Below are positions 1-64,000 of a stretch of DNA of 64,000 nucleotides, in pieces. Source of the DNA: a bacterium (GTDB lineage Bacteria; Patescibacteriota; CPR2; UBA1875; JAJYID01); NCBI GenBank assembly GCA_021787535.1, contig JAJYLR010000001.1, positions 211,648 through 275,647 of the forward strand, written 5' to 3'. The number at the start of each line of letters is the position of its first letter. Positions within the stretch are counted from its first letter, which is position 1. A program made the translations under genes and the position numbers. The notes beneath the pieces were generated by a model, which was given only the letters and a program-made list of their open reading frames with translations, had not been told where the DNA came from and ran no database searches.

Positions 1-195
1 CGCTTAAAAGAGCTTGGCGAATCAAACTAGGGGTTGAGTGTGGATAATCCATTTCGCTTCTCATTATAATGTTTTTGTGCTATAATTTATCTCCCAAAAC
101 AAGGCAGCGGAGGGGTTTCGGCTGTTTTTGTTTTGGGTGTACGTTGTAACAATGCGACATAATCCAAAAATCCAAGATGGAAGTGAGGTGAAACG

Positions 196-1263
196 GTGGA
201 GTATACGGACAAAGAATTGCAGGCAAGAGAGATGCGCAAGTCGGATGAGAAGATCAAAGACATCATAACTGCAACGGACTTGTCTAAGGATCATATTAAG
301 GCTTGCACAAAAGACATCTGGGAGGCGAAACAAACAGAACGTTTAAGAAAGAAGCAAAAGGCCCAGGAACTTTTCAAACTCGGAGTTGCGAGAAAAGAAA
401 TTAGAGCTCAGCTTGAAATCGGCGAAAATGCTCTACGAAATTATCTTCGCGACTTCGTAGGACCTAAACTTGACTTTGATTCCTTGCGAGAAGAAGTCAG
501 AGAAGAGTTTGTAACGTTAGCGGAGAAGATTATGGCGGATCCGTCAGATCATCCTGGGACAAGTATTACTGCTGTAATTTCCAAGAAATTTCCAGAAGTA
601 TCCAAGGCCTTTATAAAAGATCATGTGAAAGATCTCTACAAAAGGCTTAAGTTTATAGACTGCAAAGAAGGAGATTGGACTGATCCCAAAACTGGCAAAA
701 GGTATGTCAACAAGCATTTTCTGGTAGAACACCTTGACTGGTGTGAAACGCAGGTATTCAAATGCTTGGCTAATGAGAGTGTAGGATATAAGGAATTCTA
801 CACTAACAGTAAAACAAGCCCTGTCAGCAGGTTTTATGGTTATGAGGAGCTGAAAGCTAAATCACCTCGGATCAGGGAGCGATTGGCAAAGATAGAGGAG
901 GTCACTGAAAAAATCTCTAGGGATGGTTCTCTAGAGAAGCTTCTCAAGACATACGAACCGCAACTGAAAGTTCTCTGCGTTATGCTGGATTGGCAAAACA
1001 GAGAGGGTTACTGGCCAAGTAACCGGCAGATTGCCGACTTTCTAGGTGAAACGGTAGGTGATGTAAAAAATCATGTAAATGGGCTTGTAAAAGCTGGTAT
1101 TATCACTGTGGAATGGGCATATAAGGGCGATGTGAAAAGTCAGAAGGTAGTAAAAGTTCATTCAGGACCTCCTTCGCTTATCACGGTACCAATAACTTGT
1201 CCTCATTGTGATCATGCTTTTCAAAGGGCCAGGGATTATGTTGAAAACGGGGCTGAGCCGTAG
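196..1263 (+). CDS. Hypothetical DNA-binding protein with HTH-like segments and a C-terminal CPHCDH zinc-finger-like motif
   Basis: 355 aa ORF with GTG start and GAGGTGA RBS at 185-191. HTH-like stretches GVARKEIRAQLEIGENALRNYL and NRQIADFLGETVGDVKNHVNGLVKAGII. CxxC...H near the C-terminus. Confidence 0.5.
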   Translation: MEYTDKELQAREMRKSDEKIKDIITATDLSKDHIKACTKDIWEAKQTERLRKKQKAQELFKLGVARKEIRAQLEIGENALRNYLRDFVGPKLDFDSLREEVREEFVTLAEKIMADPSDHPGTSITAVISKKFPEVSKAFIKDHVKDLYKRLKFIDCKEGDWTDPKTGKRYVNKHFLVEHLDWCETQVFKCLANESVGYKEFYTNSKTSPVSRFYGYEELKAKSPRIRERLAKIEEVTEKISRDGSLEKLLKTYEPQLKVLCVMLDWQNREGYWPSNRQIADFLGETVGDVKNHVNGLVKAGIITVEWAYKGDVKSQKVVKVHSGPPSLITVPITCPHCDHAFQRARDYVENGAEP

Positions 1264-1278
1264 AAATATTGGCGGTTC

Positions 1279-1312
1279 AGCCCCTAAGGGGCCAAAAAGA
1301 CCTCTTTTTTTT
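1279..1312 (+). terminator. Possible weak rho-independent terminator
   Basis: Hairpin gcccc-taa-ggggc followed by a distant T-run. Marginal. Confidence 0.3.
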
Positions 1313-1420
1313 GTTAAAAATGTTATTGACCGGGAGCTTGGCTTTTCTATAAAATTGAAAGGTATAATAAATTTTAAAACTTTCCAAAGTTTGTATACTT
1401 TGGGGGTGAAAGGAGGAGAG

Positions 1421-1600
1421 ATGATAGAAGACATGATCAACCAGATTGGTCCGGATGACGACGAAGAAGAAATGACTGAAGAAATGCCGGAAGAAGAAGC
1501 AACAGAAGAAACAAGTGAAGAAGGGGAAGAAAATACTGACGGCGGAGAAGAAGAAGGAGAAGGCGAAGAAGAAGCTGAGGAATCTGAAGAGGAAATGTAG
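1421..1600 (+). CDS. Small, extremely acidic (Glu/Asp-rich) protein of about 59 aa
   Basis: ATG at 1421 preceded by AGGAGGAGAG RBS at 1411-1420. Translation MIEDMINQIGPDDDEEE...EEAEESEEEM. Followed by a strong terminator. The longer ORF-track version (1208) has no RBS. Confidence 0.45.
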   Translation: MIEDMINQIGPDDDEEEMTEEMPEEEATEETSEEGEENTDGGEEEGEGEEEAEESEEEM

Positions 1601-1612
1601 TTTCTTAAAAAA

Positions 1613-1640
1613 AATGGTCCCTCTCGGGCCATTTTTTTTG
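1613..1640 (+). terminator. Rho-independent terminator
   Basis: atggtcc-ctctc-gggccat hairpin followed by T8. Confidence 0.7.
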
Positions 1641-1701
1641 TTATGTAAAACATATCCCTTTTTGCTATTTCATTTTAAGAATTTGTGATAAAATATGCCT
1701 T

Positions 1702-2139
1702 ATGCAAATTATACTGCGAAATTACAAGGACTCTGATTTTCAAGCTGTCAAACAAAATATTATAGACGGAGGCATTTTTGATCCTGTCCGAGATACCAGG
1801 GAAAATTTAAGAAAAAAAATTAAATATGATCCGGAATCCATTATCATCGCAGAAAAGGATGGTGAACTAGTCGGTAACGTTTTTTTCTTTGAAGACGGTT
1901 GGGCGGCCCACCTTTTCAGATTAGTGGTCAGAGAAGATTATCGCGGCAAGGGTGTGGCCCAAATGTTAATGAATGAAGCTGAAAGAAGATTAAGGGACAG
2001 GGGCATAAAACAGCAGATTATGTTTGTCAATGAAAAATCCCCTCGCTTAATCGAACACTACAAAAAACAAGGTTATAAGGCCATCGGAACATATAGATTT
2101 ATGAGAAAGGTATTTAATGGTGAAAATTATAACAGTTAA
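1702..2139 (+). CDS. GNAT family N-acetyltransferase
   Basis: 145 aa. Acetyl-CoA binding motif RGKGVAQMLMNEAERRLRDRG and C-terminal GYKAIGTYRF, typical of GNAT. Confidence 0.75.
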   Translation: MQIILRNYKDSDFQAVKQNIIDGGIFDPVRDTRENLRKKIKYDPESIIIAEKDGELVGNVFFFEDGWAAHLFRLVVREDYRGKGVAQMLMNEAERRLRDRGIKQQIMFVNEKSPRLIEHYKKQGYKAIGTYRFMRKVFNGENYNS

Positions 2140-2173
2140 GGAAAAATTAGATAATTATAATTAAAAGGATATT

Positions 2174-2608
2174 ATGGTAGAACCAAAATTATCAAAGTCT
2201 TCAAAAGGAGAACCAATGCATTTTTCTGTTGGTGCTCTTATCGAAAAAGATGGCAAATATCTACTGATAGATCGGATGAATCCTCCATTTGGATTTGCTG
2301 GTATAGGCGGACATGTGGACGAAGGTGAAGAGGACACTATTAAAGCTTTAAAAAGGGAGGTCAAAGAAGAGAGCGGACTTACAGCGACTAAGTGTACTCT
2401 GGTTTGTGAGGAAGAAATACCGGGCAACTTTTGTAAAAGAGGAATAAATACGCATTATTGGTATTTATATAAATGTGAAACGACTGGAGAGGTGGTTCAA
2501 AATACTAAGGAAACTAAGTCTATCGGTTGGTACTCACCGGCAGAAATGAAAAAACTAGAGCTTGAACCGGTTTGGGACTATTGGTTTAAAAAGTTAGAAA
2601 TTATATAA
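2174..2608 (+). CDS. NUDIX hydrolase
   Basis: Nudix box GGHVDEGEEDTIKALKREVKEESGL (GX5EX7REUXEEXGU). RBS AAGGA present. Confidence 0.8.
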   Translation: MVEPKLSKSSKGEPMHFSVGALIEKDGKYLLIDRMNPPFGFAGIGGHVDEGEEDTIKALKREVKEESGLTATKCTLVCEEEIPGNFCKRGINTHYWYLYKCETTGEVVQNTKETKSIGWYSPAEMKKLELEPVWDYWFKKLEII

Positions 2609-2765
2609 TGGCAAAATCGTTGTAACAAGTTACTGATATGGATATTTAGACTGAAAATTTTGATTTAATAGTTATAATATTGTAAAATATCTTATATTGA
2701 AGGGAGGAGAAATCCTCTTTTTTAAAAAGCACTTTCAAATCCTGCTACTTTAAAGGAGGCAGAAG

Positions 2766-3299
2766 ATGCCACACAAGATATCCGTTAGTTTATTAGAAAT
2801 CCTGAGCAAGGCACTCAATCCAAGCGGAAGAAAGGATGATATCGAAAAAACAGAGAAATTTTTGGAAGGTCGCCTGAAAGATCAAATGGTTTATGGTGAT
2901 GAACTCCATATCGCTGTCATATCAAATTTAATAAACTTTCGTTCTTTGGAAGGATTCAACAAGGACGAGATGACTTTCTCCTGGGGTTGGAACGAGCATT
3001 CGACGGATATCTGGCCTAGGAAAGGATGTATCATTCTCTGTAAAACGAGAGCTGTCGGAGATCCGAAGTGGATGCGCGGCATGCTGGAACCGTTTAAAAT
3101 TATCTCTCCGGAAGAATGGGAGACTGAGATTCAGAGACAGATTCCGAAAGCCAAAGCAAGGTGCCATGGAAAAGAGCTCTCAGACTGTGAGCTCAGGGAA
3201 GAGGCCAAGAAAATGGCGATAGCTGAGATCAACATGATGCACCACGGCTACGGCCAGATCATTCCGCTCTTTGTAGGTCCTTTTAAGGAAACGGATTAG
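2766..3299 (+). CDS. Hypothetical protein
   Basis: 177 aa ORF with AAAGGAGG RBS. No recognisable motif. Confidence 0.5.
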   Translation: MPHKISVSLLEILSKALNPSGRKDDIEKTEKFLEGRLKDQMVYGDELHIAVISNLINFRSLEGFNKDEMTFSWGWNEHSTDIWPRKGCIILCKTRAVGDPKWMRGMLEPFKIISPEEWETEIQRQIPKAKARCHGKELSDCELREEAKKMAIAEINMMHHGYGQIIPLFVGPFKETD

Positions 3300-3321
3300 T
3301 CATATCACCTCAAAATATCAA

Positions 3322-3349
3322 AAAGGGCGGCGCTTTCGCGCCGCCCTTT
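3322..3349. terminator. Bidirectional rho-independent terminator between convergent genes
   Basis: Perfect palindrome aaagggcggcgc-tttc-gcgccgcccttt. Confidence 0.8.
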
Positions 3350-3357
3350 AACATTAT

Positions 3358-3825
3358 CTACTTTCTTTCCTTTTCTCTCAAATCCCTTTGAATATCGCGT
3401 TTGATATCTTTTCTCTTGATTGTTTCGCGTTTGTCGTGGAGCTTTTTGCCTCGGCCGAGGCCGATCTCTACTTTTACGAAACCTCTTTTTAAATAAACTT
3501 TAGTTGGTACAAGGGTCAGACCTTGGGTTTTAGATTTGCCGATGAGCGACGAGATTTCCGACCTTTTCAGAAGCAGTTTACGCGATCTGGTTGGCTCTTG
3601 TTCTATATTTGCCGCCTGTTTATAGGGAGAAATATGGGCATTCGTTAAAAACACTTCCTCGCCTTTGACGGTGGCGAAGGATTCCTTGATCGAAATCTGG
3701 CCCGCTTTGACTGACTTGACTTCCGGACCGGTCAGGACGATGCCGGCTTCATAAGTTTCCAGGATTTCATAGTCAAATCGGGCTTTTTTGTTTGTCGCTA
3801 TCACTTTCATGTTGGACATATTCAT
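3358..3825 (-). CDS. smpB: SsrA-binding protein SmpB
   Basis: KVIATNKKARFDYEILETYEAGIVLTGPEVKS is a classic SmpB N-terminus. The start could also be one of the internal ATGs at 3819 or 3810. Confidence 0.85.
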   Translation of the reverse strand: MNMSNMKVIATNKKARFDYEILETYEAGIVLTGPEVKSVKAGQISIKESFATVKGEEVFLTNAHISPYKQAANIEQEPTRSRKLLLKRSEISSLIGKSKTQGLTLVPTKVYLKRGFVKVEIGLGRGKKLHDKRETIKRKDIKRDIQRDLREKERK

Positions 3826-3841
3826 ATTATACTATAATGTA

Positions 3842-3869
3842 TTGTCATCCTGAACTTGATTCAGGATCC
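3842..3869. repeat. Hairpin repeat, minus orientation (TGTCATCC-ctgaacttgattcagg-ATCC)
   Basis: Inverted-repeat motif of the GAATGACA family. Forms an inverted pair with the element at 3882-3912. Confidence 0.6.
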
Positions 3870-3881
3870 AGATTTATTTAT

Positions 3882-3912
3882 ATAGATTCCGGATCAAGTC
3901 CGGAATGACAAA
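3882..3912. repeat. Hairpin repeat, plus orientation (ATAGATTCC-ggatcaagtccgg-AATGACAAA)
   Basis: Matches copies at 31671, 32367, 43202 and 50788. Lies immediately upstream of the argS start. Confidence 0.65.
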
Positions 3913-3917
3913 AAATT

Positions 3918-5594
3918 ATGAACGATGAACTGAAAAAATCTATTTATGAAGCGGTAAAAGCTCAGCAAAAAAGTTGCGGGTGCAGTTTTGATATTCCTGA
4001 AATCGAAATCGAAAATCCGAAAGATCCGAAGTTTGGGGATTTATCGACTAATATTGCGATGAAGATAGGCAAGATGCAGGGAAAGAATCCGATGGCGATT
4101 GCCGAGAATTTGGTGAAAGGACTGGATTCCCGCCTTCGCGGGAATGACAAAAAAGGGGGCCAGAATGATAAATTGGGCGGAATGATCAAGAAAGTGGAAG
4201 CGGTGAAGCCGGGATTTATCAATTTTTATTTCAGCCTTGATTATTATCAGGGAAAAGTTAGGGAAATTTTATCAGCTGGTCGAAAATATGCCGATTTAAG
4301 TATTGGAAAAGGGCAGAAGGTGCAGGTTGAGTTTATTTCGGCAAATCCAACCGGACCGCTGACGCTGGCAAACGGGCGAGGAGGTTTTAGCGGTGATGTC
4401 CTTGCTAATGTTTTCAAAAAAGCCGGGTTTAAAACTGAACGGGAATATTATGTCAATGACGGCGGAAATCAGGTAAAGGTTCTCGGGGATTCTATTTTAG
4501 CCGCAGCAAAACTAGTTCCTAACAAAGAAGATAATTACCGTGGCGATTACATTGAGAAATGGGCAAAAGAACATTATGGTGAATGTGCAGAGCTAAAAGA
4601 TAATTCATTTGAACTTGGCAAGATTGCCGCAAAAGATATTTTAGAAACCTTAATTCAGCCGGTTATTGGGAAAATGGGAATCGAGTTTGACAGCTGGTTT
4701 AGTGAAAAAGAGATGACCGGACGGGGTGAGGTAGATGAGACAATTCAGTTTTTAAAAGATAATCATCTGACAAAGTCTGAAGACGATGCTCTTTGGATGA
4801 AGACCACTGAGTTTGGTGACGACAAAAATCGGGTTTTGGTAAAAAAAGACTGTGAAAAGACATATTTTGCAAATGATATTGCCTATCACTACGACAAATT
4901 CGCGAAAAGGAAATTCGACAAAGTGATTGACCTCTGGGGTGCCGACCATCACGGTTATGTCGGTCGGATGCAGGCGGCTGTTGAAGCGATGGGCTTTGCC
5001 GGAAAGCTGGATATAGTGATTTTCCAAATGGTTCGACTCATAAAGGATGGTAAGGAATACAAGATGTCCAAGCGAAAGGGTACTTATGTGACCATAGATG
5101 AATTATTTGATCTCATTGGCATCAAAGATGCCGCCGATGTCGTCCGTTTCTTCTTCATTTCTAAGGGATTTGACACGCATATGGACTTTGATCTTGATCT
5201 TGCCAAAGACACTTCCGAGAAAAACCCGGTTTATTATGTGAAATATGCATCAGCTAGAGTGAATGGTATTTTGCGCAATGCAAAAGAAGATTTCTCTGCA
5301 GTAAATCTGAAATTAATTAAAGAACCGGCGGAACTTGACCTAATTAAAAAACTGTCAGAGTTGCCGGAGCTGGTAGAGCAAGTCGCCACCGATAAAAAAT
5401 ATCCGGTGCACAAGTTTACCTATTACATTACGGAAGTTGCGGAGAAATTCCACAGGTTCTATCACGACTGCAGGGTGATTTCGGACGACGCGGAACTAAC
5501 CAAAGCCAGATTGGCGCTTGTTGCCGCCACAAAGAATGTCCTGGAAATAACGGGAGAAGACATTCTCGGTATTGACATGCCGGAGAGGATGTAA
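3918..5594 (+). CDS. argS: Arginine--tRNA ligase
   Basis: 558 aa. HHGYVGRMQAAVEAMG and KMSKRKGTYVTIDEL (KMSKS-type) motifs. GFINFYF N-terminal motif. Confidence 0.9.
   Translation: MNDELKKSIYEAVKAQQKSCGCSFDIPEIEIENPKDPKFGDLSTNIAMKIGKMQGKNPMAIAENLVKGLDSRLRGNDKKGGQNDKLGGMIKKVEAVKPGFINFYFSLDYYQGKVREILSAGRKYADLSIGKGQKVQVEFISANPTGPLTLANGRGGFSGDVLANVFKKAGFKTEREYYVNDGGNQVKVLGDSILAAAKLVPNKEDNYRGDYIEKWAKEHYGECAELKDNSFELGKIAAKDILETLIQPVIGKMGIEFDSWFSEKEMTGRGEVDETIQFLKDNHLTKSEDDALWMKTTEFGDDKNRVLVKKDCEKTYFANDIAYHYDKFAKRKFDKVIDLWGADHHGYVGRMQAAVEAMGFAGKLDIVIFQMVRLIKDGKEYKMSKRKGTYVTIDELFDLIGIKDAADVVRFFFISKGFDTHMDFDLDLAKDTSEKNPVYYVKYASARVNGILRNAKEDFSAVNLKLIKEPAELDLIKKLSELPELVEQVATDKKYPVHKFTYYITEVAEKFHRFYHDCRVISDDAELTKARLALVAATKNVLEITGEDILGIDMPERM
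4124..4155. repeat. Hairpin repeat inserted in frame within argS (GGATTCC-cgccttcgcgg-GAATGACAAA)
   Basis: Same motif as intergenic copies. Encodes DSRLRGNDKKG in the ArgS frame. Degenerate gccagaatgat and ggcggaatgat follow at about 4158-4190. Confidence 0.6.
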
Positions 5595-5630
5595 GATAAT
5601 TCAAAGTTCTTACATAATCATAAGGAGAAT

Positions 5631-6791
5631 ATGTCCTTCCAAAGAACAAAAAATATTAATCTATCTCCTATTAAACAAATTGAATTAAAGGCCTCTCAAA
5701 TACCAGATGTCATTTCTCTAGCACAAGGTATACCTTCTTTTGATACTCCTGAAGTCATTAAGAAAGCTGCTGTAAAAGCTTTGAGTCGAGGTGATGTGGC
5801 GAAGTACTCATTGACACTTGGTCTGCCTGACCTTAGAGAAACGGTTGAAGAGAAATTGGCAAAAGAGGGGATGCTGTATGATTTCCAAAGTGAAATATTA
5901 GTTACAGTTGGTTCAATTGAAGCAATCACCGCTTCGCTAATAAGTATGATTAGCAAGAATAAAGACGAAATACTGCTTTTTTCTCCTTGTTATACTTCTT
6001 ATCAGGAGGCAGTCAAGGTAGCTGGAGGAAAGCCGGTCTTTGTTAACTTGGATGAAGATCGAGATTGGCAGATCGATATTGATAACCTCAAGAAAAAAAT
6101 ATCTTCTAGGACAGCGGCTATTCTCTTTGCTAATCCAAATAACCCAACCGGCTCGGTTTTTCCAAAGAAAGATCTAATTGTTTTGGGAGATCTAGCGTTA
6201 AAACATGATTTCTTCATCATTCTCGATGAAGTATACAAGGATTTTATTTATGATAATCTTCACTTCTTCACTCTTGCCTCTATTTCAAAATTGAGAGAAA
6301 AGATTATAAGAACATTTAGCTTTTCAAAGGCCTACGCTATGACTGGTTGGCGTATAGGATTTTTACACTCCGATGAGGAAAACGTGAAAGAAATCGTCAA
6401 AGTTCATGATACAATGGTCACTTGCGCACCGGTAATTTCACAATATGCGGCAATTGGTGCCTTTGATTATGCAGAGAGAGAAATAGATGAATTTCGTAAA
6501 AAGTTCACATCCAGGCGAGAGCTTGCTTGCAGGCACTTAGATAAGTTATCTAATTTTTTCAGCTATCAAAAACCAAGCGGATCCTACTTTGTATTCCCTA
6601 AACTTTTAAATGAATCCGATTCTTGGAAGTTTACTCTGGACCTTTTGGAAAAAGCACATGTGGCGGTGGTTCCCGGTGTTGCCTTTAGTCCAAGCGGAGA
6701 AGGTTATATACGGATCAACTTTGGAAGAGAAGAAAAAGATATTACAGCAGCATTTAAAAGGATAGAAAAATATTTAAAAAACAAAAAATGA
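5631..6791 (+). CDS. Pyridoxal-phosphate-dependent class I/II aminotransferase (aspartate aminotransferase family)
   Basis: ANPNNPTGSVF and SFSKAYAMTGWRIGF (PLP-Lys region) motifs. RBS AAGGAGA. Confidence 0.8.
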   Translation: MSFQRTKNINLSPIKQIELKASQIPDVISLAQGIPSFDTPEVIKKAAVKALSRGDVAKYSLTLGLPDLRETVEEKLAKEGMLYDFQSEILVTVGSIEAITASLISMISKNKDEILLFSPCYTSYQEAVKVAGGKPVFVNLDEDRDWQIDIDNLKKKISSRTAAILFANPNNPTGSVFPKKDLIVLGDLALKHDFFIILDEVYKDFIYDNLHFFTLASISKLREKIIRTFSFSKAYAMTGWRIGFLHSDEENVKEIVKVHDTMVTCAPVISQYAAIGAFDYAEREIDEFRKKFTSRRELACRHLDKLSNFFSYQKPSGSYFVFPKLLNESDSWKFTLDLLEKAHVAVVPGVAFSPSGEGYIRINFGREEKDITAAFKRIEKYLKNKK

Positions 6792-7525
6792 AAAGGCAAT
6801 CATTGAAAACCATAGTGCAGCAAATACTGAAATGGCAGGCAAAAGCGTATATTCGAGTTAAAGGGCCGATTGTTATCATTGTCGCCGGAACAAATTCCAG
6901 ATATTGGATAAAAGAAAAGGTGTTAGAGGGATTGAAAGAAAAAGGGTGTGATGCAAGAGCTAATAGGAAAAATTTTAATGCTGAAATAGGGCTTCCGTTA
7001 TCAATCTTGGGCTTAGAATCAGGTGAGGGAGACTTTTATAAATGGAGGAAGACTCTTATACAAGGATTTAAGAGGATATTTCAAGGGGTGTCTCGCGAGT
7101 ATTTGGTTCTAGAAGCAGCTATCGACCGCCCTGATGACATGAAATATTTGCTTGGTATCACTAAACCTCAGGTAGTTATTTTGACAACCATTACTATGAT
7201 ATATCAAGAAAACTTTGATGATCTCGATAGCATAGCTCAAGAATATAGGACTTTGGTTGCAGCAATTCCTACGGGTGGAAAACTTATACTTAATCGTGAT
7301 GATGAAAGAATTGTAAAATTATCGAGATATTTTCAAGGCGTAGTGATCACATATGGCTTTCATCAAGAAGCTGATTTTAAAGCCACTGAGGTTAAAAAAG
7401 AAATCGATGGACAACTCTTTCTATTAAACTCAAAAAATAAAAGATTTACTAAAAAAATACCTCAATTTGGCAAACATCACGTTTATGCTGAACTAGTGAA
7501 AGAGATTGTGCAAGAGATTATTTAA
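6788..7525 (+). CDS. Truncated Mur ligase family protein (MurF-like N-terminal and central region) with a degenerate P-loop
   Basis: VIIVAGTNSRYW occupies the position of the Mur ligase GTNGKTT P-loop. NFNAEIGLPLSILGLE resembles the MurF NxNNxIGVPLTLL motif. Only 245 aa. ATGA overlap with the upstream aminotransferase stop. Confidence 0.45.
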   Translation: MKRQSLKTIVQQILKWQAKAYIRVKGPIVIIVAGTNSRYWIKEKVLEGLKEKGCDARANRKNFNAEIGLPLSILGLESGEGDFYKWRKTLIQGFKRIFQGVSREYLVLEAAIDRPDDMKYLLGITKPQVVILTTITMIYQENFDDLDSIAQEYRTLVAAIPTGGKLILNRDDERIVKLSRYFQGVVITYGFHQEADFKATEVKKEIDGQLFLLNSKNKRFTKKIPQFGKHHVYAELVKEIVQEII

Positions 7526-9842
7526 TCTCAAAACTTAATACTTTATCTTTTGTTGCGGCGTAGACGGTATTGCCTGCTATACAAGCGCCTCTTAGATCAG
7601 AGAAATCACCGGCTGTGTATCTGCCTTTGTAGGAGCCGTCTTTGCCGATCACGACAATAGATTTGTCCGACTTTGATCCGGCTAGAATATATTTGGTGTC
7701 ACTATCGGTGTAGATGAAGTCGGCCGATGATAAGCTGATTGGAATATCCTTGACTGAAAAATCTTGTTTCTTGCCGGAGGTAAACTTGAGAATATCTCCG
7801 GTATGCGTTAAAACATAGATATCAGAGTCAATCTTAAGCGAAGCCGGGTCAGCCATATCTCCTGAATTTGACAAATACTGCGACCCTTTGCTATAGCCGC
7901 TTGATGTCCTTGTGTGCTTGTAAATCTGGTCTTTAGCCAATAAATAAAGATTTGTGCCGTATGAGTCGATTGCCAGGGCTTTTTCCCAGCCGTCTGAAGT
8001 AGATTTTTGGGTGATCGAATCGTCCGTAGTATCGAACTCATACACAGCCGGTTTGTCCGTTAAAATTTCTAATGTCTTAATCTTATCCAGGGTTGCCGCT
8101 CCTATCACATTGCCTTCCATCTTGCCGCTTGACAGTACTTGTGAAGATCTTTTGGACTTTGTTTCCACTTTTGAAATGGCGCCGTTTTTGGACACGGCGT
8201 ATAAAACATTGCCGATTTCATATACTCCTGCGACATCGGCTTGACTGCCTGACAGGTCAGCCAAAACAGCCGCATTGGCCTGGGTAGTTTGAGTAAGGGT
8301 ATTAAGCTGGTTTTCAATTGCTGCAAGCTTATCTTTGGCATCTTTGGCGTAAAACTTGCTGTTTACCAAACCTTGGGCGATTTTTTCGGCATCGGTCAAG
8401 TCAGATGCGGCCTTGGCTTTTTCGTTTTGGCCGATCAGTGAATTTGCTTCAGCTATCTTTGCGTCGATTTCCTGAAGCTGAGCCTTCTGGGCTTTTCTAG
8501 CTTTAGCATCGCCCTGTCCTGCCTTTGTTATAAAAATATAACCGGCAAAAATCACAAGTATAATAATGCCGATGGCCAAATATTGGTTTTTCTTTAGTTT
8601 AACTTTCGGCAGTTTTTTCTTGGTTTTCTTAAAGTTAGCTAGCTGAGTGGCGGAACCGTAGAGTGAACCAAGGTTGTTTAAAATAGTGCTTTTAGTTTTT
8701 TCAAATCTTGCTTTGTTCGGTGACTCATCGCTTTCCTTAATGCGAATTTCTGATTTATAAGCCGGGACTTCGACCTTTTCTTTTGCTTTTAACAACGCTT
8801 CTTTTTCTGCTATGCCATGAGTGGCTTCAAATTCTTCAAGCTTAGGCACTTCCTCTGTTTCAAATCCATCAATTTTTTCATCGGTATCAGCTAAGATATT
8901 GGAAATATCTTTTTTCTTGCTTGCGCGCCTATCATAGATCTCACCTGATTTACCCTTTAGAAAGGAGAAAATTTCCTTTGTTTTTGGCAGTAAAGTATTG
9001 TTATAGAACTCGAGAATGGTTAGAGCGGCCAGCTTCAAATATTTCAAAATTTTTGCAAGCACCGTGCCTGATTTTTCAGCTAAAATCTCTTTCTTTGTTG
9101 TACCTTGCAGCCATATCTCTTCCGGCTCCTCATCCAAAGTTTCATTTGCCAAAGCTTCAGGCGTCATAAACTCTAGGATGATGGCGGCATTTTGCCCATA
9201 AGATCCGCCGACGCCTTCGATTAAGCTCGCTAAGTGGTTTATAGCTACTTTAGGATGATATTTTATAACATATCTTGAAACCTCATCTATTGAACATGAG
9301 GTTAATATTCCTGAAGAGAGAATGGAAATCCTGTCGCCTTCAGTCAGTTCTCCGCTTGTGATATTGACAAAGGTTCGAAGCGGATTGACACTGTCGCCGG
9401 CTAAGTCGTCGGTAATATGAATCTCCTTGCCGCTTCGATATAGATAAGCATTGGCTTTGCCGGCTTGGGTTATATGAATGGTATCATCGGCAAACACGGC
9501 CAAGATGGCATTCAGCTTGCCCATCCAGAAAGTATTGCCATTTCCCGTAAACTCGCCAAGTTCCTCATTAATCTTTGCCAGGGCATTTTCAAAGCTTTCA
9601 AGCGGGTCTTTATCCGGGTCTTGATAATATTCTCCGTGGAATGTATCGATAATGAGTTCAATTAAATCTTCGGAATGTTTGGGACTGCCGTTAACATCAA
9701 TCACAGCAAAAAGAATGCCATGCCTTCGTTCATCCGGGTCATCTGGATGATGTTCATAGGCAGTGCAAACATTGCTCGTTGATTTAAGTTTTTGCGACTC
9801 GCTAGCAAGCCGGGCCGTCCGAAGGGCTAGTTTTTTATTCAT
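7518..9842 (-). CDS. Membrane-anchored PP2C-family Ser/Thr phosphatase with a large C-terminal repeat (beta-propeller-like) domain
   Basis: The N-terminal approximately 250 aa shows PP2C/SpoIIE-like spacing (FAVIDVNGSP...DDTIHITQAGKANAYLYR...DRISILSSG). A single TM helix AIGIIILVIFAGYIFI follows. Then a coiled-coil KA-rich linker and repeated hydrophobic/Gly blades. Confidence 0.55.
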   Translation of the reverse strand: MNKKLALRTARLASESQKLKSTSNVCTAYEHHPDDPDERRHGILFAVIDVNGSPKHSEDLIELIIDTFHGEYYQDPDKDPLESFENALAKINEELGEFTGNGNTFWMGKLNAILAVFADDTIHITQAGKANAYLYRSGKEIHITDDLAGDSVNPLRTFVNITSGELTEGDRISILSSGILTSCSIDEVSRYVIKYHPKVAINHLASLIEGVGGSYGQNAAIILEFMTPEALANETLDEEPEEIWLQGTTKKEILAEKSGTVLAKILKYLKLAALTILEFYNNTLLPKTKEIFSFLKGKSGEIYDRRASKKKDISNILADTDEKIDGFETEEVPKLEEFEATHGIAEKEALLKAKEKVEVPAYKSEIRIKESDESPNKARFEKTKSTILNNLGSLYGSATQLANFKKTKKKLPKVKLKKNQYLAIGIIILVIFAGYIFITKAGQGDAKARKAQKAQLQEIDAKIAEANSLIGQNEKAKAASDLTDAEKIAQGLVNSKFYAKDAKDKLAAIENQLNTLTQTTQANAAVLADLSGSQADVAGVYEIGNVLYAVSKNGAISKVETKSKRSSQVLSSGKMEGNVIGAATLDKIKTLEILTDKPAVYEFDTTDDSITQKSTSDGWEKALAIDSYGTNLYLLAKDQIYKHTRTSSGYSKGSQYLSNSGDMADPASLKIDSDIYVLTHTGDILKFTSGKKQDFSVKDIPISLSSADFIYTDSDTKYILAGSKSDKSIVVIGKDGSYKGRYTAGDFSDLRGACIAGNTVYAATKDKVLSFEIK

Positions 9843-10008
9843 TCCAAAAGCTTTTTATATGGCAAAGTGTAGCATGGTTTTGGGAGTTGTGCAATAAAGA
9901 CATGGCAGGTATTTGTCTACTGGAATAGGTGGTTTTCCGTGATAAAATGATAGAGAAGTTAAAAAGTCGGGAAGTTTTTAAGTTGCTAAGGAAAGAGATT
10001 TTTAATTT

Positions 10009-13000
10009 ATGGAAGATTTGCTGAAGGGTTTGAATAAAGAGCAGAAGGAAGCCGTTACTCACGACAAGGGACCTCTCTTAATCGTGGCCGGAGCCGGGAC
10101 AGGGAAAACGACTGTTATCACTCGGCGGATCGCCTGGTTAATCGCGCAAAAGCTGGCGTTACCTTCTGAGATTCTAGCCCTCACTTTTACCGATAAAGCA
10201 GCCGGTGAGATGGAGGAGCGGGTCGACGAACTTGTGCCTTACGGATTCGTCGACACCTGGATATCCACTTTTCACGCTTTCGGCGATCGTATTTTGCGCG
10301 ATCATGCTCTTGATCTCGGACTGACGACCGATTTTCGGGTTTTGTCCAAGCCGGAGCAAGTGATTTTCATGCAAGACAATTTGGAAGCCTTTGATCTAAA
10401 ATATTTCTCGCCGCTTGGCAATCCGACCAAGCACATCGATGCGCTTCTCGGCCACTTCTCAAAGCTGAAAGATGAAATAATTTCACCGGCCGAGTATTTA
10501 GGGTTTGCCGATAAGAAATTAAAGTCGGCTCAGGATTCTGACGAAAAACTCGAAGCGGAGAAGACGTTAGAAATTGCCAGAGCTTACGAAAGGTATCAGG
10601 AGCTGATGGCGGAAGCCGGCAATCTCGACTTCGGCGACCAGATAAATATACTCATTCATTTATTGAAAACCCAGCCGGCGATCTTGAAAAAATACCAGAA
10701 GCAGTGCAAATACATCTTGGTCGATGAATTTCAGGACACAAACTACGCCCAGAACGAACTACTGAAGTTATTAGCCGGGGGAAAGGATTCTGGTCAAGCC
10801 AAAATGACCCACGCACCGCTTCAGGGTGCGGGGCAGGCACAGGGTGGCCACGGAAATATCACAGTGGTTGGTGATGATGACCAGTCGATTTACCGTTTCC
10901 GCGGCGCCGCCATTTCAAACATTTTGCAGTTCCCGAAAGATTACCCGAGATGCAAGCAAATAGTTCTAACGGAAAACTACCGTTCGACACAGGCGATTTT
11001 GGACAGCGCCTATAAATTAATAAAACACAACAATCCTGATCGTCTGGAAGTGAAGAATAATATTGTGAAGAAGCTGACTTCCAGGTTTGACGCCGACTCG
11101 GTTGAACCGATCCATTTGCATTCAGACACCCTGACTGCTGAGACGGACCGGGTGGCGAAAATGATCAAAGAATATTTCGACGAAGGCAGATATTCGTTCA
11201 AGGACTTCGCTATTCTCTCGCGGTCGCGCCGAAACGCGGAAGATTTCATTCACGCTCTAAACCATTACGGCATTCCTTATAAATTCTCAGGTTCTTCCGG
11301 CTTATATTCTAGAGCCGAAATCCGCTTGTTAATAAATTTCGCCAAGGTTTTAATTTCATCCGGTGACAATCTGGCCTTCTATCATTTAATTACATCAGAT
11401 GTTTATGGAATGAATGTGTCGGAGGCGGTGAAACTAAATGAAATCTCACAGAAAAACAAACGAAGTCTGAATGATGTGGCGAACGCAATTAACTTTTCAA
11501 AATCAAAATCTGACTGGATTCCCGCCTCCGCGGGAATGACAGACGAGGCAAGGGCAATTTTAGATAGGGCATTGAAGGATTTGAAAAATTTCCGCGAAGA
11601 ATCAAAGAAGCTGACCGCCGGACAGGTGATTTACATGTTTTTGAAAGAAACGGGGTATTTGTCAAAACTAGTGACGGAGTCCGAGAAGAGCGCGGAGGCG
11701 CAAGTGGCCATCCAGAATATCGCCAAGTTTTTTGAAAGAATCGGTGATTTTGAAAAAGTCTCGGAGGATAAAAGTATTGTGAACTTCGTCCGTCACTTGA
11801 AAGCTCTGATGGATGCCGGTGATGATCCGGCAATGGCCGAGGTCGATCCGGATCTTGAGGCGGTCAGTGTGCTTACGGTTCACTCGGCTAAAGGATTAGA
11901 GTTTCCGGTAGTGTTTGTGGTCTCGCTTGTCTCGGACAGCTTCCCGACTCGCAAACGCGCCGAACAGTTGCCGATTCCGGAGGAATTAATTAAAGAGTCT
12001 TTACCGGAGGGCGACTGGCACCTGCAAGAAGAGCGGCGGCTCTTCTACGTCGGCATGACCAGAGCCAAAGAAATTCTGTACCTAACGAGCGCCGAGGATT
12101 ATGGCGGAAAGAGGGCGCGCAAGGTTTCCCAGTTCGTTCTGGAGGCGATTGATAAGCCGGCTTCGGCGAAAGAAAAGGTGAAGCTTGATAAAGTTGAGGT
12201 GATCAAGAGGTTCAAAAAGCGCGATGAGATTGTAATTCCCAAGAAATTCTACGATGGCAAGGGACTCTTAACCCTAAATCCGCATCAGATAGATGACTAT
12301 CTGTCATGTCCGAAGAAGTTTGAATATATCCATATTCTGCGTGTGCCGATCATGACCCACCACTCGGTGGTCTATGGTTCGGCAATACATAAGGCGATTG
12401 AAGCGTATTTTGTAGCGAAAAAAGCCGGCAAAAAGGTCAGTTTGGATGATTTAATAGAAGTCTTTAGCGCAAATTGGCGAAGCGAGGGATTTATTACCCG
12501 CGAACACGAGGACAAAAGGTTTAATCAGGGGAAGAAATCGCTTGGTGAATTTTTCGCCAGAGAAGAAGGCAAGAAGCCGCCGGAGGAAGTGGAAGCGAAG
12601 TTTGAAATACCGCTAAAGGATCTCAATGTGAAAATTCGCGGCCGATTTGATGCAGTATATGTCAAATGTAAAACGGAAAATGTTAAATGTGAACAAACCG
12701 AAATCCGCGACTTTAAAACTTCAGAGGTTGAGAATCAAGAGCAAGCAGACAAAAAAGCCAAGACGAATAGGCAATTATCAGTTTACGCGCTGGCCAAGCA
12801 AACCGAAACAGGTATCATCCCGGAAGTGTCGCTTTATTTCGTCGATTCGGGGTTGGTTGGGAAGGTTCAAAAGAAAGAAAAAGATCTAGACAAGGTTCGC
12901 GGGGAAATTGAGAAAGTAGTCGAAGGGATTAAAAAGGAAAACTTCAAAGCTTCTCCCGGATTTGGTGAGTGTTCGCGCTGCGCCTACCGAGAGATTTGTC

Positions 13001-13020
13001 CGTTTACACTATCGAAATGA
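10009..13020 (+). CDS. UvrD/PcrA-family ATP-dependent DNA helicase fused to a C-terminal PD-(D/E)XK nuclease with a Cys cluster (AddA/AddB-Cas4-like)
   Basis: Walker A GAGTGKTTV, DEFQDTNYAQ, VVGDDDQSIYRFRGA. C-terminal RFDAVY...EIRDFKTS...QLSVYALA nuclease motifs plus CPKKF...CSRCAYREICP Fe-S-type cysteines. Confidence 0.85.
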   Translation: MEDLLKGLNKEQKEAVTHDKGPLLIVAGAGTGKTTVITRRIAWLIAQKLALPSEILALTFTDKAAGEMEERVDELVPYGFVDTWISTFHAFGDRILRDHALDLGLTTDFRVLSKPEQVIFMQDNLEAFDLKYFSPLGNPTKHIDALLGHFSKLKDEIISPAEYLGFADKKLKSAQDSDEKLEAEKTLEIARAYERYQELMAEAGNLDFGDQINILIHLLKTQPAILKKYQKQCKYILVDEFQDTNYAQNELLKLLAGGKDSGQAKMTHAPLQGAGQAQGGHGNITVVGDDDQSIYRFRGAAISNILQFPKDYPRCKQIVLTENYRSTQAILDSAYKLIKHNNPDRLEVKNNIVKKLTSRFDADSVEPIHLHSDTLTAETDRVAKMIKEYFDEGRYSFKDFAILSRSRRNAEDFIHALNHYGIPYKFSGSSGLYSRAEIRLLINFAKVLISSGDNLAFYHLITSDVYGMNVSEAVKLNEISQKNKRSLNDVANAINFSKSKSDWIPASAGMTDEARAILDRALKDLKNFREESKKLTAGQVIYMFLKETGYLSKLVTESEKSAEAQVAIQNIAKFFERIGDFEKVSEDKSIVNFVRHLKALMDAGDDPAMAEVDPDLEAVSVLTVHSAKGLEFPVVFVVSLVSDSFPTRKRAEQLPIPEELIKESLPEGDWHLQEERRLFYVGMTRAKEILYLTSAEDYGGKRARKVSQFVLEAIDKPASAKEKVKLDKVEVIKRFKKRDEIVIPKKFYDGKGLLTLNPHQIDDYLSCPKKFEYIHILRVPIMTHHSVVYGSAIHKAIEAYFVAKKAGKKVSLDDLIEVFSANWRSEGFITREHEDKRFNQGKKSLGEFFAREEGKKPPEEVEAKFEIPLKDLNVKIRGRFDAVYVKCKTENVKCEQTEIRDFKTSEVENQEQADKKAKTNRQLSVYALAKQTETGIIPEVSLYFVDSGLVGKVQKKEKDLDKVRGEIEKVVEGIKKENFKASPGFGECSRCAYREICPFTLSK
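10785..10833. repeat. Composite repeat in frame in the helicase gene (ggattctggtcaagccaaaatgac + ccacgcaccg..gtgcgggg hairpin)
   Basis: First half matches the 23271/30893/61144 family. Second half matches 32411-32437. Encodes DSGQAKMTHAPLQGAGQ just before the VVGDDDQ motif. Confidence 0.55.
11517..11546. repeat. Hairpin repeat in frame in the helicase gene (GGATTCC-cgcctccgcgg-GAATGACAGA)
   Basis: Near-identical to copies at 4124 and 61178. Encodes IPASAGMTD. Confidence 0.6.
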
Positions 13021-13043
13021 TTTTAGTATTTATGAAATAAGTA

Positions 13044-13792
13044 TGTCTAATCAAAGAATAATCCAAAACTGCAGAATTTTACTTTCTGCTTATGAAGATG
13101 GTAAGTTGGGGCAAACGGTAATGCCTGAAGATTCCAATCCTGGTTTTTCTAAAGCTCAAACCGAACAAAAATTAAGTTATTTTAGTTTGCCAATGAGTTT
13201 GAACTACCAAAGAAACAGTTATGAACTTTGGAAGTCGGCACTTAAAACTTATCAAGACAATTCAACAAAGGACGTCTTTGATGTAAAGACTGCTTCAAAA
13301 ATACCAAAGAACGATCTCAGAAAGAAGCTCACAAAGCATAAACTTGCTTTGCAGCCTAACAAGCACATAAACACTTGGCAGAAAATCTCAAAAACGGTTT
13401 ATGAGAATTGGGGTTCATTTGGTAGCCTACTGAATGATTGTGACAATGACTTTCTGAAACTCAGACAGGTTATTCAAAAAGATTATAAAAAAGGATTTCC
13501 TTATCTTTCAGGACCAAAGATTTTTAATTACTGGTCTTTTATACTTATGAGGTATTGTGATGTACCGCTTAGAAATGCGGAGTTTATAGAGATAGCTCCC
13601 GATACTCATATTACGAAGTGCTCGGTTATCCTAGATGTAATTACCGAGGAAGAGGCTGAGAGGCTGAACAAAGAAGAAATTTCTACAAGATGGAGAGAAA
13701 TGCTTACAGGTACAGGAATTAATCCAATAGATATGCATCCACCGCTTTGGTTTTGGAGTAGGAATGGGTTTATTCTTGAGTTAGATAATTGA
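13044..13792 (+). CDS. Hypothetical protein
   Basis: About 249 aa from the first ATG. The ORF-track TTG start at 12962 lies inside the helicase Cys cluster and is unlikely. No confident family assignment. Confidence 0.5.
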
Positions 13793-13871
13793 GACATAGA
13801 ATCTTTGTGACACCTTGATTTGTGGTATAATTTAAGTAGTACATTCCATTTCTAGTCCTTGGGAGGACGCT

Positions 13872-14915
13872 ATGTATTACTCAAGTCTGGCGCCCTCTGA
13901 TATTTTGAGGGCTATTTTTTCATCTGTCAGGAACCGGGCATTTTCAAGGAAGCAAACTGCCGGCCAGAAGATTATGCTGGCAGTAGCGACCTTGGCTGTG
14001 TTTTGCCTCGTTCTGGCATTATCCGGACCGGCGGAAGCTGCTATCTTAGCGCTTGCGGTGTTTCTGGTGATGCGCTGGATTCATCTCGGAGTCTTTGACC
14101 TTGCCGGCGGAGTCGTATTTGCATTCGCGATTTTATATAGCTTAGTGCTGGCACTGGCCGGCAAAAGCTATGATCTGGCGTACAAGACAGTGCTTGGCAG
14201 GGTCCGGTGTGTAGACTTTCCCCCAAGGTTTCCCTATAACGCTCAGACATTTACGAATAGTCTGACCGGCAGTGAGATCAACTCGCGGGATGGTTTATGC
14301 GGCCCGAAGATGCCGACAAAACAGATCTTGAGCCCGAACTTGCTGACGGTGGCAAGGGCTATGGGAGCTGTTTTGCTTGTGGTATTCCATGGCATTAGCG
14401 CCGTAATCTTCCTTCCGGTCGCACTTGTTCTGGCATTGACCGACCTTTTTGATGGGGTTATAGCCAGGACTCAGGGGCGGATAACGGACTTTGGCAAACA
14501 TGCTGATCCGATCGCGGACAGGATGCTGCTTTTTGCCATCGCTACCTGGCTTTACTCTAGGAATCCGGAGTTCTGGGGTTTGGCTGCGGCAAGAATTATA
14601 ATGCCGGAAATGCCGGTTCTTCTGATTTTCGGAATTGCCTATATGGTGACAAGGAAATCGGTAGTGCCGAGAGCAGTTTTCTGGGGGAGGTTGAAGTTCG
14701 TGCTGTATCTGGTATCAGCCGGCAGCCTTTTTCTTGGAAACGTAAATCTGGCCTGGGTTTGCCTGAATGCGGGATGCATCTTTGCCTGGGTAGCGACAGC
14801 CAGCTACATCACCCGGTTTTACCAAGAGAGCCGAGGCAAGAGCATCTTTAACGGGATTCTTGAATGGCTGGTCCAATACTCCCCGCGAATTCAAGAAGAA
14901 CTGTACCTATCATAG
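13872..14915 (+). CDS. CDP-alcohol phosphatidyltransferase family membrane protein with an N-terminal hydrophobic extension
   Basis: Signature DLFDGVIARTQGRITDFGKHADPIADR (D-G-x2-A-R-x8-G-x3-D-x3-D). Multiple TM helices. GGGAGGA RBS. Confidence 0.75.
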   Translation: MYYSSLAPSDILRAIFSSVRNRAFSRKQTAGQKIMLAVATLAVFCLVLALSGPAEAAILALAVFLVMRWIHLGVFDLAGGVVFAFAILYSLVLALAGKSYDLAYKTVLGRVRCVDFPPRFPYNAQTFTNSLTGSEINSRDGLCGPKMPTKQILSPNLLTVARAMGAVLLVVFHGISAVIFLPVALVLALTDLFDGVIARTQGRITDFGKHADPIADRMLLFAIATWLYSRNPEFWGLAAARIIMPEMPVLLIFGIAYMVTRKSVVPRAVFWGRLKFVLYLVSAGSLFLGNVNLAWVCLNAGCIFAWVATASYITRFYQESRGKSIFNGILEWLVQYSPRIQEELYLS

Positions 14916-15026
14916 GGCGCTCTAACGAGCGCTCTATTCTTTTGTAAATATAAAATATGATAAATCAGAGGTTTTTTTATGGTATAATTCAGTGAACTAT
15001 CAACTCTTTTCTAGGAGGGATGAGTT

Positions 15027-15416
15027 ATGGCGATCCTTTTACGGGAGTTCCTCCCAGAAATGAATGATCTGGTGAGCGTTGATCATGTGAGAAAACCGCA
15101 CTTTGCGGTCTGCCGCATAAACCATTTTGTACAGGGAAGTTCCAGGTTTTATGTTGGCAGAGACGGAGGAGAAAATCTGGAAGTCGAGATTGACTTTCAG
15201 GCGTGGGCCGACTATTTCATGGCCTCGGCGATCTTAGGGTCCAAGCCCATATCTTTCGCTTTTCCTAAGCCCGAACCGGTTTTCGAGATTGAGCTTTTCA
15301 CAGAGGAAAACAGGTTTAATGAAGCAGAAACCATGGCAATTCAATCCTTTCTACACAAAAAGCTCGAGAGTTTTGGCCGTCCGGTTTATCTGATACCTTT
15401 GACTAAATCTTCTTAA
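15027..15416 (+). CDS. Hypothetical protein
   Basis: 129 aa ORF with AGGAGGG RBS, followed by a terminator. Confidence 0.5.
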   Translation: MAILLREFLPEMNDLVSVDHVRKPHFAVCRINHFVQGSSRFYVGRDGGENLEVEIDFQAWADYFMASAILGSKPISFAFPKPEPVFEIELFTEENRFNEAETMAIQSFLHKKLESFGRPVYLIPLTKSS

Positions 15417-15425
15417 CCGGTCTCT

Positions 15426-15458
15426 ATAGGGGCAGTGAAAGCGCTGCCCCTATTTTTA
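15426..15458 (+). terminator. Rho-independent terminator
   Basis: taggggcag-tgaaagcg-ctgccccta followed by TTTTTAT. Confidence 0.7.
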
Positions 15459-15542
15459 TGGAACAAAAACTTTGACCGCAAGCTTGTTATATATTAAAAT
15501 GTTTTAGCACTGTCGGCCGCTACTATAACAGGAGGTGGATGA

Positions 15543-15875
15543 GTGAGTACACAAGTTTATCCTTTGAAAATTACCGGATTTATAAGAATTGCAGGCAAAT
15601 CTTTCACTTATTCAGCGAGAGCTGAGGGGTATGTCTGTGAAGGTATTCCATCACCTGCAGTGTTTGTTGTGGTAGAAGTAAATGACACGGCCTTTCTGAA
15701 AGTCTCAAATCATCGGAAAATCTTAGACAATCTGGTGGAGAAAGTCGAGTTTAAGGCAAAACAACTGTTTTACCAAGCAGTGAAGAAAGGTCATGACACT
15801 GATTTTATACCTATCATTCCTTATAGGACGCCGGTTATTCAGAATAGTTCTTTTGTTAGGAGGATTGATGAATGA
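15543..15875 (+). CDS. Hypothetical protein
   Basis: 110 aa. GTG start 7 nt after an AGGAGGTG RBS. Confidence 0.45.
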   Translation: MSTQVYPLKITGFIRIAGKSFTYSARAEGYVCEGIPSPAVFVVVEVNDTAFLKVSNHRKILDNLVEKVEFKAKQLFYQAVKKGHDTDFIPIIPYRTPVIQNSSFVRRIDE

Positions 15876-16248
15876 GAGAACATTGAGGCCAGTGATTGAA
15901 CGTCTCGCTGTTGGCGGAAAAAAAGACTTGGCTCCTTATAAGGAAGGGTCTGTTAGATCTTTCAGTGTGAAGGTCAGGGGTTCTGCTCGTTTAATAGGAA
16001 ATGATGGTGGGGTACCGGAAATCATTTCTTTTGCCGGATCATATCGCGGCAGCCAAAGCGACAGACAAGGCAGAACCGTGATTGACTCTCAGTTGAAACC
16101 TCCTATCCAAGGTATTTACTTGGGATTTCAAGGTTCCAGCTGCCTGACGAGCGACGATCTGGACACTGTTTGTAACGATTTGATGGCAGAAATTCAGGAA
16201 GTCGCTGAAGAAGAGTTAATGATGAGCCAGCAAGTTTCTGATGTTTGA
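15868..16248 (+). CDS. Hypothetical protein
   Basis: ATG at 15868 overlaps the upstream stop by 8 nt. Translation MNERTLRPVIERLAVGG... Confidence 0.45.
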   Translation: MNERTLRPVIERLAVGGKKDLAPYKEGSVRSFSVKVRGSARLIGNDGGVPEIISFAGSYRGSQSDRQGRTVIDSQLKPPIQGIYLGFQGSSCLTSDDLDTVCNDLMAEIQEVAEEELMMSQQVSDV

Positions 16249-16284
16249 CCTAACTTGTTAATCTAATGCCATTGATAGTGATAA

Positions 16285-16318
16285 GGCGGCGCGTAAGCGC
16301 CGCCATCTTCTTTTTATT
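16285..16318 (+). terminator. Rho-independent terminator
   Basis: ggcggcgc-gtaa-gcgccgcc followed by a T-rich run. Confidence 0.75.
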
Positions 16319-16341
16319 GCCTAAAGACGCAACCAGCTTGT

Positions 16342-19176
16342 ATGATTGGTAAGGAGGGTCTATTCTCCTTGGCTAAGTTGCGAAAGGACAAGGTGGAAGC
16401 TTATAAAATTCCTTTAAATAAAATCTATTCAGAACTTCACAGTTCTCCAAACGGTCTGACGCCATCTGAAGTTCATGACCGGCTTAAAAGCGACGGCAAA
16501 AATGAGATTAGAAAAGTCCGAAAAAGACCGATCATTTTTGATTTCATTGAACAATTTACAAATCTTTTTGCCTTAATCCTGATCTTTGCCGGTTTCCTGA
16601 GCCTATTGCTTCGAGATGCTCAGACCGCTATTGTTCTTTTCTTAATTGTTGTTGTGAATGCCATGATCGGCTTTTTCCAGGAGTATAAAGCTGAGCGTAC
16701 TATTGAAGCGCTCCAAAAAATTATTCCCCGAGAAACGGTTGTCAGGCGAAGTGGCAAAGACACGAAAATCGATGTTTCCGAAATTGTGCCCGGTGATTTG
16801 CTCATTATTCAGGCCGGAGATACTGTTCCGGCTGATTTGCGCCTGACCAAGGCCTACAATTTAAAGACAAATGACTTTGTTTTGACGGGGGAGAGCGCGT
16901 CCCAGGAAAAGTTTGCCGGAGATCTTCCGAGAGACAAGAACCGGAGATTAACAGACATTGATAATTGTCTCTACACAGGCATAGAGGTAACAGAGGGTTT
17001 TGCTGAGGGCATAGTTTTTGCAACGGGGATGAACACTGAGTTCGGCAAGATCGCTCATTTGACATCAAGCGTCAAAACTGAGAAAAGCCCGCTTCAAAAA
17101 GAGATTGATAATCTAGCAAAAAAAGTGACTAAGCTCATTAGTGTGATTTTGCCGGTAATGTTCGCCATATTCTATATTACAAACAAGGCCGGCTTTAATA
17201 TTGCAAACGCTTTTCAATTTTCTATAGGGGTGGCAAGCGCTCTCGTTCCCGAAGGACTGGTTGCCACCGTTTCTATAGCACTGGCGATTGGAGTTCAGCG
17301 AATTGCCAAAAAACAAGCTGTTATACGTAAATTGTCTTCGGTTGAAACGCTTGGAGCTTCTTCCGTCATTGTGACCGATAAAACCGGGACCCTAACCAAA
17401 AATGAAATGACTGTCAAAGAAATTTTTGTAAGTGGCCGCCAAATTCATGTGAGCGGAGTCGGTTACTCGGGAAAGGGGGATTATCTTTCTATAGAAAAGA
17501 AAGATAGCGTATTTAATATACAAAGAAATGAAGATTTCTTTTATGGGATGGTTCTTTGCAATGATGCAGAGATTGACTTTAATGAAAAGGGTGAAGCAAC
17601 GAAAAGTATTGGCGATCAGATGGAAGTAGCTCTCCTTGTTGCGGCCAGAAAGGCCGGATTCGATAAGGATGATGTTTTAAAAAAATTTCCCAAGATTTAT
17701 GAAGCGGCGTTTGATTCATCGAGAAGGATGATGAGCGTAGTCGTAGACTGCGGCCAAGGCGGAGCTGTCTACACAAAAGGTTCTCCGCTTGATGTTCTTG
17801 CAAGGTGTACTCGGATCTTTGATAGTGGAAAAGAAAGAACCCTTTCCCAGAAAGACATAGATTCTATAAAAACTAAAAATGATGAATTTGCCGGCCAAGC
17901 GATGAGAGTGTTGGCTATTGCTCGGAAAAATATTGAGGTGCGGGAAAAATATCAGGCAAGAGAGGTTGAAAACAATCTGGTTTTCCTCGGTTTAGCAGCA
18001 ATTATCGATCCGCCCAGAAAAAGCGTGCAAGGCGCTATCAAAGAATGCCGCCAGGCAGGTATCAAAGTATTTATGGTTACGGGCGACTATGGAGTTACCG
18101 CGGCCGCAATCGGCAAAAGGATCGGACTTGCTGCAGATCCGCGCGTTGTAACCGGTGATGATTTAAAACAAATGGATGACTTTGTGCTTGGGAAAATCCT
18201 GAATTTTGGCGAAGCCGGTTCTGACGGGATTATTTTTGCAAGAACTACGCCGGAAGACAAAATGAGGATTGTTCGAGTTCTTAAAAGCTACGGTTACATT
18301 GTGGCTGTGACCGGAGATGGGGTCAATGATGCGCCGGCTCTAAAAAGTGCCCATATCGGTGTAGCTATGGGTATAACGGGAACGGAAGTGTCAAAAGAAG
18401 CATCTGAAATGGTTCTTTTGGATGATGATTTTTCAGATATTGTTGCGGCAGTCAAAGAAGGCAGAGGCGTTTACGAAAATATCAAAAAAGTTATTTTCTA
18501 TAATTTTTCCGGAAATGCCGCCGAGTTTTTTACGGTTCTTTTTGGTTCGCTGCTCGGGGTAATCCCGATTTATGCCGTCCAGATACTTTTAATTGATCTT
18601 TGCGCCGATATTTTACCGTCATTTGCTTTAGCCCTCGACGGAATCGAAAAGGGAATCATGAAAAAACCGCCTAGAAATGCAAAGGGTAAGTTAATGGAGT
18701 TCAAGGATTTCCGAATGATTTCTCGAACGGGAATTATAATCGGTGCTTTATGTGTTTTAGTTTTCTTGGTTGTCATGTTGCGCGGAGGATGGCGCATAGG
18801 GCAGGCAATTTTTGAAAATAGGCTTTACTTTCAGGCAACCGGCGCAGCTTATGCTACCCTAGCGGTTTGCCAGATCTTTAATGCGATAGAGAGCCGATCT
18901 TTAGAGCTTGGTTTTTCAAAACTTGTTTTGGGCAATAAAAAACTGCTTGGCGCTATTGGTGTCTCAATATTCTTATTTTTAAACATTATTTATAATCCTT
19001 GGCTTGAGCCGTATGTCAAAACAGCACCGATTCAACTCTTCAACTGGATATTTATCATTTTAGCCGGCTTCATATTCCTTTTTTCAATAGAACTGAAAAA
19101 ATGGAAAATCAGAAGCGATAAAGAACATTCTGTAATAGAAGCGCTTCGTAAAGAGCTTTTTGATCAGCCGGTTTAA
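16342..19176 (+). CDS. Cation-transporting P-type ATPase (type II, Ca2+/Mg2+-ATPase-like)
   Basis: DKTGTLT phosphorylation motif, PEGL motif (VPEGLVATVSI), VTGDGVNDAPALK hinge, about 10 TM segments. Confidence 0.9.
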   Translation: MIGKEGLFSLAKLRKDKVEAYKIPLNKIYSELHSSPNGLTPSEVHDRLKSDGKNEIRKVRKRPIIFDFIEQFTNLFALILIFAGFLSLLLRDAQTAIVLFLIVVVNAMIGFFQEYKAERTIEALQKIIPRETVVRRSGKDTKIDVSEIVPGDLLIIQAGDTVPADLRLTKAYNLKTNDFVLTGESASQEKFAGDLPRDKNRRLTDIDNCLYTGIEVTEGFAEGIVFATGMNTEFGKIAHLTSSVKTEKSPLQKEIDNLAKKVTKLISVILPVMFAIFYITNKAGFNIANAFQFSIGVASALVPEGLVATVSIALAIGVQRIAKKQAVIRKLSSVETLGASSVIVTDKTGTLTKNEMTVKEIFVSGRQIHVSGVGYSGKGDYLSIEKKDSVFNIQRNEDFFYGMVLCNDAEIDFNEKGEATKSIGDQMEVALLVAARKAGFDKDDVLKKFPKIYEAAFDSSRRMMSVVVDCGQGGAVYTKGSPLDVLARCTRIFDSGKERTLSQKDIDSIKTKNDEFAGQAMRVLAIARKNIEVREKYQAREVENNLVFLGLAAIIDPPRKSVQGAIKECRQAGIKVFMVTGDYGVTAAAIGKRIGLAADPRVVTGDDLKQMDDFVLGKILNFGEAGSDGIIFARTTPEDKMRIVRVLKSYGYIVAVTGDGVNDAPALKSAHIGVAMGITGTEVSKEASEMVLLDDDFSDIVAAVKEGRGVYENIKKVIFYNFSGNAAEFFTVLFGSLLGVIPIYAVQILLIDLCADILPSFALALDGIEKGIMKKPPRNAKGKLMEFKDFRMISRTGIIIGALCVLVFLVVMLRGGWRIGQAIFENRLYFQATGAAYATLAVCQIFNAIESRSLELGFSKLVLGNKKLLGAIGVSIFLFLNIIYNPWLEPYVKTAPIQLFNWIFIILAGFIFLFSIELKKWKIRSDKEHSVIEALRKELFDQPV

Positions 19177-19220
19177 AACATTCTTGCACTCAGTTTAAAA
19201 ATCATGTAAAATATTTTCTT

Positions 19221-20624
19221 GTGAAAAAAACTAAAATTATAGCCACTCTTGGGCCATCCTCGGATGACCCAAAAATTATGGAAAAACTGATAGACGCGGG
19301 AGCCAATGTCTTCCGTATCAATTTTTCGCATGCCACAGAAGAGGAAAGGGTTGAAAGAGTTAAAGACTTAAGAGCAATCGAGAAGGCAAGCGGAAAACCG
19401 GTAACGATTTTACAGGATCTGCAGGGACCGAAAATACGCGTCGGTAAGATTGACGGTTCTATTGGATTAACCGAAGGAAAAGAAATTACTCTTACTATAG
19501 ATACACCGGCCTATGGCGAAGTTCCTGTTCAATATCAAGGTATAGTTAGCGACGTTGAACGCGGAAACCGTATTCTTCTGGTTGACGGAAAAATCGTTCT
19601 TGAAGTCATTTCAAAGGATAAGAAAAAGATTAGATGCAAAGTTAAAACCGGCGGCACGCTGATCTCAAACAAAGGAATTAATCTGCCGGACTCCAGCATT
19701 TCTCTGCCGGCTCTTTCCGAGAAAGATCTCTATGATTTAAAGTTTGGTCTGGCAAATGATTTCGACTACATTGCACTTTCATTCGTTAAGTCAGCAGATG
19801 ACATTTTGCATCTTAAAAACATAATCAAAAAAGCAGGAAAGAAGACCAAGGTGATCGCTAAAATTGAGCGTCACGAGGCCGTGAAAAACATCGATGAGAT
19901 TATTGAGGCCGCGGATGCGGTTATGGTAGCCAGAGGCGATCTGGGGATCGAAGTTTCTTTGGCTAGCGTTCCGCTTCTTCAAAAAACGATTATCGAAAAA
20001 TGCAATGCTGCCGGAAAGCCGGTGATAGTGGCAACCCAAATGTTAGATTCAATGGTGCGAAATCCGGTATCAACCAGAGCCGAGACGTCCGATATCGCAA
20101 ATGCTATTTTAGACGGAGCCGACGCGGTGATGCTTTCTGATGAGACATCTGTCGGCAAGTATCCGATAAATGCGGTAAAGGTCATGCGCAAAATCGCTTT
20201 GACAGTTGAAAAATGGTCCAATGACAGCCAGATTATCATCGGGGAAGACGCTATCAAAAAAATCGATTCTACCTCAGAAGCTATTGGAAAGAGTGCTTGT
20301 AAGCTGGCTTCGGAGATAAGAGCTAAGGTGATTATTAACGCAACTGCCAGAGGTAAAACGACTAAAAATGTTTCGAGATTCCGTCCGCACTGCCCGATAA
20401 TTTCTGTGACTCATACCTTGAAAACCGCCCGGGAGCTGAATCTGGTTTGGGGAGTTTATCCGTATGTTCTCAAATACAAAACTGTTCGGGAAATGAGCCG
20501 AAAATCTACGGAAATCGCTAAGTCACTAAAGCTTGTCAAGAAGGGTGATAAACTCGTGATAATCAGCGGTGAGGAAGTGGGCGTGGAAGGCGGTACGAAC
20601 ATGGTTAAAGTTAAAGAGCTCTAG
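19221..20624 (+). CDS. pyk: Pyruvate kinase
   Basis: KIIATLGPSS N-terminus, MVARGDLGIE motif, 467 aa, GTG start. Confidence 0.9.
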   Translation: MKKTKIIATLGPSSDDPKIMEKLIDAGANVFRINFSHATEEERVERVKDLRAIEKASGKPVTILQDLQGPKIRVGKIDGSIGLTEGKEITLTIDTPAYGEVPVQYQGIVSDVERGNRILLVDGKIVLEVISKDKKKIRCKVKTGGTLISNKGINLPDSSISLPALSEKDLYDLKFGLANDFDYIALSFVKSADDILHLKNIIKKAGKKTKVIAKIERHEAVKNIDEIIEAADAVMVARGDLGIEVSLASVPLLQKTIIEKCNAAGKPVIVATQMLDSMVRNPVSTRAETSDIANAILDGADAVMLSDETSVGKYPINAVKVMRKIALTVEKWSNDSQIIIGEDAIKKIDSTSEAIGKSACKLASEIRAKVIINATARGKTTKNVSRFRPHCPIISVTHTLKTARELNLVWGVYPYVLKYKTVREMSRKSTEIAKSLKLVKKGDKLVIISGEEVGVEGGTNMVKVKEL

Positions 20625-20644
20625 ATCTTAAAAATAGAAAAGAG

Positions 20645-20681
20645 AAAAGGGCCGCGTTGACTTCATGCTGCCCTTTTCGGA
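20645..20681. terminator. Possible bidirectional terminator between pyk and the convergent gene
   Basis: aaagggc...gcccttt arms around a long loop. Weak. Confidence 0.35.
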
Positions 20682-20698
20682 TTCTGGACGGAGTGAGA

Positions 20699-21061
20699 TT
20701 ATGAGATGGCTTTTCGAAACTCTGTTTCAAAGTTTTCCCGCAATAAAATGGGTAATTTGTTAAAATTTCTTGTCCACAGATTATACTTGTCGGCGAAAGC
20801 ATTTGCTTTTATAAGCACATCTGTAAGGATGCCATGAGTGGCTGCGTTCTCAAATTGCTCCAGAAAAAATTTCTTGACTTTGTTGCCCAGGTGATGAAGT
20901 AATAGGCAGAAGTCCCAGATTTTTTCGGTATATTCACCGAATATTGGTTCTTTGACTTGCTCAAAGATAGGCCAATCACACGGTCCAAACTCCGAAGGTT
21001 CTGTCTCCTGGCTGTTCTTTCGTATTCCCAATTCAGAACCCCTTTTTTTATCGTGGTGCAT
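20699..21061 (-). CDS. Hypothetical protein
   Basis: 120 aa. Strong GGGGAGGA RBS immediately upstream of the ATG at 21061. The overlapping alternative-frame ORF 20809-21150 was rejected. Confidence 0.55.
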   Translation of the reverse strand: MHHDKKRGSELGIRKNSQETEPSEFGPCDWPIFEQVKEPIFGEYTEKIWDFCLLLHHLGNKVKKFFLEQFENAATHGILTDVLIKANAFADKYNLWTRNFNKLPILLRENFETEFRKAIS

Positions 21062-21173
21062 CTATCCTCCCCTAGATAGATTTGCATTTCATAAGAAGTA
21101 TACAACAAAACCTTTAAACAGGCAAACGTTTCTGCTTCAAACTGAGCCAAAAAAGTGGTAAAATGTTCTGGCT

Positions 21174-21965
21174 ATGGATAAATATATTAAAGATTTAGAT
21201 AAAATCCTTTCCGAAGAGTTTCTTTCATTAAAAAAAGAGATTAAGAGCCAAAAGCTCGGGGTTCTTTTTTCCGGAGGAGTAGACAGTTCCCTTATTGCCA
21301 GGTTAGGCGAAGATACCGGACTAAACCCCATTCTTTACAGTTTCGGAACCGAAAAATCCAAAGACAGGCAGTTTGTTTTTGACTTTGCGAGCGATATGAA
21401 AATGCCGCTTGTTTTTGAAGAGGTTAAAACCGGTGAGATTGAAAAAAATATTCCATTGATTAGAGAAGAACTGGCTAAAATCGGCGAGGACCCGAATCCT
21501 ATGCAAGTCGCTCTTGCAGTCGGAGTTTATCTGGTTGGGAAAAAGGCAAAAGCAGACAATGTTAAATTTATGCTGTGCGGGCAGGGGTCTGATGAGCTTT
21601 TTGCCGGATACAAGAAATATGAGGGGTTAAAAGACGATGATTTGCAAAAATCTTTGGAGCGCGACATTGAATCTGTAATGAGATCGGATATCGCCCGCGA
21701 TGCCCATATGCTATCGCTTTCCGGCATTAAACTTTTCGCGCCGTATACCAGCCAAGAATTTATCGACTATGCCCTGAAAATCCCGCTTGAATATAAAGTT
21801 TCGGGCGATACAAAAAAATTTATAATTCGCAAAGTCGCGGAAAAACGCGGACTCCCCGACTATATTTGCGAACGTCCTAAAAATGCCATGCAGTATTCAT
21901 CCGGAATCCAGAAAGTTGTCTCAAAAGTTTGTAAAGCGGAAAGGCAAAATGGACAAACTGCTTGA
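21174..21965 (+). CDS. Stand-alone asparagine synthetase C-terminal-domain-like PP-loop ATP pyrophosphatase (no glutaminase domain)
   Basis: PP-loop LFSGGVDSS and MLCGQGSDELFAGYKKY resemble the AsnB synthetase domain (SGGLDSS / GEGADELFGGY). 263 aa. Confidence 0.65.
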   Translation: MDKYIKDLDKILSEEFLSLKKEIKSQKLGVLFSGGVDSSLIARLGEDTGLNPILYSFGTEKSKDRQFVFDFASDMKMPLVFEEVKTGEIEKNIPLIREELAKIGEDPNPMQVALAVGVYLVGKKAKADNVKFMLCGQGSDELFAGYKKYEGLKDDDLQKSLERDIESVMRSDIARDAHMLSLSGIKLFAPYTSQEFIDYALKIPLEYKVSGDTKKFIIRKVAEKRGLPDYICERPKNAMQYSSGIQKVVSKVCKAERQNGQTA

Positions 21966-23658
21966 AAAAGTAATTCAAGAATCCATTGGCCGAAAAATAG
22001 TTTCAGATGAGGATTTTCTAACTTTAATTAAAGAAAATTTCAAAGGCAAGTCTGAGGCGAAGTTCCCCTCAAATATTGAAATAAGGAAGAAGTACCGGTG
22101 CATGGTTAATAGAGGGATAATACCGCCAAGTCCGGCGCTGGAAAAAATATTGGTTACCAAAAAGATGCGTTCTCTCTCCGGTGTGGCTGTTATCACGGTC
22201 TTGACCAAACCTTGGCCGTGTCCGGGCAAATGCCTGTATTGCCCGGTTCAGGAAAACGTGCCAAAGAGCTATCTTGCAAGCGAACCGGCAGTGATGAGAG
22301 CGATTTTGTGCGAGTACGATCCCTACAAACAGGTGAAAGCTCGGCTAGATTCACTGGCACTAGAAGGCCATCCGACTGACAAGATTGAACTCATTGTTAT
22401 CGGCGGGACATTTTCAGTGTTACCAAGAGATTATCAGGAAGAATACATAAAGTTATGCCTCGATGCATTGAACGGTACAAAAAGCAAAGATCTAAACAAG
22501 GCAAAAAGGGCAAATGAAACAGCCGAGCATCGTCTAGTCGGGCTGACACTCGAAACTCGGCCTGACTATATTACGAAAAAAGAAGTTGAGCGGATGAGAT
22601 ATCTTGGTACGACAAGAGTCGAGCTGGGTGTGCAGTCTGTTTTTGATGAAGTTCTAAAATTTAACAAACGTGGTGCGACTAATGAAGATACAATTTGTGC
22701 GACGCAACTTTTGAAGGATGCGGGACTAAAAATCTGCTACCATATGATGCCCGGACTGCCGGATTCGGATTTAAAAAAAGACCTGGAAATGTTTAAAGTT
22801 ATTTTTACTGATCCGAGATTTCAGCCGGATTACGTAAAGATTTATCCCTGTATGGTAACGAAGGGTTCAGAACTTTATGAGTTTTGGAAATCCGGAAAGT
22901 ATAGGCCTTACACCGACAAGGAATTAGAAAGTTTAATCTGCGAAATTAAAAAGACCGTGCCATATCAAGTGCGGATCATGCGGCTTATTCGCGATATCCC
23001 TTCCACAGATATTGAGGCAGGTTCAAAAGTGACAAATTTACGGCAAAACGTGCAAAAGAAATTACAATCAGAAGGGGTGAGGTGTAAATGTATCCGCTGT
23101 CGGGAAGCGGGATTATTAAAGAAAGATGAAAAAGTAAAAAGTAAAAATTTCTCCTTTGTCATCCCGAGCGACTTCGCGGAGCGACGAGTCGAGGGATCCC
23201 TTCCAGAAAATGATCAATTCCTAATCTCTAATGGCCAATCAATCTCCAATGATCAAAAATCAAGAAGAATGGATTCTGGGCAAGCCAGAATGACATTGTT
23301 GCGTGATGAGTATGAGGCGAGTGGCGGAAAGGAATTTTTTTTGAGTTACGAGACGGGGGATAGAAGTGTCCTGTCCGCTCTTTTACGCTTAAGATTACCC
23401 GGCGAAACGTATTTGCCGGAGTTAAAAGATGCGGCTCTAATCCGCGAAGTCCATACCTATGGCCAGCAGATCGAAATCGGCAAAAGGGGCGATACTCAGC
23501 ACAAAGGGTTGGGCAAAAAATTAATTACGAAAGCTGAGCAGTTGGCGTGCAAAAACGGTTACAAAAAAGCTGCCGTCATCTCCGGGGTCGGTGTCCGTGA
23601 TTATTACCGAAAACTTGGTTATGAACTTGATGGTGAGTATATGATCAAATTGTTATAA
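21946..23658 (+). CDS. elp3: Elp3-like tRNA uridine(34) carboxymethyl-modifying radical SAM / GNAT acetyltransferase
   Basis: Radical-SAM Cys cluster KPWPCPGKCLYCP. C-terminal GNAT region IREVHTYGQQIEIGKRGDTQHKGLGKKLITKAEQLA is typical of Elp3. The likely ATG at 21946 overlaps the upstream gene by 20 nt. The ORF-track start is 21883. Confidence 0.8.
   Translation, partial: KMDKLLEKVIQESIGRKIVSDEDFLTLIKENFKGKSEAKFPSNIEIRKKYRCMVNRGIIPPSPALEKILVTKKMRSLSGVAVITVLTKPWPCPGKCLYCPVQENVPKSYLASEPAVMRAILCEYDPYKQVKARLDSLALEGHPTDKIELIVIGGTFSVLPRDYQEEYIKLCLDALNGTKSKDLNKAKRANETAEHRLVGLTLETRPDYITKKEVERMRYLGTTRVELGVQSVFDEVLKFNKRGATNEDTICATQLLKDAGLKICYHMMPGLPDSDLKKDLEMFKVIFTDPRFQPDYVKIYPCMVTKGSELYEFWKSGKYRPYTDKELESLICEIKKTVPYQVRIMRLIRDIPSTDIEAGSKVTNLRQNVQKKLQSEGVRCKCIRCREAGLLKKDEKVKSKNFSFVIPSDFAERRVEGSLPENDQFLISNGQSISNDQKSRRMDSGQARMTLLRDEYEASGGKEFFLSYETGDRSVLSALLRLRLPGETYLPELKDAALIREVHTYGQQIEIGKRGDTQHKGLGKKLITKAEQLACKNGYKKAAVISGVGVRDYYRKLGYELDGEYMIKLL
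23155..23200. repeat. Hairpin repeat in frame within elp3, minus orientation (TGTCATCC-cgagcgacttcgcggagcgacgagtcgag-GGATCC)
   Basis: Flanking TGTCATCC/GGATCC as in the family at 3842 and 27068. Encodes FVIPSDFAERRVEGS in the linker between the radical-SAM and GNAT domains. Confidence 0.5.
23271..23298. repeat. Hairpin repeat in frame within elp3 (GGATTCTGG-gcaag-CCAGAATGACA)
   Basis: Matches copies at 30893, 61144 (reverse) and 10785. Encodes MDSGQARMTL. Confidence 0.55.
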
Positions 23659-23784
23659 ATTTGATTTTCATGGTATAATAAAGACATCGTTCAAAGGCGA
23701 AAAGTTGTCGTTTTAAAAAACGAAGCACTTGGACATCAAATAGTGGGTGCTTTTTTGGTTTACAACCCGGGAAAGGAACACAAA

Positions 23785-24168
23785 ATGGCAGGAATAGATT
23801 ACAATGATGCAAACGAACAAGAATTGCATATTTGTAATGGATGCGGGGCAGACGCTGTACAGATTGTCAAGGAGTATTGGATGAGTCAAGGCATTGTCAG
23901 GCTTCATTTGGAATGTGAAGCTTGTACCAGAAAAGCTTTTCCGGTTGTTTCCGTCAAGGAGGCAGATAAGCTGCGCTTAGCGATCCATAGACGCCGAGAA
24001 AATGCAAGACGAATACGGCAAAGAGCGGAAGAAGAGAGGCAACTATTTCTAAGTCTAGCGGATGTGGAAGCTAAGGGTGAAGCTTTTCTTGCGCAAAGGC
24101 ATGCGGACTTTGAAGCGTTCTATGCGAATTGGAAGAAAGAGCATCCTATCGACCCAATTGAAAGGTGA
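23785..24168 (+). CDS. Hypothetical zinc-ribbon (CxxC...CxxC) protein
   Basis: ATG at 23785 after GGAAAGGAACA. CNGCGAD...CEAC cysteine pairs. The ORF-track start is 23743. Confidence 0.5.
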   Translation: MAGIDYNDANEQELHICNGCGADAVQIVKEYWMSQGIVRLHLECEACTRKAFPVVSVKEADKLRLAIHRRRENARRIRQRAEEERQLFLSLADVEAKGEAFLAQRHADFEAFYANWKKEHPIDPIER

Positions 24169-24200
24169 AAAATAAAAGGGTGGCGGCAAGACCCGCAGGA

Positions 24201-24229
24201 AAGCCCTCAGGGGCTTTCTTTTTTCTTGA
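24201..24229 (+). terminator. Rho-independent terminator
   Basis: aagccc-tcag-gggctt followed by a T-run. Confidence 0.7.
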
Positions 24230-24392
24230 CATAAGGTTTATAATATAAGCAGTCGCAAGGGGGTGCGTAGAGATAGATTGTTTTAACCCTTCGAAGAACC
24301 CGTAAAGTCTTCTATTTCTGCTAAATTCTAAATTCTAAAAACCCACAACCGCCTTAATAACGCAACAACGCAACTCTTTAAGGAGGTTTGCC

Positions 24393-24734
24393 ATGAGACG
24401 CGTGGCGGAACATTGTACAGACCTTAAGAATATTGATAGGTGTCCCATATGCGGATCGAGAGCTATCAGAATGACCGGCAGCTGCAGGGACGATCGAGAT
24501 CCGGTCTGGATGCTCCTCTTCTTTTGCCACGACTGCGAGGGCGCATACCCGCGCGGCCCGGTAACTTCAGAGCTGAAGGCGGAAATTGCAAGAAAGCATC
24601 TGAGTGAGGAGGGATGTGCCTCGGAGCAGGCGGACAAGGAAATGATGAGAGATGAGGAAGAACTTGCAAGATCTCGTGAGAAAGGGGAAGAATTGACGCT
24701 TGAAATGATGTTTCAAGAATTGGCCCGGAGGTGA
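24393..24734 (+). CDS. Hypothetical zinc-ribbon protein
   Basis: AAGGAGG RBS. CPICGS...CHDCEG motifs. 113 aa. Confidence 0.55.
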   Translation: MRRVAEHCTDLKNIDRCPICGSRAIRMTGSCRDDRDPVWMLLFFCHDCEGAYPRGPVTSELKAEIARKHLSEEGCASEQADKEMMRDEEELARSREKGEELTLEMMFQELARR

Positions 24735-24746
24735 TCCGATATCTAG

Positions 24747-24775
24747 AGGAGACCCTTCGGGTCTTCTCTTTTTAT
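24747..24775 (+). terminator. Rho-independent terminator
   Basis: gagaccc-ttcg-ggtctt followed by ctcttttt. Confidence 0.65.
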
Positions 24776-24871
24776 AAACAAAAAAACTCCTTGCCAAATG
24801 TTTTTTGGCGGGGTAAAATGTTTTCGAAAAAGAAGAGACGGATATTTGAAACATAATTTGAGGGGGTTATC

Positions 24872-26548
24872 TTGCTTGGTAAAAAGCAAACAAAGTTTAT
24901 TTTTGTAACAGGCGGAGTCTTGTCAGGAATCGGCAAGGGAATATTTGCGGCCTCGGTTGGCAACATTTTAAAGAACCGAGGTTTTTCTGTGAATATTCAA
25001 AAACTTGATCCCTATTTGAACATTGATGCCGGAACTTTAAACCCCGGCGAACACGGAGAGGTATATGTCACCGATGATGGAGCGGAAACTGACCTTGATC
25101 TCGGGCATTATGAAAGATTTATTAATACAAACCTTACCAAAAAAAGCTCGATTATGAGCGGGCAGATTTATCAGGCGGTTTTTGAAGATGAAAGGAAAGG
25201 GAAATACCTTGGTAAAACAGTACAGGTAATTCCTCATCTGACCCAGAAAATCCAAGAGATAGTTCTCGATGCCGCAAAAGGATTTGATATTCATATAGCC
25301 GAAATCGGCGGTACGATCGGCGATCTTGAAGCAGTGCACTTTATAGAAGCTATTCGCCAGTTCAAAAGAAGAGTCGGAGCAGAAAATGTGATGTATGCCC
25401 ACTTGGTTTATTTGCCCTATCTGGAAGCATCAAAAGAGATTAAAACCAAACCGGCTCAAGGTAGCGTCCGAGATTTACTCGGACTTGGCATTCATCCGGA
25501 TATTATCGGAGCCAGGCATGACAAGCCGATTGAAAAAAATCATCTTAGAAAAATTGCTCTGTCGGCTGACGTTGATCAGGAAGCCGTAGTGCCGCTGCCA
25601 TTTGTGAAAAAAGTTTATGATGTTCCGGCTAATCTGGAAAAAGTGGGTCTTGCCGATTATATCTGCAAGAAACTAGAGTTAAAAAGCGCAAAACCTAGAA
25701 AGAACGGTTGGGAGAAGTTTATGGAAAACGCCGCCGACGCAAAAGGTGTAATAAAAATTGGTCTTGTGGCGAAATATCTGGCTAATGAGGATACCTATAA
25801 AAGTGTCAATGAAGCTCTGAAAAGCGCTTTCTGGGCTCAAAAGAAAAATGTGAAAATTGTTTGGATAGACAGCGAAGAGTTAGAAAAGAAAGGGGCGCAA
25901 CTTCTGAAAAGTTTGGAAGGAATAGTGATCCCGGGCGGTTTCGGCAATCGGGGTACCGAAGGCAAAATTATGGCCGCGAAATATGCCCGCGAAAACAATA
26001 TTCCATATCTAGGGCTATGCCTTGGGATGCAGATTGCGGTAATAGAGTTTGCGCGCAATGTTTTGGCCTGGCCAAGCGCAACGAGCGGTGAGTTTGATCC
26101 TAAAAGTAAAAAGCAAGTTATTCATATAATGCCTGAGCAAAGGAAAAATATGGATGAGGAAAACTACGGGGCAACGATGCGGCTTGGCGCATATCCATGC
26201 GTTCTAGACAAAGCATCCAAGTCTTATAAACTTTACGGGAAAGATAAAATTTCCGAAAGACATAGGCACAGGTATGAGTTTAACAATGATCATCGGGAAG
26301 AATTTGCCGGTGCAGGCATGCTTCTCGCCGGACTTTCACCGGATCACCATCTAGTGGAAATAGTGGAAATACCATCTCATAAATTCTTTGTTGCCTCACA
26401 GTTCCATCCGGAGTTTAAATCCCGCCCTGATATTCCACACCCGTTATTTCTTGGCTTTGCTGAGGCCTGTCTTGGCAAAGATACAAAAAGTAGAAAAATA
26501 GATCTCACGAAAATTGTTACTAAAGGCAAAGAAAAAGTCAGGGTCTAA
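24872..26548 (+). CDS. pyrG: CTP synthase
   Basis: KFIFVTGGVLSGIGKGI N-terminus, glutamine amidotransferase GLCLGMQ, 558 aa, TTG start. Confidence 0.9.
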   Translation: MLGKKQTKFIFVTGGVLSGIGKGIFAASVGNILKNRGFSVNIQKLDPYLNIDAGTLNPGEHGEVYVTDDGAETDLDLGHYERFINTNLTKKSSIMSGQIYQAVFEDERKGKYLGKTVQVIPHLTQKIQEIVLDAAKGFDIHIAEIGGTIGDLEAVHFIEAIRQFKRRVGAENVMYAHLVYLPYLEASKEIKTKPAQGSVRDLLGLGIHPDIIGARHDKPIEKNHLRKIALSADVDQEAVVPLPFVKKVYDVPANLEKVGLADYICKKLELKSAKPRKNGWEKFMENAADAKGVIKIGLVAKYLANEDTYKSVNEALKSAFWAQKKNVKIVWIDSEELEKKGAQLLKSLEGIVIPGGFGNRGTEGKIMAAKYARENNIPYLGLCLGMQIAVIEFARNVLAWPSATSGEFDPKSKKQVIHIMPEQRKNMDEENYGATMRLGAYPCVLDKASKSYKLYGKDKISERHRHRYEFNNDHREEFAGAGMLLAGLSPDHHLVEIVEIPSHKFFVASQFHPEFKSRPDIPHPLFLGFAEACLGKDTKSRKIDLTKIVTKGKEKVRV

Positions 26549-26581
26549 GACTAACTCAAATAATTCTGCTATAATGAGCCA

Positions 26582-27061
26582 ATGCGAGATGACACTTGGC
26601 TTTTTCAAAAGTTAGACGAGATATGGGACGGGCATTTTTCGGATATCCCCCAGCATAATGATGTCATCATTAAGTTTGGTCGAAAAGCCAGGCAAAGACT
26701 TGGCTCGATTAAGCAAGAAACGAAAAGCATTCGAGATTTGGCCAACAAAAACCGCAAAACAATCATCACCATTAACGGCCTTTTTAAAGACCCGAACGTT
26801 CCGGAATACGTGATTACAGCCACGATTGCTCATGAAATGTGCCATTATGCTCATGGGTTTAGTTCACCGCTTGACCAGAGATTTGAAAATCCGCATCAGG
26901 GAGGAATTGTAACAAAAGAAATGAAAGTTCGAGGGTTTGCCAAGGCATTACAATTGCAGAAAAAATGGCTGAAAGAAGTCTGGCCGAGGTATTTGGAAGA
27001 AAACATGCCGGCGAGGCAGACCCGACAGAGGAGGAAGAGAATAGTGATTAGGTGGATCTAA
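26582..27061 (+). CDS. HExxH zinc metallohydrolase-like protein (SprT / DUF45-like)
   Basis: TIAHEMCHYAHGF motif. 159 aa with a basic C-terminus. Confidence 0.45.
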   Translation: MRDDTWLFQKLDEIWDGHFSDIPQHNDVIIKFGRKARQRLGSIKQETKSIRDLANKNRKTIITINGLFKDPNVPEYVITATIAHEMCHYAHGFSSPLDQRFENPHQGGIVTKEMKVRGFAKALQLQKKWLKEVWPRYLEENMPARQTRQRRKRIVIRWI

Positions 27062-27067
27062 AGTTTC

Positions 27068-27124
27068 TGTCATCCTGAACGTAGTGAAGGATCTAGAGAT
27101 TCTTCGTTTCACTCAGAATGACGG
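27068..27124. repeat. Inverted pair of hairpin repeats (TGTCATCCTGAAC...GGATC and GATTC...CAGAATGACG)
   Basis: Same architecture as the 3842/3882 and 50745/50788 pairs. Intergenic, just upstream of the MBL-fold gene. Confidence 0.55.
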
Positions 27125-27135
27125 GTTGTTGAGAA

Positions 27136-27735
27136 ATGAACAATATAAAAATCAAAAGAATTATTAACGGAGCTGAAGAAGCGAACTGCTACCTGGTTGT
27201 CGCAGGTAATGAGCTTGTTGTTATTGACCCCGGCGATGAATCTGAGGAAATTATCCAAAAAATTGATGAGTTGGGTAAAATGAACTATAAATATATTCTT
27301 TTAACCCATGGGCACTTTGACCATGTGATGGCGGTCAATGATCTCAAAAAGAAATTTGGTTTTCAAGTGGTTATCGGCAAATACGATAAAGATATCAAAG
27401 GATTAAATGCCAAGTTTAACGTAGACGTACCGCAAACTGAGGTAGATATCACGGTTAGTGAAGGTGATGCATTGGACTTTGGAAATGAAAAAATAAAAGT
27501 TTTATCAACTCCCGGTCATACTAAGGGCAGTGTCTGTTACCTGATAGGCGATAATCTCTTTTCCGGCGACACCCTTTTCCCGCATCGGCACGGCCGGACA
27601 GACTTCGCGACCGGCAATCCGGAAGAGATGGATAAAAGCCTCAAAAGATTATTTGATTTACCTGGAAAAACAAAGGTATTCCCGGGGCATTATGAGGAAA
27701 CGACCTTAGGCGAGGCAAGAAAATATTTTAATTGA
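27136..27735 (+). CDS. MBL-fold metallo-hydrolase
   Basis: LLTHGHFDHV (HxHxDH) motif. 199 aa. Confidence 0.8.
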   Translation: MNNIKIKRIINGAEEANCYLVVAGNELVVIDPGDESEEIIQKIDELGKMNYKYILLTHGHFDHVMAVNDLKKKFGFQVVIGKYDKDIKGLNAKFNVDVPQTEVDITVSEGDALDFGNEKIKVLSTPGHTKGSVCYLIGDNLFSGDTLFPHRHGRTDFATGNPEEMDKSLKRLFDLPGKTKVFPGHYEETTLGEARKYFN

Positions 27736-27743
27736 GGTGATAT

Positions 27744-28010
27744 ATGCCGGTCAAGGGCAAAAAGATTAAAATTTTCAAAATATCAATTCACTGCAAGGTT
27801 TGTGACCAGCTTTTATATGTTTATCAGAAAGAAGGCCCGGGCTCGCTTGTGAAGTGTTACGTGGATAGAATTATAGAAGACCATACGAATGGGGACTTGA
27901 AATGCCCGTCTTGCGGACAGCCTTTTGCCCGAGAGACAATCATGCATTGTCGGCCGGTTCACAAAATTATTCAAGGCAAAGTTTACATAAAAGGACATGT
28001 GAAAAAGTGA
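27744..28010 (+). CDS. Hypothetical zinc-ribbon protein
   Basis: CKVCDQ...CPSCGQ. GAGGTGA RBS. Confidence 0.5.
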   Translation: MPVKGKKIKIFKISIHCKVCDQLLYVYQKEGPGSLVKCYVDRIIEDHTNGDLKCPSCGQPFARETIMHCRPVHKIIQGKVYIKGHVKK

Positions 28011-28046
28011 TGAAAAAATGTTGATTTTGAGGTATAATGAATTATT

Positions 28047-28673
28047 ATGAAGGTACTGATAATTTCACCACATCCGGATGACCTTGAGCTTTGGGCAGGA
28101 GGAACTGCCGCAAAACTGGTTAGCGAAGGATATCAAGTTCGGTCTATCATTCTTACCGATGGTCGTAAGAGCCCGCGTTCTTTTCAGTGTAGTGACGATG
28201 AAATGGCCAAAATTAGGAAAAAAGAAGGCACGCAAGCTCATCAGGTGTTAGGAATCAAAGATTTTGAATACTTTGGATTGCCAAATATCAAAAACGAAAA
28301 ACTTGTGGAAGATATCTTAAGAAAAGAGCTCGAAAAAGAATATGATGAGATCTATATGCCAGATCCGGGAGATGCGCATAGTACTCATGTTAAGGTTGCA
28401 GAAATGACCCTGGCATTGGCAAGAGTAATGAACATTAAAAGTGCTTTATGGTCATATGACGGGTGGAACTTTCTGCATAACCCGGATAAGTTTGTAGAAA
28501 TTGAAGATTTTCTGCCGGTTAAAGTTAAGGCGATAAAATGCCATAAATCACAAAATACAGATAAAAAATACTGGGAAGCGATGGAGAAATTTGCTAGGGT
28601 TCGGGCAATACTTATGGACCCCCATGAAATTACTGATGTAAAATATGCTGAGGCTTTTAAGAAACTCAATTAA
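28047..28673 (+). CDS. PIG-L / LmbE family N-acetylglucosaminyl deacetylase
   Basis: VLIISPHPDDLELWAGGT N-terminal motif, characteristic of LmbE/PIG-L. Confidence 0.8.
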   Translation: MKVLIISPHPDDLELWAGGTAAKLVSEGYQVRSIILTDGRKSPRSFQCSDDEMAKIRKKEGTQAHQVLGIKDFEYFGLPNIKNEKLVEDILRKELEKEYDEIYMPDPGDAHSTHVKVAEMTLALARVMNIKSALWSYDGWNFLHNPDKFVEIEDFLPVKVKAIKCHKSQNTDKKYWEAMEKFARVRAILMDPHEITDVKYAEAFKKLN

Positions 28674-28677
28674 TTAT

Positions 28678-28754
28678 CGGGGTGTGGCGCAGTTGGCTAG
28701 CGCGCAGCGTTCGGGACGCTGAGGTCGGAAGTTCGAGTCTTCTCACCCCGACCA
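28678..28754 (+). tRNA. tRNA-Pro (anticodon CGG)
   Basis: Cloverleaf: acceptor cggggtg/caccccg, D arm gcgc-agttggcta-gcgc, anticodon stem cagcg/cgctg with loop ttCGGga, T arm ggaag-ttcgagt-cttct. Discriminator A and encoded CCA. Confidence 0.85.
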
Positions 28755-28766
28755 AACTAAACTTTT

Positions 28767-29540
28767 TCAGTCCCACATCTTGTAGTACGGGTGGAAAATC
28801 CTCCAGCCGTTTTGTTTTGCTAGTTCTTCTTGTATATATTTTGTTTCAATTTCCTTGGGATGGGCATTTAAAGGTTTAGGGACATTCTGAAACCAAAGTA
28901 CCCCGAAGTCTTTCTTAAAAAATTTTAGTCCGAAAATCTTAGCATAAGTTGGATCTTTATATTCTAGCATCCCGATTTCTCTATTCTGGACAGTAAGAAA
29001 TTTCTCTAAGAAAATTTTTGGTAGAACTTCTAGTATATATAAACAGCACATCAATTGTTCGCCGTAATTATATTGATCTTTAATATATTTTTTGAAATTC
29101 AAATAATTTTTTCTGTGATTATACTCTGGGCTGGTCCAAGACCATCTAGACTCAATCTCTTCATTCAGCCGTCTTAAACCCGAAAAATAAATTTGATCCT
29201 TCCCTAGGCCTTGAAAAAGTTTTAGCAGACTATCTAGAACAAGCATATCCCATTGAATAACCACAATAGAGTCCCACTCCAGAGACATTCCTCTCTTGTT
29301 AAACCATTCCAGTATTGAAAGGTCACCATGGATCCATTTTCGCTTCTCGTCCTTACTTTTTGTAGTAAAAAAATCATCTAAGTACTTACCTAGTTTCTCT
29401 CGATAAAAAACCTCTTCTTGGTATTTACCGCCATAAAGGCCGAAAATTTTGAGATTGGGGTTATGTTTTTTCAATAGCTGGAGTCGGTTTTCACAAATCT
29501 CCGGTTCTTTGTAGAACCAAAATAAAATTGCTAATTTCAT
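28767..29540 (-). CDS. Hypothetical protein, visibly AT-richer than its neighbours
   Basis: ATG at 29540 (MKLAILFWFYKEPE...). The ORF-track TTG start at 29573 is less likely. Converges on tRNA-Pro. Confidence 0.5.
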   Translation of the reverse strand: MKLAILFWFYKEPEICENRLQLLKKHNPNLKIFGLYGGKYQEEVFYREKLGKYLDDFFTTKSKDEKRKWIHGDLSILEWFNKRGMSLEWDSIVVIQWDMLVLDSLLKLFQGLGKDQIYFSGLRRLNEEIESRWSWTSPEYNHRKNYLNFKKYIKDQYNYGEQLMCCLYILEVLPKIFLEKFLTVQNREIGMLEYKDPTYAKIFGLKFFKKDFGVLWFQNVPKPLNAHPKEIETKYIQEELAKQNGWRIFHPYYKMWD

Positions 29541-29624
29541 GCTTGGAATGTTAACACAAAAAAGTGCTTTCAAAAACTGGTTTGTCTACTTGTTTACATT
29601 TTTTAATTACTTTATTATTAGGCC

Positions 29625-30662
29625 ATGGATCAGAATGTTGTTTTAATTTTGGCAGGGCTTATTATCGCCGGCTTTGTGGCGGTAGTTATTTTCATTAACA
29701 AGAAATTGGAAGCGATGAAGGGCAAAGAAGACAACTCGTCGCTCTTAATGCTCAACCAAAATCTGCAGGGCATGCAGGAGCGGCTGGACAAAACGACCGA
29801 AGCTATCCAAGATCAGTTTAAGTCCAGCGCCGGCATCATCCGTGATGTAACCGAAAAGCTGACCAAGCTTGAGGATACAAACAAGCAAATTGTCGGCATC
29901 ACCGATCAGCTTCAAGGGCTCGAAAATGTTCTGAAAAATCCCAAGCAGCGCGGCATCCTTGGCGAGTATTATCTGGAAACATTGCTCAAAAATTTGTTCC
30001 AACCGAACCAGTATCAGATGCAGTATTCCTTTAAAGACGGCGACATCGTAGATGCGGTTATAAAAATCAAGGACAAAATTATCCCGATCGATTCGAAATT
30101 TTCACTTGAAAACTACAACAAGATATTGAAAGAAAAGGACGAAACCAAAAGGGCTCAACTTGAAAAGCTATTTAAGCAAGATCTCAAAAACAGGATTGAT
30201 GAGACCTCAAAATATATCAAACCAAAGGAAGGGACTTTTGACTTTGCCTTTATGTTCATCCCGTCCGAAGGCATTTACTACGACCTTTTGGTTAATCAGG
30301 TAGGGGCGCTTAAAGTTAATACTCGTGACTTAATTGAATACGCATTCAAAGAGAAAAAGGTCATTATCGTTTCACCAACTTCATTTGCCGCTTACCTGCA
30401 AACTGTCCTTCAAGGACTTCGGGCGCTTACTATTGAGGAGTCAATCAAAGACATTGTGGCAAATATCCATAAACTCGGCAATCACCTGAGCTCTTATGAA
30501 ACCTACATGCAGAAAATGGGTTCAAATCTGGGGACGACCGTTGGGATGTACAACAAAGCTTACAAAGAGTTTGGCAAAATTGATAAGGATGTGACTAAAA
30601 TCACCGGCAAATCCATAGATGCGGAAGTGCTGGAGCTGGACAAGCCTCGAGAGAATGATTAA
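29625..30662 (+). CDS. rmuC: DNA recombination protein RmuC
   Basis: N-terminal TM plus coiled coil. DSKFSLENY and FAFMFIPSEGIYYDL match conserved RmuC regions. Confidence 0.8.
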   Translation: MDQNVVLILAGLIIAGFVAVVIFINKKLEAMKGKEDNSSLLMLNQNLQGMQERLDKTTEAIQDQFKSSAGIIRDVTEKLTKLEDTNKQIVGITDQLQGLENVLKNPKQRGILGEYYLETLLKNLFQPNQYQMQYSFKDGDIVDAVIKIKDKIIPIDSKFSLENYNKILKEKDETKRAQLEKLFKQDLKNRIDETSKYIKPKEGTFDFAFMFIPSEGIYYDLLVNQVGALKVNTRDLIEYAFKEKKVIIVSPTSFAAYLQTVLQGLRALTIEESIKDIVANIHKLGNHLSSYETYMQKMGSNLGTTVGMYNKAYKEFGKIDKDVTKITGKSIDAEVLELDKPREND

Positions 30663-30696
30663 TTAATAATAAAATTATAAAAATAAGGAGGAAGAA

Positions 30697-30834
30697 ATGC
30701 CACAATGCAGCGAGTGCTCTCATTATGAAGAGATTGACGAAACCAAGGGAGATTGCTTTGGCCACGAGGTAGCTGCCGACCGCGACAGTGAAGAGTGCCC
30801 AACTCAAGCCTTCGAACCGAGAGAAAACGAATAG
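30697..30834 (+). CDS. Small Cys-containing acidic protein (45 aa)
   Basis: AAGGAGGAAGAA RBS at 30684. MPQCSECSHYEEIDETKGDCFGHEV...EECP. Below the ORF-track size cutoff. Confidence 0.4.
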   Translation: MPQCSECSHYEEIDETKGDCFGHEVAADRDSEECPTQAFEPRENE

Positions 30835-30892
30835 CTGCTTAAGCAACCGAGCCATAAGGTGAAGTTGAATTTGAGGCCGTGCTTAATTATTG

Positions 30893-30920
30893 ATTCTGGC
30901 CAAGCCAGAATGACGAGGAT
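30893..30920. repeat. Hairpin repeat (GATTCTGG-ccaag-CCAGAATGACG)
   Basis: Matches 23271 and 61144. A second palindrome ttcggatatccga follows at about 30930-30945. Confidence 0.55.
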
Positions 30921-31179
30921 TAAGTCTGGTTTCGGATATCCGATTTCCGACTCCGAACTATTTGACAAATCCTTATCTTGTGCTAAAATATTGGCATAAA
31001 CACTTTGAAAGTTTTAGCAGAGTAGGTATTGGATCATAAGCAACCCCCTTGCTTGTGATCCTGTATTTACCCTGCTTTTTAAATTGCACAATCAATTGCT
31101 GTATGTTATGATTCTTTTGGAAATGTTAAGGAGGGGCACATGTTTGTGGTCCTTTTCAATTTTGCACCGGGAGGTAAGC

Positions 31180-31581
31180 ATGGACTTCATGGCAATAATA
31201 ACACTTAGGGTTCGTGACGCGGCAAAGGTTCTGCCAGATAATATATTGGATGAACTCGAATCTGCTGCGGACTATGCGCCCATATATTACGAGGGAACAA
31301 AAATTATCAAAGTCACTTATTCCGGAAGTTCAGGAGGTGATTTTGGGTATACGGTGTATCAGGTGGTCATAGAAGATAATAACGCCGATCTGCCTTCCTG
31401 GCTTGAGGGCATTGACTATACGGTGAACCTCAAGAGCGTAAGTGTTGGTTCCAATCTGGGCCTGAGTTTGTCTATGGATAGTCAGAATAATGAGATTTCA
31501 TTCGCGGCATGGGGTTCAGATCTGAAGATGACTCAAGTTGCTTTCCGGTTCTTTGAATCATTGGTAGCCAGTCAAACCTAA
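31180..31581 (+). CDS. Hypothetical protein
   Basis: ATG at 31180 after a GGGAGGT RBS. The ORF-track start 31084 lacks an RBS. Confidence 0.5.
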   Translation: MDFMAIITLRVRDAAKVLPDNILDELESAADYAPIYYEGTKIIKVTYSGSSGGDFGYTVYQVVIEDNNADLPSWLEGIDYTVNLKSVSVGSNLGLSLSMDSQNNEISFAAWGSDLKMTQVAFRFFESLVASQT

Positions 31582-31612
31582 CTCGCCAAGAGAAACCTGT
31601 TCCGCACATGCG

Positions 31613-31645
31613 AAACCCGGGTTTCCGGGGCGGGTTTTCTCTTTG
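31613..31645 (+). terminator. Probable rho-independent terminator
   Basis: aaacccgggtttccggggcgggtttt. Confidence 0.5.
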
Positions 31646-31670
31646 TTAGAAATTCAAATTATAGATTCCC

Positions 31671-31703
31671 GTCTTCGCGGGAATGACAAAAGGTAATTAT
31701 CAA
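31671..31703. repeat. Hairpin repeat (ATAGATTCC-cgtcttcgcgg-GAATGACAAA)
   Basis: Intergenic copy of the family. Confidence 0.65.
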
Positions 31704-31733
31704 GGGACGGACCCTTGGTAAAGGCCGTATCCT

Positions 31734-32273
31734 TTAGTAGATATATTCGCGCGCTCTTAATATCAATACGCAACTTGCCGCATGAGTTATTTCAGAATTT
31801 TCCATCATTTGGAGAACCTTTTTAAATGGCATTTTTATAATCCTTATTGACTCACTATCATCGGGATTTGACCCGGTTCTCTCCAAATTTCTTGCGAGAA
31901 ACAAGTAATTTTTAGAGTTTATAGCCGATGTGAAGGGGTCTATAAATCCCAAATCTACCCATTTGTCTGCTTGAATCCCAATCTCTTCCTTTAACTCGCG
32001 CCTCGCAGCTTCAAGAGGGGTTTCGTTTTCTTCTATCCCGCCGCTTACAACCTCGACGGAGAATCTTTCGATGGCGTGTTTGTATTCTTCGATTAGATAG
32101 ACTTCATTGTCATCGTCTATTGCCAGAACTGAGGAGCCTGGTTTCATTTCGACTTTCGTAAAATCTTTTTCAAGCCCGCTCTCAAAAACTATTTTGTCAC
32201 TTTGAAGAGATAGTAGGGAATTTTTATAAATTATCTCGTTAGCTTTTATTTTATAAGGCGGTTTTTTAGTCAT
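31734..32273 (-). CDS. NUDIX hydrolase (ADP-ribose pyrophosphatase-like)
   Basis: Nudix box GGIEENETPLEAARRELKEEIGI. ATG at 32273. Confidence 0.75.
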   Translation of the reverse strand: MTKKPPYKIKANEIIYKNSLLSLQSDKIVFESGLEKDFTKVEMKPGSSVLAIDDDNEVYLIEEYKHAIERFSVEVVSGGIEENETPLEAARRELKEEIGIQADKWVDLGFIDPFTSAINSKNYLFLARNLERTGSNPDDSESIRIIKMPFKKVLQMMENSEITHAASCVLILRAREYIY

Positions 32274-32366
32274 GAACAAACTTTATCATAGATGTTGCAA
32301 ATTCTACATAATTTCTTATTGTCGTGCTTTGCAAAAATGCTTATAATTGAATGTAGAAATTATTAT

Positions 32367-32437
32367 ATAGATTCCCGCCTGCGCGGGAATGACAAAGGAT
32401 GGCGGGAATGACCCACGCACCGTTAGATGTGCGGGGC
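32367..32437. repeat. Composite repeat: ATAGATTCC-cgcctgcgcgg-GAATGACAAAGG followed by ggcgggaatgac + ccacgcaccg-ttagat-gtgcgggg
   Basis: Two family members fused. The second half is shared with 10805-10833. Confidence 0.6.
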
Positions 32438-32456
32438 AAGCAAGGAGTAGGATTTT

Positions 32457-32825
32457 ATGGCCTGGAAAAAATACATAAACGGGATGTTTTTTGGGGTACT
32501 TGGTCTTTCGCTTGCGCTTGTTCTGCTTGTTAACTTTGCCAGTCCGAGTATGGGTGCGATCACTTATGGCTCTTTCTTTATCCTCTTATTCTTGCTTTTG
32601 GTTTGTCTGGCGACCATACTGGGATTTTACGCTAGGCGGCGGCTGTCAAATAATGAAGTGCTCTATAAAAATCTGAAAAATGCATTTAGACAAGGTACGC
32701 TTATCGCATTATACTTAACTGTACTTTCGATCCTGAGGGCAGCCGAATTACTGAACTGGTGGGACGCAGCGCTCTTAATCGTTAGCGTCATATCATTCGA
32801 TATGTTTTTCAAGGAAAAAATGTAA
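32457..32825 (+). CDS. Small integral membrane protein
   Basis: AAGGAG RBS. Four predicted hydrophobic helices. Confidence 0.5.
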   Translation: MAWKKYINGMFFGVLGLSLALVLLVNFASPSMGAITYGSFFILLFLLLVCLATILGFYARRRLSNNEVLYKNLKNAFRQGTLIALYLTVLSILRAAELLNWWDAALLIVSVISFDMFFKEKM

Positions 32826-33850
32826 TGGAAATCGAAGTTATAAAAAAACAATTTAAAAAAGATCTTGAAAAAGCGGAATCAAAGAAAGATCTAGAAAACC
32901 TCAGGGTTGGTTATTTGGGCAGAAAAGGCAAGCTGACCGATGTACTAAAAAATATTTCCAAACTTCCGGTTGAGAAGAGAAAAGCAACCGGGCAAAGCGC
33001 CAATGCCTTAAAACTCGAGATTGAAAAGGTATTGAACCAAGAGATTAATGAACTTGCATCTAAGTCAAGAAAAAAACCGATTGATATTTCTGAACCGGGG
33101 GTGAAGTATCCGGATGGGCATATGCATCCTTTGACTCAATTCATCAGAAAGTCTATCGATATTTTTCAGTCGGTCGGCTTCCAAGTGGCTGAAGCGCCGG
33201 AGGTTGATATTGCCTATTATAATTTTGATTCTTTAAACGTGCCGAAAGACCATCCGGCTCGCGACTCTTTCGATACTTTTTATATTGAAGACGGCAGAGA
33301 TATTTCTGATGACAAAAAACTTCTTCTCAGGACTCATACCACTAATGCCGATGTGAGGTTTATGGAAAAAAGAAAACCGCCTGTCAGGATTATTATTCCG
33401 GGAAAATGTTACAGGCATGATACTATTGATGCCTCTCACGAAGCGACATTCTATCAGATGGACGGCTTATGCATCGGCGAAGGGATAAGGGTGACTGATC
33501 TTTTGGGTACGCTTAGGTATTTTGCAAAAAGCATTTTCGGGAGCGACGTGGATACGCGCGCCAGACCCCACTTTTATCCTTTTACTGAACCGAGTATTGA
33601 TCTTGATATTAGCTGCGTGCTTTGCAAGGGAAAGGGTTGTCCGGTTTGCAAACATTCAGGATGGCTGGAAGTGATGCCTTGCGGCATGATACATCCGAAA
33701 GTGCTCAAAAATATGGGTGTTGATCCGACAAAATATAGCGGTTACGCATTCGGATTTGGTATTGAAAGGTTAATGATGCTTTACTACGGCATCAATGATA
33801 TTCGACTTGGTTATACGAGTGATTTAAGATTTTTGGAGCAATTTTCATGA
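32825..33850 (+). CDS. pheS: Phenylalanine--tRNA ligase alpha subunit
   Basis: Class II motifs FTEPSIDLDI and GFGIERLMML. Confidence 0.9.
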   Translation: MEIEVIKKQFKKDLEKAESKKDLENLRVGYLGRKGKLTDVLKNISKLPVEKRKATGQSANALKLEIEKVLNQEINELASKSRKKPIDISEPGVKYPDGHMHPLTQFIRKSIDIFQSVGFQVAEAPEVDIAYYNFDSLNVPKDHPARDSFDTFYIEDGRDISDDKKLLLRTHTTNADVRFMEKRKPPVRIIIPGKCYRHDTIDASHEATFYQMDGLCIGEGIRVTDLLGTLRYFAKSIFGSDVDTRARPHFYPFTEPSIDLDISCVLCKGKGCPVCKHSGWLEVMPCGMIHPKVLKNMGVDPTKYSGYAFGFGIERLMMLYYGINDIRLGYTSDLRFLEQFS

Positions 33851-34167
33851 ATGAGATAGGTATGACAGATGAATACGATGAGGAGATGATAGAAAGTTTT
33901 CAAGAGGAAATGGCTGAAAAAATTCATTTAGGTGGAAGTGAGGACTTGAAATATATAGATGCCAAGCAACTTGGGAAAAATGAGATGCAAGCTTTCGGGT
34001 TATTGGAAAGACTAGACGATGGGCAGATTACCCTAGAAATGTTTCGGGACGAGATTAGTAGATATGAGGAAATTATTCAGATGAAAGAAGAGCGATTAGA
34101 AAGTCTTATACATTATTTTGCTTGGCTTAGAAATCAAGCCATGAAAAGTTTGGAGAAAAAACAATGA
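33847..34167 (+). CDS. Small acidic hypothetical protein inserted between pheS and pheT
   Basis: ATGA overlap with the pheS stop and ATGA overlap with the pheT start. AT-rich codon usage. MNEIGMTDEYDEEM... Confidence 0.5.
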   Translation: MNEIGMTDEYDEEMIESFQEEMAEKIHLGGSEDLKYIDAKQLGKNEMQAFGLLERLDDGQITLEMFRDEISRYEEIIQMKEERLESLIHYFAWLRNQAMKSLEKKQ

Positions 34168-36512
34168 AAATACCGGTTAACTGGCTAAAAGAATATGTAG
34201 ATTTTGATCTTTCCGCAGAAAAACTGGCGGAAAAGCTGACTTTGTCCGGCTCGGAGGTTGATGAGATCCTTGGCGGTGCCAACTTTAAAAATGTTGCGGT
34301 CGGAGAGATTTTGGAGATCAAAAAACATCCGAATGCCGATAAACTTCACATCTGCCAGATAGATGTCGGCGAGAAAAAGCCCCGTCAGATAATTTGCGGC
34401 TCGCTTTTTACAGTTGATGTTGGTGATAAGGTGCCGGTTGCGCTTGCCTCCACAAAGGTTGGTCATTTAAAAATAGAAAAATCAAAACTTAGAGGTGTGG
34501 AATCATACGGTATGATCTGTTCGGACGAAGAGTTAGGCATTGAGGGTGGTGGTCTAACATTTTTTGACAAAAGAGTTAAAAACGGGACGGATATAAACAA
34601 GATTTTTGGTGCTAGTGCTGTTTTAGATATCGATCTTACGCCAAATCGTTCGGATTGCTACTCAATAATAGGAATGGCCAGGGAGACGGCGGCTACGCTT
34701 GGCATTAAATCAAAAATCGAGGAGCCAAAGGCGGTCAAAACGCAATCTGATAAAAAAATGAAGGTAGAGATTCAAGACAAAGATTTATGCCCAAGGTATA
34801 TTGCTAAAGTCATTGAGGGGGTCACGATTGCTCCTTCTCCGGATTGGATGCAAAAAAGATTAATTGCGTCTGGCATTCGGCCTATTAATAATGTTGTTGA
34901 TGTAACCAATTATGTTTTGCTCGAGTGGGGTCAGCCATTACACGCTTTTGATTTAGATAAGTTGGCCGGCAATAAAATTATCGTCCGAAAAGCAAAGAAT
35001 AAAGAAAGAATAGAAACTTTGGATGATACTTTTCGCGAGCTTGACCCAAAAGATTTAGTGATTGCAGATACAAGCGGTCCTATAGCTGTTGCCGGAGTGA
35101 TGGGAGGAGCAAGTACTGAGGTATCTTCCAGAACAAAAAACATAGTTTTAGAGTCAGCGAATTTTGACAGGGTTTCAATAAGGAAAACCGCGCAAAAGTT
35201 AAAACTCCGCAGTGAATCGTCCAGCCGTTTTGAGAAAGGTCTTCCTTTGCATTTGCAAGAGGTGGCGATAGAAAGAGCGGCACAGTTGATACTGGAATCG
35301 GCTGGCGGTGAAGCAGGTGAAAATGTTGAGGTCATTTCAGGACAAGTTGAGGTTGAGACGGTCAAGATGGACATCAAAAAATTTGAAAAATTTGCCGGCA
35401 TCAAAATCCCCGCAAAACAGATCTTGTCTATTTTAGCTTCTTTGGGTTTTGAATGTAAGCAAACAGGTGACACATTGAGCGCTAAAGTACCGTGGTGGAG
35501 GCTTGACGCGTCAATCCCCGAAGATTTGTATGAGGAAATAGCCAGAATTTACGGTTACAACAACATGCCGTCTACTTTGCCTGAAGGTGAGATACCGCTG
35601 CCGGATAAAAATCTAAAGCTTGAAATGCTCGCACAGATTAAAGAATTATTAGTCGGTGCAGGATTGAGCGAGGTGATCAACTACTCGTTTACCTCGAGAA
35701 AAAATATCGATCTTCTTTCAGGTGCTGAAAATACTCTGAAAATTACAAATCCGATTTCTCCTGAGTGGGCGTATATGCGTGCCGGACTTACGGGTTCGCT
35801 TCTTGAGAATATCGCGCTTAATCAAGACAATTATGGAAATATTCAAATATTTGAAGTCAGTAATGTTTATTTGAAGGATAAGGATCTATTCCAAGAAAAG
35901 AATTTGCTCGGCATCGGCATCAGTGGTTCAATAAAAAATGGAAGCTTGTTTTTTTCCATAAAAGGTATCTTGGAACTGATAGCAGAAAAGTTGAATGTAA
36001 AAGATATTAAACTGGAGGTTGCCAACATACAATTGCTCGAGGCGGGGCGCTCTGCTTCTATTATAGCTGATGGCCGGGTTATAGGTTATGCCGGAGAAGT
36101 CTCAGATCAAGCAAAGAAATTTTTTGGCATAAAACATGAGGCGGCAGTTCTAGAAATTGATATACAATTGCTTTTGAAGAGTTTTGGCAATGCGAAGCAA
36201 TATGAACCATTTTCCAAATTCCCAGTTTCAGAAAGAGATTTGACCATTGTTTTTGATGAGGAAGTTAAAATCTCGAAAATTTTAAAAGTCATCGACTCAT
36301 TAAATGTAAAAATCCTTGTAAAGCGGAAAGTTGCCGATATTTATCGCGGAAAAGAACTGGGCAGCGGCAAGAAAGCTGTCTCCGTCGGGTTGATTTATCA
36401 GTCGAAGGAGCGAACACTTGAAGAACAGGAAATAGAAAAAGCGCAAAAAGAAATCATAAAAAAAGTTAAGGAAAAGGTCGGAGGGAAAGTCAGAGGTGAA
36501 AAAGACAGCTAA
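34164..36512 (+). CDS. pheT: Phenylalanine--tRNA ligase beta subunit
   Basis: 782 aa. tRNA-binding N-terminal domain, B3/B4 and B5 regions, C-terminal FDX-ACB-like region. Confidence 0.85.
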   Translation: MKIPVNWLKEYVDFDLSAEKLAEKLTLSGSEVDEILGGANFKNVAVGEILEIKKHPNADKLHICQIDVGEKKPRQIICGSLFTVDVGDKVPVALASTKVGHLKIEKSKLRGVESYGMICSDEELGIEGGGLTFFDKRVKNGTDINKIFGASAVLDIDLTPNRSDCYSIIGMARETAATLGIKSKIEEPKAVKTQSDKKMKVEIQDKDLCPRYIAKVIEGVTIAPSPDWMQKRLIASGIRPINNVVDVTNYVLLEWGQPLHAFDLDKLAGNKIIVRKAKNKERIETLDDTFRELDPKDLVIADTSGPIAVAGVMGGASTEVSSRTKNIVLESANFDRVSIRKTAQKLKLRSESSSRFEKGLPLHLQEVAIERAAQLILESAGGEAGENVEVISGQVEVETVKMDIKKFEKFAGIKIPAKQILSILASLGFECKQTGDTLSAKVPWWRLDASIPEDLYEEIARIYGYNNMPSTLPEGEIPLPDKNLKLEMLAQIKELLVGAGLSEVINYSFTSRKNIDLLSGAENTLKITNPISPEWAYMRAGLTGSLLENIALNQDNYGNIQIFEVSNVYLKDKDLFQEKNLLGIGISGSIKNGSLFFSIKGILELIAEKLNVKDIKLEVANIQLLEAGRSASIIADGRVIGYAGEVSDQAKKFFGIKHEAAVLEIDIQLLLKSFGNAKQYEPFSKFPVSERDLTIVFDEEVKISKILKVIDSLNVKILVKRKVADIYRGKELGSGKKAVSVGLIYQSKERTLEEQEIEKAQKEIIKKVKEKVGGKVRGEKDS

Positions 36513-38130
36513 AGCAAACTCGGTCGACTCGATCGCAAAGAAAAAGCCATTTTTAGGAAGAATTAAGAGTTCTTCTGGGGTTGATGTGAGTCAAAATCAA
36601 GCTAAGGTTTCAAAAGATACGCCAAAAATTTTGACGGGCAAAAAAAAGTTCAAATTTCTGGAATTTAAAAAGCAAAAGCTCTTCTCGATACAGGGTGTCT
36701 TGCTGATTTTATTTTTACTGCCGATATTTTTCTTTGGCACGGTCTCATATGCCTATGAATATCATAATGAAGGCAGAATCTATGATGGTGTTAATGTCTT
36801 TGGCATTGATGCCGGTGGGAAAACTCCTCAGGAACTAGGCAAGCTGATCGATGCGAAAATTGCTCATTATAAAGTAACGATACAGGGGCCGAATCAGAAG
36901 TTTGAGGCTGCATATAACGACCTCGGGATTAACTATGATAAAGAGAAAATCGTTGACACTGCTTATGAATATGGGCGAGACGGCTCTGTGTTCACCAACT
37001 TTCTCAACAGGGCTAAAAGATTCTTTTCCCAGTACCCGATTACTCTTGGTTCGCACACCTATGCTTTGAAAAAATATAATGTCAATCTTGCTTATAAGCT
37101 AGATGAGAAAAAAATGGATGGATATTTAAGCGGTTTGGAGTCCAAGATTAATGTGGATCCTCAGGATTCGCAAGTAACAGCCCAAGGCAGTTCGATGCAA
37201 GTAGTGCCGGCTGTGTTCGGGAGAAAGCTTGAAACCGCTGACCTAAAAAATCAGATTTTAGCCGCTTCACTGCACTTTAGTACTCAGCCCATTACGATGA
37301 AAACCAATGTTACATCTCCTGCAATCATGGACGACAAAACTCGCGCTCTGGCAGAAGAAGCGGACAAAATTACTTCAAAAAGCGTTATCCTAACTTATCA
37401 AAATAAGGCCTACAATCCGCCAAAAAGCATTCTTGTATCTTGGATTACATTTACACGGTCTAGCGATCAGGCAAATTGGCAAATGGTTATAGACCAATCA
37501 AAAATGGCTTCATATTTTAGTACAATCGGCAAAGATATCAATGTCTATTCTACGACTCAAAAAATCAGGGTTGAAAATGAAACTAAAGAAATTGTGACCC
37601 AAGAAGGAAAAGACGGACTGATTATTGACCAATCAGCGCTTGGCAGCCAGCTTGCGGCAAAACTGCAGACGGATTCACAGGTGAACATGGCAATCCCCAT
37701 GAAAGTCGATCATTTTCAGACTACAAAAGATTATGTAGTTGTTGCCGACTGGGATAAATATATTGATATCAACCTTTCAACCCAGCATATGGACGCCTAC
37801 TTGAAGGGCGGACAAAGAGTCGGCAGCTGGGCTATAACCAGCGGCCGGGATAGCTTGCCAACCCCGACGGGACAGTTTCTGATTTTAAGAAAAGCTTATG
37901 ATGTTTGTATGCCCAACCCGCCGAGTACTCAGCCTCTTTGCGGAATTCATTATGTCAGTTACTTTACAGGTTCGGGTGATGCTATCCACGAAGCATGGTG
38001 GAGAAGTTACTTTGGTGGACAAGATTATCACTGGGATGGATCGCATGGCTGCATCAATGCAACTTACTCTATTGCCCAATATATTTATAATTGGGCTCCC
38101 ATCGGCACGCCGGTCACTATCCATTACTAA
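36496..38130 (+). CDS. Membrane-anchored VanW-like / L,D-transpeptidase (YkuD) domain protein
   Basis: N-terminal TM. C-terminal catalytic motif GSHGCINA (L,D-TPase His-Gly-Cys). GTG start overlaps the pheT end. Confidence 0.7.
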   Translation: MKKTAKANSVDSIAKKKPFLGRIKSSSGVDVSQNQAKVSKDTPKILTGKKKFKFLEFKKQKLFSIQGVLLILFLLPIFFFGTVSYAYEYHNEGRIYDGVNVFGIDAGGKTPQELGKLIDAKIAHYKVTIQGPNQKFEAAYNDLGINYDKEKIVDTAYEYGRDGSVFTNFLNRAKRFFSQYPITLGSHTYALKKYNVNLAYKLDEKKMDGYLSGLESKINVDPQDSQVTAQGSSMQVVPAVFGRKLETADLKNQILAASLHFSTQPITMKTNVTSPAIMDDKTRALAEEADKITSKSVILTYQNKAYNPPKSILVSWITFTRSSDQANWQMVIDQSKMASYFSTIGKDINVYSTTQKIRVENETKEIVTQEGKDGLIIDQSALGSQLAAKLQTDSQVNMAIPMKVDHFQTTKDYVVVADWDKYIDINLSTQHMDAYLKGGQRVGSWAITSGRDSLPTPTGQFLILRKAYDVCMPNPPSTQPLCGIHYVSYFTGSGDAIHEAWWRSYFGGQDYHWDGSHGCINATYSIAQYIYNWAPIGTPVTIHY

Positions 38131-38199
38131 GAGTTTGCGAAAGGTTTTGAAATTTGGTTAAGTTTGATAAAATAGAATGTGTTTTAAGGAGAAAACGAA

Positions 38200-38592
38200 A
38201 TGATTCCAAACAATAATCAACCGCTCGAGAATGCTGAATCTCAACCAACTTCGGCAGACGGGGTGCGCGAAAAACAAAGAGCGGAAGCCGCAGAACCTAT
38301 CAAACCGTCGCCGGCTCCCCGCAGCCAAACACAAAATAACCAGCCGGCTGATCTAAGCGCCTTGCAACAGACATCGCCTCCAACTCAGCCGCTTCAGCAA
38401 CCGGCAAATAATAATACCCCTGCCCAGTCCGTCGGCATAGCCGGCAAGGGCAGCGAGCCGTACATCAAAGCGGCGGAAAATGTTATGGAGAAAGACAAGG
38501 ATGATCCTTATCAGGAAGAAGAAGACCATGAAGATGTGCAGATTCAGTACCTGAAGGATAGGTTTGGGAAAGAAATAAAGAGAGGAGAATGA
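38200..38592 (+). CDS. Pro/Gln-rich low-complexity (probably disordered) protein
   Basis: 130 aa with PSPAPRSQTQNNQPADLSALQQTSPPTQPLQQP and an acidic C-terminus. Confidence 0.4.
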   Translation: MIPNNNQPLENAESQPTSADGVREKQRAEAAEPIKPSPAPRSQTQNNQPADLSALQQTSPPTQPLQQPANNNTPAQSVGIAGKGSEPYIKAAENVMEKDKDDPYQEEEDHEDVQIQYLKDRFGKEIKRGE

Positions 38593-38602
38593 GGTGTTAG
38601 TT

Positions 38603-38633
38603 TTTGTCATTCCCGCGCAGGCGGGAATCCAGC
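38603..38633. repeat. Hairpin repeat, minus orientation (TGTCATTCC-cgcgcaggcgg-GAATCCAG)
   Basis: Reverse complement of the GGATTCC...GAATGACA family. Confidence 0.65.
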
Positions 38634-38871
38634 CAGTTGATATAATATTTTTCTACTTTTTTAGAAAAAGTAGAGCAAAAAGCGCGATTAGACGGTCTCT
38701 CAAAGGTTCAAATAAGACTCGTTCATCTTTGAAAAACCACAACTCCTTATCAGTCGGGGATAAACCCAAGTGGTCTTTCCAAAGTATCACTCGTCTTATT
38801 CTCATCTTTTCGATCCGTGATAGTCGCAAGAGAGATACCATAATCTCGAAAATGATTTATAAATAACAGAT

Positions 38872-41382
38872 ATGTTTATCATTATAACAGGAGGGATTTT
38901 ACTCATTGTTGCAGCCGCGGCGGGCTTTATTTATTTCTATAAACGTACTAACGCATACAAGAAACAAATTGAAAGATCTCTGAAAATCGTTCCCTTAATG
39001 GTTCGGGTTCCGCGCGAAATGGGAAGTAAAGAAAAAGCCACCCAAAACCGAGATGATCGCGATGTCGGCCGGGAAATAATCTCATTTATGGAGACTTTCT
39101 ATGCTAATCTCTCTGTGATTTACAAAAGAGGTTTTAAAGATATCCATCATAATCTTCTTTATGGCCAGAGACACATTGCGCTTGAGATTATTGCTAAGGA
39201 CAAAGATATCTTTTTTTACATAGGCGTGCCTATTACCCTCCTGGATATGGTCGAAAAGATGCTCTCTTCGCAATATCCGGATTCAGTGATAGAGGAAGCG
39301 GAGGAGCATAATATTTTTTCAAAAGATTGGCGGAAAATGGGTGTCTGCGGCGGACAAATGAAGCTTTACAGATCTTTTATTTATCCCCTAAAAACTTATA
39401 AAACCATTGAAGCCGAGCCGCTGGAGTCTATTACTAACACCTTGGGCAAGCTTGAAATGGGAGAAGGGGCCGCTATTCAGATATTAATTCGTCCTGTACA
39501 TCCAAGAAAGATGTATAAAGGAAGAAACTTTGTTAAAAAATCTCAAAATCAAAAAAAAGGCGGCGGTTGGGCTGCGTCTTTTGCAAACACTTTGACTAAT
39601 AAAGATCAGAGTCCCCTAAATCAAGAGCCGGTCAGATTAACAGCCATGGAAGAAGAAGTAAATAAAGCGATTGAGGAAAAGGCGGGCAAACCGTCATTTG
39701 AGACAATTATTCGTTTTGTAGTTTCTTCGGGAACGCCGCATCGCAGTGAGATGATATTAAATGAGCTAAACGGTGCTTTTGCCCAGTTTAACGACCAAAA
39801 TCTAAACAGTTTTCGTTTTCGAAGAGAGCAAAACGTAAATCAATTGGTCACTGACTATATATTCAGATTTTTCGAGCATAAGATTTTTTCTGTCAAAAGG
39901 ATGTTTTTTGGCGGTTTCATTGGCCATAAAAACATTTTAAATACCGAAGAACTAGCCGGTATTTTTCATCTTCCGAACTATCTTATTTCTTCTCCCGGAA
40001 TCAAATGGCTGCCGGCAAGAAGAGTAGAAACTCCCTTAAATCTACCTAAAGAGGGCACCATTATTGCCAAAACTCATTATAGAGGCCAGGAAGAAACAGT
40101 GAGATTAGCTGAAAATGATAAGCGTCGCCACGTCTATATTCTAGGCCAGACCGGCACCGGCAAGACAACCACCATGTTAAACATGATTATCGATGACATT
40201 CATCACGGAAAAGGAGTGGCGTATATTGATCCCCATGGCGACGCTATCGATGATATTCTTGCTAAGATTCCCAAAGAAAGAGCTGAGGATGTAGTGATCT
40301 TTGACGCCGGTGATGTGGAGCGGCCGATGGGATTAAATATCTTCGAAGCGAAAACTATCGAACAGAAAGATCTGGTGATTCAGGAAGCGCTGCAAATCCT
40401 CTACCGGCTCTATGATCCGAACCATACCGGCCAGATCTTCGGGCCGCGTTTTGACCATTGGCTTAGGAATGCCGCCTTAACTTTGATGGCGGATCCGGAG
40501 GGCGGAACATTTATTGAAGTGCCGAAGGTATTTTCGGATGATAAATTCCTGGCGCATAAGCTGAAATATGTAGAAGATCCGGTAGTCAGAAGCTTCTGGG
40601 TTGATGAGATAGGCAAAACCAGCGACTACCATAAATCTGAGATGATGGGATACTTTATTGGCAAGTTTGGAGCATTCATGACCAACACCACCATGCGCAA
40701 CATTATCGGCCAGCCAAAATCTTCTCTAAATTTGCGCGAAATCATGGATACGAATAAGATTCTGCTTGTTAACTTATCTAAAGGGCGTATTGGCGAACTG
40801 AATATGCGTCTGCTTGGTATGGTTTTTGTTGTTAAACTGCAGATGGCTGCCATGTCGAGGGTGGAAATGCCGGAAGAAGAACGCAAAGACTTCTATCTTT
40901 ATGTCGATGAATTCCAGAATTTTCTCACGGAATCTTTTGCTCAAATTTTATCCGAGGCCAGAAAGTACAGATTATCCCTCATTGTGGCCAATCAGTTTAT
41001 CGGCCAGCTGACTGACGAGATCAAAAATGCAGTCTTTGGCAACGTAGGAACAATTATTAGTTTCCGCGTCGGTCCGGAAGATGCCGAGTTTATGTCCAAG
41101 CAGTTTGAACCGGTATTTACCCAGCAAGATTTAATTAATATCGAAAACTATAATGCGGCCATTCGCTTGATCATAAATGGCATACCATCCCGTCCGTTTA
41201 ATATCATCGGCTTCCCGCAAATTGGTGTGGCTGATCAGTCGGTGGGAAAAGCCATCCGAGAACTTGCTCGGCTTAAATACGGGCGTCCGCGGGAAATTGT
41301 AAACAGAGAAGTTCTGGCCCGCATGTCCATCGGATCCATGTCGACAGTTACAGAAACCATGCCGAGAGACACAGGGATCTAG
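38872..41382 (+). CDS. FtsK/HerA/VirD4-superfamily P-loop ATPase resembling a type IV coupling protein (TraD/TraG/VirD4-like) with an N-terminal TM anchor
   Basis: Walker A GQTGTGKTT followed by YIDPHGD. Walker B LYVDEFQNF. C-terminal ANQFIGQL...GNVGTIISFRV. 836 aa. Confidence 0.6.
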   Translation: MFIIITGGILLIVAAAAGFIYFYKRTNAYKKQIERSLKIVPLMVRVPREMGSKEKATQNRDDRDVGREIISFMETFYANLSVIYKRGFKDIHHNLLYGQRHIALEIIAKDKDIFFYIGVPITLLDMVEKMLSSQYPDSVIEEAEEHNIFSKDWRKMGVCGGQMKLYRSFIYPLKTYKTIEAEPLESITNTLGKLEMGEGAAIQILIRPVHPRKMYKGRNFVKKSQNQKKGGGWAASFANTLTNKDQSPLNQEPVRLTAMEEEVNKAIEEKAGKPSFETIIRFVVSSGTPHRSEMILNELNGAFAQFNDQNLNSFRFRREQNVNQLVTDYIFRFFEHKIFSVKRMFFGGFIGHKNILNTEELAGIFHLPNYLISSPGIKWLPARRVETPLNLPKEGTIIAKTHYRGQEETVRLAENDKRRHVYILGQTGTGKTTTMLNMIIDDIHHGKGVAYIDPHGDAIDDILAKIPKERAEDVVIFDAGDVERPMGLNIFEAKTIEQKDLVIQEALQILYRLYDPNHTGQIFGPRFDHWLRNAALTLMADPEGGTFIEVPKVFSDDKFLAHKLKYVEDPVVRSFWVDEIGKTSDYHKSEMMGYFIGKFGAFMTNTTMRNIIGQPKSSLNLREIMDTNKILLVNLSKGRIGELNMRLLGMVFVVKLQMAAMSRVEMPEEERKDFYLYVDEFQNFLTESFAQILSEARKYRLSLIVANQFIGQLTDEIKNAVFGNVGTIISFRVGPEDAEFMSKQFEPVFTQQDLINIENYNAAIRLIINGIPSRPFNIIGFPQIGVADQSVGKAIRELARLKYGRPREIVNREVLARMSIGSMSTVTETMPRDTGI

Positions 41383-41543
41383 TCTATAAATAACTTTGAT
41401 TTCCTTTTGTTTTTCTATGTTTTGTGCTAAAATAATTTTGCATTAGGGAGGAGGGATTAAATATTCGACTCCCTTTTTGAGTTCCTGTTTAATCCCATCT
41501 TAGTAAAAATATTTCTGTAGCAATTCAACCTAAAGGAGTTTCG

Positions 41544-42929
41544 ATGACGGATGCAAGCAAGTTCACCTGCGTTAGTCCGATAGATTATCGGTATGACTCT
41601 CCGGAGTTGGGCGAGTACTTAAGTGAAGAGGCCTTCACTGAGTATAAGCTTCGTGCCGAGATAGCTCTTGTTGAGGCACTGACGGCTCGGGAAATCTGTC
41701 CATTAGAGGCAAGGAACGAGATTGTTGACGCTAAATGGCAGGTTACAGTCAAAGAGGTATATGAGGAAGAGGATCGCAATCACCACGATATCCGAGCGCT
41801 TGTGAACTGTATTCAACGGCGAGTGAGTGATCGCGCTAAGCCATATGTTCACATGTCGGCTACGTCTTTCGATATCTCAGATACGGCCAATGCGGCGAGA
41901 TACAAGGATGTAATGTTTGATGTTTTTCTTCCTAAGCTGAATCAGCTTGAAAAGGCGTTGATCGAACTGAGTTTGCGTGAGGCAAACACTGCTCAGATTG
42001 GCAGAACTCATGGCCAGCACGCTGTCCCGATCACCTTCGGCTTTGCCATTGCTCTCTATGTTGAACGAATCGGCGGCTGTATCGTGGAAATCAGGAAGGC
42101 AGCCGAACAGATAGTCGGTAAGTTTTCGGGTGCTGTCGGCGCTTACAATGCGTCCTCGCTTTTCTTTGACGATCCGAAGGCATTCGAAGCAGAGGTTCTT
42201 CAAGGGATGGGCCTTTTCCCGGCGGGGCATTCGACCCAGATTGTTCCTCCAGAGTCCAGAACTCGTCTCTTTAATGAGATCTGCATATTGGCGTCAGTTT
42301 TGGCTAATTTGGCCGACGACATGCGCCATCTACAGAGGTCGGAGATCGGCGAAGTAGGTGAGCCGTTCGAGAAGGATCAGGTTGGGTCATCGACAATGCC
42401 CCAAAAACAAAATCCTATCAACTTCGAGAACGTGAAGTCAATGTGGAAGATCGTTTACGGACTCCAGCAAACAATGCTACTCGATCAGATCAGCGAGCAT
42501 CAGCGCGATCTCACCAACTCGGCATCCGGACGGACCTACGTCGAGATTATTGGTTATACCTATTCTATGGTAAAGAGGATGATTCGGGTGATGAGTAGGA
42601 TAACTGTCAACAAGCAAAACATGGAGTGCAACCTTGCCAGTCAAGGTGAAGCGATCCTTTCTGAGCCGCTCTATATCATCCTTGCATCACTCGGTCACCC
42701 TGATGCCCACGAGAAAGTCAGGATGTTGAACCAGCGCGCTTACGCCGGTGAGGATAATTTCGTCAAGCTGATTCATTCGGACAAGGAGCTTGCACCCTAT
42801 ATTGCTCGGATGAGCGATGAGCAGAGAGTGATCCTTTCCGATCCGCACAAGTACACGGGTATATCGGCTGAAGCCGCTAAATCGACAGCAACCAGATGGA
42901 AAAAGAAGCTGAGGAGAATTGAACGGTAA
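41544..42929 (+). CDS. purB: Adenylosuccinate lyase-like (fumarase/aspartase class II family) enzyme
   Basis: Family signature GSSTMPQKQNPI. SPIDYRY N-terminus resembles PurB SPLDGRY. AAAGGAG RBS. Confidence 0.65.
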   Translation: MTDASKFTCVSPIDYRYDSPELGEYLSEEAFTEYKLRAEIALVEALTAREICPLEARNEIVDAKWQVTVKEVYEEEDRNHHDIRALVNCIQRRVSDRAKPYVHMSATSFDISDTANAARYKDVMFDVFLPKLNQLEKALIELSLREANTAQIGRTHGQHAVPITFGFAIALYVERIGGCIVEIRKAAEQIVGKFSGAVGAYNASSLFFDDPKAFEAEVLQGMGLFPAGHSTQIVPPESRTRLFNEICILASVLANLADDMRHLQRSEIGEVGEPFEKDQVGSSTMPQKQNPINFENVKSMWKIVYGLQQTMLLDQISEHQRDLTNSASGRTYVEIIGYTYSMVKRMIRVMSRITVNKQNMECNLASQGEAILSEPLYIILASLGHPDAHEKVRMLNQRAYAGEDNFVKLIHSDKELAPYIARMSDEQRVILSDPHKYTGISAEAAKSTATRWKKKLRRIER

Positions 42930-42957
42930 TCCATACTCCTTAATAAGCTGTTTTACG

Positions 42958-42986
42958 GAAGCCGCTTCGTGAGAGGCGGCTTTTTC
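42958..42986 (+). terminator. Rho-independent terminator
   Basis: gccgcttc-gtga-gaggcggc followed by TTTTTC. Confidence 0.7.
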
Positions 42987-43201
42987 ATTCAATTTAATAA
43001 AGATTTTCCTTGATTTTTCTTTGTTTTTGGCTTTAGTTTGTGCTAAAATAAATATAGTTGCGGAAGCAGCAAATTTTCAAAAAATCTCTCATTGACTCGG
43101 GGTGGTTGTAACTCATAAAAATACCTTGCTATAAGCAAAAAGAGGGATGTCCAAGGTTAGGATATTAGTTTAAGTTATGTTAATTTGAAAATTTGATTTT
43201 A

Positions 43202-45292
<2,091 letters not shown>

Positions 45293-45293
45293 A

Positions 45294-45695
45294 ATGAATG
45301 AAACGGGTGATAAATTACATTCAAATGAAGTTGATAAAAAGGAAGCTTTAGCGATAGCAAAAACATTGCTTGTAACAACAGAAGGAAAAACAGTTCGGCT
45401 AATTGATGCGTGTGAGTACGTACTTCAATTGATAGAACAGAAAGATAAGCCCACTAAGAATGATCTTGAAGTTTTACATAAATTAGCAGAATTTATAGCA
45501 AATATTGTTGATAGAGGTAATAAAGTTGAATATCAAGATTTTAGGGAATATGCGAAGCTCGTAATGGATATAAAAAAAGGTGCAGGTATAGAAGTTGACC
45601 CAGACGAAGTTTATAAATTTACAGAAGTTAAAAAATTAGATGAATTATATGATAATTCTCCTAATACTGAACCAGTAATTAGGAATGAGGAATAA
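45294..45695 (+). CDS. Small acidic, AT-rich hypothetical protein inserted between gyrB and gyrA
   Basis: ATG 1 nt after the gyrB stop. Its 3' end supplies the RBS for gyrA. Strongly AT-biased codons relative to the flanking genes. Translation [17 protein letters not shown]... Confidence 0.5.
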
Positions 45696-45696
45696 A

Positions 45697-48492
45697 ATGG
45701 CGGACGAAGAAAGACAAGAAAATTTGAATAACATAGGCAAAATCGAACCTCGTGACATTAACGACGAGATGCAGGAGAGCTATCTTGACTATGCCATGAG
45801 CGTGATTGTGGCTCGGGCTCTGCCTGACGTGCGAGACGGGTTAAAGCCGGTACATCGCCGAATTTTGTATGCCATGGACAAGCTCGGGGTTCGCTCGACT
45901 GCCAGGTATAAGAAGTCGGCAAACATTGTCGGTGAAGTTTTGGGTAAATATCATCCTCATGGCGATACGGCTGTTTATGACAGTATGGTTAGAATGGCGC
46001 AGGAGTGGAGCACGAGATATTTGCTTGTTGACGGCCAGGGAAATTTCGGTTCCATGGATGGTGACTCTGCCGCCGCTTACCGATATACGGAAGCAAAGAT
46101 GACAAAGGTTTCAGAGGAGCTTTTGGCTGACATTGATAAAGATACGGTTGACTTTGTGCCCAACTACGACGGGTCGCAGAAAGAGCCGCAAGTGCTGCCG
46201 GCAAAGGTGCCAAATCTTCTTTTGAACGGTCAGATCGGCATTGCTGTCGGCATGGCTACCGCTATTCCGCCGCACAACTTGGCAGAGCTTGTCGGGGCAA
46301 CGGCCGAACTCATTGATAATCCGGAAGCTACGGTTGAGGATTTATTAAGGCATGTCAAAGGTCCTGACTTTCCGACAGGCGGCATTATTTATAACGCAGA
46401 AGAGATCAAAAATGCCTACGCTACCGGACGGGGCAAAATAGTCGTCAGAGCTGTGGCCGAAATTGAAGAAAAGAAAAAAGGCGGCTTTCGAATCGTGGTC
46501 ACGGAAGTTCCGTATATGGTAAATAAGGCCACATTAATTGAAAAAATCGCTTCACTTGTCAAAGAAAAGAAAATTATCGGTATCAGCGATCTTCGCGATG
46601 AGTCGGATCGTAAAGGTGTCCGGGTTGTTGTGGAACTCAAAAAAGACGCTCATCCAAATAAAATCTTGAACCAACTCTTCAAAATGACGCAGATGCAGTC
46701 GGCCTTTCATGTCAACATGATCGCGCTGATCGACGGTATCCAGCCGAGGGTTCTGACGCTCAAAAATGTATTGGAAGAGTTTATAAAACACAGATTTGAA
46801 GTTGTCACTCGCCGGACTGAGTTTGAGCTGGCCAAAGCAAAAGCACGCGCTCATATCCTTGAAGGACTTTTGATTGCCCTTAAAAATATCGATGCTGTTA
46901 TCGAAACGATTAAAAAATCCAAAGATAAAGAAGTCGCCAAAGTGAATTTGATGAAGAGGTTCAAGCTGACGGAAATTCAAGCCCAGGCAATTCTGGATAT
47001 GCGGCTGCAGACACTGGCCGGGCTCGAGCGCCAGAAAATCCAGGACGAGTACGACGAACTTCAAAAATTAATCGCAAAACTTGAAGACCTACTGGCCCAT
47101 CCGAAAAAGATTTACGCTGTCATTAAGGACGAGCTCGCTGAAATGAAGGAAAAATACGGTGATGAGAGAAGGACTAAAGTGATTGAAGCCGGTATCGGCG
47201 AGTTTTCAGACAAAGACCTGATACCAAACGATGAGATGATTGTGACTATGACCAAGGGCAACTATATCAAAAGAATTCCGGTCACTACTTATCGGGTGCA
47301 AAACCGAGGCGGTAAAGGCGTAGTTGGCATGAAAACCAAAGAGGAAGACATCGTAACCCACATGATTTATACGCAGAATCACGATAATATGCTTTTCTTT
47401 ACGAACAAAGGCCGAGTGCTTCAGACGCTTGTTTATGAACTTCCGGAAGCTTCAAGGATTGCCAAAGGCCAGCCGGTAGTTAATGTTCTCCAGCTTGCTC
47501 CCGAGGAAGTGGTGACGGCGATTATTAATGATCCGGAGAAGCAAACCGGCAAATACTTAATGATGGCGACGAAAAAGGGGACTATCAAAAAGACCCCTAT
47601 GGAAAACTTTGTCAATATCAGAAAGAGCGGAATCATAGCCATAAATCTCGATAAAAATGACGAACTTAAGTGGGTCGAAATGACTGACGGTGATAGCGAC
47701 ATTATTATGGCTACCAAAAACTCACTGGCTATCAGATTTAACGAGAAAGATGTGCGTCCGATGGGCCGGGCTGCCCGTGGTGTCCGCGGCATTAAGCTAA
47801 AAGGCGGTGATGAAGTGGTCGGTATGGATAAGATCGTACCGGGTGGAGAGCTTCTGGTTGTGATGGAAAATGGCTACGGAAAGCGGACCAAGCTTGAGCA
47901 ATTTACACCGCACAGGCGAGGCGGTATCGGTATCAAAGCCGGAGTGGTGACTAAGAAAACCGGCTCTACTGTTGATGTTCGAGTCATTTCAAATGACCAG
48001 GGCGATCTTGTCATTGTATCTTCTCATGGTGTGGTTATAAGGACTCCGCTTGCCAATATTTCAAAGATCGGCAGAGCTACCCAAGGGGTGAGAATTATGC
48101 GCATCGATGATGGAGACAAGGTAGCGTCTGTAGCATCTATTGTGTCCAAAGAAGACGAGGATAATAACGGACAGCAGCAGATCCCTCTGGATAATGCTCC
48201 ACAAGACAAACCAAAGAGAACTCTGACACAAAAGAAAATTGCCAAAAACAATTCTCAAAAATCTGCCAAAACTGTTGCTAAAAAATCGGCAACCAAAAAA
48301 TCAGCCACACAAAAAGCGATGTTCAAGAACTCTGCCAAACCAAAACCGGCAGTTAAAAAACCTGCAGCCAAGAAACAAAGTTCGGCGCCAAAAGGCCAGT
48401 CAGTTGCTTTCAAAAAGACTGCTGTGAAACCTGCAAAAAAGTCCAAAAAAGCACCGGCAGGTTTTAAGAGAATGCAGGTCAGAAAGAAATAG
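45697..48492 (+). CDS. gyrA: DNA gyrase subunit A with a C-terminal Lys/Ala-rich basic tail
   Basis: [28 protein letters not shown]-terminal beta-pinwheel repeats. Approximately 110 aa KK/KA tail at the C-terminus. An alternative in-frame ATG lies at 45685. Confidence 0.92.
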
Positions 48493-49053
48493 GAGAACGA
48501 TAGAATTATTGGAATTGTTGGTAGTATTAAAATGAGTAACAAACGATTCCAACAAGCGGAGCGATTCAACATTTTCCATATTCTTTAAAAATTTTTCTTG
48601 ACTTTTCTTCGGAGCTTTTTTATTATCGAAATACTTACACTTCTTTGGGCAAGCGTTCAAGGGAGATATAAAATATTAGCTCTCGAAAAAGAGCAGGTAA
48701 AAAAACAAAAATCAAAAAGCCGGTTCTAGCCGGAAAAAAATTAACATTTTAGATTTTGGAAGGTGAGGCTAAACTCTATGGGGGCGCCGTTTGCAGTAGT
48801 GGATAGGAATGGTCACCAGGCGTCTATGGGGTAGTCGATTTTGCTTTATTATAAGTAAAATTTGGCAAGCCAGTGGTGAAACCGATCACTTTTCCTCGAG
48901 TTGAATTTGTCTAAAGAATTTCTATTCTTTTTTGACATTTCATTCTGGAGGGAGGGTGATCGGTTTTAGTTTTGTAAAAAATCGAGCTTCCAAATCTTTT
49001 TCAAAACTTTATAAATAATCAAATCAAAACGGAGGGAACTAAGAGAGGAGAAA

Positions 49054-50703
49054 ATGAAGAAACTAAAAAATAAAATTAAAGATCTCAAAAAAGGACTGAC
49101 AATCTTTGCATTTCTCATGTTAGCCATTCAGACAGTTGCAGTGACAGGGGTTCCGGCAAAAACCATGGCAGCAACACCTTCTGTAAAAACAGTGGCTCCA
49201 TCAACCGTTGCCGATCATGTGGTTATCAGTGAAGTGCAAGTCGGTCAGACAGGCATGGCTGATAATGAATTTGTTGAACTTTATAATCCGACAGCAGCGG
49301 ATATTAATCTGCAGGCTAAAAGCTTGGCGCTGCATATTAAAAATAGTACCGGTTCTGATAGCAATAAACCTTTGACCTTCGCAAGCTCTATCATTAAATC
49401 AAATGGATTTTTTCTCATCGCTCCAAATAATTCTTACGCGACAACAATAGGGGCTGATGCGACTTATGCAGACTCCGGCAATATGCTAGTGGCTAACGGT
49501 TCGGTTTCAGTCAGCTATACGGATGGAAATGATATGGTTGGTTGGGGTACTCAGCCTGCAGGGGGATATGAAGGCACAGCTTACGCTCCTACTATTCCGG
49601 CAGACCAAAGCATTGAGAGAAAAGCAAATGCCAGTTCAACTTCTGCGACCATGGCTGTAGGCGGTGCAGATGAGAAGAAAGGCAATGCTTATGATACCGA
49701 TAATAACGCAAATGATTTTGTGGCAAGGGCTATCCCTGATCCGCAGAATTCTGCCAGTCCGATCGAAGACATTATTGCACCGACTGTTACAGTAAACTCA
49801 TTAATTACAAAAAACCAAATGCCTACACTGACAGGCACGGTTACAGATAACGGACAAGTTAAGACATTAGTTGTTGAAGTGAATGGCAAGACTTATAATG
49901 CAGCAATATTAGGTACGACTTGGACTGCTGATGTTACGGATAAATTAGCAGAAGGTACCTATGATGTAATAGCGACTGCGACTGATGCTGGTTATAATAT
50001 TGGATTGGATAATACTAAGGATGAGCTAACAGTTGACACAACTGCTCCGACATTTACAGCTACGACCAATCCGACAGTAGCCGGACCGGGAGTAAAGACA
50101 GTAGATATTACAGTCACCTCAAGCGAAGCGCTTGCCAAAGCACAACTTAATCCTAACGATGGAAAATTATACGAACTAATGCTGACTATTAACGGTGATG
50201 GCGCCCCTACTACGGTTTATCTCAACCATGATGCATCTGATCTGGCAGGCAAGACCTTCACTTATACTTACACAATTCAGTCCATTGCCCAAAATGAAAA
50301 AGTAACCATTGATACTATTGGTGATGACTTAGCCGGCAACGGCGGTGGCGGTCCTGCAATTGGTAATTTCGAGATTAATAATCTCTCACCGGTTACCACA
50401 GCTCCGACTGTCACACCTGCTGTTTCTACAGTAACAACTAACTCAGTGCCGGTTGTCCAGAATGATCAGGTAGGATCAAGTTCTGATCAAAGTGAAGTCA
50501 AAGCAGATAATACGTCAAAACCAAGCAATCAAAACAATTCAGATAACAACACAAACCAGAAAAAGACAGCAACAAAAGATCAGAAAAACGTTCCGCTGTG
50601 GGGAATCATATTCCTGCTGATTTTAGTCGGAATAGGCGGCTATCTCTTCTACTCGCAGAGTCCTGATAAGCCAAGCAAACCTAAGACTATTCGGAAGAAA
50701 TAA
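49054..50703 (+). CDS. Cell-surface protein with signal peptide, lamin-tail domain (LTD), Ig-like repeats and a C-terminal TM anchor
   Basis: Signal peptide. LTD motif VVISEVQVGQTGMADNEFVELYNPT. Thr-rich Ig-like segments. C-terminal LWGIIFLLILVGIGGYLFY followed by KPKTIRKK. Confidence 0.7.
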   Translation: MKKLKNKIKDLKKGLTIFAFLMLAIQTVAVTGVPAKTMAATPSVKTVAPSTVADHVVISEVQVGQTGMADNEFVELYNPTAADINLQAKSLALHIKNSTGSDSNKPLTFASSIIKSNGFFLIAPNNSYATTIGADATYADSGNMLVANGSVSVSYTDGNDMVGWGTQPAGGYEGTAYAPTIPADQSIERKANASSTSATMAVGGADEKKGNAYDTDNNANDFVARAIPDPQNSASPIEDIIAPTVTVNSLITKNQMPTLTGTVTDNGQVKTLVVEVNGKTYNAAILGTTWTADVTDKLAEGTYDVIATATDAGYNIGLDNTKDELTVDTTAPTFTATTNPTVAGPGVKTVDITVTSSEALAKAQLNPNDGKLYELMLTINGDGAPTTVYLNHDASDLAGKTFTYTYTIQSIAQNEKVTIDTIGDDLAGNGGGGPAIGNFEINNLSPVTTAPTVTPAVSTVTTNSVPVVQNDQVGSSSDQSEVKADNTSKPSNQNNSDNNTNQKKTATKDQKNVPLWGIIFLLILVGIGGYLFYSQSPDKPSKPKTIRKK

Positions 50704-50712
50704 CTCAAAAAT

Positions 50713-50738
50713 AAAAAGACCCGTTTACGGGTCTTTTT
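50713..50738 (+). terminator. Rho-independent terminator
   Basis: aaaaagacccg-ttta-cgggtcttttt. Confidence 0.85.
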
Positions 50739-50744
50739 AAACAT

Positions 50745-50770
50745 GGTCACTCTGAACCTGATTCAGAGTC
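50745..50770. repeat. Hairpin repeat variant, minus orientation (GGTCACTCTGAAC-ctgat-TCAGAGTC)
   Basis: Variant of the TGTCATCCTGAAC...TCAGGATC motif. Confidence 0.5.
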
Positions 50771-50787
50771 TATACAGATAGAATTTG

Positions 50788-50818
50788 GATGCCGGATCAA
50801 GTCCGGAATGACATAAAG
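50788..50818. repeat. Hairpin repeat (GATGCC-ggatcaagtccgg-AATGACATAA)
   Basis: Matches 3882 and 43202. Forms an inverted pair with 50745-50770. Confidence 0.6.
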
Positions 50819-50875
50819 GTAATCCTAATTTTTTCTCGCTTGATTTGATCTTCTCTATAATTTATAATTTTTCCA

Positions 50876-51052
50876 ATGAGCGATAAAGACAAAAAAACTG
50901 AAGAGCACGAGGAAGAGGAAGGCCAGGAGCTATGCCCGAGATGCGGTAATCTGATGATACGAGAAGGTGGAGAGCTTGTCTGTTCTAGTTGCAGCGAGGA
51001 TATAGATTTCTTTGGTGATGACGAGGATGATCCCAGTAAAGATAAAAAATGA
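50876..51052 (+). CDS. Small acidic zinc-ribbon protein (58 aa)
   Basis: CPRCGN...CSSC between acidic tails. Below the ORF-track size cutoff. Confidence 0.4.
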   Translation: MSDKDKKTEEHEEEEGQELCPRCGNLMIREGGELVCSSCSEDIDFFGDDEDDPSKDKK

Positions 51053-51450
51053 ATTTTTTAAGCAGAATATTTTCTACAAACTATCTTTTTTCGGTAAATG
51101 AAAAATTTAAATATTGGTATATTTATTTACCTTTCTTTGGGATCCTAGTAGTCTTAGCATTTGCTGTCAATTTATTTCTCAAAAAAAGTGATGATTATAT
51201 CGCTAAGAAATCTTTTGCCAGGCAGTTTTTCTGGGTATATCTTTCTTGGGGAGTGATAGGGTTAGCATTCCTTTTTGCCCGTGCTCAGTATCTGCCGACA
51301 TTCGGATCAAGGTTCTTTCTATTTTTAGTGATCTTCTTCTTCATCCTTTCAAATATCTGGCTGGTGATTTATTACCAAAAATATACAAAAAAAGCACAGT
51401 TGAAACTTGCTGACAAAAAAAGAAAAGAAAAGTGGCTGAAGAAGAGATGA
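51049..51450 (+). CDS. Small integral membrane protein
   Basis: 133 aa with 3-4 hydrophobic helices and a basic KKRKEKWLKKR C-terminus. Confidence 0.45.
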   Translation: MNFLSRIFSTNYLFSVNEKFKYWYIYLPFFGILVVLAFAVNLFLKKSDDYIAKKSFARQFFWVYLSWGVIGLAFLFARAQYLPTFGSRFFLFLVIFFFILSNIWLVIYYQKYTKKAQLKLADKKRKEKWLKKR

Positions 51451-51540
51451 AGGAGATGTTGAAAATGTGGGAAATGTTAGAGATAAAAACCAACAATTCC
51501 GACAAGTTTAGCGATTCAACAATTCCAACGCTTTAATCCT

Positions 51541-51569
51541 TGACTTATTGATTGTTTTGAACTAACATA
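51541..51569 (+). promoter_or_regulatory. Candidate sigma70-type promoter upstream of the 16S rRNA
   Basis: TTGACT-17 nt-TAACAT, about 180 nt upstream of the 16S 5' end. No other support. Confidence 0.3.
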
Positions 51570-51750
51570 TTACAAGCATTTGAATACAAAAAAGGAGGGG
51601 TAACAAATCTGGCAACAGATAAGTGTTGTTTTATGCGTTGAATTCAAAGCAAAAGAACTTTGAAAACTGAAAAGTAGAGAAAACAAAGTCACGTCAATTT
51701 GAACGAGTATCACAACTCAAATTATCAGGAAAGCTTGTCTTTCCACTTTT

Positions 51751-53282
<1,532 letters not shown>

Positions 53283-53535
53283 TAGGGAGATTACCGATTT
53301 ATCGGATTACTTCCAGGTCGAGTCCGTATTTATTACGGGCATGGACTGTGGCATTTTTCTCTACTTTCCAGATTTTCAAGGGTATAAAGAATTGATTTTC
53401 ATGCTAAAAACGGTTAAAATATTGTAGTGAAAAACCGTTTTTTGTTTTGTAAAATTTGAACATTGCCATTGATAATTTGTCTAGCATTCCTCTGCTACCA
53501 AACCAACAAGGATATTCGGATTTTGAATTTCATTT

Positions 53536-53613
53536 TGCGCGTGTAGCTCAGCTGGTTAGAGCGCCACACTGATAATGTGGAGGTCCCTGGTTCAAGTCCA
53601 GGCACGCGCACCA
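53536..53613 (+). tRNA. tRNA-Ile (anticodon GAT)
   Basis: Acceptor gcgcgtg/cacgcgc, anticodon stem ccaca/tgtgg with loop ctGATaa, T arm cctgg-ttcaagt-ccagg, CCA encoded. Confidence 0.85.
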
Positions 53614-53642
53614 TATCTAACATTTAAGATATAGGAGATGAG

Positions 53643-53882
53643 ATGGCATTATTACTAAGAATTGTCGTAAGTTTAGTGGTAATATTTATTGGAGTTGTTT
53701 TGCTTGCGAGGTCATATAAAGTTGTACATATGATCGGGACTAACAACTGGGCTGAACAGCATCTGGGATCGGGTGGAAGCTATACACTAGTAAAGCTCAT
53801 TGGTCTAGTATTTATCATTTTGGCTTTGCTGACAATGTTTGGTATCATTAAACCTTTTGACATAATATTTCCAAGCAAATAG
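53643..53882 (+). CDS. Small two-helix membrane protein encoded between tRNA-Ile and tRNA-Ala
   Basis: TAGGAGA RBS 6 nt upstream of the ATG. 79 aa with two hydrophobic helices. Confidence 0.5.
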   Translation: MALLLRIVVSLVVIFIGVVLLARSYKVVHMIGTNNWAEQHLGSGGSYTLVKLIGLVFIILALLTMFGIIKPFDIIFPSK

Positions 53883-53912
53883 AGACTAAAGTAATTTCAT
53901 TATTGAATTTAT

Positions 53913-53989
53913 GGGCCCGTAGCTCAGTTGGCTAGAGCGCCTCGTTTGCACCGAGGAGGTCGCAGGTTCGATTCCTGTCGGGTCCACCA
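53913..53989 (+). tRNA. tRNA-Ala (anticodon TGC)
   Basis: Acceptor gggcccg/cgggtcc with the G3:U70 alanine identity pair. Anticodon stem cctcg/cgagg with loop ttTGCac. CCA encoded. Confidence 0.85.
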
Positions 53990-54044
53990 AGTAATTATTT
54001 TATAAAAATGGCTTGATAGCCTTTTTTATATTAACTAAATTGAT

Positions 54045-55859
54045 ATGAATTTACGAAACGTAGCAATTATAGCTCACGTTGACCATGGCAAGACTACGCT
54101 TGTCGATGGTCTTTTAAAGCAGTCGAAAACCTTTCGCGAAAACGAGGCGGCTTTTTCTCAGGAGTTGATAATGGATTCAAACGATCAGGAGCGCGAACGC
54201 GGGATTACAATCCTCGCCAAAAACACAGCAGTCAAGTACGGCGACACAAAGATTAACATTATCGACACGCCGGGACACGCTGACTTTGGCGGAGAAGTTG
54301 AGAGAACTTTAAACATGGCAGACGGCGCTATCCTTGTCATTGACGCGCACGAAGGGCCGATGCCGCAAACCAAATTTGTTTTGAAAAAAGCGCTTGAGAT
54401 TGGTTTAAAGCCAATCGTGGTTATCAATAAAATAGACAAACAGAATGCTCAAATCGACAAGGTTATCAGTAAAACCCATGATCTTTTCCTGGATCTTGCC
54501 ACTGATGTCGATCAGCTTGAGTTTCCCATATATTATGCCATCGCCAGAGAAGGAAAAGCTTGGGAAAAGGCGCCTGGAAACATGGGCGAGAAAGCCGATC
54601 TGACTTGCATATTTGAGGCGATAGTAAATCACGTGCCGGCGCCGAAAGTTGAGGAAGGAACATTCCAAATACTCGTCACATCGCTTGAAAGCGACAGCTT
54701 CCAAGGTAAAAATGCTATCGGCAGGATAAAAAGAGGAAGCATTTCGCCCGGTAAAACCATTACATTAATCAAGAAAGACGGTACTACCGAGCAGGCCAGA
54801 GTCGATAAAGTTTATGTGGCCCAGGGCCTCAAAAAAATTGAAGTGTCCGAGGCGCCGGCCGGAGAAATCGTGGCTCTAACCGGGATCAAGAATGCCGGCA
54901 TCGGCGACACGCTGGCAGATAGTGACAATCCGGAAGCATTGCCAACTATTGAAATAGAAGAGCCGACGCTCAAAATGTCAGTTGCCGCCAACACTTCTCC
55001 TTTTGCCGGCAAGGAAGGCCAGTTTGTAACCGGGCGTCAAATTTTGGAGAGGATCAAAAAGGAACTAGAAACAAACGTTTCCTTAAAAATGGAAATGGGA
55101 AATGCCGGCGACTACATATTATCCGGACGCGGCGAACTGCATTTGTCGGTATTTATCGAGACGCTTAGGCGCGAAGGATATGAGCTTGAAGTAGGCAAAC
55201 CCCAGGTGATTACAAAAGAAATAGACGGTGTGAAATGCGAGCCAATGGAAGAACTGACTATTGACGTGGTAACCGAGCACGTCGGTGCGGTGACGGCAGA
55301 GATTGGCAGGCGAAAAGGCGTTCTTCTAAGCCAAGAGGAAAACTCGGACGGCACAACAAGATTGGTATTTGGAATATCTACTCGGGGAATTTTAGGTTTA
55401 AGGAATCAATTACTTACACTTTCCCGTGGAACAGCCATAATGAACTCAATTTTCACCAAGTTTCAGCCGGCCGGAGCCGCTATACCCAAGTTGCGAAACG
55501 GGGTACTTATTGCCAGCGAGTCGGGCAAAGCTGTGGCATATGGGCTAAACAATGCCCAAGGGAGAGGCATAGTTTTTATCAAACCTCAAACTCAGGTGTA
55601 TGAAGGTATGATAGTCGGGCTAAATTCCCGCGAGGGCGACTTGGAAATTAATGTGACCAAAGAAAAGAAGCTGACAAATGTGCGAGCATCAAGTTCTGAT
55701 GAAGCGCTGATCTTGACTCCGCCGACGATATTTACCCTTGAACAATCACTGGATTTCCTGGAGGATGATGAACTCCTTGAAGTAACTCCAAAGAACTTGA
55801 GGCTCCGTAAGAAAATCCTCAACAAAACCGCCAGAAAAAGATCGGGTATGAAAGTTTAG
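54045..55859 (+). CDS. typA: Translational GTPase TypA/BipA
   Basis: [33 protein letters not shown]-domain motifs. 604 aa with EF-G-like domain architecture. Confidence 0.9.
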
Positions 55860-55917
55860 TAGCTGGGCGCTGGTTAGTAAACTATAGTTTTTGGACAGAG
55901 ATAGGAGGATAATTTCT

Positions 55918-56400
55918 CTACAAAGCCTTTTTTAATTCATCAACCGATTTTCTAACTATATCTAATTGGTTTTGAGTTTTCATTTCTCTTCTCGCATAAT
56001 CCATAATCTCTTTTACTTCTTGCACCTTTCCTTTCCATCGTTTTAGCATCCAGGGGTGCCAAGGGAAAAGCCAGATATGGAAGTGAGAGGTCGAGGTATT
56101 CTCCTCCTGAATAACAGTGACATAAGATATTTTCAGGGCAGAGCGCATCACTTTTCTTAAATCGTGCAAAAATTTTGTTAGCTCTGTCAGTTCAGTGTCG
56201 TTCATTTCATCAATTGAAAGGACGTGCCTCTTTGATGCAATAATTACGAATCCTTCGATCGGATATTCAAGGTCTTGTTCGGCGACAAAGTTGTCTGTTT
56301 CTGCAATCCTTTCGATGGGCAGCTGAATGGTTCCGTTTTGGATCGAGCATGCGATGCAATCAATATTATGTGTTTTTCCTTTTATATCTACGATTTCCAT
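55918..56400 (-). CDS. HIT (histidine triad) family hydrolase
   Basis: Histidine triad HFHIWLFP near the C-terminus. 160 aa. Confidence 0.65.
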   Translation of the reverse strand: MEIVDIKGKTHNIDCIACSIQNGTIQLPIERIAETDNFVAEQDLEYPIEGFVIIASKRHVLSIDEMNDTELTELTKFLHDLRKVMRSALKISYVTVIQEENTSTSHFHIWLFPWHPWMLKRWKGKVQEVKEIMDYARREMKTQNQLDIVRKSVDELKKAL

Positions 56401-56527
56401 ATATATTTACTTTATCATATTGTTCTCGATTTACACTAGAAGGATTCCTGATTTGGGTTGAGGAAATAAAACATAGACAAGAAGCTGGTTTTCGGAAATA
56501 ATTATAGGGTTGAAGGGAGGAAATAAA

Positions 56528-56992
56528 ATGCCATACAAAGTTGATTTTAAAAATGTATCTACGGTTGGCCTAGAGTCTTCACCGGTTGCGGAAGCGCTTG
56601 CCGGACTTAGGGCCAACGAAGCGCGTTATTTCAAGAATAAGTATAACCACGACTTTACTGTTGTGCCGGCCAGCGAAAGCCAGGACGTTATAGATTACGT
56701 GAACAGAATCTTGAAGGAAGAACGTGATATTGTATTTGCCGCCAAACCTCTGGAAACGTCACAGCTTCAAGTGGATAATATCAAGTGGACTCATGTATTT
56801 TATGAAGACGGCCTTGGGGTCAATGTCCTGTATACAATTGACAATCCGAAAAAGCGGGCAGTCGGCTTCAAGCTTTCCGAAGGTATGGAAGTACCGAAGG
56901 AGCTGGAAGGGAAATTCAAATTTGCCAGACAGAAGTCCAAACTGGCCGGAACCATCCGGGGTTCCTTCTTTGTTGTCAAAGGAGAATATTAA
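56528..56992 (+). CDS. Hypothetical protein
   Basis: ATG after a GGGAGG RBS, followed by a terminator. Confidence 0.5.
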   Translation: MPYKVDFKNVSTVGLESSPVAEALAGLRANEARYFKNKYNHDFTVVPASESQDVIDYVNRILKEERDIVFAAKPLETSQLQVDNIKWTHVFYEDGLGVNVLYTIDNPKKRAVGFKLSEGMEVPKELEGKFKFARQKSKLAGTIRGSFFVVKGEY

Positions 56993-57060
56993 GGCCATAG
57001 TCAACTAGCTACTGTGAAAAGCTCGTTCTCGATGGCACTATAAATGGAGATTAACGCAAT

Positions 57061-57088
57061 AAAAGCGGCTCTTTCAAGAGCCGCTTTT
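57061..57088 (+). terminator. Rho-independent terminator
   Basis: aaaagcggctc-tttcaa-gagccgctttt. Confidence 0.85.
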
Positions 57089-57170
57089 CCTTTTGTATTT
57101 TTAAACTTTAGAATTGAAAATCGTTAAAATATACGATGTTTTTTATTCAGTAAAGAATAAGATTAAATGC

Positions 57171-57482
57171 ATGGCAAAGATAGATTTCAGCCGGGATAAC
57201 TATAATATGTGCCTTTGCGGAGGCTGTCCGGTGAACTTAAGTTCTAAATGTGTGAAGATTCAGGAAGAAACTTTAGCTCAAGATTTTGAACGAATTGAAA
57301 AGGAGGGCACAATGCCATCCTCAGACAATTTTCCTGGTGTTTACTGTTCCATAGGCAGATCGGCTTGCGGAGATTTAAATAATGAAAGGCGCTGTCTCTG
57401 TCCGGGTTGCGCCGTCTACCTTGAAAACGATCTTAAAAGTTTTAAGTATTGTTTGGAGGGTAGCTCTGAAGAGGTTGGATGA
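57171..57482 (+). CDS. Cys-rich protein (DUF2769-like CxCxxCP motifs), paralog 1
   Basis: YNMCLCGGCPV...RCLCPGCAVY. Start uncertain: ATG 57171, or TTG 57114 per the ORF track. Confidence 0.45.
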   Translation: MAKIDFSRDNYNMCLCGGCPVNLSSKCVKIQEETLAQDFERIEKEGTMPSSDNFPGVYCSIGRSACGDLNNERRCLCPGCAVYLENDLKSFKYCLEGSSEEVG

Positions 57483-57871
57483 TGAAAGAAGTTGAACTTA
57501 ATCTAAATAATTATTCAAAATGCATTTGCCCGGAATGTCCTGTGCAGGGAGAAAGCAAATGTGTTTTTGCCAAGAGGGAGAACTGGGCTCGCGAAAGAAA
57601 AGCAGCCGGCAGAATATTAAAAGGATTTCCCGACCATCCGGAGGAATACGATATGGACATGGCCGAGGTCGAAAAAAGTGATTTTGGGAAAAAACAGGGT
57701 TTTCGAAAGCCGCAACCTCAAGAGATGATCGAGTTATATTGTTCTAAGCAAGTTGGTCGATCAAATTGCGCTGACCTTCAAAAAGGTGAAAGCTGCCAGT
57801 GCCCGACTTGCTCTGTTTGGGGATCACACGACTTGAATGACTACTACTTTTGTCTAAAGGATTATCAATGA
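57479..57871 (+). CDS. Cys-rich protein (DUF2769-like), paralog 2
   Basis: [11 protein letters not shown]...[10 protein letters not shown]. Same motif layout as the upstream gene. ATGA overlap with it. Confidence 0.5.
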
Positions 57872-58206
57872 TAAAAATGCAGAGAGTTTATGATAAGAAT
57901 CAGGTTGAAGGTCACCGTATTTTAATTGATCGCATATGGCCGAGAGGTATTTCAAAGCAAGAAGCTAATCTCGATTTATGGCTGAAAGACATCGCCCCCT
58001 CTTCTGATTTGCGCAAGTGGTTCGGGCATGATCCTGCTCGATGGGAAGAATTCAAGAAACGGTATTTTTCAGAATTAGACGGGAAGCAAAAGGATATTCA
58101 AGTAATCTTGGATCTAGCGAAAAAAGGAAATGTTGTCTTGCTTTACGCCGCAAAAGATACCGAGTACAACAATGCGGTAGCTCTCAAGGAATACTTAGAC
58201 AAATAA
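57868..58206 (+). CDS. DUF488 family protein
   Basis: QRVYD...[13 protein letters not shown]...[26 protein letters not shown] closely follows the DUF488 consensus. Confidence 0.7.
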
Positions 58207-58244
58207 TAATCCAAACTTGAGCTAAACGTGCTATAATTGCCTTT

Positions 58245-58898
58245 ATGAAACTTCTACTGACATCTGATGGGTTGACTAATCAATCAATTTCGGAAACTTT
58301 TTTGAAATTGATTGGTAAAAACCCTTCAAAATCAAAGGTGGTTTTTATCCCGACCGCATCAAATATTATTGCTAAAGATAGACAGTGGATGGTCGATGAA
58401 TTTTTGAAGCTCAAGAAGCTTGGATTTTCATATGTTGATATGGTTGACATTGCTGCTATTGCAAAAGAAGATTGGGAACCTAGATTTAGCAGTGCTGATG
58501 TTTTGCTCTTTGCTGGAGGCAATCCGTTCTATCTGAAATATTGGTTTCAAAAGTCGGGTTTGGCAGACATTCTGCTTAAACTTATAGAAAATAAAGTGTA
58601 TCTTGGTGTAAGCGCAAGCAGTATGATAATAGGTCCGGATTTTCTTATTCAACCAAAACAACAATCTAAAAAATACTTGGAAAAGGGCAAGGAAACGATT
58701 GGTTTGGGAATCATTGACTACGCTATAATGCCGCACTATGAAGAGGGAAGCCAAGACGAGTCAACCGAAAAACATTTAAGAGGTTTTGCAAAAAAGGTTA
58801 AGTTTCCGATTTACGGGATTGATGACAATAGTGCGATAGTAGTTAATGGTGGTAAAAGGGAAATAGTTTCCGAAGGAAAATGGAAGAAATTCGAGTGA
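58245..58898 (+). CDS. Peptidase S51 (dipeptidase E-like) family protein
   Basis: KLLLTSDG...VVFIPTAS...LLFAGGNPFYL...GVSASSMI spacing matches the S51 family. Confidence 0.65.
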   Translation: MKLLLTSDGLTNQSISETFLKLIGKNPSKSKVVFIPTASNIIAKDRQWMVDEFLKLKKLGFSYVDMVDIAAIAKEDWEPRFSSADVLLFAGGNPFYLKYWFQKSGLADILLKLIENKVYLGVSASSMIIGPDFLIQPKQQSKKYLEKGKETIGLGIIDYAIMPHYEEGSQDESTEKHLRGFAKKVKFPIYGIDDNSAIVVNGGKREIVSEGKWKKFE

Positions 58899-58968
58899 AG
58901 CTTTTACTGGCATCAATTAGTAGGCAGGGGTTTCATTCATACTCTGAATCCCATATACTATAACCATT

Positions 58969-59850
58969 ATGCCGTGGTATGCGATAGCGCTAGGTTCGGC
59001 ACTGACTGCCGGACTGTTTCAGATAGTTGAGAAAAAAGTTCTTTTGAAAGAGCATAGTTTATTTTTTCTGGTCACTTCCTCTTTTCTGATGCTTTTGTTT
59101 TCTCTGCCCATGATACCGGCAGGTTTTGTGGGCGCTCTCAGTTCGATAATGTTGGTTTATATTTTGATTAAATGTACTTTTGCTGTAGCTCTTTTTGTCC
59201 TCTGCGCCAAAACCATAAAACATATGGATATTTCTGAGTTTGGGCCGCTTATGAACTTGAGTCCGTTGGTGCTTCTGGTGCCGGCTACCCTCTTTCTTGG
59301 TGAAAAGCTAACCGTAATGAATTTCATGGGCATACTTCTGATAGTGGGCGGCGCCTATGTAGTGGAGCTAAAAGACGGCTGGAAAACGCCGCTCAGAAGA
59401 GCAGCTAAGGATAAATATGTTCATTATATATTTTGGTCTGCTATCTTTGTTGCTCTAGCAGCGTCAATGGACAAATTTATCCTGGCCAAGTCAGTTGAGA
59501 TAGATGTGAATACCTTTTTCTTTTATAACCGCCTGTTTATCGCTTTATTGCTTTTGGGCGCGTATTTTATTTTCAGGGATAAGAAACTTAAAGATAGTTT
59601 GCCGGTAACTTTTAAACGATCTTTTTGGTGGATTTTGATTGCTTCAATCCTGTTTATGGCCACAGATTATGTTTATTTTTCGGCTGTCGCTGTGCCGATA
59701 GCGATGGTTGCGCTTGTCATTCCCTTAAAAAGGATGTCGACACTGATTATGACGGTTTTTGGCGGTGAAATGTTTAAGGAAGATAATTTAGTTCGCAAAA
59801 CTGTAGCTTGTCTTATCATGATTGCCGGTGCTGCATTGATCGTGATATAG
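58969..59850 (+). CDS. EamA/DMT-superfamily transporter
   Basis: 10 predicted TM helices in two repeated halves. 293 aa. Confidence 0.6.
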   Translation: MPWYAIALGSALTAGLFQIVEKKVLLKEHSLFFLVTSSFLMLLFSLPMIPAGFVGALSSIMLVYILIKCTFAVALFVLCAKTIKHMDISEFGPLMNLSPLVLLVPATLFLGEKLTVMNFMGILLIVGGAYVVELKDGWKTPLRRAAKDKYVHYIFWSAIFVALAASMDKFILAKSVEIDVNTFFFYNRLFIALLLLGAYFIFRDKKLKDSLPVTFKRSFWWILIASILFMATDYVYFSAVAVPIAMVALVIPLKRMSTLIMTVFGGEMFKEDNLVRKTVACLIMIAGAALIVI

Positions 59851-60059
59851 CTTTTCTTAATCTTTATGCTTTAAAGTGTTGACGGGACGGAGGAATTTCC
59901 TTTATAATAGAATATTCCGGTATGGGCAAACCGGAAGGGTACCTTATTATAAGCGATTTGAAGGAGGATAATTTCTGCCTAGCAGGCAATCGTTGCCAAA
60001 CTGAAATTGTCTGCTTGCTATGGAAACTACCTGAAGCCCCCAGCAGGGCGGAAAGGAAG

Positions 60060-60591
60060 TATGCGGAATGTTATTAAACTGGTTATCCTATTTGGATTGC
60101 TGGTCGTAGTAACGGTTGGATTTTCAACGGCAAGCGCTCAAAAACCTGAAACCATCAATGGTAAGGATCAACTGATCAAGATGGAACAACAGATCTCTGA
60201 GCGTTTGGCAAGGCTGCAGTCTCAACTCGCTGCAGCTGCCCAAAAAGCCGAGCAAGAGAGGCAAGAAGCTGCCGTCAAAGCGGCGGCGGAACAAAAGCGC
60301 CAGGATGAAATTAACCGATATGGTGCTTGGGGTCCGGATATAGTCGATGCTGCTGCCATGTATGGACAAAGTCCTAGCGACCTGTATCTGGCCATGAACT
60401 GCGAAAGCGGCGGAGATCAACATGCAGATAATGGCGTAGATGAAGGGCTTATGCAGTTCGATCCCGGTACCTTTGCCGGTACTCCGTATGGCAAAAGCAG
60501 TATCTGGGACGGCCACGCTCAAATCTATGCTGCGGCATGGATGTGGTCAGTTGGACGCAGAGGAGAATGGCCCGTCTGCGGGCGTTTATAA
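60060..60591 (+). CDS. Lytic transglycosylase (SLT domain) protein with an N-terminal membrane anchor
   Basis: AMNCESGGD...EGLMQFDPGTFAG matches the SLT catalytic ES...GLMQ motifs. ATG 60060 after GGAAAGGAAG. The ORF-track start is 60007. Confidence 0.65.
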
Positions 60592-60611
60592 TTCCTCGGA
60601 TGTCTGCTTAT

Positions 60612-60645
60612 GGGCGCTCCAAAGACGATCGGAGCGCCCTTTTCC
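60612..60645. terminator. Bidirectional rho-independent terminator
   Basis: gggcgctcc-aaagacgatc-ggagcgccc followed by TTTTCC. Lies between convergent genes. Confidence 0.7.
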
Positions 60646-60658
60646 TATTCAGTTAGAT

Positions 60659-61006
60659 TTAGAAATAACCTTGGCAGCAATTTGCCGATTTTTCGAGGCA
60701 AGGGCAACCCATCTGATTAAGCGCATAAATGCCGCTTTCAAGGTTTAAGACATTTTTGCCGACGTCGGACAGAAGCTTGGCGATGTGAGAGCTGCGGGCG
60801 CCACTTTTGCAAAGGAGAACAACTTTTTTGTTCCAAGCTATGTCATTCATTTTCAATGGAATGACCGACATAGGAATATTTTTCGAATCCTTAATTCTGA
60901 TTAAGGCATATTCGTCCGGCTCGCGGACATCAACAATTTCCAGTTCTTCTGGATTTGAATCGAATAATTCCTTAAATTCATTTGAGTTAATATTTGTAAC
61001 AGCCAT
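60659..61006 (-). CDS. Rhodanese-domain sulfurtransferase with a Cys-rich tail
   Basis: Active-site loop LLCKSGARSSHIA. Single-domain rhodanese. C-terminal CPCLEKSANCCQGYF. Confidence 0.7.
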   Translation of the reverse strand: MAVTNINSNEFKELFDSNPEELEIVDVREPDEYALIRIKDSKNIPMSVIPLKMNDIAWNKKVVLLCKSGARSSHIAKLLSDVGKNVLNLESGIYALNQMGCPCLEKSANCCQGYF

Positions 61007-61093
61007 AGAGAGTATTTAACCAAAGATTCATGTTCAAGTCCAGCATAAAGATCTAAATTACGCGCATTTTTAGAGAATGGCGTTTTCCATCCT

Positions 61094-61120
61094 TTGTCAT
61101 TCTGAATTTAATTCCCCTGA
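61094..61120. repeat. Degenerate hairpin repeat, minus orientation (TGTCATTCTGAAT...)
   Basis: Variant of the TGTCATCCTGAAC motif. Confidence 0.4.
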
Positions 61121-61143
61121 ATTACGAAATACATTCTTTCTGC

Positions 61144-61167
61144 GTCATTCTGGCTTGGCCAGAATCA
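61144..61167. repeat. Hairpin repeat, minus orientation (CGTCATTCTGG-cttgg-CCAGAATC)
   Basis: Reverse complement of the 30893 copy. Confidence 0.55.
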
Positions 61168-61177
61168 AAGATTGGCT

Positions 61178-61203
61178 GGATTCCCGCCTTCGCGGGAATG
61201 ACA
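61178..61203. repeat. Hairpin repeat (GGATTCC-cgccttcgcgg-GAATGACAAA)
   Basis: Identical core to the in-frame copy at 4124. Confidence 0.65.
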
Positions 61204-61316
61204 AATAAAGAAAGGGCTTTTGAATTCACAGATAAAGGCGTTGACACAGTATCTGATTACTGACTAAAATATCAATAGAGAAATAAAAATGCGGGGGTAA
61301 GATAAAAACTCAATCA

Positions 61317-62279
61317 TTGATAAATAAATTATTTGCGGCTGCTACCATTTTAGTCCTAGCGACTGTCTTTGTTCCTTATGTCCATGCTTCAGGCACGCTT
61401 ACTTCCATCTCTGACACGCTGAGCAGGTTAAAGATCTCAACCACAGCTAACCACACGATTACATTTACGACCCCGACGGGCATTGCAAACGGCAATACGG
61501 TGACGCTGACATTCCCTTCGTCGTCATTTACTATGGGCGCGTCGTTGACCGGCGTGACCATCGCAGATAATGGAGGAGCCGACAATGCCGTGACATCGGC
61601 CAGCTACGCTACAAACGTATTAACCATTACAGCTTCAGCTTCAAGCGTTGTTACAGCAGGACATACGGCAACGATCAAAATTCCTTCAGCTCAGATAACA
61701 AATCCGGGTATTGCGGCTACCTATATTATAACGATAGGCGGGACATTCGGAGATACCGGCAGTTTTGCGGCAGTGATTCTCTCGGATGATCAGATACCGG
61801 TGACGGCTAGCGTGGATCCTACTATTACCATGACCGTTGATAATACAACCTTGGCTCTAGGTACGCTTTCGAGTTCTGCCATTGCTACTACAAGTGAAAA
61901 TAATATTGTAGTTGGTACAAACGGCGCTCATGGCTACACCATTGCCGTAAAAGATGCAGGCAATGGCGCTAGTCCAGGGCTTTACAGTTCCGGCGCGTCC
62001 AAACTAGTTGCCTCTGCGACGGCGACGTTGGCAGCTGGTACGGAAGGATACGGCGCAAACTGCAACAAAACTAGCGGCAGCGGCAGCTGTTCCTTTGCCG
62101 ATGGATCGACTAATAATGTGACCGGACTCACTTTGGCTGGCGGGACATTTGCCAGCTATGCATCAACGCCGAGCGGAAATGATACCTTTAGGATCAGAGT
62201 CAAGGCAGCTATCGCTTCCAATACGCCGGCAGGATCTTATGCCGATACCTTGACTGTGATAGGGACGGCGAATTTTTAG
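61317..62279 (+). CDS. Secreted Thr/Ala/Gly-rich protein, possibly a pilin or spore-coat-U-like fibre subunit
   Basis: Signal peptide. Low-complexity T/A/G-rich beta-strand repeats. C-terminus ...YADTLTVIGTANF resembles SCPU/Csu-type subunit termini. TTG start, uncertain. Confidence 0.45.
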   Translation: MINKLFAAATILVLATVFVPYVHASGTLTSISDTLSRLKISTTANHTITFTTPTGIANGNTVTLTFPSSSFTMGASLTGVTIADNGGADNAVTSASYATNVLTITASASSVVTAGHTATIKIPSAQITNPGIAATYIITIGGTFGDTGSFAAVILSDDQIPVTASVDPTITMTVDNTTLALGTLSSSAIATTSENNIVVGTNGAHGYTIAVKDAGNGASPGLYSSGASKLVASATATLAAGTEGYGANCNKTSGSGSCSFADGSTNNVTGLTLAGGTFASYASTPSGNDTFRIRVKAAIASNTPAGSYADTLTVIGTANF

Positions 62280-62365
62280 GTTAGTTGATAAGTTTGTTAG
62301 TTTGTAAGTTACTAAGGTTTTAATTGATAAGTTTACTAAGTTGCTAAGGTCGGCAGGATTATTAA

Positions 62366-63370
62366 ATGGGTTTCGATTCGCATAGAAAAATATTGCTTTC
62401 ATTTGCTTGTTTTATAGCGGGAGTTTTTTTGATTTCCGGCACCTTTCTTACAAAGGCGGCAAGCGGCGGACAAGGACTGACTATCTCTCCGCCTATTAGT
62501 GAGTTCACCATCAAACCGGGCGAGAGCGTAACCAAAGATATTAAACTGACTAACCCGACGGATAAAGTTATCACCGTTACTCCCAAAGTGATGGATTTTA
62601 AAGCCAAGGGCGAAAGCGGGGAGCCGGCATTCTATGACGCCAGCGTTGAGGATTCGAGGTATTCTCTTTCAAAATGGGTAACCTTTACTCAGACGGAAAT
62701 AGCTCTGACGCCCCAGCAGGTGGTTGATTTTAAATATAGCATCAATGCGCCAAGTTCCGCCGAGCCGGGCGGGCACTACGGAGTGGTCTTTTTTGCTACC
62801 GACCAAAGCGTGCTTCAGGAGAACTCTTCCAATGTCACTCTAAACAGCATGGTTGGTTCGCTGCTCTTGGTAAAAGTTCCCGGTGACATTACCGAGAACG
62901 CCGCGCTTGACAGTTTTTCCGCTGATCAATTTATTTATTTAAGCGGCAGCCCGAAAATCGATACCTTAGTCAGAAATCTCGGCAATATCCACTTCAAGCC
63001 AGAAGGAGAAATTACCATTAAAAATATGCTTGGCAGCGAATCCGGTAAGTTGACCGTGAATGGGGAAGGTGGCAATGTTCTTCCTGATAGCGCCAGGAAG
63101 TTTGAAAATATTTGGAAAGATGGCAAGTTTCATTTAGGTCTTTATACCGCCAAAGTGCACCTAACTTACGGTGGTTCTGGCAAAACGCTCGACGGGTCTT
63201 TGACTTTCATAATCATTCCTTGGTGGATTTTGATTATTAAACTTGTTGTTCTGGCAGCAATTATAGCTCTCATTATCTGGCTGCTAATCCGAAGGCGCAG
63301 AAAGAAAAAAGCAGCTAAAAACATGCCGCAGCCGCCCCAAAACCCTCCGGGAAAAATCATTTTGCGCTAA
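62366..63370 (+). CDS. Cell-surface protein with signal peptide, beta-rich ectodomain, C-terminal TM anchor and basic tail
   Basis: Signal peptide. C-terminal IIIPWWILIIKLVVLAAIIALIIWLLI followed by RRRRKKKAAK. Layout like DUF916-type anchored surface proteins. Confidence 0.55.
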   Translation: MGFDSHRKILLSFACFIAGVFLISGTFLTKAASGGQGLTISPPISEFTIKPGESVTKDIKLTNPTDKVITVTPKVMDFKAKGESGEPAFYDASVEDSRYSLSKWVTFTQTEIALTPQQVVDFKYSINAPSSAEPGGHYGVVFFATDQSVLQENSSNVTLNSMVGSLLLVKVPGDITENAALDSFSADQFIYLSGSPKIDTLVRNLGNIHFKPEGEITIKNMLGSESGKLTVNGEGGNVLPDSARKFENIWKDGKFHLGLYTAKVHLTYGGSGKTLDGSLTFIIIPWWILIIKLVVLAAIIALIIWLLIRRRRKKKAAKNMPQPPQNPPGKIILR

Positions 63371-63591
63371 AACTTAGATACAACGATATGGTTATTTATA
63401 ATCCAGTAGCCATTTCGGGAATTTGTAGAAGCACTGATGTTTTTGCCTTTCTGGTAGACTGTGATTTGCTCGAGAACAACGGCGGAAACGTTAATTTGGT
63501 TTTCATCTTGAGCATAAGAAAAACTAGGCACAGCCAAGACCGAGCCGGCGGCAAAAATAAGCCCAAGGAATAAAAAAGAAGCGAGCTTCAA
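63367..63591 (-). CDS. Small secreted protein (74 aa) with signal peptide
   Basis: MKLASFLFLGLIFAAGSVLAVPSFSYAQDE... Overlaps the upstream gene stop by 4 nt. Confidence 0.4.
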   Translation of the reverse strand: MKLASFLFLGLIFAAGSVLAVPSFSYAQDENQINVSAVVLEQITVYQKGKNISASTNSRNGYWIINNHIVVSKF

Positions 63592-63775
63592 GAAATCCTC
63601 CGCTACTCACTCACCCCATATTAAATTTTATACATCCATCCTGACTCTCAACAGGAATTGTATTGTACCAGAAAAGCATAAGTCTAGGAATAAGAATATC
63701 TGTTGAAAAAATGGGGAAAAGATTTGTTTTCTTTTTATGTTTGAACTAAAATTGTAAGCATAATGAGGGTGTTTG

Positions 63776-64000
63776 GGTGGTGAAGAAAGTAGATACAATC
63801 TTCAAAAGAGCGCCTCGTTTTGTCGTCCGTGAAGCGAGGATGGTTGTTTATAATGTAAATTTCCAAAAACATGCGGGAATAGGACTTGGCACGATTGTGC
63901 TGCTTGCTTTCTTTTGTTTGTCAATCTTTGGTTCTTCTTTTTTTGATACTAAAACTGCTGAAGCGGCGAATACCTGCACTTGGACCGGGGCGGTAAACTC
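63776..64000 (+). CDS. 5' part of a secreted protein (truncated by the window end)
   Basis: GTG start. Hydrophobic signal-like segment LGTIVLLAFFCLSIFG followed by AANTCTWTGAVN. ORF runs off the window. Confidence 0.35.

Follow-up and report, generated by a model that had tools for sequence, protein, structure and literature searches.

The question raised by this locus is what the short hairpins scattered through it are, and what multiplies them. The window analysed is a 64-kb stretch of the Patescibacteria (WS5-like; Candidate Phyla Radiation, CPR) contig JAJYLR010000001.1, and all copy counts given here cover these 64 kb. A sequence-only reading had listed 20 coordinates of a palindromic repeat. 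All 20 hold repeat-related sequence; however, 32411 is not a full unit: half a copy (GCGGGAATGAC) is joined there to another kind of hairpin (CCCACGCACC...GTGCGGGG), which also follows the copy at 10781. The hairpin repeats themselves were confirmed: a strict pattern (ATYC-stem/loop/stem-GRAT-GA, at most one mismatch) matches the window 12 times, against a mean of 0.6 and a maximum of 4 in 100 dinucleotide-preserving shuffles. Relatives assembled independently (JGI and NCBI) carry the same units at orthologous places, which rules out an assembly artefact; units are also found in more than 12 phyla and are thus not restricted to the window.

For the census, a covariance model (R1) was trained on 28 units from the window and its relatives, and the window was scanned with filters off. 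R1 returned 15 copies with E ≤ 7e-5 (3841, 3880, 4120, 10781, 11512, 23267, 30887, 31659, 32365, 38603, 43200, 50743, 50783, 61141 and 61174); since 14 of these 15 are in the training alignment, the matches are partly by construction, and 50743 is the sole independent detection among them. With three weaker, degenerate copies at 27066 (E 0.03), 61093 (E 0.13) and 27093 (E 1.7) and one long-loop variant, the window total is 15-19 copies. The long-loop variant, at 23155, had been counted as a copy; it retains the TGTCAT tag and a GGGATCC tail, but its computed fold is no better than that of shuffles. The copies are as follows, the strand of each part being that of the tag (NTS) strand:

3841..3873, +, subfamily D unit, TGTC-ATCCTGAA-CTTGA-TTCAGGAT-CCA; left half of a heterodimer lying between the divergent genes smpB and argS; R1 39.1 bits, E 2e-8
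3880..3912, -, subfamily B unit, TGTC-ATTCCGGA-CTTGA-TCCGGAAT-CTA; right half of the same dimer, ending 5 nt 5' of the argS ATG (3918); ssDNA fold -7.6 kcal/mol; R1 45.2 bits, E 4e-10
4120..4151, -, subfamily A unit, in frame in argS (peptide GLDSRLRGNDK); NTS with 1 mismatch; R1 E 2.4e-9
10781..10811, -, degenerate subfamily C unit, in frame in a PcrA-like helicase (GKDSGQAKMTH), with a second hairpin module behind it at 10805-10840; R1 E 7e-6
11512..11543, -, subfamily A unit, in frame in the PcrA-like helicase (DWIPASAGMTD); R1 E 2.8e-9
23155..23297, complete dimer plus spacer, in frame in elp3, about 48-53 aa (FVIPSDFAERRVEGSLP...MDSGQARMT): long-loop variant 23155-23203 (+), 63-nt spacer, subfamily C unit 23267-23297 (-), R1 E 2.5e-8
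27066-27098 (+) / 27093-27125 (-), degenerate dimer between ORF 26582-27061 and ORF 27136-27735; R1 E 0.03 and 1.7
30887..30917, -, subfamily C unit, intergenic; R1 E 9e-8
31659..31690, -, subfamily A unit, between convergent genes; fits the SRM pattern; R1 E 1.7e-8
32365-32396, -, subfamily A unit, R1 E 5.8e-9; then the half copy and second hairpin module, 32411-32445
38603..38634, +, subfamily A unit, 10 nt past the stop of ORF 38200-38592; fits the SRM pattern; R1 E 2.9e-9
43200..43232, -, subfamily B unit with tag ATC, not GTC, ending 5 nt 5' of the gyrB ATG (43238); R1 E 3e-8
50743..50815, heterodimer: D-like unit 50743-50775 (+), R1 E 7e-5; subfamily B unit 50783-50815 (-), R1 E 3e-8
61093..61205, cluster: truncated unit 61093-61113 (+), subfamily C unit 61141-61171 (+), subfamily A unit 61174-61205 (-); R1 E 0.13, 3e-7 and 2.7e-9

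Read on its tag strand, the unit consists of a (T/C)GTC tag, an 8-bp stem opening with AT, a loop of 3-5 nt, the return stem and a C(C/T)A tail. The stems sort into four discrete, co-varying subfamilies (A-D), with loops of 4 nt in A, 5 nt in B and D and 3-5 nt in C, where the stem has 7-8 bp. In all four, GTCAT on the 5' side of the stem and the C after the palindrome are invariant or nearly so: in alignment A5 the tag always has its TC and nearly always its G, after a first base that is T or C, stem pairs 7-27 (A-U) and 8-26 (U-A) are invariant in 28/28 units, and the tails, with their nearly invariant C, read CCA(G), CTA(T/G) or CAA. Of the cells of the 8-bp helix, 96.9% are paired; five of its eight pairs have both-side changes, and its covariation score of 0.424 (0.169 in shuffles, 0/500 of which reach 0.424) collapses once the partner is shifted by 1-3 columns; the stems thus co-vary, the structure being kept while the sequence changes. 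As ssDNA, the hairpins have computed folding energies of -6.4 to -8.9 kcal/mol (z -2.1 to -4.6). In most copies the 8-bp palindrome is perfect; the copies at 10781, 27066, 27093, 61093 and 50743 are degenerate. The inverted pairs and triple cluster described earlier stand, at 3841/3880, 27066/27093, 50743/50783 and 61093/61141/61174. Relatives and other Patescibacteria likewise have dispersed copies and dimers; in these four dimers or clusters of the window, the GTCAT tags of dimers and cluster always point outward, and the 27066..27125 dimer folds whole as one long hairpin of -23 kcal/mol.

These repeats belong to an already described cross-phylum family and are neither new nor genome-specific. 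Subfamily A, TGTCATTCCCGCG(A/C)AGGCGGGAATCCAG, is the published 28-nt Neisseria Transformation Sequence (NTS) CGTCATTCCCGCGMAVGCGGGAATCYRG, which contains dRS3, save for one mismatch; three window copies fit the NTS with one mismatch and five fit the published search pattern for Ssn-related motifs (SRMs). Subfamilies B-D lie outside the SRM pattern, yet tag, tail and fold are common to all. Contigs ranging from 32 to 72% GC carry the same units, as do named genomes from more than 12 phyla, with 14 Patescibacteria loci among them. The sequence-only reading had missed this known family, its GIY-YIG Ssn partner (PMC11893778), the five in-frame copies and the fact that 32411 is a different module.

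It had, on the other hand, likened the repeats to REP/MITE or Rickettsia palindromic elements (RPEs), and this proved apt. As defined by Di Nocera, De Gregorio and Rocco (BMC Genomics 2013, PMC3733652), CGTC-tagged REPs (families CGTC-1 to CGTC-4) carry a CGTC or TGTC tag; their stem of 8-9 bp opens with AT and encloses a loop of 4-5 nt, the tail is CCA, and dimers occur. The window units agree in each feature compared (tag, AT-starting stem, loop, tail, and dispersed copies with dimers). Also shared are the TGTC tag variant, oppositely oriented heterodimers and the presence of copies within genes for UvrD/Rep helicases and tRNA synthetases (PMC3733652). In loop length, compared by description and not by consensus sequences, subfamily A resembles CGTC-1 (4 nt) and B and D resemble CGTC-2 to -4 (5 nt); subfamily C differs in its 7-8 bp stems and 3-5 nt loops, and Patescibacteria are not among the taxa of PMC3733652. 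By the same paper's account, CGTC-1/CGTC-4 correspond to R. conorii RPE-6/RPE-4 and to Neisseria dRS3, so RPE-4 and RPE-6 are kin of the window units by that statement and not by a comparison of Rickettsia sequences. Like RPEs, the window units are palindromic repeats that lie in frame in functional genes, in a bacterium with a small genome that depends on a host. Most RPEs, RPE-1 included, are longer (100-150 bp), and the hosts are unrelated. With NTS and SRMs the units share the 28-nt sequence, the oriented hairpin, the critical flanking nucleotides and the wide phylum spread, and they differ in their Patescibacteria host, a phylum absent from the main text of PMC11893778. Four stem subfamilies coexist in the window, which is without NIME-like tandem arrays.

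What is new here is the high density of the family in a CPR genome, where it is often translated in frame inside essential genes. Five of the 19 copies are in frame, in argS, the PcrA-like helicase and elp3, whereas 2% of NTS are intragenic in N. meningitidis (PMC11893778), a behaviour unlike that of the best-studied example. All three genes stay open and alignable across the inserts, and the Elp3 profile match is split around 23155..23297, the spacer of this dimer resembling that of a dimer in the helicase of locus L007. Outside genes, copies had been said to sit frequently within 10 nt of a start codon. This is so before argS, gyrB (a gene whose identity we confirmed) and ORF 27136; since only these three are start-proximal and 11 other intergenic copies lie 15-273 nt from the nearest ORF, "frequently" was an overstatement. 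Several copies lie just past stop codons, and both orientations relative to transcription are found.

Comparison with relatives shows that the sites are not static. Although the smpB/argS dimer is also present at the orthologous place in L007, the repeat-encoded segment of ArgS (alignment A1) is missing in P0002, P0003 and P0006 and replaced by other subfamilies in P0004, P0005 and P0007. At helicase site 10781, L005 is empty and L004 and L007 carry other variants; at site 11512, the unit is present in L004 and absent in L005 and L007. Altogether, orthologues of 67-86% identity differ in whether they carry a repeat-encoded segment at one ArgS site and at least four helicase sites, and sister species hold different discrete subfamilies at the same codon positions. 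Between empty and filled sites we found no target-site duplication and no clean boundaries, and in-situ divergence of an old insertion is possible at individual sites.

A candidate for the enzyme behind these differences comes from the work of Chenal et al. (Nat Commun 2025, PMC11893778), who showed that small GIY-YIG nucleases (Ssn), and not RAYTs, act on SRMs as ssDNA. In their Neisseria and Wolbachia experiments, binding of the hairpin by the small single-domain GIY-YIG Ssn requires a single-stranded tag strand, and the cut falls a few nucleotides upstream of the hairpin; the RNA form is not bound by SsnA. The ssn gene, of the cd10448 type, is typically flanked by the motifs (PMC11893778). 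In the loci that we fetched, small PF01541 GIY-YIG genes directly adjoin units in L010, L070 and, twice, L168; L127 and L156, two loci centred on SRMs, hold further Ssn-like genes, in L156 at a distance of about 1.6 kb. This reproduces the published association. The window itself was scanned with Pfam/NCBIfam on ORFs of at least 100 aa and several shorter ones, and with the GIY-YIG profile on all ORFs of at least 50 aa; these scans found no GIY-YIG gene and, as the sequence-only reading had noted, no RAYT or transposase in the 64 kb. Adding about 80 kb of non-redundant relatives' loci likewise gave no ssn/GIY-YIG gene, a sample in which one gene per ~1 Mb genome would usually be missed.

Taking these observations together, we consider it likely that the repeats are members of the CGTC-tagged REP/dRS3-NTS/SRM family, putative substrates of a cognate Ssn, and multiply as selfish or domesticated elements. 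The same features must be weighed against other accounts. Oriented units with a conserved unpaired tag, inverted doublets like those of REPINs and BIMEs and a high dispersed copy number recall the GTAG REPs, in which non-autonomous hairpins are mobilised by a RAYT (an IS200/IS605-type Y1 HUH transposase), here one encoded elsewhere in the genome. The tag, however, is (C/T)GTC and not GTAG, Di Nocera et al. found in no species a RAYT flanked by CGTC units (PMC3733652), window ORFs have no Y1 transposase domain, and loci centred on the same units have adjoining GIY-YIG genes instead, so that a RAYT is a very improbable agent. The units could alternatively be primarily RNA elements, 5'-UTR or intercistronic stem-loops spread by selection for stabilising mRNA or tuning translation. 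The three copies ending 5-10 nt before start codons, those right after stop codons and the conserved smpB/argS position in L007 speak for this, as does the case made by Di Nocera et al. for the transcription of many REPs (PMC3733652). We nevertheless regard it as quite unlikely, since five of 19 copies are within CDSs, both orientations occur, no Rfam family matches the repeat, and SsnA does not bind the RNA form (PMC11893778). The stem is not followed by a U-tract, so the units are not intrinsic terminators, and the conserved parts are unpaired flanks identical across phyla, which points to a sequence-specific protein partner. An RNA role is at most secondary and exapted.

A frequent, oriented short motif, with coding copies in particular frames as for USS, in bacteria generally thought to depend on imported DNA, could also be a DUS/USS-like signal marking self DNA for the CPR competence machinery. 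This is scarcely credible: the same motif in more than 12 phyla is the opposite of a species-specific uptake tag, and in Neisseria the NTS lowers transformation with NTS-bearing DNA, acting after uptake (PMC11893778). Finally, the copies could be relics, ancient immobile insertions without a partner enzyme, kept because hairpin-breaking mutations are mildly deleterious or because decay is slow, the "going toward extinction" of Di Nocera et al. (PMC3733652). The degenerate copies fit this, as does the lack of a nuclease or transposase gene in the window and the relatives' ~80 kb; 19% of genomes with more than 200 SRMs have no Ssn homologue (PMC11893778). But most copies are perfect palindromes, and orthologous sites vary in presence and subfamily between sister species, always within the same discrete subfamilies, which indicates copying from other units since the species diverged and makes a purely relic state improbable.

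Under the preferred reading, the window units would be substrates of an Ssn-type nuclease of this genome and would multiply singly or as tag-outward dimers with a spacer. A likely copying route would be that the nuclease makes breaks and these are mended from another copy; this would account for the different discrete subfamilies that occupy one site in sister species. Many copies in this gene-dense CPR genome have gone into coding sequence, and the survivors lie in an open frame, in what appear to be variable, tolerant protein segments, and are thus translated as short peptides (DSRLRGND, WIPASAGMT, DSGQARMT).

CPR bacteria are episymbionts with small genomes, and imported DNA is believed to sustain them. 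It is conceivable, though unlikely, that the CPR Ssn/SRM pair is active and polices incoming ssDNA, with repair-driven rewriting of intergenic regions and of surface loops of essential proteins; such rewriting is suggested by codon positions at which sister species carry different discrete subfamilies, and by the translation of whole dimer-plus-spacer cassettes. If so, the hairpins would keep generating variation in protein length in CPR, and would double as a self-marking device linked to the scavenging of DNA by which these bacteria live.

The sequence-only reading had listed 20 copies of a short hairpin repeat, and repeat-related sequence was indeed present at 20 of the 20 coordinates. Two of them need correcting: the copy at 23155 is a long-loop variant that shares tag and tail with the units, and 32411 holds half a copy joined to a hairpin of another kind, one also found after the copy at 10781. 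With a strict pattern (ATYC-stem, a loop of 3-7 nt, stem-GRAT and then GA, with at most one mismatch), 12 units were counted in the window, against a mean of 0.6 and a maximum of 4 in 100 dinucleotide-preserving shuffles. We then aligned, in a single orientation, 28 units from the window and the syntenic loci of four relatives. The TCAT ahead of the stem and the G and AT at the stem end are invariant in this alignment, and the G preceding TCAT and the C directly after the palindrome are nearly so. In the 8-bp helix 96.9% of cells are paired, and both sides vary in five of the eight pairs; the covariation score of 0.424 (0.169 in column shuffles) was reached by none of 500 shuffles and collapses on shifting the 3′ partner by 1-3 columns. 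A covariance model trained on these units (R1), run with filters off, returned 15 window copies at E ≤ 7e-5; 14 of these are training sequences and 50743-50775 is the sole independent detection, while the copies at 27066, 27093 and 61093 were recovered as degenerate. Folded as ssDNA, the units reach -6.4 to -8.9 kcal/mol (z -2.1 to -4.6). The above-shuffle counts, the aligned covariation, the covariance-model copies and the ssDNA folding together confirm that the repeat family in the window is real.

On the tag strand, each unit runs from (T/C)GTC through AT plus six stem bases and a loop of 3-5 nt to the return stem and the C(C/T)A tail. Four stem subfamilies are found, all of which recur in relatives with only 67-76% ArgS identity.

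Stem subfamilies of the repeat unit
Subfamily A: 5′ arm ATTCCCGC; loop N4; 3′ arm GCGGGAAT
Subfamily B: 5′ arm ATTCCGGA; loop CTTGA; 3′ arm TCCGGAAT
Subfamily C: 5′ arm ATTCTGG(C); loop 3-5 nt; 3′ arm (G)CCAGAAT
Subfamily D: 5′ arm ATCCTGAA; loop CTTGA; 3′ arm TTCAGGAT

Units occur singly or as opposite-orientation dimers with the tags outward, and the window dimers pair different subfamilies, as heterodimers such as D+B or C+A.

Tag-outward dimers of the window
3841/3880
27066/27093
50743/50783
61141/61174, accompanied by a third, truncated unit at 61093

Of the 19 copies, 12 have their tag strand on the minus strand, as do seven of the eight singletons, a bias suggestive of avoidance of the exposed strand, in a small sample where gene direction is a confounder. 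There is a second hairpin module, CCCACGCACC-N7-9-G(G/A)TGCGGGGCA, joined at the tag end to a unit or half unit; two copies are present in the window (10805-10840 and 32411-32445), one of them translated in the helicase (THAPLQGAGQAQ), and none was found in the other fetched loci.

These units belong to a known family. The 28-nt Neisseria Transformation Sequence (NTS), CGTCATTCCCGCGMAVGCGGGAATCYRG, includes the long-known dRS3 repeat and falls within a broader class named Ssn-related motifs (SRM); SsnA, a small GIY-YIG protein with a single domain, binds and cleaves this motif solely as ssDNA, across diverse bacteria the motifs typically flank ssn genes, and in N. meningitidis the NTS/SsnA pair lowers transformation by NTS-bearing DNA (PMC11893778, Chenal et al. 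2025). Subfamily A of the window is the NTS with one mismatch (T for C at the first base), and five window copies match the published SRM search pattern. Such repeats had earlier been classed as CGTC-tagged REPs, with a tag that is often TGTC, a stem of 8-9 bp starting from AT, a loop of 4-5 nt, a CCA tail, and a predominance of dimers in which heterodimers are common; CGTC-1 was equated with dRS3, and CGTC-1 and CGTC-4 of R. conorii with RPE-6 and RPE-4, and intragenic units were reported in UvrD/Rep helicases and tRNA synthetases (PMC3733652, Di Nocera et al. 2013). The window units share every descriptive feature given there, and the first impression of a REP-, MITE- or RPE-like element was essentially right. 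The repeat family and its likely partner, Ssn, are therefore already described, and this is no new kind of element. No Rfam family covers the units.

The window has a G+C content of 42.5% and a positive GC skew over its entire length, and its + strand carries most genes. Judged by ArgS homologues, the source lies in Patescibacteria, near "candidate division WS5", the named match being 71% identical.

Genes of the window
Housekeeping genes: smpB, argS, PcrA/UvrD-like helicase with C-terminal Cas4-like nuclease domain, elp3
Further genes: pheT, purB, gyrB, gyrA, typA
RNA genes: one 16S rRNA gene and tRNA genes

Downstream of the 16S rRNA gene (51747-53281) come tRNA-Ile(GAT), tRNA-Ala(TGC) and, immediately next, typA (54045-55859); since no 23S rRNA gene follows the 16S gene within 51747-55859, the rRNA operon appears split. 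The helicase (10009-13020) joins a PcrA/UvrD-type protein to a PD-(D/E)XK/Cas4-like nuclease domain (TIGR00372, residues 849-998), a fusion kept in four of four relatives. At 21883-23658 this CPR genome encodes a bacterial homologue of Elp3, a radical SAM/GNAT tRNA-modification enzyme (TIGR01211, 577 bits); as the listed ORF runs 83 nt into the upstream gene and residue 33 is the first in the profile match, translation probably begins with the ATG of residue 22. GyrB (43238-45292; 684 aa) exceeds the 639-position gyrB profile by ~45 residues and matches its subfamily model in two stretches, and GyrA (45685-48492; 935 aa) runs more than 100 residues past its 800-position model; R1 detected no repeat units within either gene. 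The 836-aa protein at 38872-41382 gives weak matches to TraD/VirD4-type coupling proteins around residues 405-511, and at 57114-57871 two neighbouring paralogous small ORFs each match DUF2769.

Genes cover ~88% of the window, and 14 of the 19 copies are intergenic. Three end 5-10 nt ahead of the start codon of argS, gyrB or the ORF at 27136, some start 4-10 nt past a stop codon, and the remainder lie 15-273 nt from the nearest ORF. TATAG precedes many intergenic copies. In the argS dimer (3858-3892), the D-unit loop, 3′ arm and spacer make up a TTGATT-17 nt-TATATA arrangement immediately upstream of both the B unit and argS; as a promoter it is not supported, as it was not called by the consensus scan and regional matches are at chance level. 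A terminator role was discarded, there being no T-run after the stems. The other five copies fall within long ORFs, whose reading frame stays open across them, a share well above the 2% of intragenic NTS in N. meningitidis.

In-frame copies and the peptides they encode
argS: GLDSRLRGNDK
helicase: GKDSGQAKMTH
helicase: DWIPASAGMTD
elp3: FVIPSDFAERRVEGSLP
elp3: MDSGQARMT

Together the two elp3 copies make up one complete dimer, spacer included, so that the repeat encodes ~48-53 Elp3 residues; the Elp3 profile matches in two stretches, the first of which stops just short of the insert.

Comparison with relatives shows that the units come and go. In ArgS the repeat-encoded segment falls within a variable stretch near residue 70.

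ArgS segment near residue 70 in the window and in aligned homologues (P numbers)
Window: subfamily A
P0005, P0004: C-type units (DSGQARMT, DSGLGQND)
P0007: other variant (DPGLVRMT)
P0002, P0003 and the WS5 protein P0006: no unit

Among helicase orthologues (78-86% identity), units or whole dimers are present or absent at no fewer than four sites, with inserts such as LSSRAQAEGSL...GFLHSPLHGVGRND and VIPTEAEESLS...VIPAQAGIS, all of which carry the TGTCAT tag at the DNA level. Neither target-site duplication nor sharp boundaries were found at the two clean empty/filled sites compared. Different species carry different subfamilies at one and the same codon position. Because the stems always fall in a few discrete types, which are also seen in unrelated phyla, we infer that subfamily turnover proceeds by copying from other units, through re-insertion or gene conversion, and not by free drift in place. 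The spacer of the elp3 dimer (23204-23266, …NDQFLISNGQSISNDQKS…) resembles that of a helicase dimer in a relative (locus L007, 15010-15090, …NNQSPISNDQSNFNDK…), and this likeness suggests that dimer and spacer, a composite of ~150 nt, may move as one cassette into different genes in different species.

The repeat extends far beyond these relatives. Among the matches listed for an A+B pattern in a viral collection, the contigs span 32-72% G+C and a 5′ "TG" that was not part of the query is conserved; judged from these sequences, the repeat is not specific to this clade. Two IMG/VR contigs (L026 and L032) carry NTS arrays with a period of ~155-175 bp and as many as 13 matches over 13.5 kb, resembling Neisseria intergenic mosaic elements, whereas the window holds no such arrays. 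A B/D pattern, tried as a clade-specific probe, also gave at least 120 matches across many phyla in the genome collection; the source genome is not among the matches listed, and the named genomes there include Sphingomonadaceae, Beta- and Gammaproteobacteria, Dehalococcoidia, Bacteroidota, Omnitrophota, Spirochaetota, Elusimicrobiota, Campylobacterota, Melainabacteria, Planctomycetota, Desulfobacterota and Firmicutes. At least 14 loci are from Patescibacteria (Peribacteria, Nomurabacteria, Parcubacteria, Kazan, Saccharimonadales), and by covariance model the Patescibacteria loci hold several units per 8 kb, chiefly tag-outward dimers. In one Saccharimonadales locus (L242, 1776-3979) three such dimers occupy successive intergenic gaps, repeat-gene-repeat-gene-repeat, in an apparent amino-acid biosynthesis operon.

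Small GIY-YIG genes were found in five of ~240 unit-centred loci, several directly adjoining a unit, and their products are members of PF01541 with more than 8,000 relatives. In a Sphingopyxis locus (L168), CCGGA-CTTGA-TCCGG hairpins, the stem and loop of subfamily B, stand on both sides of the GIY-YIG gene; matches to the Ssn profile were mostly sphingomonad proteins. In the window, Ssn was detected neither by regular expression, nor by a Lutibacter-seeded jackhmmer search covering every ORF of at least 50 aa, nor with Pfam/NCBIfam, nor by hhalign of the three unannotated ORFs beside or between repeats. No GIY-YIG gene, RAYT or transposase was found in the window or in ~80 kb of non-redundant loci of relatives; as one small gene is expected per genome, the missing Ssn gene is uninformative.

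A RAYT/REPIN system, in which a Y1-type transposase serves GTAG REPs, is contradicted by the tag of the units and by the literature, where a RAYT gene is never flanked by CGTC units (PMC3733652); the Pfam/NCBIfam scans also bear out the earlier statement that the window contains neither RAYT nor transposase. A primary role as RNA is unlikely: copies lie within CDSs and in both orientations, U-tracts are missing, the unpaired flanks show a protein-like sequence constraint, and SsnA fails to bind the motif as RNA (PMC11893778). For the copies near start codons a secondary role of this kind is possible. The cross-phylum distribution contradicts a DNA-uptake signal, and a relic family without an active partner is possible but fits poorly with the turnover seen between sister species.

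Patescibacteria or CPR are not mentioned in the main text of PMC11893778, PMC3733652 or a 2025 REP survey. What is new here is the host phylum, the high intragenic share (5/19) and the evidence for site-specific swap of one subfamily for another, including translated dimer cassettes. These results bring the Candidate Phyla Radiation into the range of a repeat/nuclease system that was explained recently, with an unusually high in-frame share in essential genes (tRNA synthetase, repair helicase, Elp3) and turnover between sister species. CPR gene callers and aligners should expect repeat-encoded inserts of 8-50 aa, as well as small spurious ORFs composed of units. For locating ssn genes the units are useful markers, and they can be used to study the recent genome dynamics of uncultured lineages.

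Follow-up and report, generated by a model that had tools for sequence, protein, structure and literature searches.

An in-frame palindromic repeat of the CGTC-1 family within the argS gene of an ultra-small uncultured genome

The argS gene described here (ORF list; 3918-5594, plus strand) raises the question of how an essential gene came to carry a DNA hairpin inside its coding sequence and what this means for the encoded arginyl-tRNA synthetase (ArgRS). The gene is located in a 64-kb stretch of DNA, which was analyzed as a whole and is called the window in the following. As claimed in a preceding sequence-only reading, the repeat is read in frame, and the ORF of 558 aa is intact and open through the hairpin. 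The argS orthologues belong to the Pfam families PF03485, PF00750 and PF05746, and an alignment with them revealed that all family-invariant residues are kept in the window ArgRS. Its AlphaFold model has a mean pLDDT of 94.5 and agrees with the solved ArgRS structures.

On the minus strand of positions 4122-4149, a complete CGTC-1 REP/NTS/SRM unit (TGTCATTCCCGCGAAGGCGGGAATCCAG) forms a perfect hairpin inside argS. It contains a TGTC tag, an 8-bp stem made up of ATTCCCGC and GCGGGAAT, a 4-nt loop (GAAG) and a CCA tail, with CCAG following GGGAAT. On the plus strand, the stem arms cover 4126-4133 and 4138-4145 and the loop 4134-4137. Folded as ssDNA, the 8 bp and the 4-nt loop reach -8.7 to -8.9 kcal/mol (z of about -3.5). 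Five of the six reading frames of the 28-nt unit are open, and in the argS frame its plus strand is translated as LDSRLRGND (L69-D77). The overlapping sequence GGATTCCCGCCTTCGCGGGAATGACAAAAAAG at 4124-4155 reads LDSRLRGNDKKG in frame. A scan of the window with Rfam found only the 16S rRNA and three tRNAs and no family at the hairpins. A role of the argS hairpin as an intrinsic terminator was rejected after a promoter and terminator scan around argS, which returned nothing exceeding chance.

Relative to orthologous ArgRS (alignments A1 and A2), 60 nt on the plus strand at 4125-4184 (DSRLRGNDKKGGQNDKLGGM, codons 70-89) are an insertion. The segment is missing in 110 of 117 ArgRS orthologues and is also a gap compared to the solved enzymes of P. 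horikoshii and human (2zue, 4q2t). These alignments gave the indel that the sequence-only reading had predicted, confirmed its repeat-derived peptide of about 20 residues in front of GFINFYF, which residues 70-89 directly precede, and ruled out chance similarity or conserved ancestral residues as the source of the segment. In other ArgRS the loop at this site is short and variable, with a modal length of 5 aa among the 117 orthologues, and the 20 aa of the window enzyme are the longest.

The AlphaFold model contains a helix at residues 58-74, a coil at 75-89 and a strand at 90-96. The structure modelling suggested along with the earlier reading thus maps the insert, within the N-terminal domain, to the helix end and a loop of low confidence, with a pLDDT of about 70 over residues 71-90 vs 94.5 overall. 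The insert is therefore predicted to add a floppy 20-residue surface loop to the N-terminal Add-1 domain at a tolerant site. The N-terminal domain of ArgRS contacts the tRNA D-loop. Since the loop lies in this domain and the invariant Asn102 of GFINF is found 13 residues downstream of the insert, some effect on tRNA binding is possible. The position and the variability of the peptide suggest that it is neutral.

Judged by its motif, the argS repeat is a member of the family that has been named CGTC-1 REP, Neisseria dRS3/NTS, SRM and Rickettsia RPE-6. CGTC-1 REPs are defined by a CGTC (often TGTC) tag, an 8-bp stem starting with AT, a 4-nt loop and a CCA tail (PMC3733652). The tag, the stem with its loop and the tail are all found in the argS unit, and multiple copies as well as inverted dimers occur within the 64-kb window. 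NTS/SRM motifs are defined by at most one mismatch to the NTS or by a match to the degenerate SRM pattern. The 28-mer deviates from the Neisseria NTS consensus CGTCATTCCCGCGMAVGCGGGAATCYRG at a single base (C1 to T) and also fits the SRM pattern, for which 5 matches were counted in the window vs 0.09 expected. An exact 24-mer of the unit is present in at least 120 genome stretches from many phyla, and in other lineages the genes for GatB, P-type ATPases, methylmalonyl-CoA mutase, a DNA methylase and IleRS contain it in frame.

Near-identical copies of GGATTCCCGCCTTCGCGGGAATGACAAAAAAG were detected in the window at 61178 (2 mismatches in 32 nt) and on the minus strand at 38599 (3 mismatches), with 0 expected by chance. 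A further copy at 11513-11543 differs from the argS repeat in 2 of 31 bases. Two near-identical copies had been described earlier as intergenic; this holds for the one at 61178, whereas the one at 11517 is located in frame in a helicase ORF. In total, 6 units of CGTC-1 and about 10 with a stem of another subtype were counted in the window, and approximately 4 of these 16 are located inside genes. The 16 copies are 97.3% paired and compensatory changes are found in 5 of 7 stem pairs, which indicates that the structure is conserved and not the sequence alone. The tag-sense of about 12 of the 16 units lies on the minus strand, the plus strand being the leading one by GC skew, in a sample too small to interpret.

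Inverted pairs are located at 3844/3885, 50746/50788 and 61144/61179. The intergenic CGTC-1 unit at 61176-61203 (minus strand) is identical to the argS copy in 28 of 28 nt and forms a pair with a CTGG-type unit of opposite orientation at 61144-61166. The inverted pair in the smpB-argS spacer (3844-3909) consists of GTCATCCTGAACTTGATTCAGGATC (3844-3868) and GATTCCGGATCAAGTCCGGAATGAC (3885-3909) and ends 9 nt before the argS ATG. The same pair is found upstream of argS in one relative (L003) and nested variants in two others (L001, L002), the spacers of relatives having nested hairpin-in-loop layouts. Furthermore, the repeat-family scan identified an intergenic CGTC-1 unit on the minus strand at 32367-32394 together with an orphan arm and tag (GGCGGGAATGAC, 32401-32412), so that 32367-32412 has the same layout of a full unit plus orphan arm as argS.

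Besides argS, two genes of the window carry in-frame inserts. The UvrD/PD-(D/E)XK helicase ORF at 10009-13020 (1003 aa) contains two of them. The first (10783-10850, plus strand) consists of the imperfect REP GATTCTGGTCAAGCCAAAATGAC and a second palindrome, which together encode the peptide KDSGQAKMTHAPLQGAGQAQGG; it is an indel compared to 25 of 30 orthologues, and other REP peptides are found at the same spot in relatives. The second (11514-11541, minus strand) is the CGTC-1 unit TGTCATTCCCGCGGAGGCGGGAATCCAG, read as DWIPASAGMT. In an Elp3-like gene (21883-23658), a composite of 137 nt at 23158-23294 is built from a decayed REP (GTCATCCCGAG...GGGATC), a 72-nt core and GATTCTGGGCAAGCCAGAATGAC. 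It codes for about 47 extra residues (FSFVIPS...MDSGQARM) and is missing in about 20 orthologues, with variants in P0243 and P0244.

Two further degenerate units had been proposed downstream of the argS hairpin, of which the nearer one was borne out. The sequence GGCCAGAATGAT at 4158-4169 (plus strand) is an orphan 3′ arm with tag of an older REP with a CTGG/CCAG stem. The 10-mer GCCAGAATGA occurs 4 times in the window vs 0.24 expected, and its three further copies are all part of full hairpins. In three orthologues (P0004, P0005 and P0007), a whole CTGG/CCAG-stem hairpin (GATTCTGG...CCAGAATGAC) begins at the same codon and in the same frame as the window remnant. The other proposed unit, GGCGGAATGAT at 4176-4186 (plus strand), is not supported as repeat-derived: its 2 matches at no more than 1 mismatch are at chance level (1.5 expected), and it aligns with native GAA-ATT-GAT codons (E-I/V-D/E-K) in repeat-free orthologues.

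Since the window retains nothing of the old hairpin but its 3′ arm, the new copy overlies an older repeat, and by this arrangement the argS event is not a single simple insertion. The order of events may have been a nested insertion followed by deletion, gene conversion between repeats, or an independent re-insertion at a hot spot. A neighbor-joining tree places the window enzyme among seven ArgRS that form a clade with 97% bootstrap support and include four carriers. No repeat is found in P0002, its closest ArgRS relative at 76% identity, P0006 and P0007 have decayed stems at the site, and P0006 holds an apparent deletion remnant (GATTC..AGCCAG.AAT), which may be a decayed repeat. The insert peptides at this site are wholly different among the relatives (DSRLRGND, DSGLGQND, DSGQARMT and DPGLVRMT). 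A search of metagenome contigs with the argS flank, aimed at alleles with an empty site or an intermediate state, gave zero matches.

Taken as a whole, the argS insert is very probably a copy of a widespread palindromic-repeat family and a tolerated insertion of selfish DNA, the enzyme involved being the least certain step. The first repeat to enter argS was of the CTGG/CCAG subtype and was placed after codon 69, probably in the common ancestor of a small WS5-related clade. In the window lineage, the place of its 5′ half is now taken by a second repeat, a CGTC-1 unit that is still perfect, with the old 3′ arm as the remainder. The outcome is 20 extra translated residues at the helix end and in the floppy loop of the Add-1 domain, presumably useless to the enzyme. 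The insert would persist because the frame is kept, no stop occurs in that frame and the loop is tolerant, and less fortunate insertions would have been purged. The repeats probably spread as ssDNA hairpins with a tendency to insert into or beside resident repeats, and may afterwards be shortened by deletions between short direct repeats, for example GGATTC.

A different history of the same site, in which each lineage acquired its repeat independently at a hot spot of the insertion machinery and no single ancestral insertion was overwritten, is rather unlikely. On the ArgRS tree, carriers are intermingled with non-carriers, and one ancestral insertion or repeated insertion would each require about three events. 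The helicase and Elp3 relatives, which have differing repeat types and even opposite orientations at common spots, speak for repeated insertion, as do the different REPs that Di Nocera et al. reported at about one recB site in two Xanthomonas species (PMC3733652). However, P0004, P0005, P0007 and the window remnant share one stem subtype, codon and frame, and the apparent deleted remnant in P0006 also fits an ancestral insertion. That the repeat is an assembly or binning artefact is extremely unlikely. The source is a metagenome-assembled genome of an uncultured organism, and short repeats can mislead assemblers; yet argS is collinear with its orthologues on both sides of the repeat, without loss of the frame or of any invariant residue, and three further species, each assembled independently, have a repeat at this codon. 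A 28-nt unit is presumably also too short to break an assembly often.

Two further explanations assign a function to the insert. It is improbable that the hairpin is kept as a functional RNA element, e.g., an mRNA stem-loop acting as a ribosome pause between folding units or as an RNase or stability signal, with the peptide as a by-product. The perfect argS stem and the co-varying stems of the family would fit such a role, as would several intergenic copies directly 5′ of start codons (e.g., 3885-3909 for argS and 43205-43229 for gyrB), and many REPs have been argued to be transcribed and to act as RNA elements (Di Nocera et al., PMC3733652). Against this stand the repeat-free P0002, the decayed stems of P0007 and P0006, and the occurrence of identical units in both orientations in unrelated genes and spacers. 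Moreover, the only experimentally shown partner of the motif binds ssDNA and not RNA (PMC11893778). An adaptive gain, by which the new surface loop would provide ArgRS with a new interaction with the tRNA, with a partner protein or, in an episymbiont, with the host cell, is very improbable. The location in the N-terminal domain, near Asn102 in sequence, and the presence of an insert in four of the seven clade members would be in line with it. On the other hand, the peptide is dictated by the repeat, differs entirely among relatives and recurs in unrelated proteins, the loop is modelled at low confidence and without defined structure, and the nearest relative has no insert.

The mobilizing or processing enzyme of the preferred selfish-DNA reading would most likely be an Ssn-type GIY-YIG nuclease, whose gene would lie in another part of the genome or have been lost. 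As ssDNA, the NTS/SRM motif is bound by the Ssn GIY-YIG single-strand nucleases and cut directly 5′ of it by the cognate enzyme, and the gene for the single-domain nuclease (ssnA) is typically located between copies of the motif (Chenal et al., 2025; PMC11893778). Within the 64-kb window of the 635,771-bp contig, no gene for a GIY-YIG/Ssn protein or a Y1 transposase was found. Pfam scans of 46 window ORFs gave no GIY-YIG and no Y1_Tnp match, and phmmer with Ssn queries found nothing in the window, while the same queries detected motif-flanked Ssn-like ORFs in L032, L051 and L102. The ORF at 55918-56400, with a weak Pfam match to a replication-protein family, was dismissed as such because the match does not reach the cut-off and the sequence contains a histidine-triad-like HFHIWLFP motif. 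As a tentative extension, CGTC/SRM hairpins may still be inserting in this WS5/Patescibacteria-like lineage, with a preference for the loops and arms of resident repeats, by which the surface loops at a few codon hot spots of essential genes (ArgRS, the AddA-like helicase and Elp3) would be rewritten time and again by an Ssn-type or other enzyme. If true, this would show how a superfamily without transposase moves.

Among the known systems, the closest are the CGTC-1 REPs, which are also multi-copy, commonly occur as inverted pairs with several stem subtypes per genome, and include copies in frame in UvrD-type helicases, uvrA and tRNA synthetases, for which a placement in loops or linkers was argued (PMC3733652). 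In-frame CGTC/RPE repeats in helicases, uvrA and tRNA synthetases were thus reported earlier (PMC3733652; PMC10969869). The present host differs, being a 0.64-Mb uncultured bacterium near candidate division WS5 and Patescibacteria, and the former study includes neither the argS case nor an overlay of a new unit over an older one at one codon (PMC3733652). With dRS3/NTS and SRM, the argS unit shares the ATTCCC-N8-GGGAAT core, an oriented hairpin and a high copy number (Chenal et al., 2025, Nat Commun, PMC11893778). In N. meningitidis, only 2% of the NTS are located inside genes (PMC11893778), compared to about 4 of 16 units in this window, and unlike in Neisseria no ssnA (GIY-YIG cd10448) is present in the window, the Ssn partner and a part in the control of transformation being putative here. 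GTAG REPs/BIMEs with RAYT are likewise short extragenic palindromes that form dimers, take their orientation from an unpaired tag and presumably move as hairpins of single-stranded DNA. The tag found here is TGTC and the window contains no Y1 transposase, which places the repeat in a different superfamily.

Rickettsia palindromic elements were reportedly described by Ogata et al. in 2000 and 2002. The likeness to them that the sequence-only reading had noticed seems better than an analogy because the unit fits CGTC-1, which Di Nocera, De Gregorio and Rocco equated with R. conorii RPE-6 and Neisseria dRS3 (2013, BMC Genomics; PMC3733652); an IleRS-like ORF of a Rickettsia endosymbiont contains the identical 28-mer in frame, with the same peptide LDSRLRGND. 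In both cases, palindromes lie within housekeeping genes of a reduced genome without disrupting the frame and are translated and tolerated at the protein surface (PMC10969869), and the AlphaFold model indicates that the fold of ArgRS is kept. The host phylum differs, and classical RPEs such as RPE-1 have about 100-150 bp and a conserved peptide, whereas the argS unit has 28 nt (60 nt with remnants); among the window inserts, the size of an RPE is reached only by the 137-nt composite of the Elp3-like gene. A literature search with the repeat sequence and peptide strings gave nothing but noise, and a general search for in-frame palindromes in CPR nothing relevant.

The in-frame hairpin insertion in argS is thus real, but of an already described kind. 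It provides a clean, well-dated case of small palindromic repeats translated inside essential genes, takes this phenomenon to an ultra-small uncultured genome, and leaves the knowledge of ArgRS itself unchanged. The old-under-new layout at one codon bears on the spread of repeats without a known transposase. For annotation, the peptides LDSRLRGND, WIPA.AGMT, VIPAKAGIQ and CHSREGGNP are marks of the repeat and not of protein homology.

The arginyl-tRNA synthetase gene argS (558 aa, 3918-5594, plus strand) contains the repeat GGATTCCCGCCTTCGCGGGAATGAC at 4124-4148, which is translated by read-through (L69-DSRLRGND-77). As single-stranded DNA, either strand of the repeat forms a hairpin with an 8-bp stem and a 4-nt loop (about -8.8 kcal/mol, z about -3.5). 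The unit is identical across 28 nt to an intergenic copy at 61176-61203 and differs at 2 of 31 bases from a copy at 11513-11543. For the 32-mer, two more near-copies are present within the window, where none is expected by chance. The core observation of the sequence-only reading, a hairpin repeat translated in frame inside argS with near-identical copies elsewhere, could thus be confirmed, and two of its details were corrected.

In a survey of the window, about 16 hairpins of a single architecture (GATTC, stem, loop, stem, GAATGAC) were identified, with the four stem subtypes CCCGC/GCGGG, CCGGA/TCCGG, CTGG(C)/(G)CCAG and CCTGAA/TTCAGG. The aligned hairpins are 97.3% paired, with compensatory changes at 5 of 7 stem positions, which far exceeds shuffled and slid controls; the family therefore conserves structure with fixed flanks, beyond sequence alone. 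Roughly 4 of the 16 units are genic, all four of them in frame. Several intergenic units stop a few bases short of a start codon (argS; gyrB at 43238), after TATAGAT-like motifs, and no promoter was called by a simple scan. The smpB-argS spacer (3826-3917) holds an inverted hairpin pair that is also present in the relative's locus L003 (2892-3000), and the corresponding hairpins of the loci L001 (2836-3000) and L002 (2781-3000) hold other palindromes nested in their loops.

The argS repeat is a member of the CGTC-1/NTS/SRM family. On the minus strand (4122-4149) it reads TGTCATTCCCGCGAAGGCGGGAATCCAG, a 28-mer which shares its core with Neisseria dRS3 (ATTCCC-N8-GGGAAT), differs by one base from the consensus of NTS, the Neisseria motif bound by the single-domain GIY-YIG nuclease Ssn, and matches the pattern of the Ssn-related motif SRM (Chenal et al., 2025; PMC11893778). 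Nucleases of this type bind the single-stranded DNA form of the hairpin, with cleavage just upstream of it; the motif typically flanks ssnA genes, and only 2% of the NTS of N. meningitidis are located within genes (PMC11893778). The argS unit is also an exact fit to CGTC-1 of Di Nocera et al. (2013; PMC3733652), with its TGTC tag, 8-bp stem starting with AT, 4-nt loop and CCA tail. According to these authors, CGTC-1 equals dRS3 and RPE-6 of R. conorii, many intragenic in-frame CGTC copies lie in DNA-repair genes including uvrA and UvrD-type helicases, some are located in tRNA synthetase genes, and the inserts were argued to occupy loops or linkers (PMC3733652).

At the protein level, the repeat-derived peptide is an insertion relative to other ArgRS. 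In an alignment of 117 sequences, the segment that links the end of the helix ...AENLVKGL to the strand IKKVEAV is most often 5 residues long, compared to 20 in the window, the longest of all; most orthologues lack the insert, as proposed, and the solved ArgRS structures of P. horikoshii and human show a gap at this position. The AlphaFold model of the window protein (mean pLDDT 94.5) agrees with solved ArgRS structures and contains a helix (58-74), a coil at a pLDDT of about 70 (75-89) and two strands (90-96 and 100-105). The insert therefore lengthens a helix and continues into an ill-defined loop of the N-terminal Add-1 domain in this model, in agreement with the predicted surface loop of the add-on domain. 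GFINFY lies on strand 100-105, and N102 is invariant across the family. The nearest named relative is from candidate division WS5, and remoter ones are labelled Patescibacteria.

The argS site was compared at the DNA level in six relatives (P0002-P0007), whose ArgRS proteins form one clade with that of the window (97% bootstrap), carriers being interleaved with non-carriers. P0004, P0005 and P0007 carry a CTGG/CCAG-subtype hairpin that starts at the identical codon and frame (GAT TCT GG), is decayed to varying degrees and encodes DSGLGQND, DSGQARMT and DPGLVRMT, respectively. The hairpin is missing from P0002, P0003 and P0006, the last of which may keep a deleted remnant (GATTC..AGCCAG.AAT). 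In the window, GGCCAGAATGAT (4158-4169) is the counterpart of the 3′ arm and tag of this older hairpin, and for this reason a newer, perfect CGTC-type unit occupies the place of the 5′ half of the older repeat. The window contains the 10-mer of GGCCAGAATGAT 4 times, compared with an expectation of 0.24; the remaining 3 copies all lie within full hairpins. Of two further degenerate units proposed in argS, this one was verified. The other, GGCGGAATGAT (4176-4186), is unsupported, its match count being at chance level and its position aligned to native GAA-ATT-GAT codons of repeat-free orthologues. Plausibly, the new unit would have entered the old hairpin or its immediate vicinity, and a deletion between the two GGATTC direct repeats would have followed; this route is supported by hairpins nested inside loops of others in the L001, L002 and L006 smpB-argS spacers, and by the layout at 32367-32412, where an orphan arm comes after a full unit.

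Repeat insertion recurs in other genes of the window genome and its clade. The copy at 11517, previously described as intergenic, is in fact translated as DWIPASAGMT within a UvrD/PD-(D/E)XK helicase-nuclease gene (1003 aa, 10009-13020), which contains a second repeat-derived insert (KDSGQAKMT..., 10783-10850). Both are indels relative to most of 30 orthologues, and close relatives carry other repeat peptides of either orientation at both spots (GLDSRLRGNDK, GKDFGQARMT, SVIPAKAGIQ and FWTSLPRRQAGQND). Due to multiple repeat-derived inserts at no fewer than four hot spots, the helicase ranges from 958 to 1109 aa in the clade (P0122-P0126, P0135, P0140); Hint/intein domains were seen in three relatives (P0125, P0134, P0151). 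Within an Elp3-like gene (21883-23658) there is a 137-nt composite (23158-23294) of a decayed unit, a 72-nt core and an intact unit, the two REP units being inverted. It is translated in frame and adds about 47 residues missing in about 20 orthologues. The core encodes ...EGSLPENDQFLISNGQSISNDQ..., and its peptide PISNFQS.SNDQ also occurs in the inserts that helicase and Elp3 orthologues from related genomes carry. The composite has the appearance of a clade-specific, MITE-like family of RPE size.

When one genome per species was scanned, at least 120 stretches contained the exact 24-mer of the repeat; they come from many phyla, among them Neisseria, Rickettsia, Saccharibacteria and a Nanoarchaeota MAG. 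The 24-mer is in frame in an IleRS-like ORF of the Rickettsia endosymbiont of Polydrusus tereticollis (L115, 862-4272), within a 130-nt in-frame composite bounded by two inverted 28-mers identical to that of argS (...LDSRLRGND...). The suggested likeness to Rickettsia RPE insertions would therefore be literal, given also that Di Nocera et al. equate CGTC-1 with RPE-6. A second repeat-derived stretch (…DTVDKPRYD…) lies farther upstream in this ORF. Translated copies extend well beyond Rickettsia, as the 24-mer is also in frame in GatB of a Saccharibacteria MAG (L024, 5981-7471), P-type ATPases of two Patescibacteria MAGs (L056, 5713-7998; L083, 3-1991), methylmalonyl-CoA mutase of Flavobacterium paronense (L072, 2423-4603) and a DNA methylase of the Nanoarchaeota MAG (L047, 965-2716).

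The argS repeat is thus an in-frame indel within a variable, low-confidence loop, laid over an older repeat, and the earlier interpretation is supported. An assembly artefact is very unlikely because the flanks are collinear and independent assemblies carry a repeat at the identical codon. Since the carriers are identical in subtype, codon and frame, a single ancestral insertion is favoured over independent insertions at a hot spot. Retention of the hairpin for a role at the RNA level is disfavoured: the stem is lost or decayed among close relatives, the identical unit is found everywhere in both orientations, and the known partner is reportedly specific for single-stranded DNA. A beneficial peptide is disfavoured as well, because the repeat dictates its sequence, relatives differ and the peptide recurs among unrelated proteins.

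The repeat would rather be selfish or neutral DNA that survives where its frame, the lack of stop codons and the tolerance of the loop permit. Of the three frames in the coding orientation observed, one is interrupted by TGA and both open ones are in use (DSRLRGND, WIPA.AGMT). Such repeats would spread as single-stranded hairpins, favouring resident repeats. Their partner is probably an enzyme of the Ssn type, which is the weakest step of this explanation. No GIY-YIG or Y1 transposase gene was found in the 64-kb window, about 10% of the 635,771-bp contig; the queries used do recover motif-flanked Ssn-like genes at other loci. Events of this type were already reported in 2000-2013, and the protein partner in 2025, whereas the host lineage, the gene argS and the clear superposition of a young repeat on an old one are new.

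Furthermore, the window contains a full-length, insertion-free 16S rRNA gene (51747-53281), followed by two tRNA genes (53537-53610, 53913-53986), and a third tRNA at 28678-28751. Two minus-strand ORFs inside the 16S gene (51694-52107, 52327-52668) were rejected as spurious. The ORF at 55918-56400 (minus strand, 160 aa) has a sub-threshold Pfam match to a replication-protein family and contains HFHIWLFP, resembling a histidine-triad motif; it is probably a HIT-like hydrolase without relation to the repeats. The ORF at 196-1263 (plus strand, 355 aa), with an HTH_36 domain and PHROG matches to phage replication-initiation proteins, may be a mobile-element remnant at the window's left end.

Follow-up and report, generated by a model that had tools for sequence, protein, structure and literature searches.

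Hairpin repeats in a helicase gene

REP-class repeats are classically extragenic, and those of the REP-RAYT (REPIN) systems carry a GTAG tag and accompany a RAYT gene, a Y1 transposase flanked by repeats. How, then, does a gene for a DNA helicase come to be read through hairpin repeats, is its product spared, and by what route do the repeats arrive? The question was raised by an initial annotation, which had placed members of two repeat families in frame in the helicase gene at 10009-13020 of the 64-kb stretch of DNA analysed here (the window; Table 1).

The encoded protein matches the Pfam families UvrD-helicase, UvrD_C and PDDEXK_1 and aligns with the PcrA and UvrD structures with an E value of 1e-90; its nuclease part is Cas4/AddB-like and of the 4-Cys type. 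An identical protein (P0001) is encoded on a 635,771-nt contig. The host is WS5-like, an uncultured, small-genome candidate lineage near candidate division WS5. The open reading frame is uninterrupted, all helicase and nuclease motifs are conserved, and the window contains six copies of family A and four of family B at up to three mismatches, as against none expected of either in 100 shuffles. These findings bear out the claim that repeat-family members sit in frame in this gene and are tolerated. Family A is the source of all the most over-represented 11-mers of the window. An Rfam scan found no family for these hairpins and matched only 16S rRNA and tRNAs.

Table 1. Helicase gene, its inserts and further repeat copies in the window
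Feature	Position	Strand	Description
UvrD-type SF1 helicase fused to PD-(D/E)XK nuclease	10009-13020	+	1003 aa, intact ORF
Insert 1, whole	10786-10851 (approx.)	+	D260-H281, about 22 codons more than in orthologs; lies after the helix that follows motif II and before the motif III strand
Family B unit, decayed	10785-10808	+	GGATTCTGGTCAAGCCAAAATGAC; 2 stem mismatches; read as DSGQAKMT
Family C hairpin	10809-10839	+	CCACGCACCG-N6-GTGCGGGG + CAGGCA; read as HAPLQGAGQA
Insert 2, whole	11491-11540 (approx.)	+	Spacer module and intact family A hairpin; about 14 extra codons compared with orthologs
Spacer module	11491-11515	+	AACTTTTCAAAATCAAAATCTGACT; read as NFSKSKSD; accompanies A/B hairpins in composite elements
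Family A unit	11516-11540	+	GGATTCCCGCCTCCGCGGGAATGAC; read as W503-IPASAGMT-D512; helicase 2B-domain loop
A unit with partial B-type 3' halves	4124-4190	+	In frame in argS (LDSRLRGNDKKGGQNDKLGGM)
Composite element	23158-23294	+	In frame in elp3; D hairpin (GTCATCCCGAGCG..CGAGGGATCC), CCAAT-rich spacer, B hairpin; GTCAT tags outward
Family B copy	30891-30914	+	Intergenic
Family A copy	31663-31687	+	Intergenic; 3' side of NUDIX gene
Array	32369-32443	+	Intergenic; A unit, AAAGGATG, half A unit (32402-32412), C hairpin (32413-32437), then CAAGCA
Family A copy	38606-38630	-	Intergenic
Inverted doublet	61144-61202	.	Intergenic; B(-) then A(+), tags outward (GTCAT.. ..ATGAC)

Both inserts fall in predicted loops

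The first insert lies directly N-terminal to a helicase motif, with the sequence and translation that the initial annotation had described: the stretch at 10785-10833 reads D260-SGQAKMTHAPLQGAGQAQGGHG-282 and is followed by N283-ITVVGDDDQSIYRFRG, which is motif III. Within it, CCACGCACCGCTTCAGGGTGCGGGG occupies 10809-10833 directly after the B unit, the C hairpin being docked directly onto the ...AATGAC end of that unit. The B copy, with its two stem mismatches, folds no better than shuffles (z -0.9), and the C copy has a DNA fold of -9.7 kcal/mol (z -2.3 vs shuffles). Residues 240 and 245 of PcrA correspond to residues 256 and 283 of the query, and the alignment breaks exactly at the insert. 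Site 1 measures 29 aa in the window vs 6-7 aa in 107 of the 115 orthologs; it is longer only in P0001-4, P0006, P0051, P0071 and one other. Where it is empty, the DNA reads GCG TCA AAA AGT GGC AAT.

The second copy, which had been placed at 11517-11546 and read as IPASAGMTD, was recovered as the unit at 11516-11540. Its minus strand reads TGTC-ATTCCCGC-GGAG-GCGGGAAT-CCA, an intact and perfectly paired hairpin with a fold of -10.6 kcal/mol (z -5.1 vs shuffles). The spacer that precedes it is a recurrent one: a AAATTTCAAAAAT.AAAA..GACT module lies 5' of A/B hairpins at site 2 of locus L001, site 0 of L003, site 1 of L005 and in elp3 of the window. The PcrA alignment is gapped at this insert as well, and the length of site 2 is naturally variable among orthologs (12-52 aa, median 25).

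In the AF2 model of the helicase (mean pLDDT 85), both inserts appear as low-confidence coils, at residues 261-279 (pLDDT<50) and 497-511. The model and the alignments thus agree with the proposal that the inserts occupy loops outside the helicase motifs, both of them in predicted floppy surface loops. A further candidate, the KCKTENVKC segment at site 3 (12664-12690), is unique in the window and was discarded as a repeat copy.

We also considered the possibility that reading frame limits which insertions are tolerated, as had been suggested from the frame shared by the B copies of the helicase and elp3. The frame is indeed the same, the elp3 copy at 23271 reading DSGQARMT. Frame constraint was nevertheless rejected as a signal: A and B are each open in five of six frames, and several of these are used. 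Since both open forward frames of B occur in helicase orthologs (DSGQAKMT, and GFWTSQND in P0007), the agreement with elp3 is a one-in-two event.

Repeat families in the window

Family A consists of a TGTC tag, an 8-bp stem (ATTCCCGC/GCGGGAAT) starting with AT, a 4-nt loop (GAAG, GCAG or GGAG) and a CCA tail; all six copies read TGTC-ATTCCC on the tag strand. Family B (consensus GGATTCTGGCCAAGCCAGAATGAC) is a CGTC/GTCAT-tagged hairpin with an 8-bp stem, ATTCTGGC, and a 3-nt loop. Its tag is CGTC in the copies at 30891 and 61144, TGTC at 23271 and GGTC at 10785. Several stem variants coexist in this host (ATTCCCGC, ATTCTGGC, ATCCTGAA and ATTCCGGA). The gene-borne inserts are identical to intergenic copies in 22-25 of 25 nt.

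Many copies are parts of larger arrangements. Besides the doublet listed in Table 1, there are others at 3844-3909 and 27069-27122. The argS element is a mosaic: where orthologs have a B-like hairpin, the window has an A unit in place of the 5' half, the junction running from GGATTC into the A interior and then into GGGCCAGAATGAT. Helicase site 1 has a similar structure when the window is set beside L006, with a common 5' GGATTCT, a common 3' GGTGGCCAC and a different interior. The elp3 composite is present in the window and in L005 and absent from elp3 of L006.

Family C hairpins are accessory elements, restricted to this lineage, that attach to the TGAC end of other units. A second copy, with the same junction as in the helicase, lies at 32413-32443 and three more are found in ortholog locus L164, all after TGAC, so that five of five copies abut this motif. 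The initial annotation had seen the helicase pairing again at 32390-32437. The junction AATGAC-CCACGCACCG..GTGCGGGG-CARGCA is indeed common to both places, but the partner of C in the intergenic array is half an A unit (gcgggaatgac) and not B. A metagenome-wide scan for the C stem gave 36 matches, almost all of them chance hits in DNA of 60-80% GC, and the AATGAC flank occurred in none of the 36; C is therefore not a widespread family.

Coding sequence makes up 83% of the window, yet ORFs contain only four of the 15 compact tagged hairpins (p 3e-6), a deficit that marks a purifying filter on insertions. Beyond the window, family A was found at >120 loci across many phyla. Its doublets across these phyla are strongly oriented, 47 having their tags outward vs four inward and eight direct.

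Ortholog comparison

Four sites in the helicase vary from one ortholog to the next in the element that fills them. Even the sisters P0002 and P0003 carry unrelated inserts at site 1, and hairpins are split by other palindromes at site 2 of L003 and site 0 of L164. Most orthologs do not contain the segments: 107 of 115 are without the site-1 insert, and the 22.9-kb locus L002, in which all four sites are empty, carries no canonical copies of families A, B or D. The reading of the initial annotation thereby withstands its own refuting condition, which was conservation of the segments in helicase orthologs from genomes without the repeat family. Filled and empty sites were compared, and no target-site duplication or other insertion footprint was visible. 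With intein-carrying orthologs excluded, ortholog length varies by up to about 150 residues.

The window and the non-sister P0006 share a 29-nt element at site 2 that is 100% identical and occupies one and the same codon position, with flanks that are only 57-69% identical. A recombination tract was considered as the origin of this shared element and rejected, as sliding identity shows no tract. Simple random insertion does not predict such a coincidence, which needs target specificity, re-homogenisation or DNA-level selection.

We also asked whether hairpins are enriched in the helicase relative to flanking DNA. Of 55 hairpins, 18 fall in the gene, which makes up 22% of the DNA (p 0.04, from a noisy detector with false positives and with loci centred on the gene); the enrichment is marginal only and was set aside.

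Comparison with known repeats

CGTC-tagged REPs were described by Di Nocera, De Gregorio and Rocco in 2013 (PMC3733652) in Proteobacteria, Chlorobi, Bacteroidetes, Spirochaetes and Thermotogae, family CGTC-1 corresponding to Neisseria dRS3 and to R. conorii RPE-6. That study reported in-frame copies in UvrD/Rep helicases, RecB, UvrA/B, PolI and tRNA synthetases, translated as DSRLRGND, VIPAKAGI and PA.AGMT / PASAGMT. Our full-text search for the repeat-derived peptides gave no matches; the peptides are present in the supplementary table of PMC3733652. Family A has the features that define CGTC-1, an unpaired (C/T)GTC tag, an 8-bp stem starting with AT, a 4-nt loop and a CCA tail, and family B is a stem variant with the same tag and a 3-nt loop. 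Like CGTC-1, both are multi-copy, dispersed and found as inverted dimers (six A and four B plus variants in 64 kb). What differs from that study is the host, a WS5-like small-genome lineage, the presence of several stem variants side by side, and the repeated refilling of the same four sites of one gene.

The same class of hairpin has recently been linked to GIY-YIG nucleases in work on the Neisseria NTS (CGTCATTCCCGCGMAVGCGGGAATCYRG) and Ssn-related motifs (SRM; Nat Commun 2025, PMC11893778). NTS is bound as ssDNA by Ssn nucleases, which cut just upstream, and NTS-ssnA-NTS arrangements are IS-like. The SRM search pattern HGTCWYN(0-2)YYVSBRHN(0-5)WNVSBRGN(0-2)RNCYNB was matched by five of the six A copies of the window vs 0.1 expected, the helicase copy being one loop base off; families B, C and D gave no match. 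Window A copies read TGTCATTCCCGCG[A/C]AGGCGGGAATCCAG, like NTS, and the distribution of family A across phyla is as in that paper. Judged from sequence, family A fits the CGTC-1 REP, Neisseria dRS3/NTS, Ssn-related motif and Rickettsia RPE-6 as one probable family. The genic share differs: about a quarter of the tagged hairpins in the window vs 2% of NTS in N. meningitidis (PMC11893778). A motif scan and tblastn with Ssn queries from L043 and L093 covered the 64-kb window and L001-L007 (about 100 kb); neither search turned up an ssn gene, which would encode a single-domain GIY-YIG protein (cd10448).

Rickettsia palindromic elements (RPE) offer another parallel. They are palindromic selfish repeats that sit in frame within the housekeeping genes of a reduced genome, where the protein fold can accommodate them (Ogata et al. 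2000; reviewed in PMC10969869). RPE-1 units are about 100-150 bp, confined to Rickettsia and with a conserved encoded peptide. Among RPEs, only RPE-4 and RPE-6 are CGTC REPs (PMC3733652). The repeats of the window are likewise palindromic and in frame in genes of a reduced genome. Unlike RPE-1, they are 22-25 nt hairpins with modular spacers, forming composites of up to about 137 nt whose content varies, in a WS5-like host. They resemble REP/BIME-RAYT systems and REPINs in several ways: the hairpins are short and tagged, inverted doublets are probably the unit that replicates, copies form mosaic clusters, and ssDNA chemistry is presumed at the hairpin foot. Their tag, in contrast, is GTCAT/CGTC rather than GTAG, and no RAYT was found in the window or in the ortholog loci (about 100 kb); a tblastn search of the window with a Y1 transposase was likewise negative. 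A single Y1 transposase was encountered, the TnpA of L003 (6754-7173), beside the helicase. It was discounted as the mobiliser of the repeats, being a common IS200-type protein (110 bits for IS200; 28 bits for RAYT, against a cut-off of 80) with unrelated end hairpins of its own and no homolog in the window.

Classical MITEs have terminal inverted repeats and target-site duplications and derive from DDE IS. Outward tags give the composites a TIR-like appearance; neither a target-site duplication nor a parent IS was seen in the loci compared. The helicase family also hosts inteins, Hint domains being present in P0005, P0014 and P0031; the one in P0005 aligns right after VVGDDDQ, with Cys first. 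Inteins are located within conserved motifs and excise themselves from the protein. They resemble the hairpin inserts as in-frame genetic parasites of this helicase family. The hairpin inserts, unlike inteins, have no splicing domain, lie in loops and are predicted to stay in the protein.

Discussion

These results make it highly probable that CGTC/GTCAT-tagged REP-class repeats have inserted in frame in the helicase gene. The observation is a new example of an already described phenomenon; new here are the lineage, the repeated insertion at four hot spots whose contents turn over quickly and become nested, and the identical 29-nt insert in two non-sister lineages. On this reading the hairpins have spread through the WS5-like genome, and genic copies persist only if their length is divisible by three, translation runs in one of the five open frames and the site is a structurally permissive loop. 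In this helicase such loops are the turn before motif III and the 2B-domain loop, where the inserts are predicted to be translated as disordered filler while the enzyme stays intact. Refilling, nesting and replacement of sites form an observed pattern, of which the cause may be that existing hairpins serve as landing pads; this would produce hot spots with rapid turnover.

That Ssn drives the dispersal is a tentative proposal. A cognate GIY-YIG Ssn nuclease would promote an ssDNA process at the hairpin, with tags-outward doublets moving in an IS-like manner (NTS-ssn-NTS). We infer this mechanism by analogy with published systems, since the window contains no Ssn or RAYT gene. A bolder version, in which CGTC/SRM hairpins are actively self-homing and new units enter preferentially at the TGAC tag or the loop of existing hairpins through Ssn-type ssDNA nicking, appears unlikely to us; it would explain why C is always at TGAC, why hairpins are nested and why the same 29-nt unit occupies the same codon in two non-sister lineages.

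Spread and turnover might instead be mainly due to recombination (gene conversion, template switching) between hairpins sharing GGATTC / GAATGAC microhomology, with no dedicated nuclease or transposase. This is a possibility of some weight, though we doubt it. Mosaic junctions fall exactly at the shared motifs in argS and, between the window and L006, at helicase site 1, and re-homogenisation against the family is expected to yield a 29-mer that is identical despite diverged flanks. Yet recombination leaves unexplained the first arrivals at previously empty sites, the strong tags-outward bias of doublets across phyla and the cross-phylum conservation of an oriented, nuclease-read tag. The intragenic hairpins could also be kept for a function, at the DNA level as Ssn targets restricting recombination or transformation or as replication/transcription pause sites, or at the protein level as flexible linkers tuning the helicase. 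The perfect pairing of the gene-borne A hairpin and its identity in two lineages speak for such retention, as do the over-representation of intragenic REPs in replication and repair genes (PMC3733652) and the reduced transformation caused by NTS-gene-NTS configurations in Neisseria (PMC11893778). We nonetheless judge it improbable, as insert content is fully different between sister lineages, most orthologs have no insert at all, the helicase B copy is decaying, the inserted peptides are predicted to be disordered and the hairpin enrichment in the helicase is marginal.

We give hardly any credence to the idea that the segments are ancestral to the helicase and were lost elsewhere, the intergenic copies being coincidental or gene-derived. 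The variable length of site 2 would agree with it, but site 1 has an invariant length in 107 of the 115 orthologs, all distant ones included, the inserts closely match intergenic copies, and family A occurs in dozens of phyla with no link to this gene. It is just as implausible that the inserts are an assembly artefact (a repeat-induced chimera) or that the gene is a decaying pseudogene. The assembly is of the metagenome type, in which contigs can be mis-joined at repeats; against this, the ORF with every helicase and nuclease motif is preserved, the flanks on either side of each insert are collinear with orthologs, six independent assemblies carry inserts at the same sites, and two samples, L003 and L004, gave identical assemblies of the insert-rich P0002.

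The present case thus mainly extends in-frame insertion of REP-class repeats, already documented in UvrD/Rep-type helicases among others, to a WS5-like candidate lineage with a compact genome. It also explains odd peptides in proteins of uncultured bacteria (DSRLRGND, IPA.AGMT, VIPAKAGIQ, DSGQARMT, SSRA.AEGS) and length variation among orthologs; these should be treated as filler derived from repeats when genes are annotated, sequences aligned and structures predicted. Self-homing, if true, would be the first natural evidence for Ssn-NTS as a transposition or homing system, and would give the essential proteins of bacteria with minimal genomes a steady supply of new, rapidly evolving surface loops. 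The mobility of CGTC/SRM hairpins has been a standing question since 2013, the link to Ssn nucleases being recent, and this helicase family provides a compact natural series for their movement, with four hot spots that are found empty, singly filled, nested or replaced among close relatives.

Two repeat units lie in frame in the helicase gene

The initial annotation had described members of two repeat families inserted in frame in a UvrD-type helicase-nuclease gene. This main reading is supported: the sequences and translations are as claimed, both families are dispersed in the window, and the copies are tolerated as lineage-specific insertions in loops of an intact gene. The B and C units of insert 1, with 18 more bases, are translated as D260-SGQAKMTHAPLQGAGQAQGGHG-282, directly before NITVVGDDDQSIYRFRG (motif III), which agrees with the position assigned to it N-terminal to a helicase motif. 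Insert 2 (11491-11540) is the right part of a recurring composite (left hairpin, spacers, right A or B hairpin). Folded as single-stranded DNA, the helicase A copy was far above shuffled sequences (z -5.1) and the C hairpin moderately so (z -2.3); the B copy is decayed (z -0.9). The open reading frame and all motifs are intact.

Coordinates of the helicase gene and of repeat-derived features (window positions unless a locus is named)
Feature	Position	Strand	Remarks
Helicase-nuclease ORF	10009-13020	+	1003 aa; UvrD-helicase, UvrD_C and PD-(D/E)XK nuclease domains
Family B unit GGATTCTGGTCAAGCCAAAATGAC	10785-10808	+	Within insert 1
Family C hairpin CCACGCACCGCTTCAGGGTGCGGGG	10809-10833	+	Directly adjoins 3' end of B unit
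Family A unit GGATTCCCGCCTCCGCGGGAATGAC	11516-11540	+	Within insert 2; read (W)IPASAGMT(D)
Second C hairpin copy	32413-32437		Joined to half A unit via AATGAC-CCACGCACCG junction
Further GTCAT-tagged variants	3844-3909, 27069-27122, 50789-50812		Stems (window and relatives) ATCCTGAA, ATTCCGGA, ATTCTGAA
GTCAT-tagged variants in relatives	L001 4532-4622, 6701-6762; L006 4933-4998; L005 13893-13963		
argS insert	4124-4190 (argS 3918-5594)		A hairpin and partial B-type 3' halves; in frame as LDSRLRGNDKKGGQNDKLGGM, N-terminal domain of arginyl-tRNA synthetase
elp3 composite	23158-23294 (elp3-like radical SAM gene ~21946-23658)		D hairpin, CCAAT-rich spacer and B hairpin, tags outward; in frame, ~47 aa

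Family A (GGATTCCCGCCTNCGCGGGAATGAC) has six copies in the window and family B (GGATTCTGGNCAAGCCAGAATGAC) four, none being expected in shuffled sequence in either case; the top over-represented 11-mers all derive from family A. All five C copies seen adjoin TGAC. The B-C pairing of insert 1 had also been reported intergenically, at 32390-32437; the C hairpin and its junction do recur there, the partner being half an A unit and not B. The GTCAT-tagged variants of the window and of three ortholog loci (L001, L005 and L006) are mostly tags-outward doublets, and the one between smpB and argS keeps its position across relatives. Of 15 compact tagged hairpins just 4 fall inside ORFs, whereas coding sequence makes up 83% of the window (p 3e-6); most insertions into genes are thus removed by selection.

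Two other genes carry in-frame copies. The argS orthologs, including that of the repeat-poor locus L002, have, at this position, a B-like hairpin (DSGLGQND), and an A unit appears, from these sequences, to have replaced the 5' half of this older hairpin. The elp3 composite is shared with L005, where elp3 has two additional repeat-derived inserts, and is absent from L006.

The GTCAT-tag strand of A and B copies, by analogy the putative Ssn-cleavable one, is the minus strand in 8 of 10 cases (small numbers); most genes lie on the plus strand, whose GC skew is uniformly positive. A full-length 16S rRNA gene followed by two tRNAs occupies 51747-53986, with a 604-aa ORF next, at 54045. The rRNA genes appear unlinked, since the remaining 10 kb of the window gave no 23S rRNA match.

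The inserts occupy permissive loops

The alignment with PcrA (1PJR) is interrupted precisely at insert 1, where residues 256 and 283 of the query correspond to 240 and 245 of PcrA, and has an 11-residue gap at insert 2. A database search retrieved orthologs of 71-83% identity and 958-1109 aa. In a 115-sequence alignment the L255-N283 segment, 29 residues long in the window, has 6-7 residues in 107 sequences and is longer only in P0001-4, P0006, P0051, P0071 and one other; the empty site reads GCG TCA AAA AGT GGC AAT. In L002, where all four insertion sites are empty, canonical copies of A, B and D are all missing from the 22.9 kb examined of a 428-kb contig, which has just one old B-like hairpin, in argS. 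The refutation proposed at the outset, that the segments be conserved in helicase orthologs from genomes without the repeat family, therefore fails.

In the AlphaFold model (mean pLDDT 85.4), insert 1 is a coil (pLDDT<50) that links helix 246-256 to strand 283-289, and insert 2 a coil that links helices 487-496 and 512-531. Both are placed outside the helicase motifs, a point that the initial annotation had asked to be checked. Short or empty sites in orthologs, the breaks in the PcrA alignment, the predicted coils, the intact ORF and the insert-rich orthologs reproduced by independent assemblies together show that both segments are repeat copies inserted, in this lineage, into permissive loops.

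The suggestion of frame-constrained tolerance, made from the frame shared with elp3, was not upheld. Five of the six frames are open for family A and likewise for family B, the closed one being that in which GAATGAC gives TGA, and several frames are used: helicase orthologs read B as both DSGQA[K/R]MT and GFW.SQND, and A as IPASAGMT, DSRLRGND and, in reverse, VIPAKAGIQ. The shared frame hence carries little information.

Four sites hold different elements in different relatives

Inserts recur in the helicase family at four sites, around aa 172-181 (site 0), 257-282 (site 1), 495-511 (site 2) and 886-897 (site 3), with different elements in different relatives. The sister proteins P0002 and P0003 (100% bootstrap) have unrelated site-1 inserts of 58 and 53 aa, and site 1 of P0005 consists of C, a hairpin, a B-like unit and C, sharing the B-C junction with the window. 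The recurring composite, present in the window's elp3 and at site 0 of P0002, runs from a GTCAT-tagged left hairpin through a CCAAT-rich spacer and a AAATTTCAAAAAT.AAAA..GACT spacer to a right A/B hairpin ending ..ATGAC. Some hairpins sit within the loop of another, at site 2 of L003 (a P0002 locus) and site 0 of L164 (the P0005 locus). At site 3 (12664-12690), VKCKTENVKC forms an extra 7-residue nuclease-domain loop found only in the window, P0002 and P0003, with no second copy in the window; in other relatives this loop is filled by hairpins of D or A type (P0004, P0012, P0015, P0005) or by unrelated runs of low complexity (P0028, P0030, P0034).

Three orthologs of 1353-1529 aa, P0005 (L164 10001-14590), P0014 and P0031, contain a Hint/intein domain, so that in-frame parasites of two types occur in this gene family. 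In P0005, the one ortholog for which the position was mapped, the intein aligns within motif III, right after VVGDDDQ, its first residue being Cys. In L003, an IS200/IS605-type TnpA (6754-7173) with end hairpins of its own lies downstream of the helicase ortholog, about 2.4 kb away. It is unrelated to the A/B hairpins and absent from the window, and was rejected as the mobilising enzyme.

Relation to known repeats and possible mode of movement

Di Nocera et al. 2013 (PMC3733652) defined CGTC-tagged REPs, of which CGTC-1 (8-bp stem starting AT, 4-nt loop, CCA tail, tag often changed to TGTC) equals Neisseria dRS3 and R. conorii RPE-6; family A fits it exactly. Their supplementary table includes the peptides DSRLRGND, VIPAKAGI and PASAGMT. 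A 2025 paper on Ssn redefined the Neisseria unit as NTS (CGTCATTCCCGCGMAVGCGGGAATCYRG) and generalised it to Ssn-related motifs (PMC11893778). Ssn nucleases, small enzymes of the GIY-YIG type, recognise the hairpin only in single-stranded form and cleave one strand a few nucleotides upstream; NTS-ssnA-NTS resembles an insertion sequence, and in N. meningitidis NTS is seldom genic (2%) (PMC11893778). The published pattern for Ssn-related motifs is matched by 5 of 6 A copies (0.1 expected), the helicase copy being one loop base off. Two same-orientation A copies (31663-31687 and 32369-32393) bracket a minus-strand NUDIX hydrolase gene (31734-32279), an arrangement resembling the NTS-gene-NTS configuration of Neisseria.

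Scanning 185,579 species genomes for GGATTCCCGC-N4-GCGGGAATGAC gave at least 120 loci. The matches listed come from Proteobacteria, Chloroflexota, Bacteroidota, Planctomycetes, Nitrospirales, Parcubacteria, Saccharibacteria, a Nanoarchaeota bin and Neisseria lactamica, and among neighbouring pairs in these loci 47 have outward-facing tags in inverted orientation, versus 4 inward and 8 direct.

The data show that the units are repeat copies, inserted lineage-specifically in loops of an intact gene, that tagged hairpins are depleted from coding sequence, and that the hot spots undergo nesting and turnover. Dispersal may proceed through single-strand DNA chemistry at the hairpin, in which a cognate Ssn-type nuclease would act on tags-outward doublets and hairpins already present would be preferred targets. 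Local data do not support this step: neither the window nor the ortholog loci contain an ssn or RAYT gene, and no target-site duplications are visible. For the turnover, recombination or gene conversion among the dispersed copies has to be taken seriously as an alternative. An identical 29-nt unit (GACTGGATTCCCGCCTCCGCGGGAATGACA) occupies the same codon position at site 2 in the window (11512-11540) and in P0006 (L001 11571-11599), which belong to different clades; the helicase flanks are only 57-69% identical, no recombination tract surrounds the unit in this pair, and P0004, closer to the window than P0006, lacks it. To account for such sharing, re-insertion at a specific site, homogenisation to the family sequence or selection at the DNA level is required. 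Copies of the CTCC-loop subfamily are common in this clade: L001 and L164 have two each and the window has one. Of the L164 copies, one is at helicase site 3 and the other outside the gene.

In-frame CGTC REPs and RPEs, UvrD/Rep helicases included, are already in the literature. The new elements are the host lineage, for which candidate division WS5 is the nearest named relative, and a series of hot-spot states that is well resolved within a single helicase gene, a useful lead on the movement of Ssn-associated hairpins.

Follow-up and report, generated by a model that had tools for sequence, protein, structure and literature searches.

A stand-alone AsnB-type PP-loop synthetase encoded beside Elp3: a candidate amidoligase for the wobble uridine of tRNA

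Which reaction might be catalyzed by an AsnB-type PP-loop synthetase that stands alone and whose gene overlaps the gene of the tRNA-modifying enzyme Elp3? This question is raised by a gene pair within a stretch of bacterial DNA of 64,000 nucleotides, here called the window. The window contains a bacterial 16S rRNA gene at 51747-53281, and the closest homologs of the PP-loop protein carry CPR2 or Patescibacteria labels. All features of the two genes described below are located on the plus strand. A role in anti-phage defence was considered and rejected, since the PADLOC defence models gave no match for either the PP-loop protein or Elp3.

The PP-loop protein and its relation to asparagine synthetase

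The PP-loop gene (21174..21965) is an open reading frame of 263 amino acids, the product of which is the candidate cm5U34 amidoligase. Its sole Pfam match is Asn_synthase (PF00733, E-value 1.2e-36), and in the alignment to the NCBIfam model NF006949 it covers AsnB positions ~219-462. The N-terminal glutaminase domain of AsnB is absent, as the protein begins at AsnB position ~219 and Pfam gives no GATase match; a class-II (Ntn) glutaminase domain with Cys1, one of the features defining AsnB, is thus lacking, and so is the C-terminal extension of ~100 residues present in AsnB and ASNS. This bears out the original prediction that the gene encodes the synthetase half of AsnB only. Upstream of the gene a promoter-like site (TTCAAA-17-TAAAAT, with TG; 21136..21164) ends 10 nt before the ATG, but the consensus scan returned 8 such sites versus 5.8 expected, which is not significant, and the site is of low confidence.

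The ATP pyrophosphatase signature of the PP-loop, SGGVDS (residues 33-38; 21270..21287), can be read directly from the sequence and is the counterpart of AsnB S234-S239, its residues S33, G35, D37 and S38 being invariant in an alignment of the family (A1). A second motif, GQGSDELF (residues 136-143; 21579..21602), aligns with SGEGSDE of AsnB. Here, the catalytic Glu348 of AsnB is replaced by Gln137, which is likewise invariant in A1. [quoted passage not shown] The third motif, RPKNAMQYSSG (residues 234-244; 21873..21905), was placed by alignment to 1ct9 and contains the residues K236, A238, Q240, Y241, S242 and G244, all invariant in A1. K236 is the counterpart of AsnB Lys449, and the QYSSG portion is restricted to the family.

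Furthermore, D384, R387, K429 and K449 of AsnB are kept as D172, R175, K215 and K236, which are invariant or almost so. The TTxR motif of the aspartate site of AsnB, on the other hand, reads MQxxL in the PP-loop family (MQVAL in the protein of the window), and the position of K376 is occupied by D164. We take TTxR, E348 and K376 to belong to the aspartate and adenylate site of AsnB. On sequence level, the ATP/adenylate residues of AsnB are retained in the PP-loop protein, whereas the aspartate-site residues are exchanged. With its SGGxDS motif, synthetase fold and Asp/Arg/Lys residues the protein belongs to the AsnB-type adenylating amidoligase superfamily (PF00733 fold). The family is basic with a median pI of 9.2, whereas the protein of the window, with a pI of 7.6, is not.

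Both by structure and by sequence, AsnB and human ASNS are the best matches of the PP-loop protein, and its homologs are named 'asparagine synthase' in public sources. This would fit an ammonia-dependent asparagine synthetase, or an AsnB fragment working with a separately encoded glutaminase, a reading that we regard as very improbable. The score against TIGR01536 is 124.7 bits at a cut-off of 267.1 bits and that against NF006949 is 100.4 bits at a cut-off of 499, TTxR, E348 and K376 are all exchanged, the C-terminal residues are missing, and the pairing with elp3 would lack a rationale. In addition, a tblastn search of the whole 64-kb window with six class-II glutaminase N-termini gave no match at E<=10, and the search of related loci for a glutaminase yielded GlmS only, at a distance of 4 kb. 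A true AsnB, or the AsnB fragment beside a separate glutaminase that would have spoken against the original prediction, was rejected on these grounds.

A PP-loop enzyme acting next to Elp3 could also be a partner for 2-thiolation of U34 (s2U34), analogous to NcsA/Ctu1 or MnmA, since thiolation of U34 is carried out by PP-loop ATPases, xm5s2U is usual on the tRNAs for Lys, Glu and Gln, and some homologs show weak Pfam matches to the MnmA HUP domain. The family, however, has no conserved Cys and does not display the catalytic Cys or the Fe-S Cys motif by the PP-loop that characterize MnmA, NcsA/Ctu1 and TtuA. This absence of sulfur-transfer residues argues strongly against a thiolase, which was rejected as extremely improbable. 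The features of QueC-type proteins, namely the QueC fold, the Cys4 zinc site and a Pfam score above the cut-off, are not found in the PP-loop protein either.

Elp3 and the overlap of the two genes

The second gene (21946..23658) encodes a protein of 570 amino acids, which was predicted to be an Elp3 homolog with radical SAM and GNAT/KAT domains. The assignment holds: the protein matches TIGR01211 with an E-value of 2.2e-173 and 577.5 bits at a cut-off of 350 bits, and the HMM searches that had been proposed as a check, which returned PF00733 for the first gene, gave Radical_SAM and Radical_SAM_C matches and weak GNAT matches for the second. The radical-SAM cluster motif CPGKCLYC (22219..22242) with C92, C96 and C99 is invariant in an alignment of Elp3 with 14 homologs (A2). 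In the KAT domain, the motif for binding of acetyl-CoA, QHKGLGKKL (residues 518-526; 23497..23523), is evident from the sequence and from A2, in which Q518, H519 and G523 are invariant.

For archaeal and bacterial Elp3 orthologs the formation of cm5U34 is known (PMC6367351, PMC13315578), and according to the description of the Elp3 acetate tunnel the product is a free carboxylate (PMC13315578). With its motifs intact, the Elp3 of the window would be expected to form cm5U34 as well. An extra feature of this Elp3 is an in-frame insertion of ~47 amino acids (23158..23298; columns 519-571 of A2). It lies after the radical-SAM C-terminal region and ahead of the KAT domain and is missing from all 14 aligned homologs, including that of the related locus L001 with 81% identity. 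A repeat element as its origin was rejected, since its first 41 nt occur nowhere else in the window and the search for inverted repeats gave nothing significant.

The longest open reading frame of elp3 begins at 21883. The ATG at 21946 is supported as the start by the A2 alignment and by a GGAAAGG motif 5 nt upstream. As the stop codon of the PP-loop gene is the TGA at 21963-21965, the two genes, predicted to overlap by about 20 nt, share exactly 20 nt (21946..21965) with this choice of start. The overlap suggests a translational coupling of the PP-loop gene and elp3.

Synteny with elp3 and the Trm9-like methyltransferase

Conservation of the gene pair among relatives was assessed in 35 bacterial loci with a PP-loop homolog from GTDB species representatives, two of which end at a contig edge, leaving 33 informative loci. 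In 32 of these elp3 is the immediate neighbour; the lone exception is locus L017, in which no elp3 is within reach of the PP-loop gene. The original prediction, which a scatter among unrelated neighbours would have contradicted, stands in this respect. The coupling is further seen in the window and in the loci L049, L081, L091, L105 and L110. The layout of the pair is mostly divergent; it is tandem and overlapping in the window, L001, L049 and L081, and convergent in L091. The remaining flanking genes vary. In the literature, no description was found of Elp3 paired with an AsnB-like protein, nor of a CPR connection.

In a neighbour-joining tree of Elp3, the sequences linked to a PP-loop gene occur at at least four places, and the clade of the window is nested among Elp3 proteins linked to a methyltransferase. 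These scattered positions suggest that the association of the PP-loop gene with elp3 arose repeatedly. A Rosetta-stone fusion was discarded as a line of evidence: among the best 150 family representatives no fusion of Elp3 to the PP-loop domain was found, and fusions with Dph6 surfaced instead.

The methyltransferase became apparent in 61 metagenome loci seeded by Elp3 and having readable upstream sequence. Here, a Trm9-like methyltransferase of ~238 amino acids is encoded divergently from elp3 in 50 loci, the PP-loop gene occupies this slot in three, and neither partner is present in eight; both partners beside one elp3 do not occur. Since most Elp3 loci are devoid of the PP-loop gene, it is an accessory of Elp3 and not one of its core partners. 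No Trm9-like gene (>=110 bits) was detected within 8 kb of a PP-linked elp3. The best PDB match of the methyltransferase profile is Trm9 (5cm2_Z, E-value 5.6e-29) over its full length, and the alignment includes the HH, W and RYxH motifs.

The enzyme known to modify the carboxyl group of the cm5U34 made by Elp3 is Trm9 (Trm9/Trm112, and the methyltransferase domain of ALKBH8). Its target would be the same as that of the PP-loop enzyme, whereas its fold is unrelated and its reaction, a SAM-dependent methyl esterification to mcm5U, differs from the ATP-dependent amidation proposed here. The use of the same slot without co-occurrence therefore independently indicates that the PP-loop enzyme would act on the carboxyl group of cm5U. 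Together with the synteny, this replacement supports the two genes as a candidate two-enzyme module for U34, as had been proposed; the chemistry of the module is what we infer, and its product is possibly not ncm5U.

The proposed reaction and the relatives outside bacteria

The PP-loop gene and elp3 would form a two-gene module for the modification of the wobble uridine. Elp3 would use SAM and acetyl-CoA to place a carboxymethyl group onto C5 of U34, giving cm5U, a reaction that is established for Elp3 enzymes generally. The PP-loop protein would then adenylate the free carboxylate of cm5U34 with ATP under release of PPi, and free ammonia would attack the acyl-adenylate, yielding 5-carbamoylmethyluridine (ncm5U34) and AMP. 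Free ammonia is the likely nucleophile because the enzyme has no glutaminase domain. We give this candidate function an even chance of being correct. In related genomes the Trm9-like methyltransferase beside elp3 would yield mcm5U instead, and since the slot holds either partner, these small-genome bacteria appear to choose one of two classical fates for cm5U by the gene adjacent to elp3.

No dedicated enzyme was known for this step according to the original prediction, which agrees with reports from 2019 to 2023 describing the activity converting cm5U to ncm5U as unidentified (PMC7430636, PMC6367351, PMC10275265). That the PP-loop family is this sought enzyme, which is not known from any domain of life, with amide versus methyl ester set by the swap of a single gene, has close to an even chance. 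Since ncm5U is among the main wobble-uridine modifications of eukaryotic tRNA, a compact bacterial two-gene module would be a candidate for its chemistry amenable to heterologous testing, and would supply a sequence and structure template for locating functional counterparts elsewhere. Bacterial Elp3 is no orphan, having either a Trm9-like methyltransferase or a candidate amidoligase as partner, and mcm5U or ncm5U is predicted for uncultured Patescibacteria, whose tRNA modification is essentially unexplored.

The proposed reaction resembles that of several known PP-loop enzymes. Dph6 uses free ammonia to amidate a carboxylate of a translation component, which originates from a radical-SAM pathway, and the tRNA-Ile lysidine synthetase TilS adenylates position 34 of the tRNA, followed by attack of a nitrogen nucleophile. 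AsnB and ASNS act on aspartate as acyl substrate, in contrast to the tRNA-borne carboxylate proposed here. The beta-lactam synthetase, carbapenam synthetase and TsnB9 differ in that their N-terminal domain is retained, though mostly inactive, their substrates are small molecules and their genes belong to antibiotic gene clusters. In QueC and the nitrile synthetases ArtA and ToyM a carboxylate is converted with ATP and ammonia to the amide and further to the nitrile. A second, QueC-like ATP-dependent dehydration would lead to 5-cyanomethyluridine (cnm5U), and another amine such as an amino acid, hydroxylamine or a polyamine would lead to an amide representing a new modification. Such a product other than ncm5U, made from the carboxymethyl group installed by Elp3, is considered unlikely.

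More than 40 archaeal homologs do not adjoin elp3 and are located among housekeeping genes (PurB-like, Hel308, HDAC, GlyRS, MCM), which were set aside as uninformative for the function. In five family representatives a Dph6-type diphthine-ammonia ligase domain, the amidase of EF2 diphthine, is fused to the PP-loop protein, so that the ancestral substrate may not be tRNA. These observations, along with the bacterial locus L017, would fit an enzyme whose target for amidation or ligation is unrelated to U34, for example a small metabolite or a further component of the translation apparatus, its adjacency to elp3 resulting from shared regulation or horizontal co-inheritance. This is quite unlikely, since the adjacency persists through three orientations and unrelated flanks, the slot is otherwise taken by a Trm9-like enzyme with cm5U as known substrate, the two partners being mutually exclusive, and no Dph6-like gene is present in the 160 loci examined. 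Bacteria are not known to have diphthamide.

The amidation of cm5U34 remains the preferred reading for the bacterial proteins, and the relatives in archaea, among them Asgard lineages and forms fused to Dph6, may represent an ancient amidase family for the translation apparatus. The eukaryotic ASNSD1 was rejected as a close relative, as the genuine ASNSD1 proteins retrieved reach 73-79 bits with the family profile, less than the 104-110 bits of AsnB/ASNS. Archaeal members of the PP-loop family, which score 230 bits with its profile, have an intact N-terminal MCAIAGG glutaminase domain, which counts in favour of ammonia as the nucleophile.

The PP-loop protein and its overlap with elp3

The PP-loop gene (21174–21965, plus strand) encodes a protein of 263 aa. 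Asn_synthase (PF00733) is its sole Pfam match (E 1.2e-36), and against NCBIfam it aligns with AsnB positions ~219–462, scoring far under the cut-offs (124.7 vs. 267 bits and 100 vs. 499 bits). This agrees with the original prediction of a synthetase half only. The proposed lack of an N-terminal glutamine amidotransferase domain was borne out as well, since no glutaminase domain is present in the protein and no class-II glutaminase-like sequence was found within the entire 64-kb window, even at E ≤ 10. An AsnB fragment with a separately encoded glutaminase is likewise not what was found, as glutaminase-like matches in related loci were limited to GlmS, 4 kb away.

In the comparison with characterized enzymes, the values were 27.6 for E. 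coli AsnB (alignment over 247 of the 263 residues), 24.5 for beta-lactam synthetase, 24.4 for carbapenam synthetase (CarA), 23.9 for human ASNS and 21.2 for TsnB9, all of which activate a carboxylate by adenylation before forming a C–N bond; tRNA PP-loop enzymes, QueC and the nitrile synthetase ArtA gave 9–13. The PP-loop is intact (SGGVDS, nt 21270–21287, plus strand, as read from the sequence). Mapping onto the AsnB structure 1ct9 together with family conservation equates D172, R175, K215 and K236 with AsnB D384, R387, K429 and K449; the adenylation apparatus is kept. In contrast, the TTxR segment of AsnB is replaced by MQVAL, E348 by Q137, which is invariant in the family, and K376 by D164, and the final ~100 AsnB residues are missing. 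The family has a median pI of 9.2. It has no conserved cysteine, which speaks strongly against a role as thiolase. Taken together, the retained and replaced residues point to an active-looking adenylating amidoligase with an acyl substrate other than aspartate.

The family comprises 1,326 representatives (50% identity clustering, E ≤ 1e-30), named "asparagine synthase" or "hypothetical protein" in public sources, and DUF7411, a domain of unknown function, is a co-matching Pfam family. Defence-system models matched neither the PP-loop protein nor Elp3. We predict that this family is a variant of the AsnB superfamily with a new function.

The downstream elp3 homolog (21946–23658, plus strand) is complete (TIGR01211, E 2.2e-173, 577 bits vs. 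a cut-off of 350 bits), and alignment with 14 homologs shows no variation in its radical-SAM Cys triad or acetyl-CoA motif. The longest ORF starts at 21883; homolog alignment and a GGAAAGG motif favor the ATG at 21946. With the PP-loop stop codon at 21963–21965, the overlap amounts to 20 nt, as originally estimated. An in-frame insertion of ~47 aa (VIPSDFAERRVEGSLPENDQFLISNGQSISNDQKSRRMDSGQARM, 23158–23298) separates the radical-SAM C-terminal region of the window's Elp3 from its KAT domain; no aligned homolog has it, not even the one of locus L001, which is 81% identical. The first 41 nt of the insertion are GC-rich and unique in the window.

Conserved pairing and a Trm9-like alternative neighbor of elp3

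Scanning one genome per GTDB species yielded 80 loci with PP-loop homologs. Thirty-five are bacterial (CPR2, Microgenomates, Gottesman- and Roizmanbacteria, Paceibacterota, Minisyncoccia, Anaerolineae and some mislabelled MAGs), and elp3 is the immediate neighbor in 32 of these. Two others are cut by a contig edge on the relevant side. The single informative bacterial locus without elp3 (L017:8001–8753; sequence available for 8 kb on the upstream and 3.3 kb on the downstream side) has a histidine-phosphatase-like gene as neighbor. A divergent, head-to-head layout is commonest; tandem genes with overlap occur in the window, L001, L081 and L049, and a convergent arrangement in L091. The L091 protein (6299–7219, minus strand), a more distant member of 306 aa that scores 160 bits on the family profile and shares 26% identity with the window protein, is encoded ~580 bp downstream of elp3 in this third orientation. 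Since the genes beyond the pair vary between loci, the conserved element is the pairing itself. Archaeal homologs (28–36% identity; Bathyarchaeia, Thorarchaeota, Thermoplasmata, Hydrothermarchaeota) are not adjacent to elp3 and have housekeeping genes as neighbors.

For the reverse test, 80 metagenome loci were seeded with Elp3 (42–67% identity to the window Elp3), and counts were made for the 61 in which Elp3 is full-length and the upstream sequence extends for 1 kb or more. The PP-loop gene is present in three of them. In fifty, a gene for a class-I SAM methyltransferase (~238 aa) points away from elp3 in the exact slot that the PP-loop gene takes elsewhere (e.g., L118:234–947 and L086:3232–3990, both minus strand, from loci L082–L160), and eight have neither. 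The best solved relative of the methyltransferase profile is Yarrowia Trm9 (5cm2_Z, E 5.6e-29), and the Trm9-type motifs HH, W and RYxH all fall inside the alignment. The margin is modest (104 bits for Trm9 vs. 94 bits for generic archaeal methyltransferases), and therefore we use "Trm9-like" as a putative label. MurC-type neighbors indicate that these loci are bacterial. A description of this apparent bacterial Elp3–Trm9 (mcm5U) module was not found among the papers searched.

No PP-linked elp3 has a genuine member of the methyltransferase family (at least 110 bits) nearer than 8 kb. When 109 Elp3 sequences are placed on a rough NJ tree, those that are PP-linked occupy at least four places and the window clade lies among methyltransferase-linked ones, which suggests repeated exchange of the elp3 partner. 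Trm9 is the known modifier of the cm5U carboxyl group (PMC6367351, PMC10275265). The mutual exclusion, the shared slot and the carboxylate-activating chemistry are most simply read as the PP-loop enzyme acting on this same carboxyl. The original proposal of a two-enzyme U34 modification module withstands refutation by lost synteny or by a separate glutaminase, and the exchange for a Trm9-like gene lends it independent support; its amidation chemistry is still a prediction.

Proposed chemistry and archaeal relatives

Formation of cm5U34 is established for the Elp3 family; its tRNA specificity has been described (PMC6367351), and a free-carboxylate product is consistent with PMC13315578. We propose that the PP-loop enzyme would then adenylate the carboxylate of cm5U34, and attack of ammonia on the adenylate would yield ncm5U34, the evidence here covering gene content, conservation and fold. 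The product could instead be the nitrile cnm5U, which is present in archaeal tRNA (PMC3895270, PMC11323500; neither mentions an enzyme for it). Another amide is possible too, as the nucleophile varies among AsnB-fold enzymes. For ncm5U, several papers state that the enzyme or mechanism is unknown (PMC7430636, PMC6367351, PMC10275265), and the PP-loop/Elp3 pairing bears on this long-standing question. Full-text searches retrieved no paper in which Elp3 is linked to CPR bacteria or to a partner of the AsnB-like or PP-loop type.

Regarding the nucleophile, archaeal members (230 bits against the family profile) bear at their N-terminus a glutaminase domain (MCAIAGG) that includes the catalytic Cys, so that ammonia is the nucleophile in these forms; in further members the N-terminus is degenerate (MAG or MSG). 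The CPR proteins lack both a glutaminase domain and a partner glutaminase, and thus likely use free ammonia. Five representatives from archaeal contexts (P0276, P0298, P0370, P0317 and P0344; loci L161:5933–7507 and L162:3769–5253), with or without the N-terminal glutaminase, are fused to a Dph6-type diphthine-ammonia ligase domain (PF01902), placing two different ATP-dependent amidating modules on one chain. Due to these fusions, the archaeal family may be tied to EF2 diphthamide or a wider amidation of the translation apparatus. The L161 surroundings are archaeal (eIF6, L31e, S19e). No Dph6-like gene was found in the 160 loci examined. Orthology with eukaryotic ASNSD1 is unsupported, since the human and mouse proteins score 73–79 bits on the family profile, below AsnB/ASNS (104–110 bits).

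Host and further features of the window

The window DNA is bacterial: it contains a bacterial 16S rRNA gene (51747–53281), and the nearest protein homologs carry CPR2 or Patescibacteria labels. The 16S rRNA gene is followed by tRNA-Ile(GAT), tRNA-Ala(TGC) and then directly by a BipA/TypA GTPase gene (54045–55859; whole region 51747–55859). As no 23S rRNA was detected across the window, the rRNA genes appear to be unlinked. Just 3′ of elp3 lie two small ORFs (23743–24168, 141 aa; 24393–24734, 113 aa) that each contain zinc-ribbon-like CxxC...CxxC motifs. Neither belongs to a Pfam family, and the second has a faint Lar-like match only; L001 has similar-sized ORFs (113 and 113 aa) at the same place. 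In the stretch upstream of the PP-loop gene (21136–21173), the only promoter-like site (21136–21164), a match that is not statistically significant, ends 10 nt 5′ of the ATG and, if real, would imply a leaderless or nearly leaderless mRNA.
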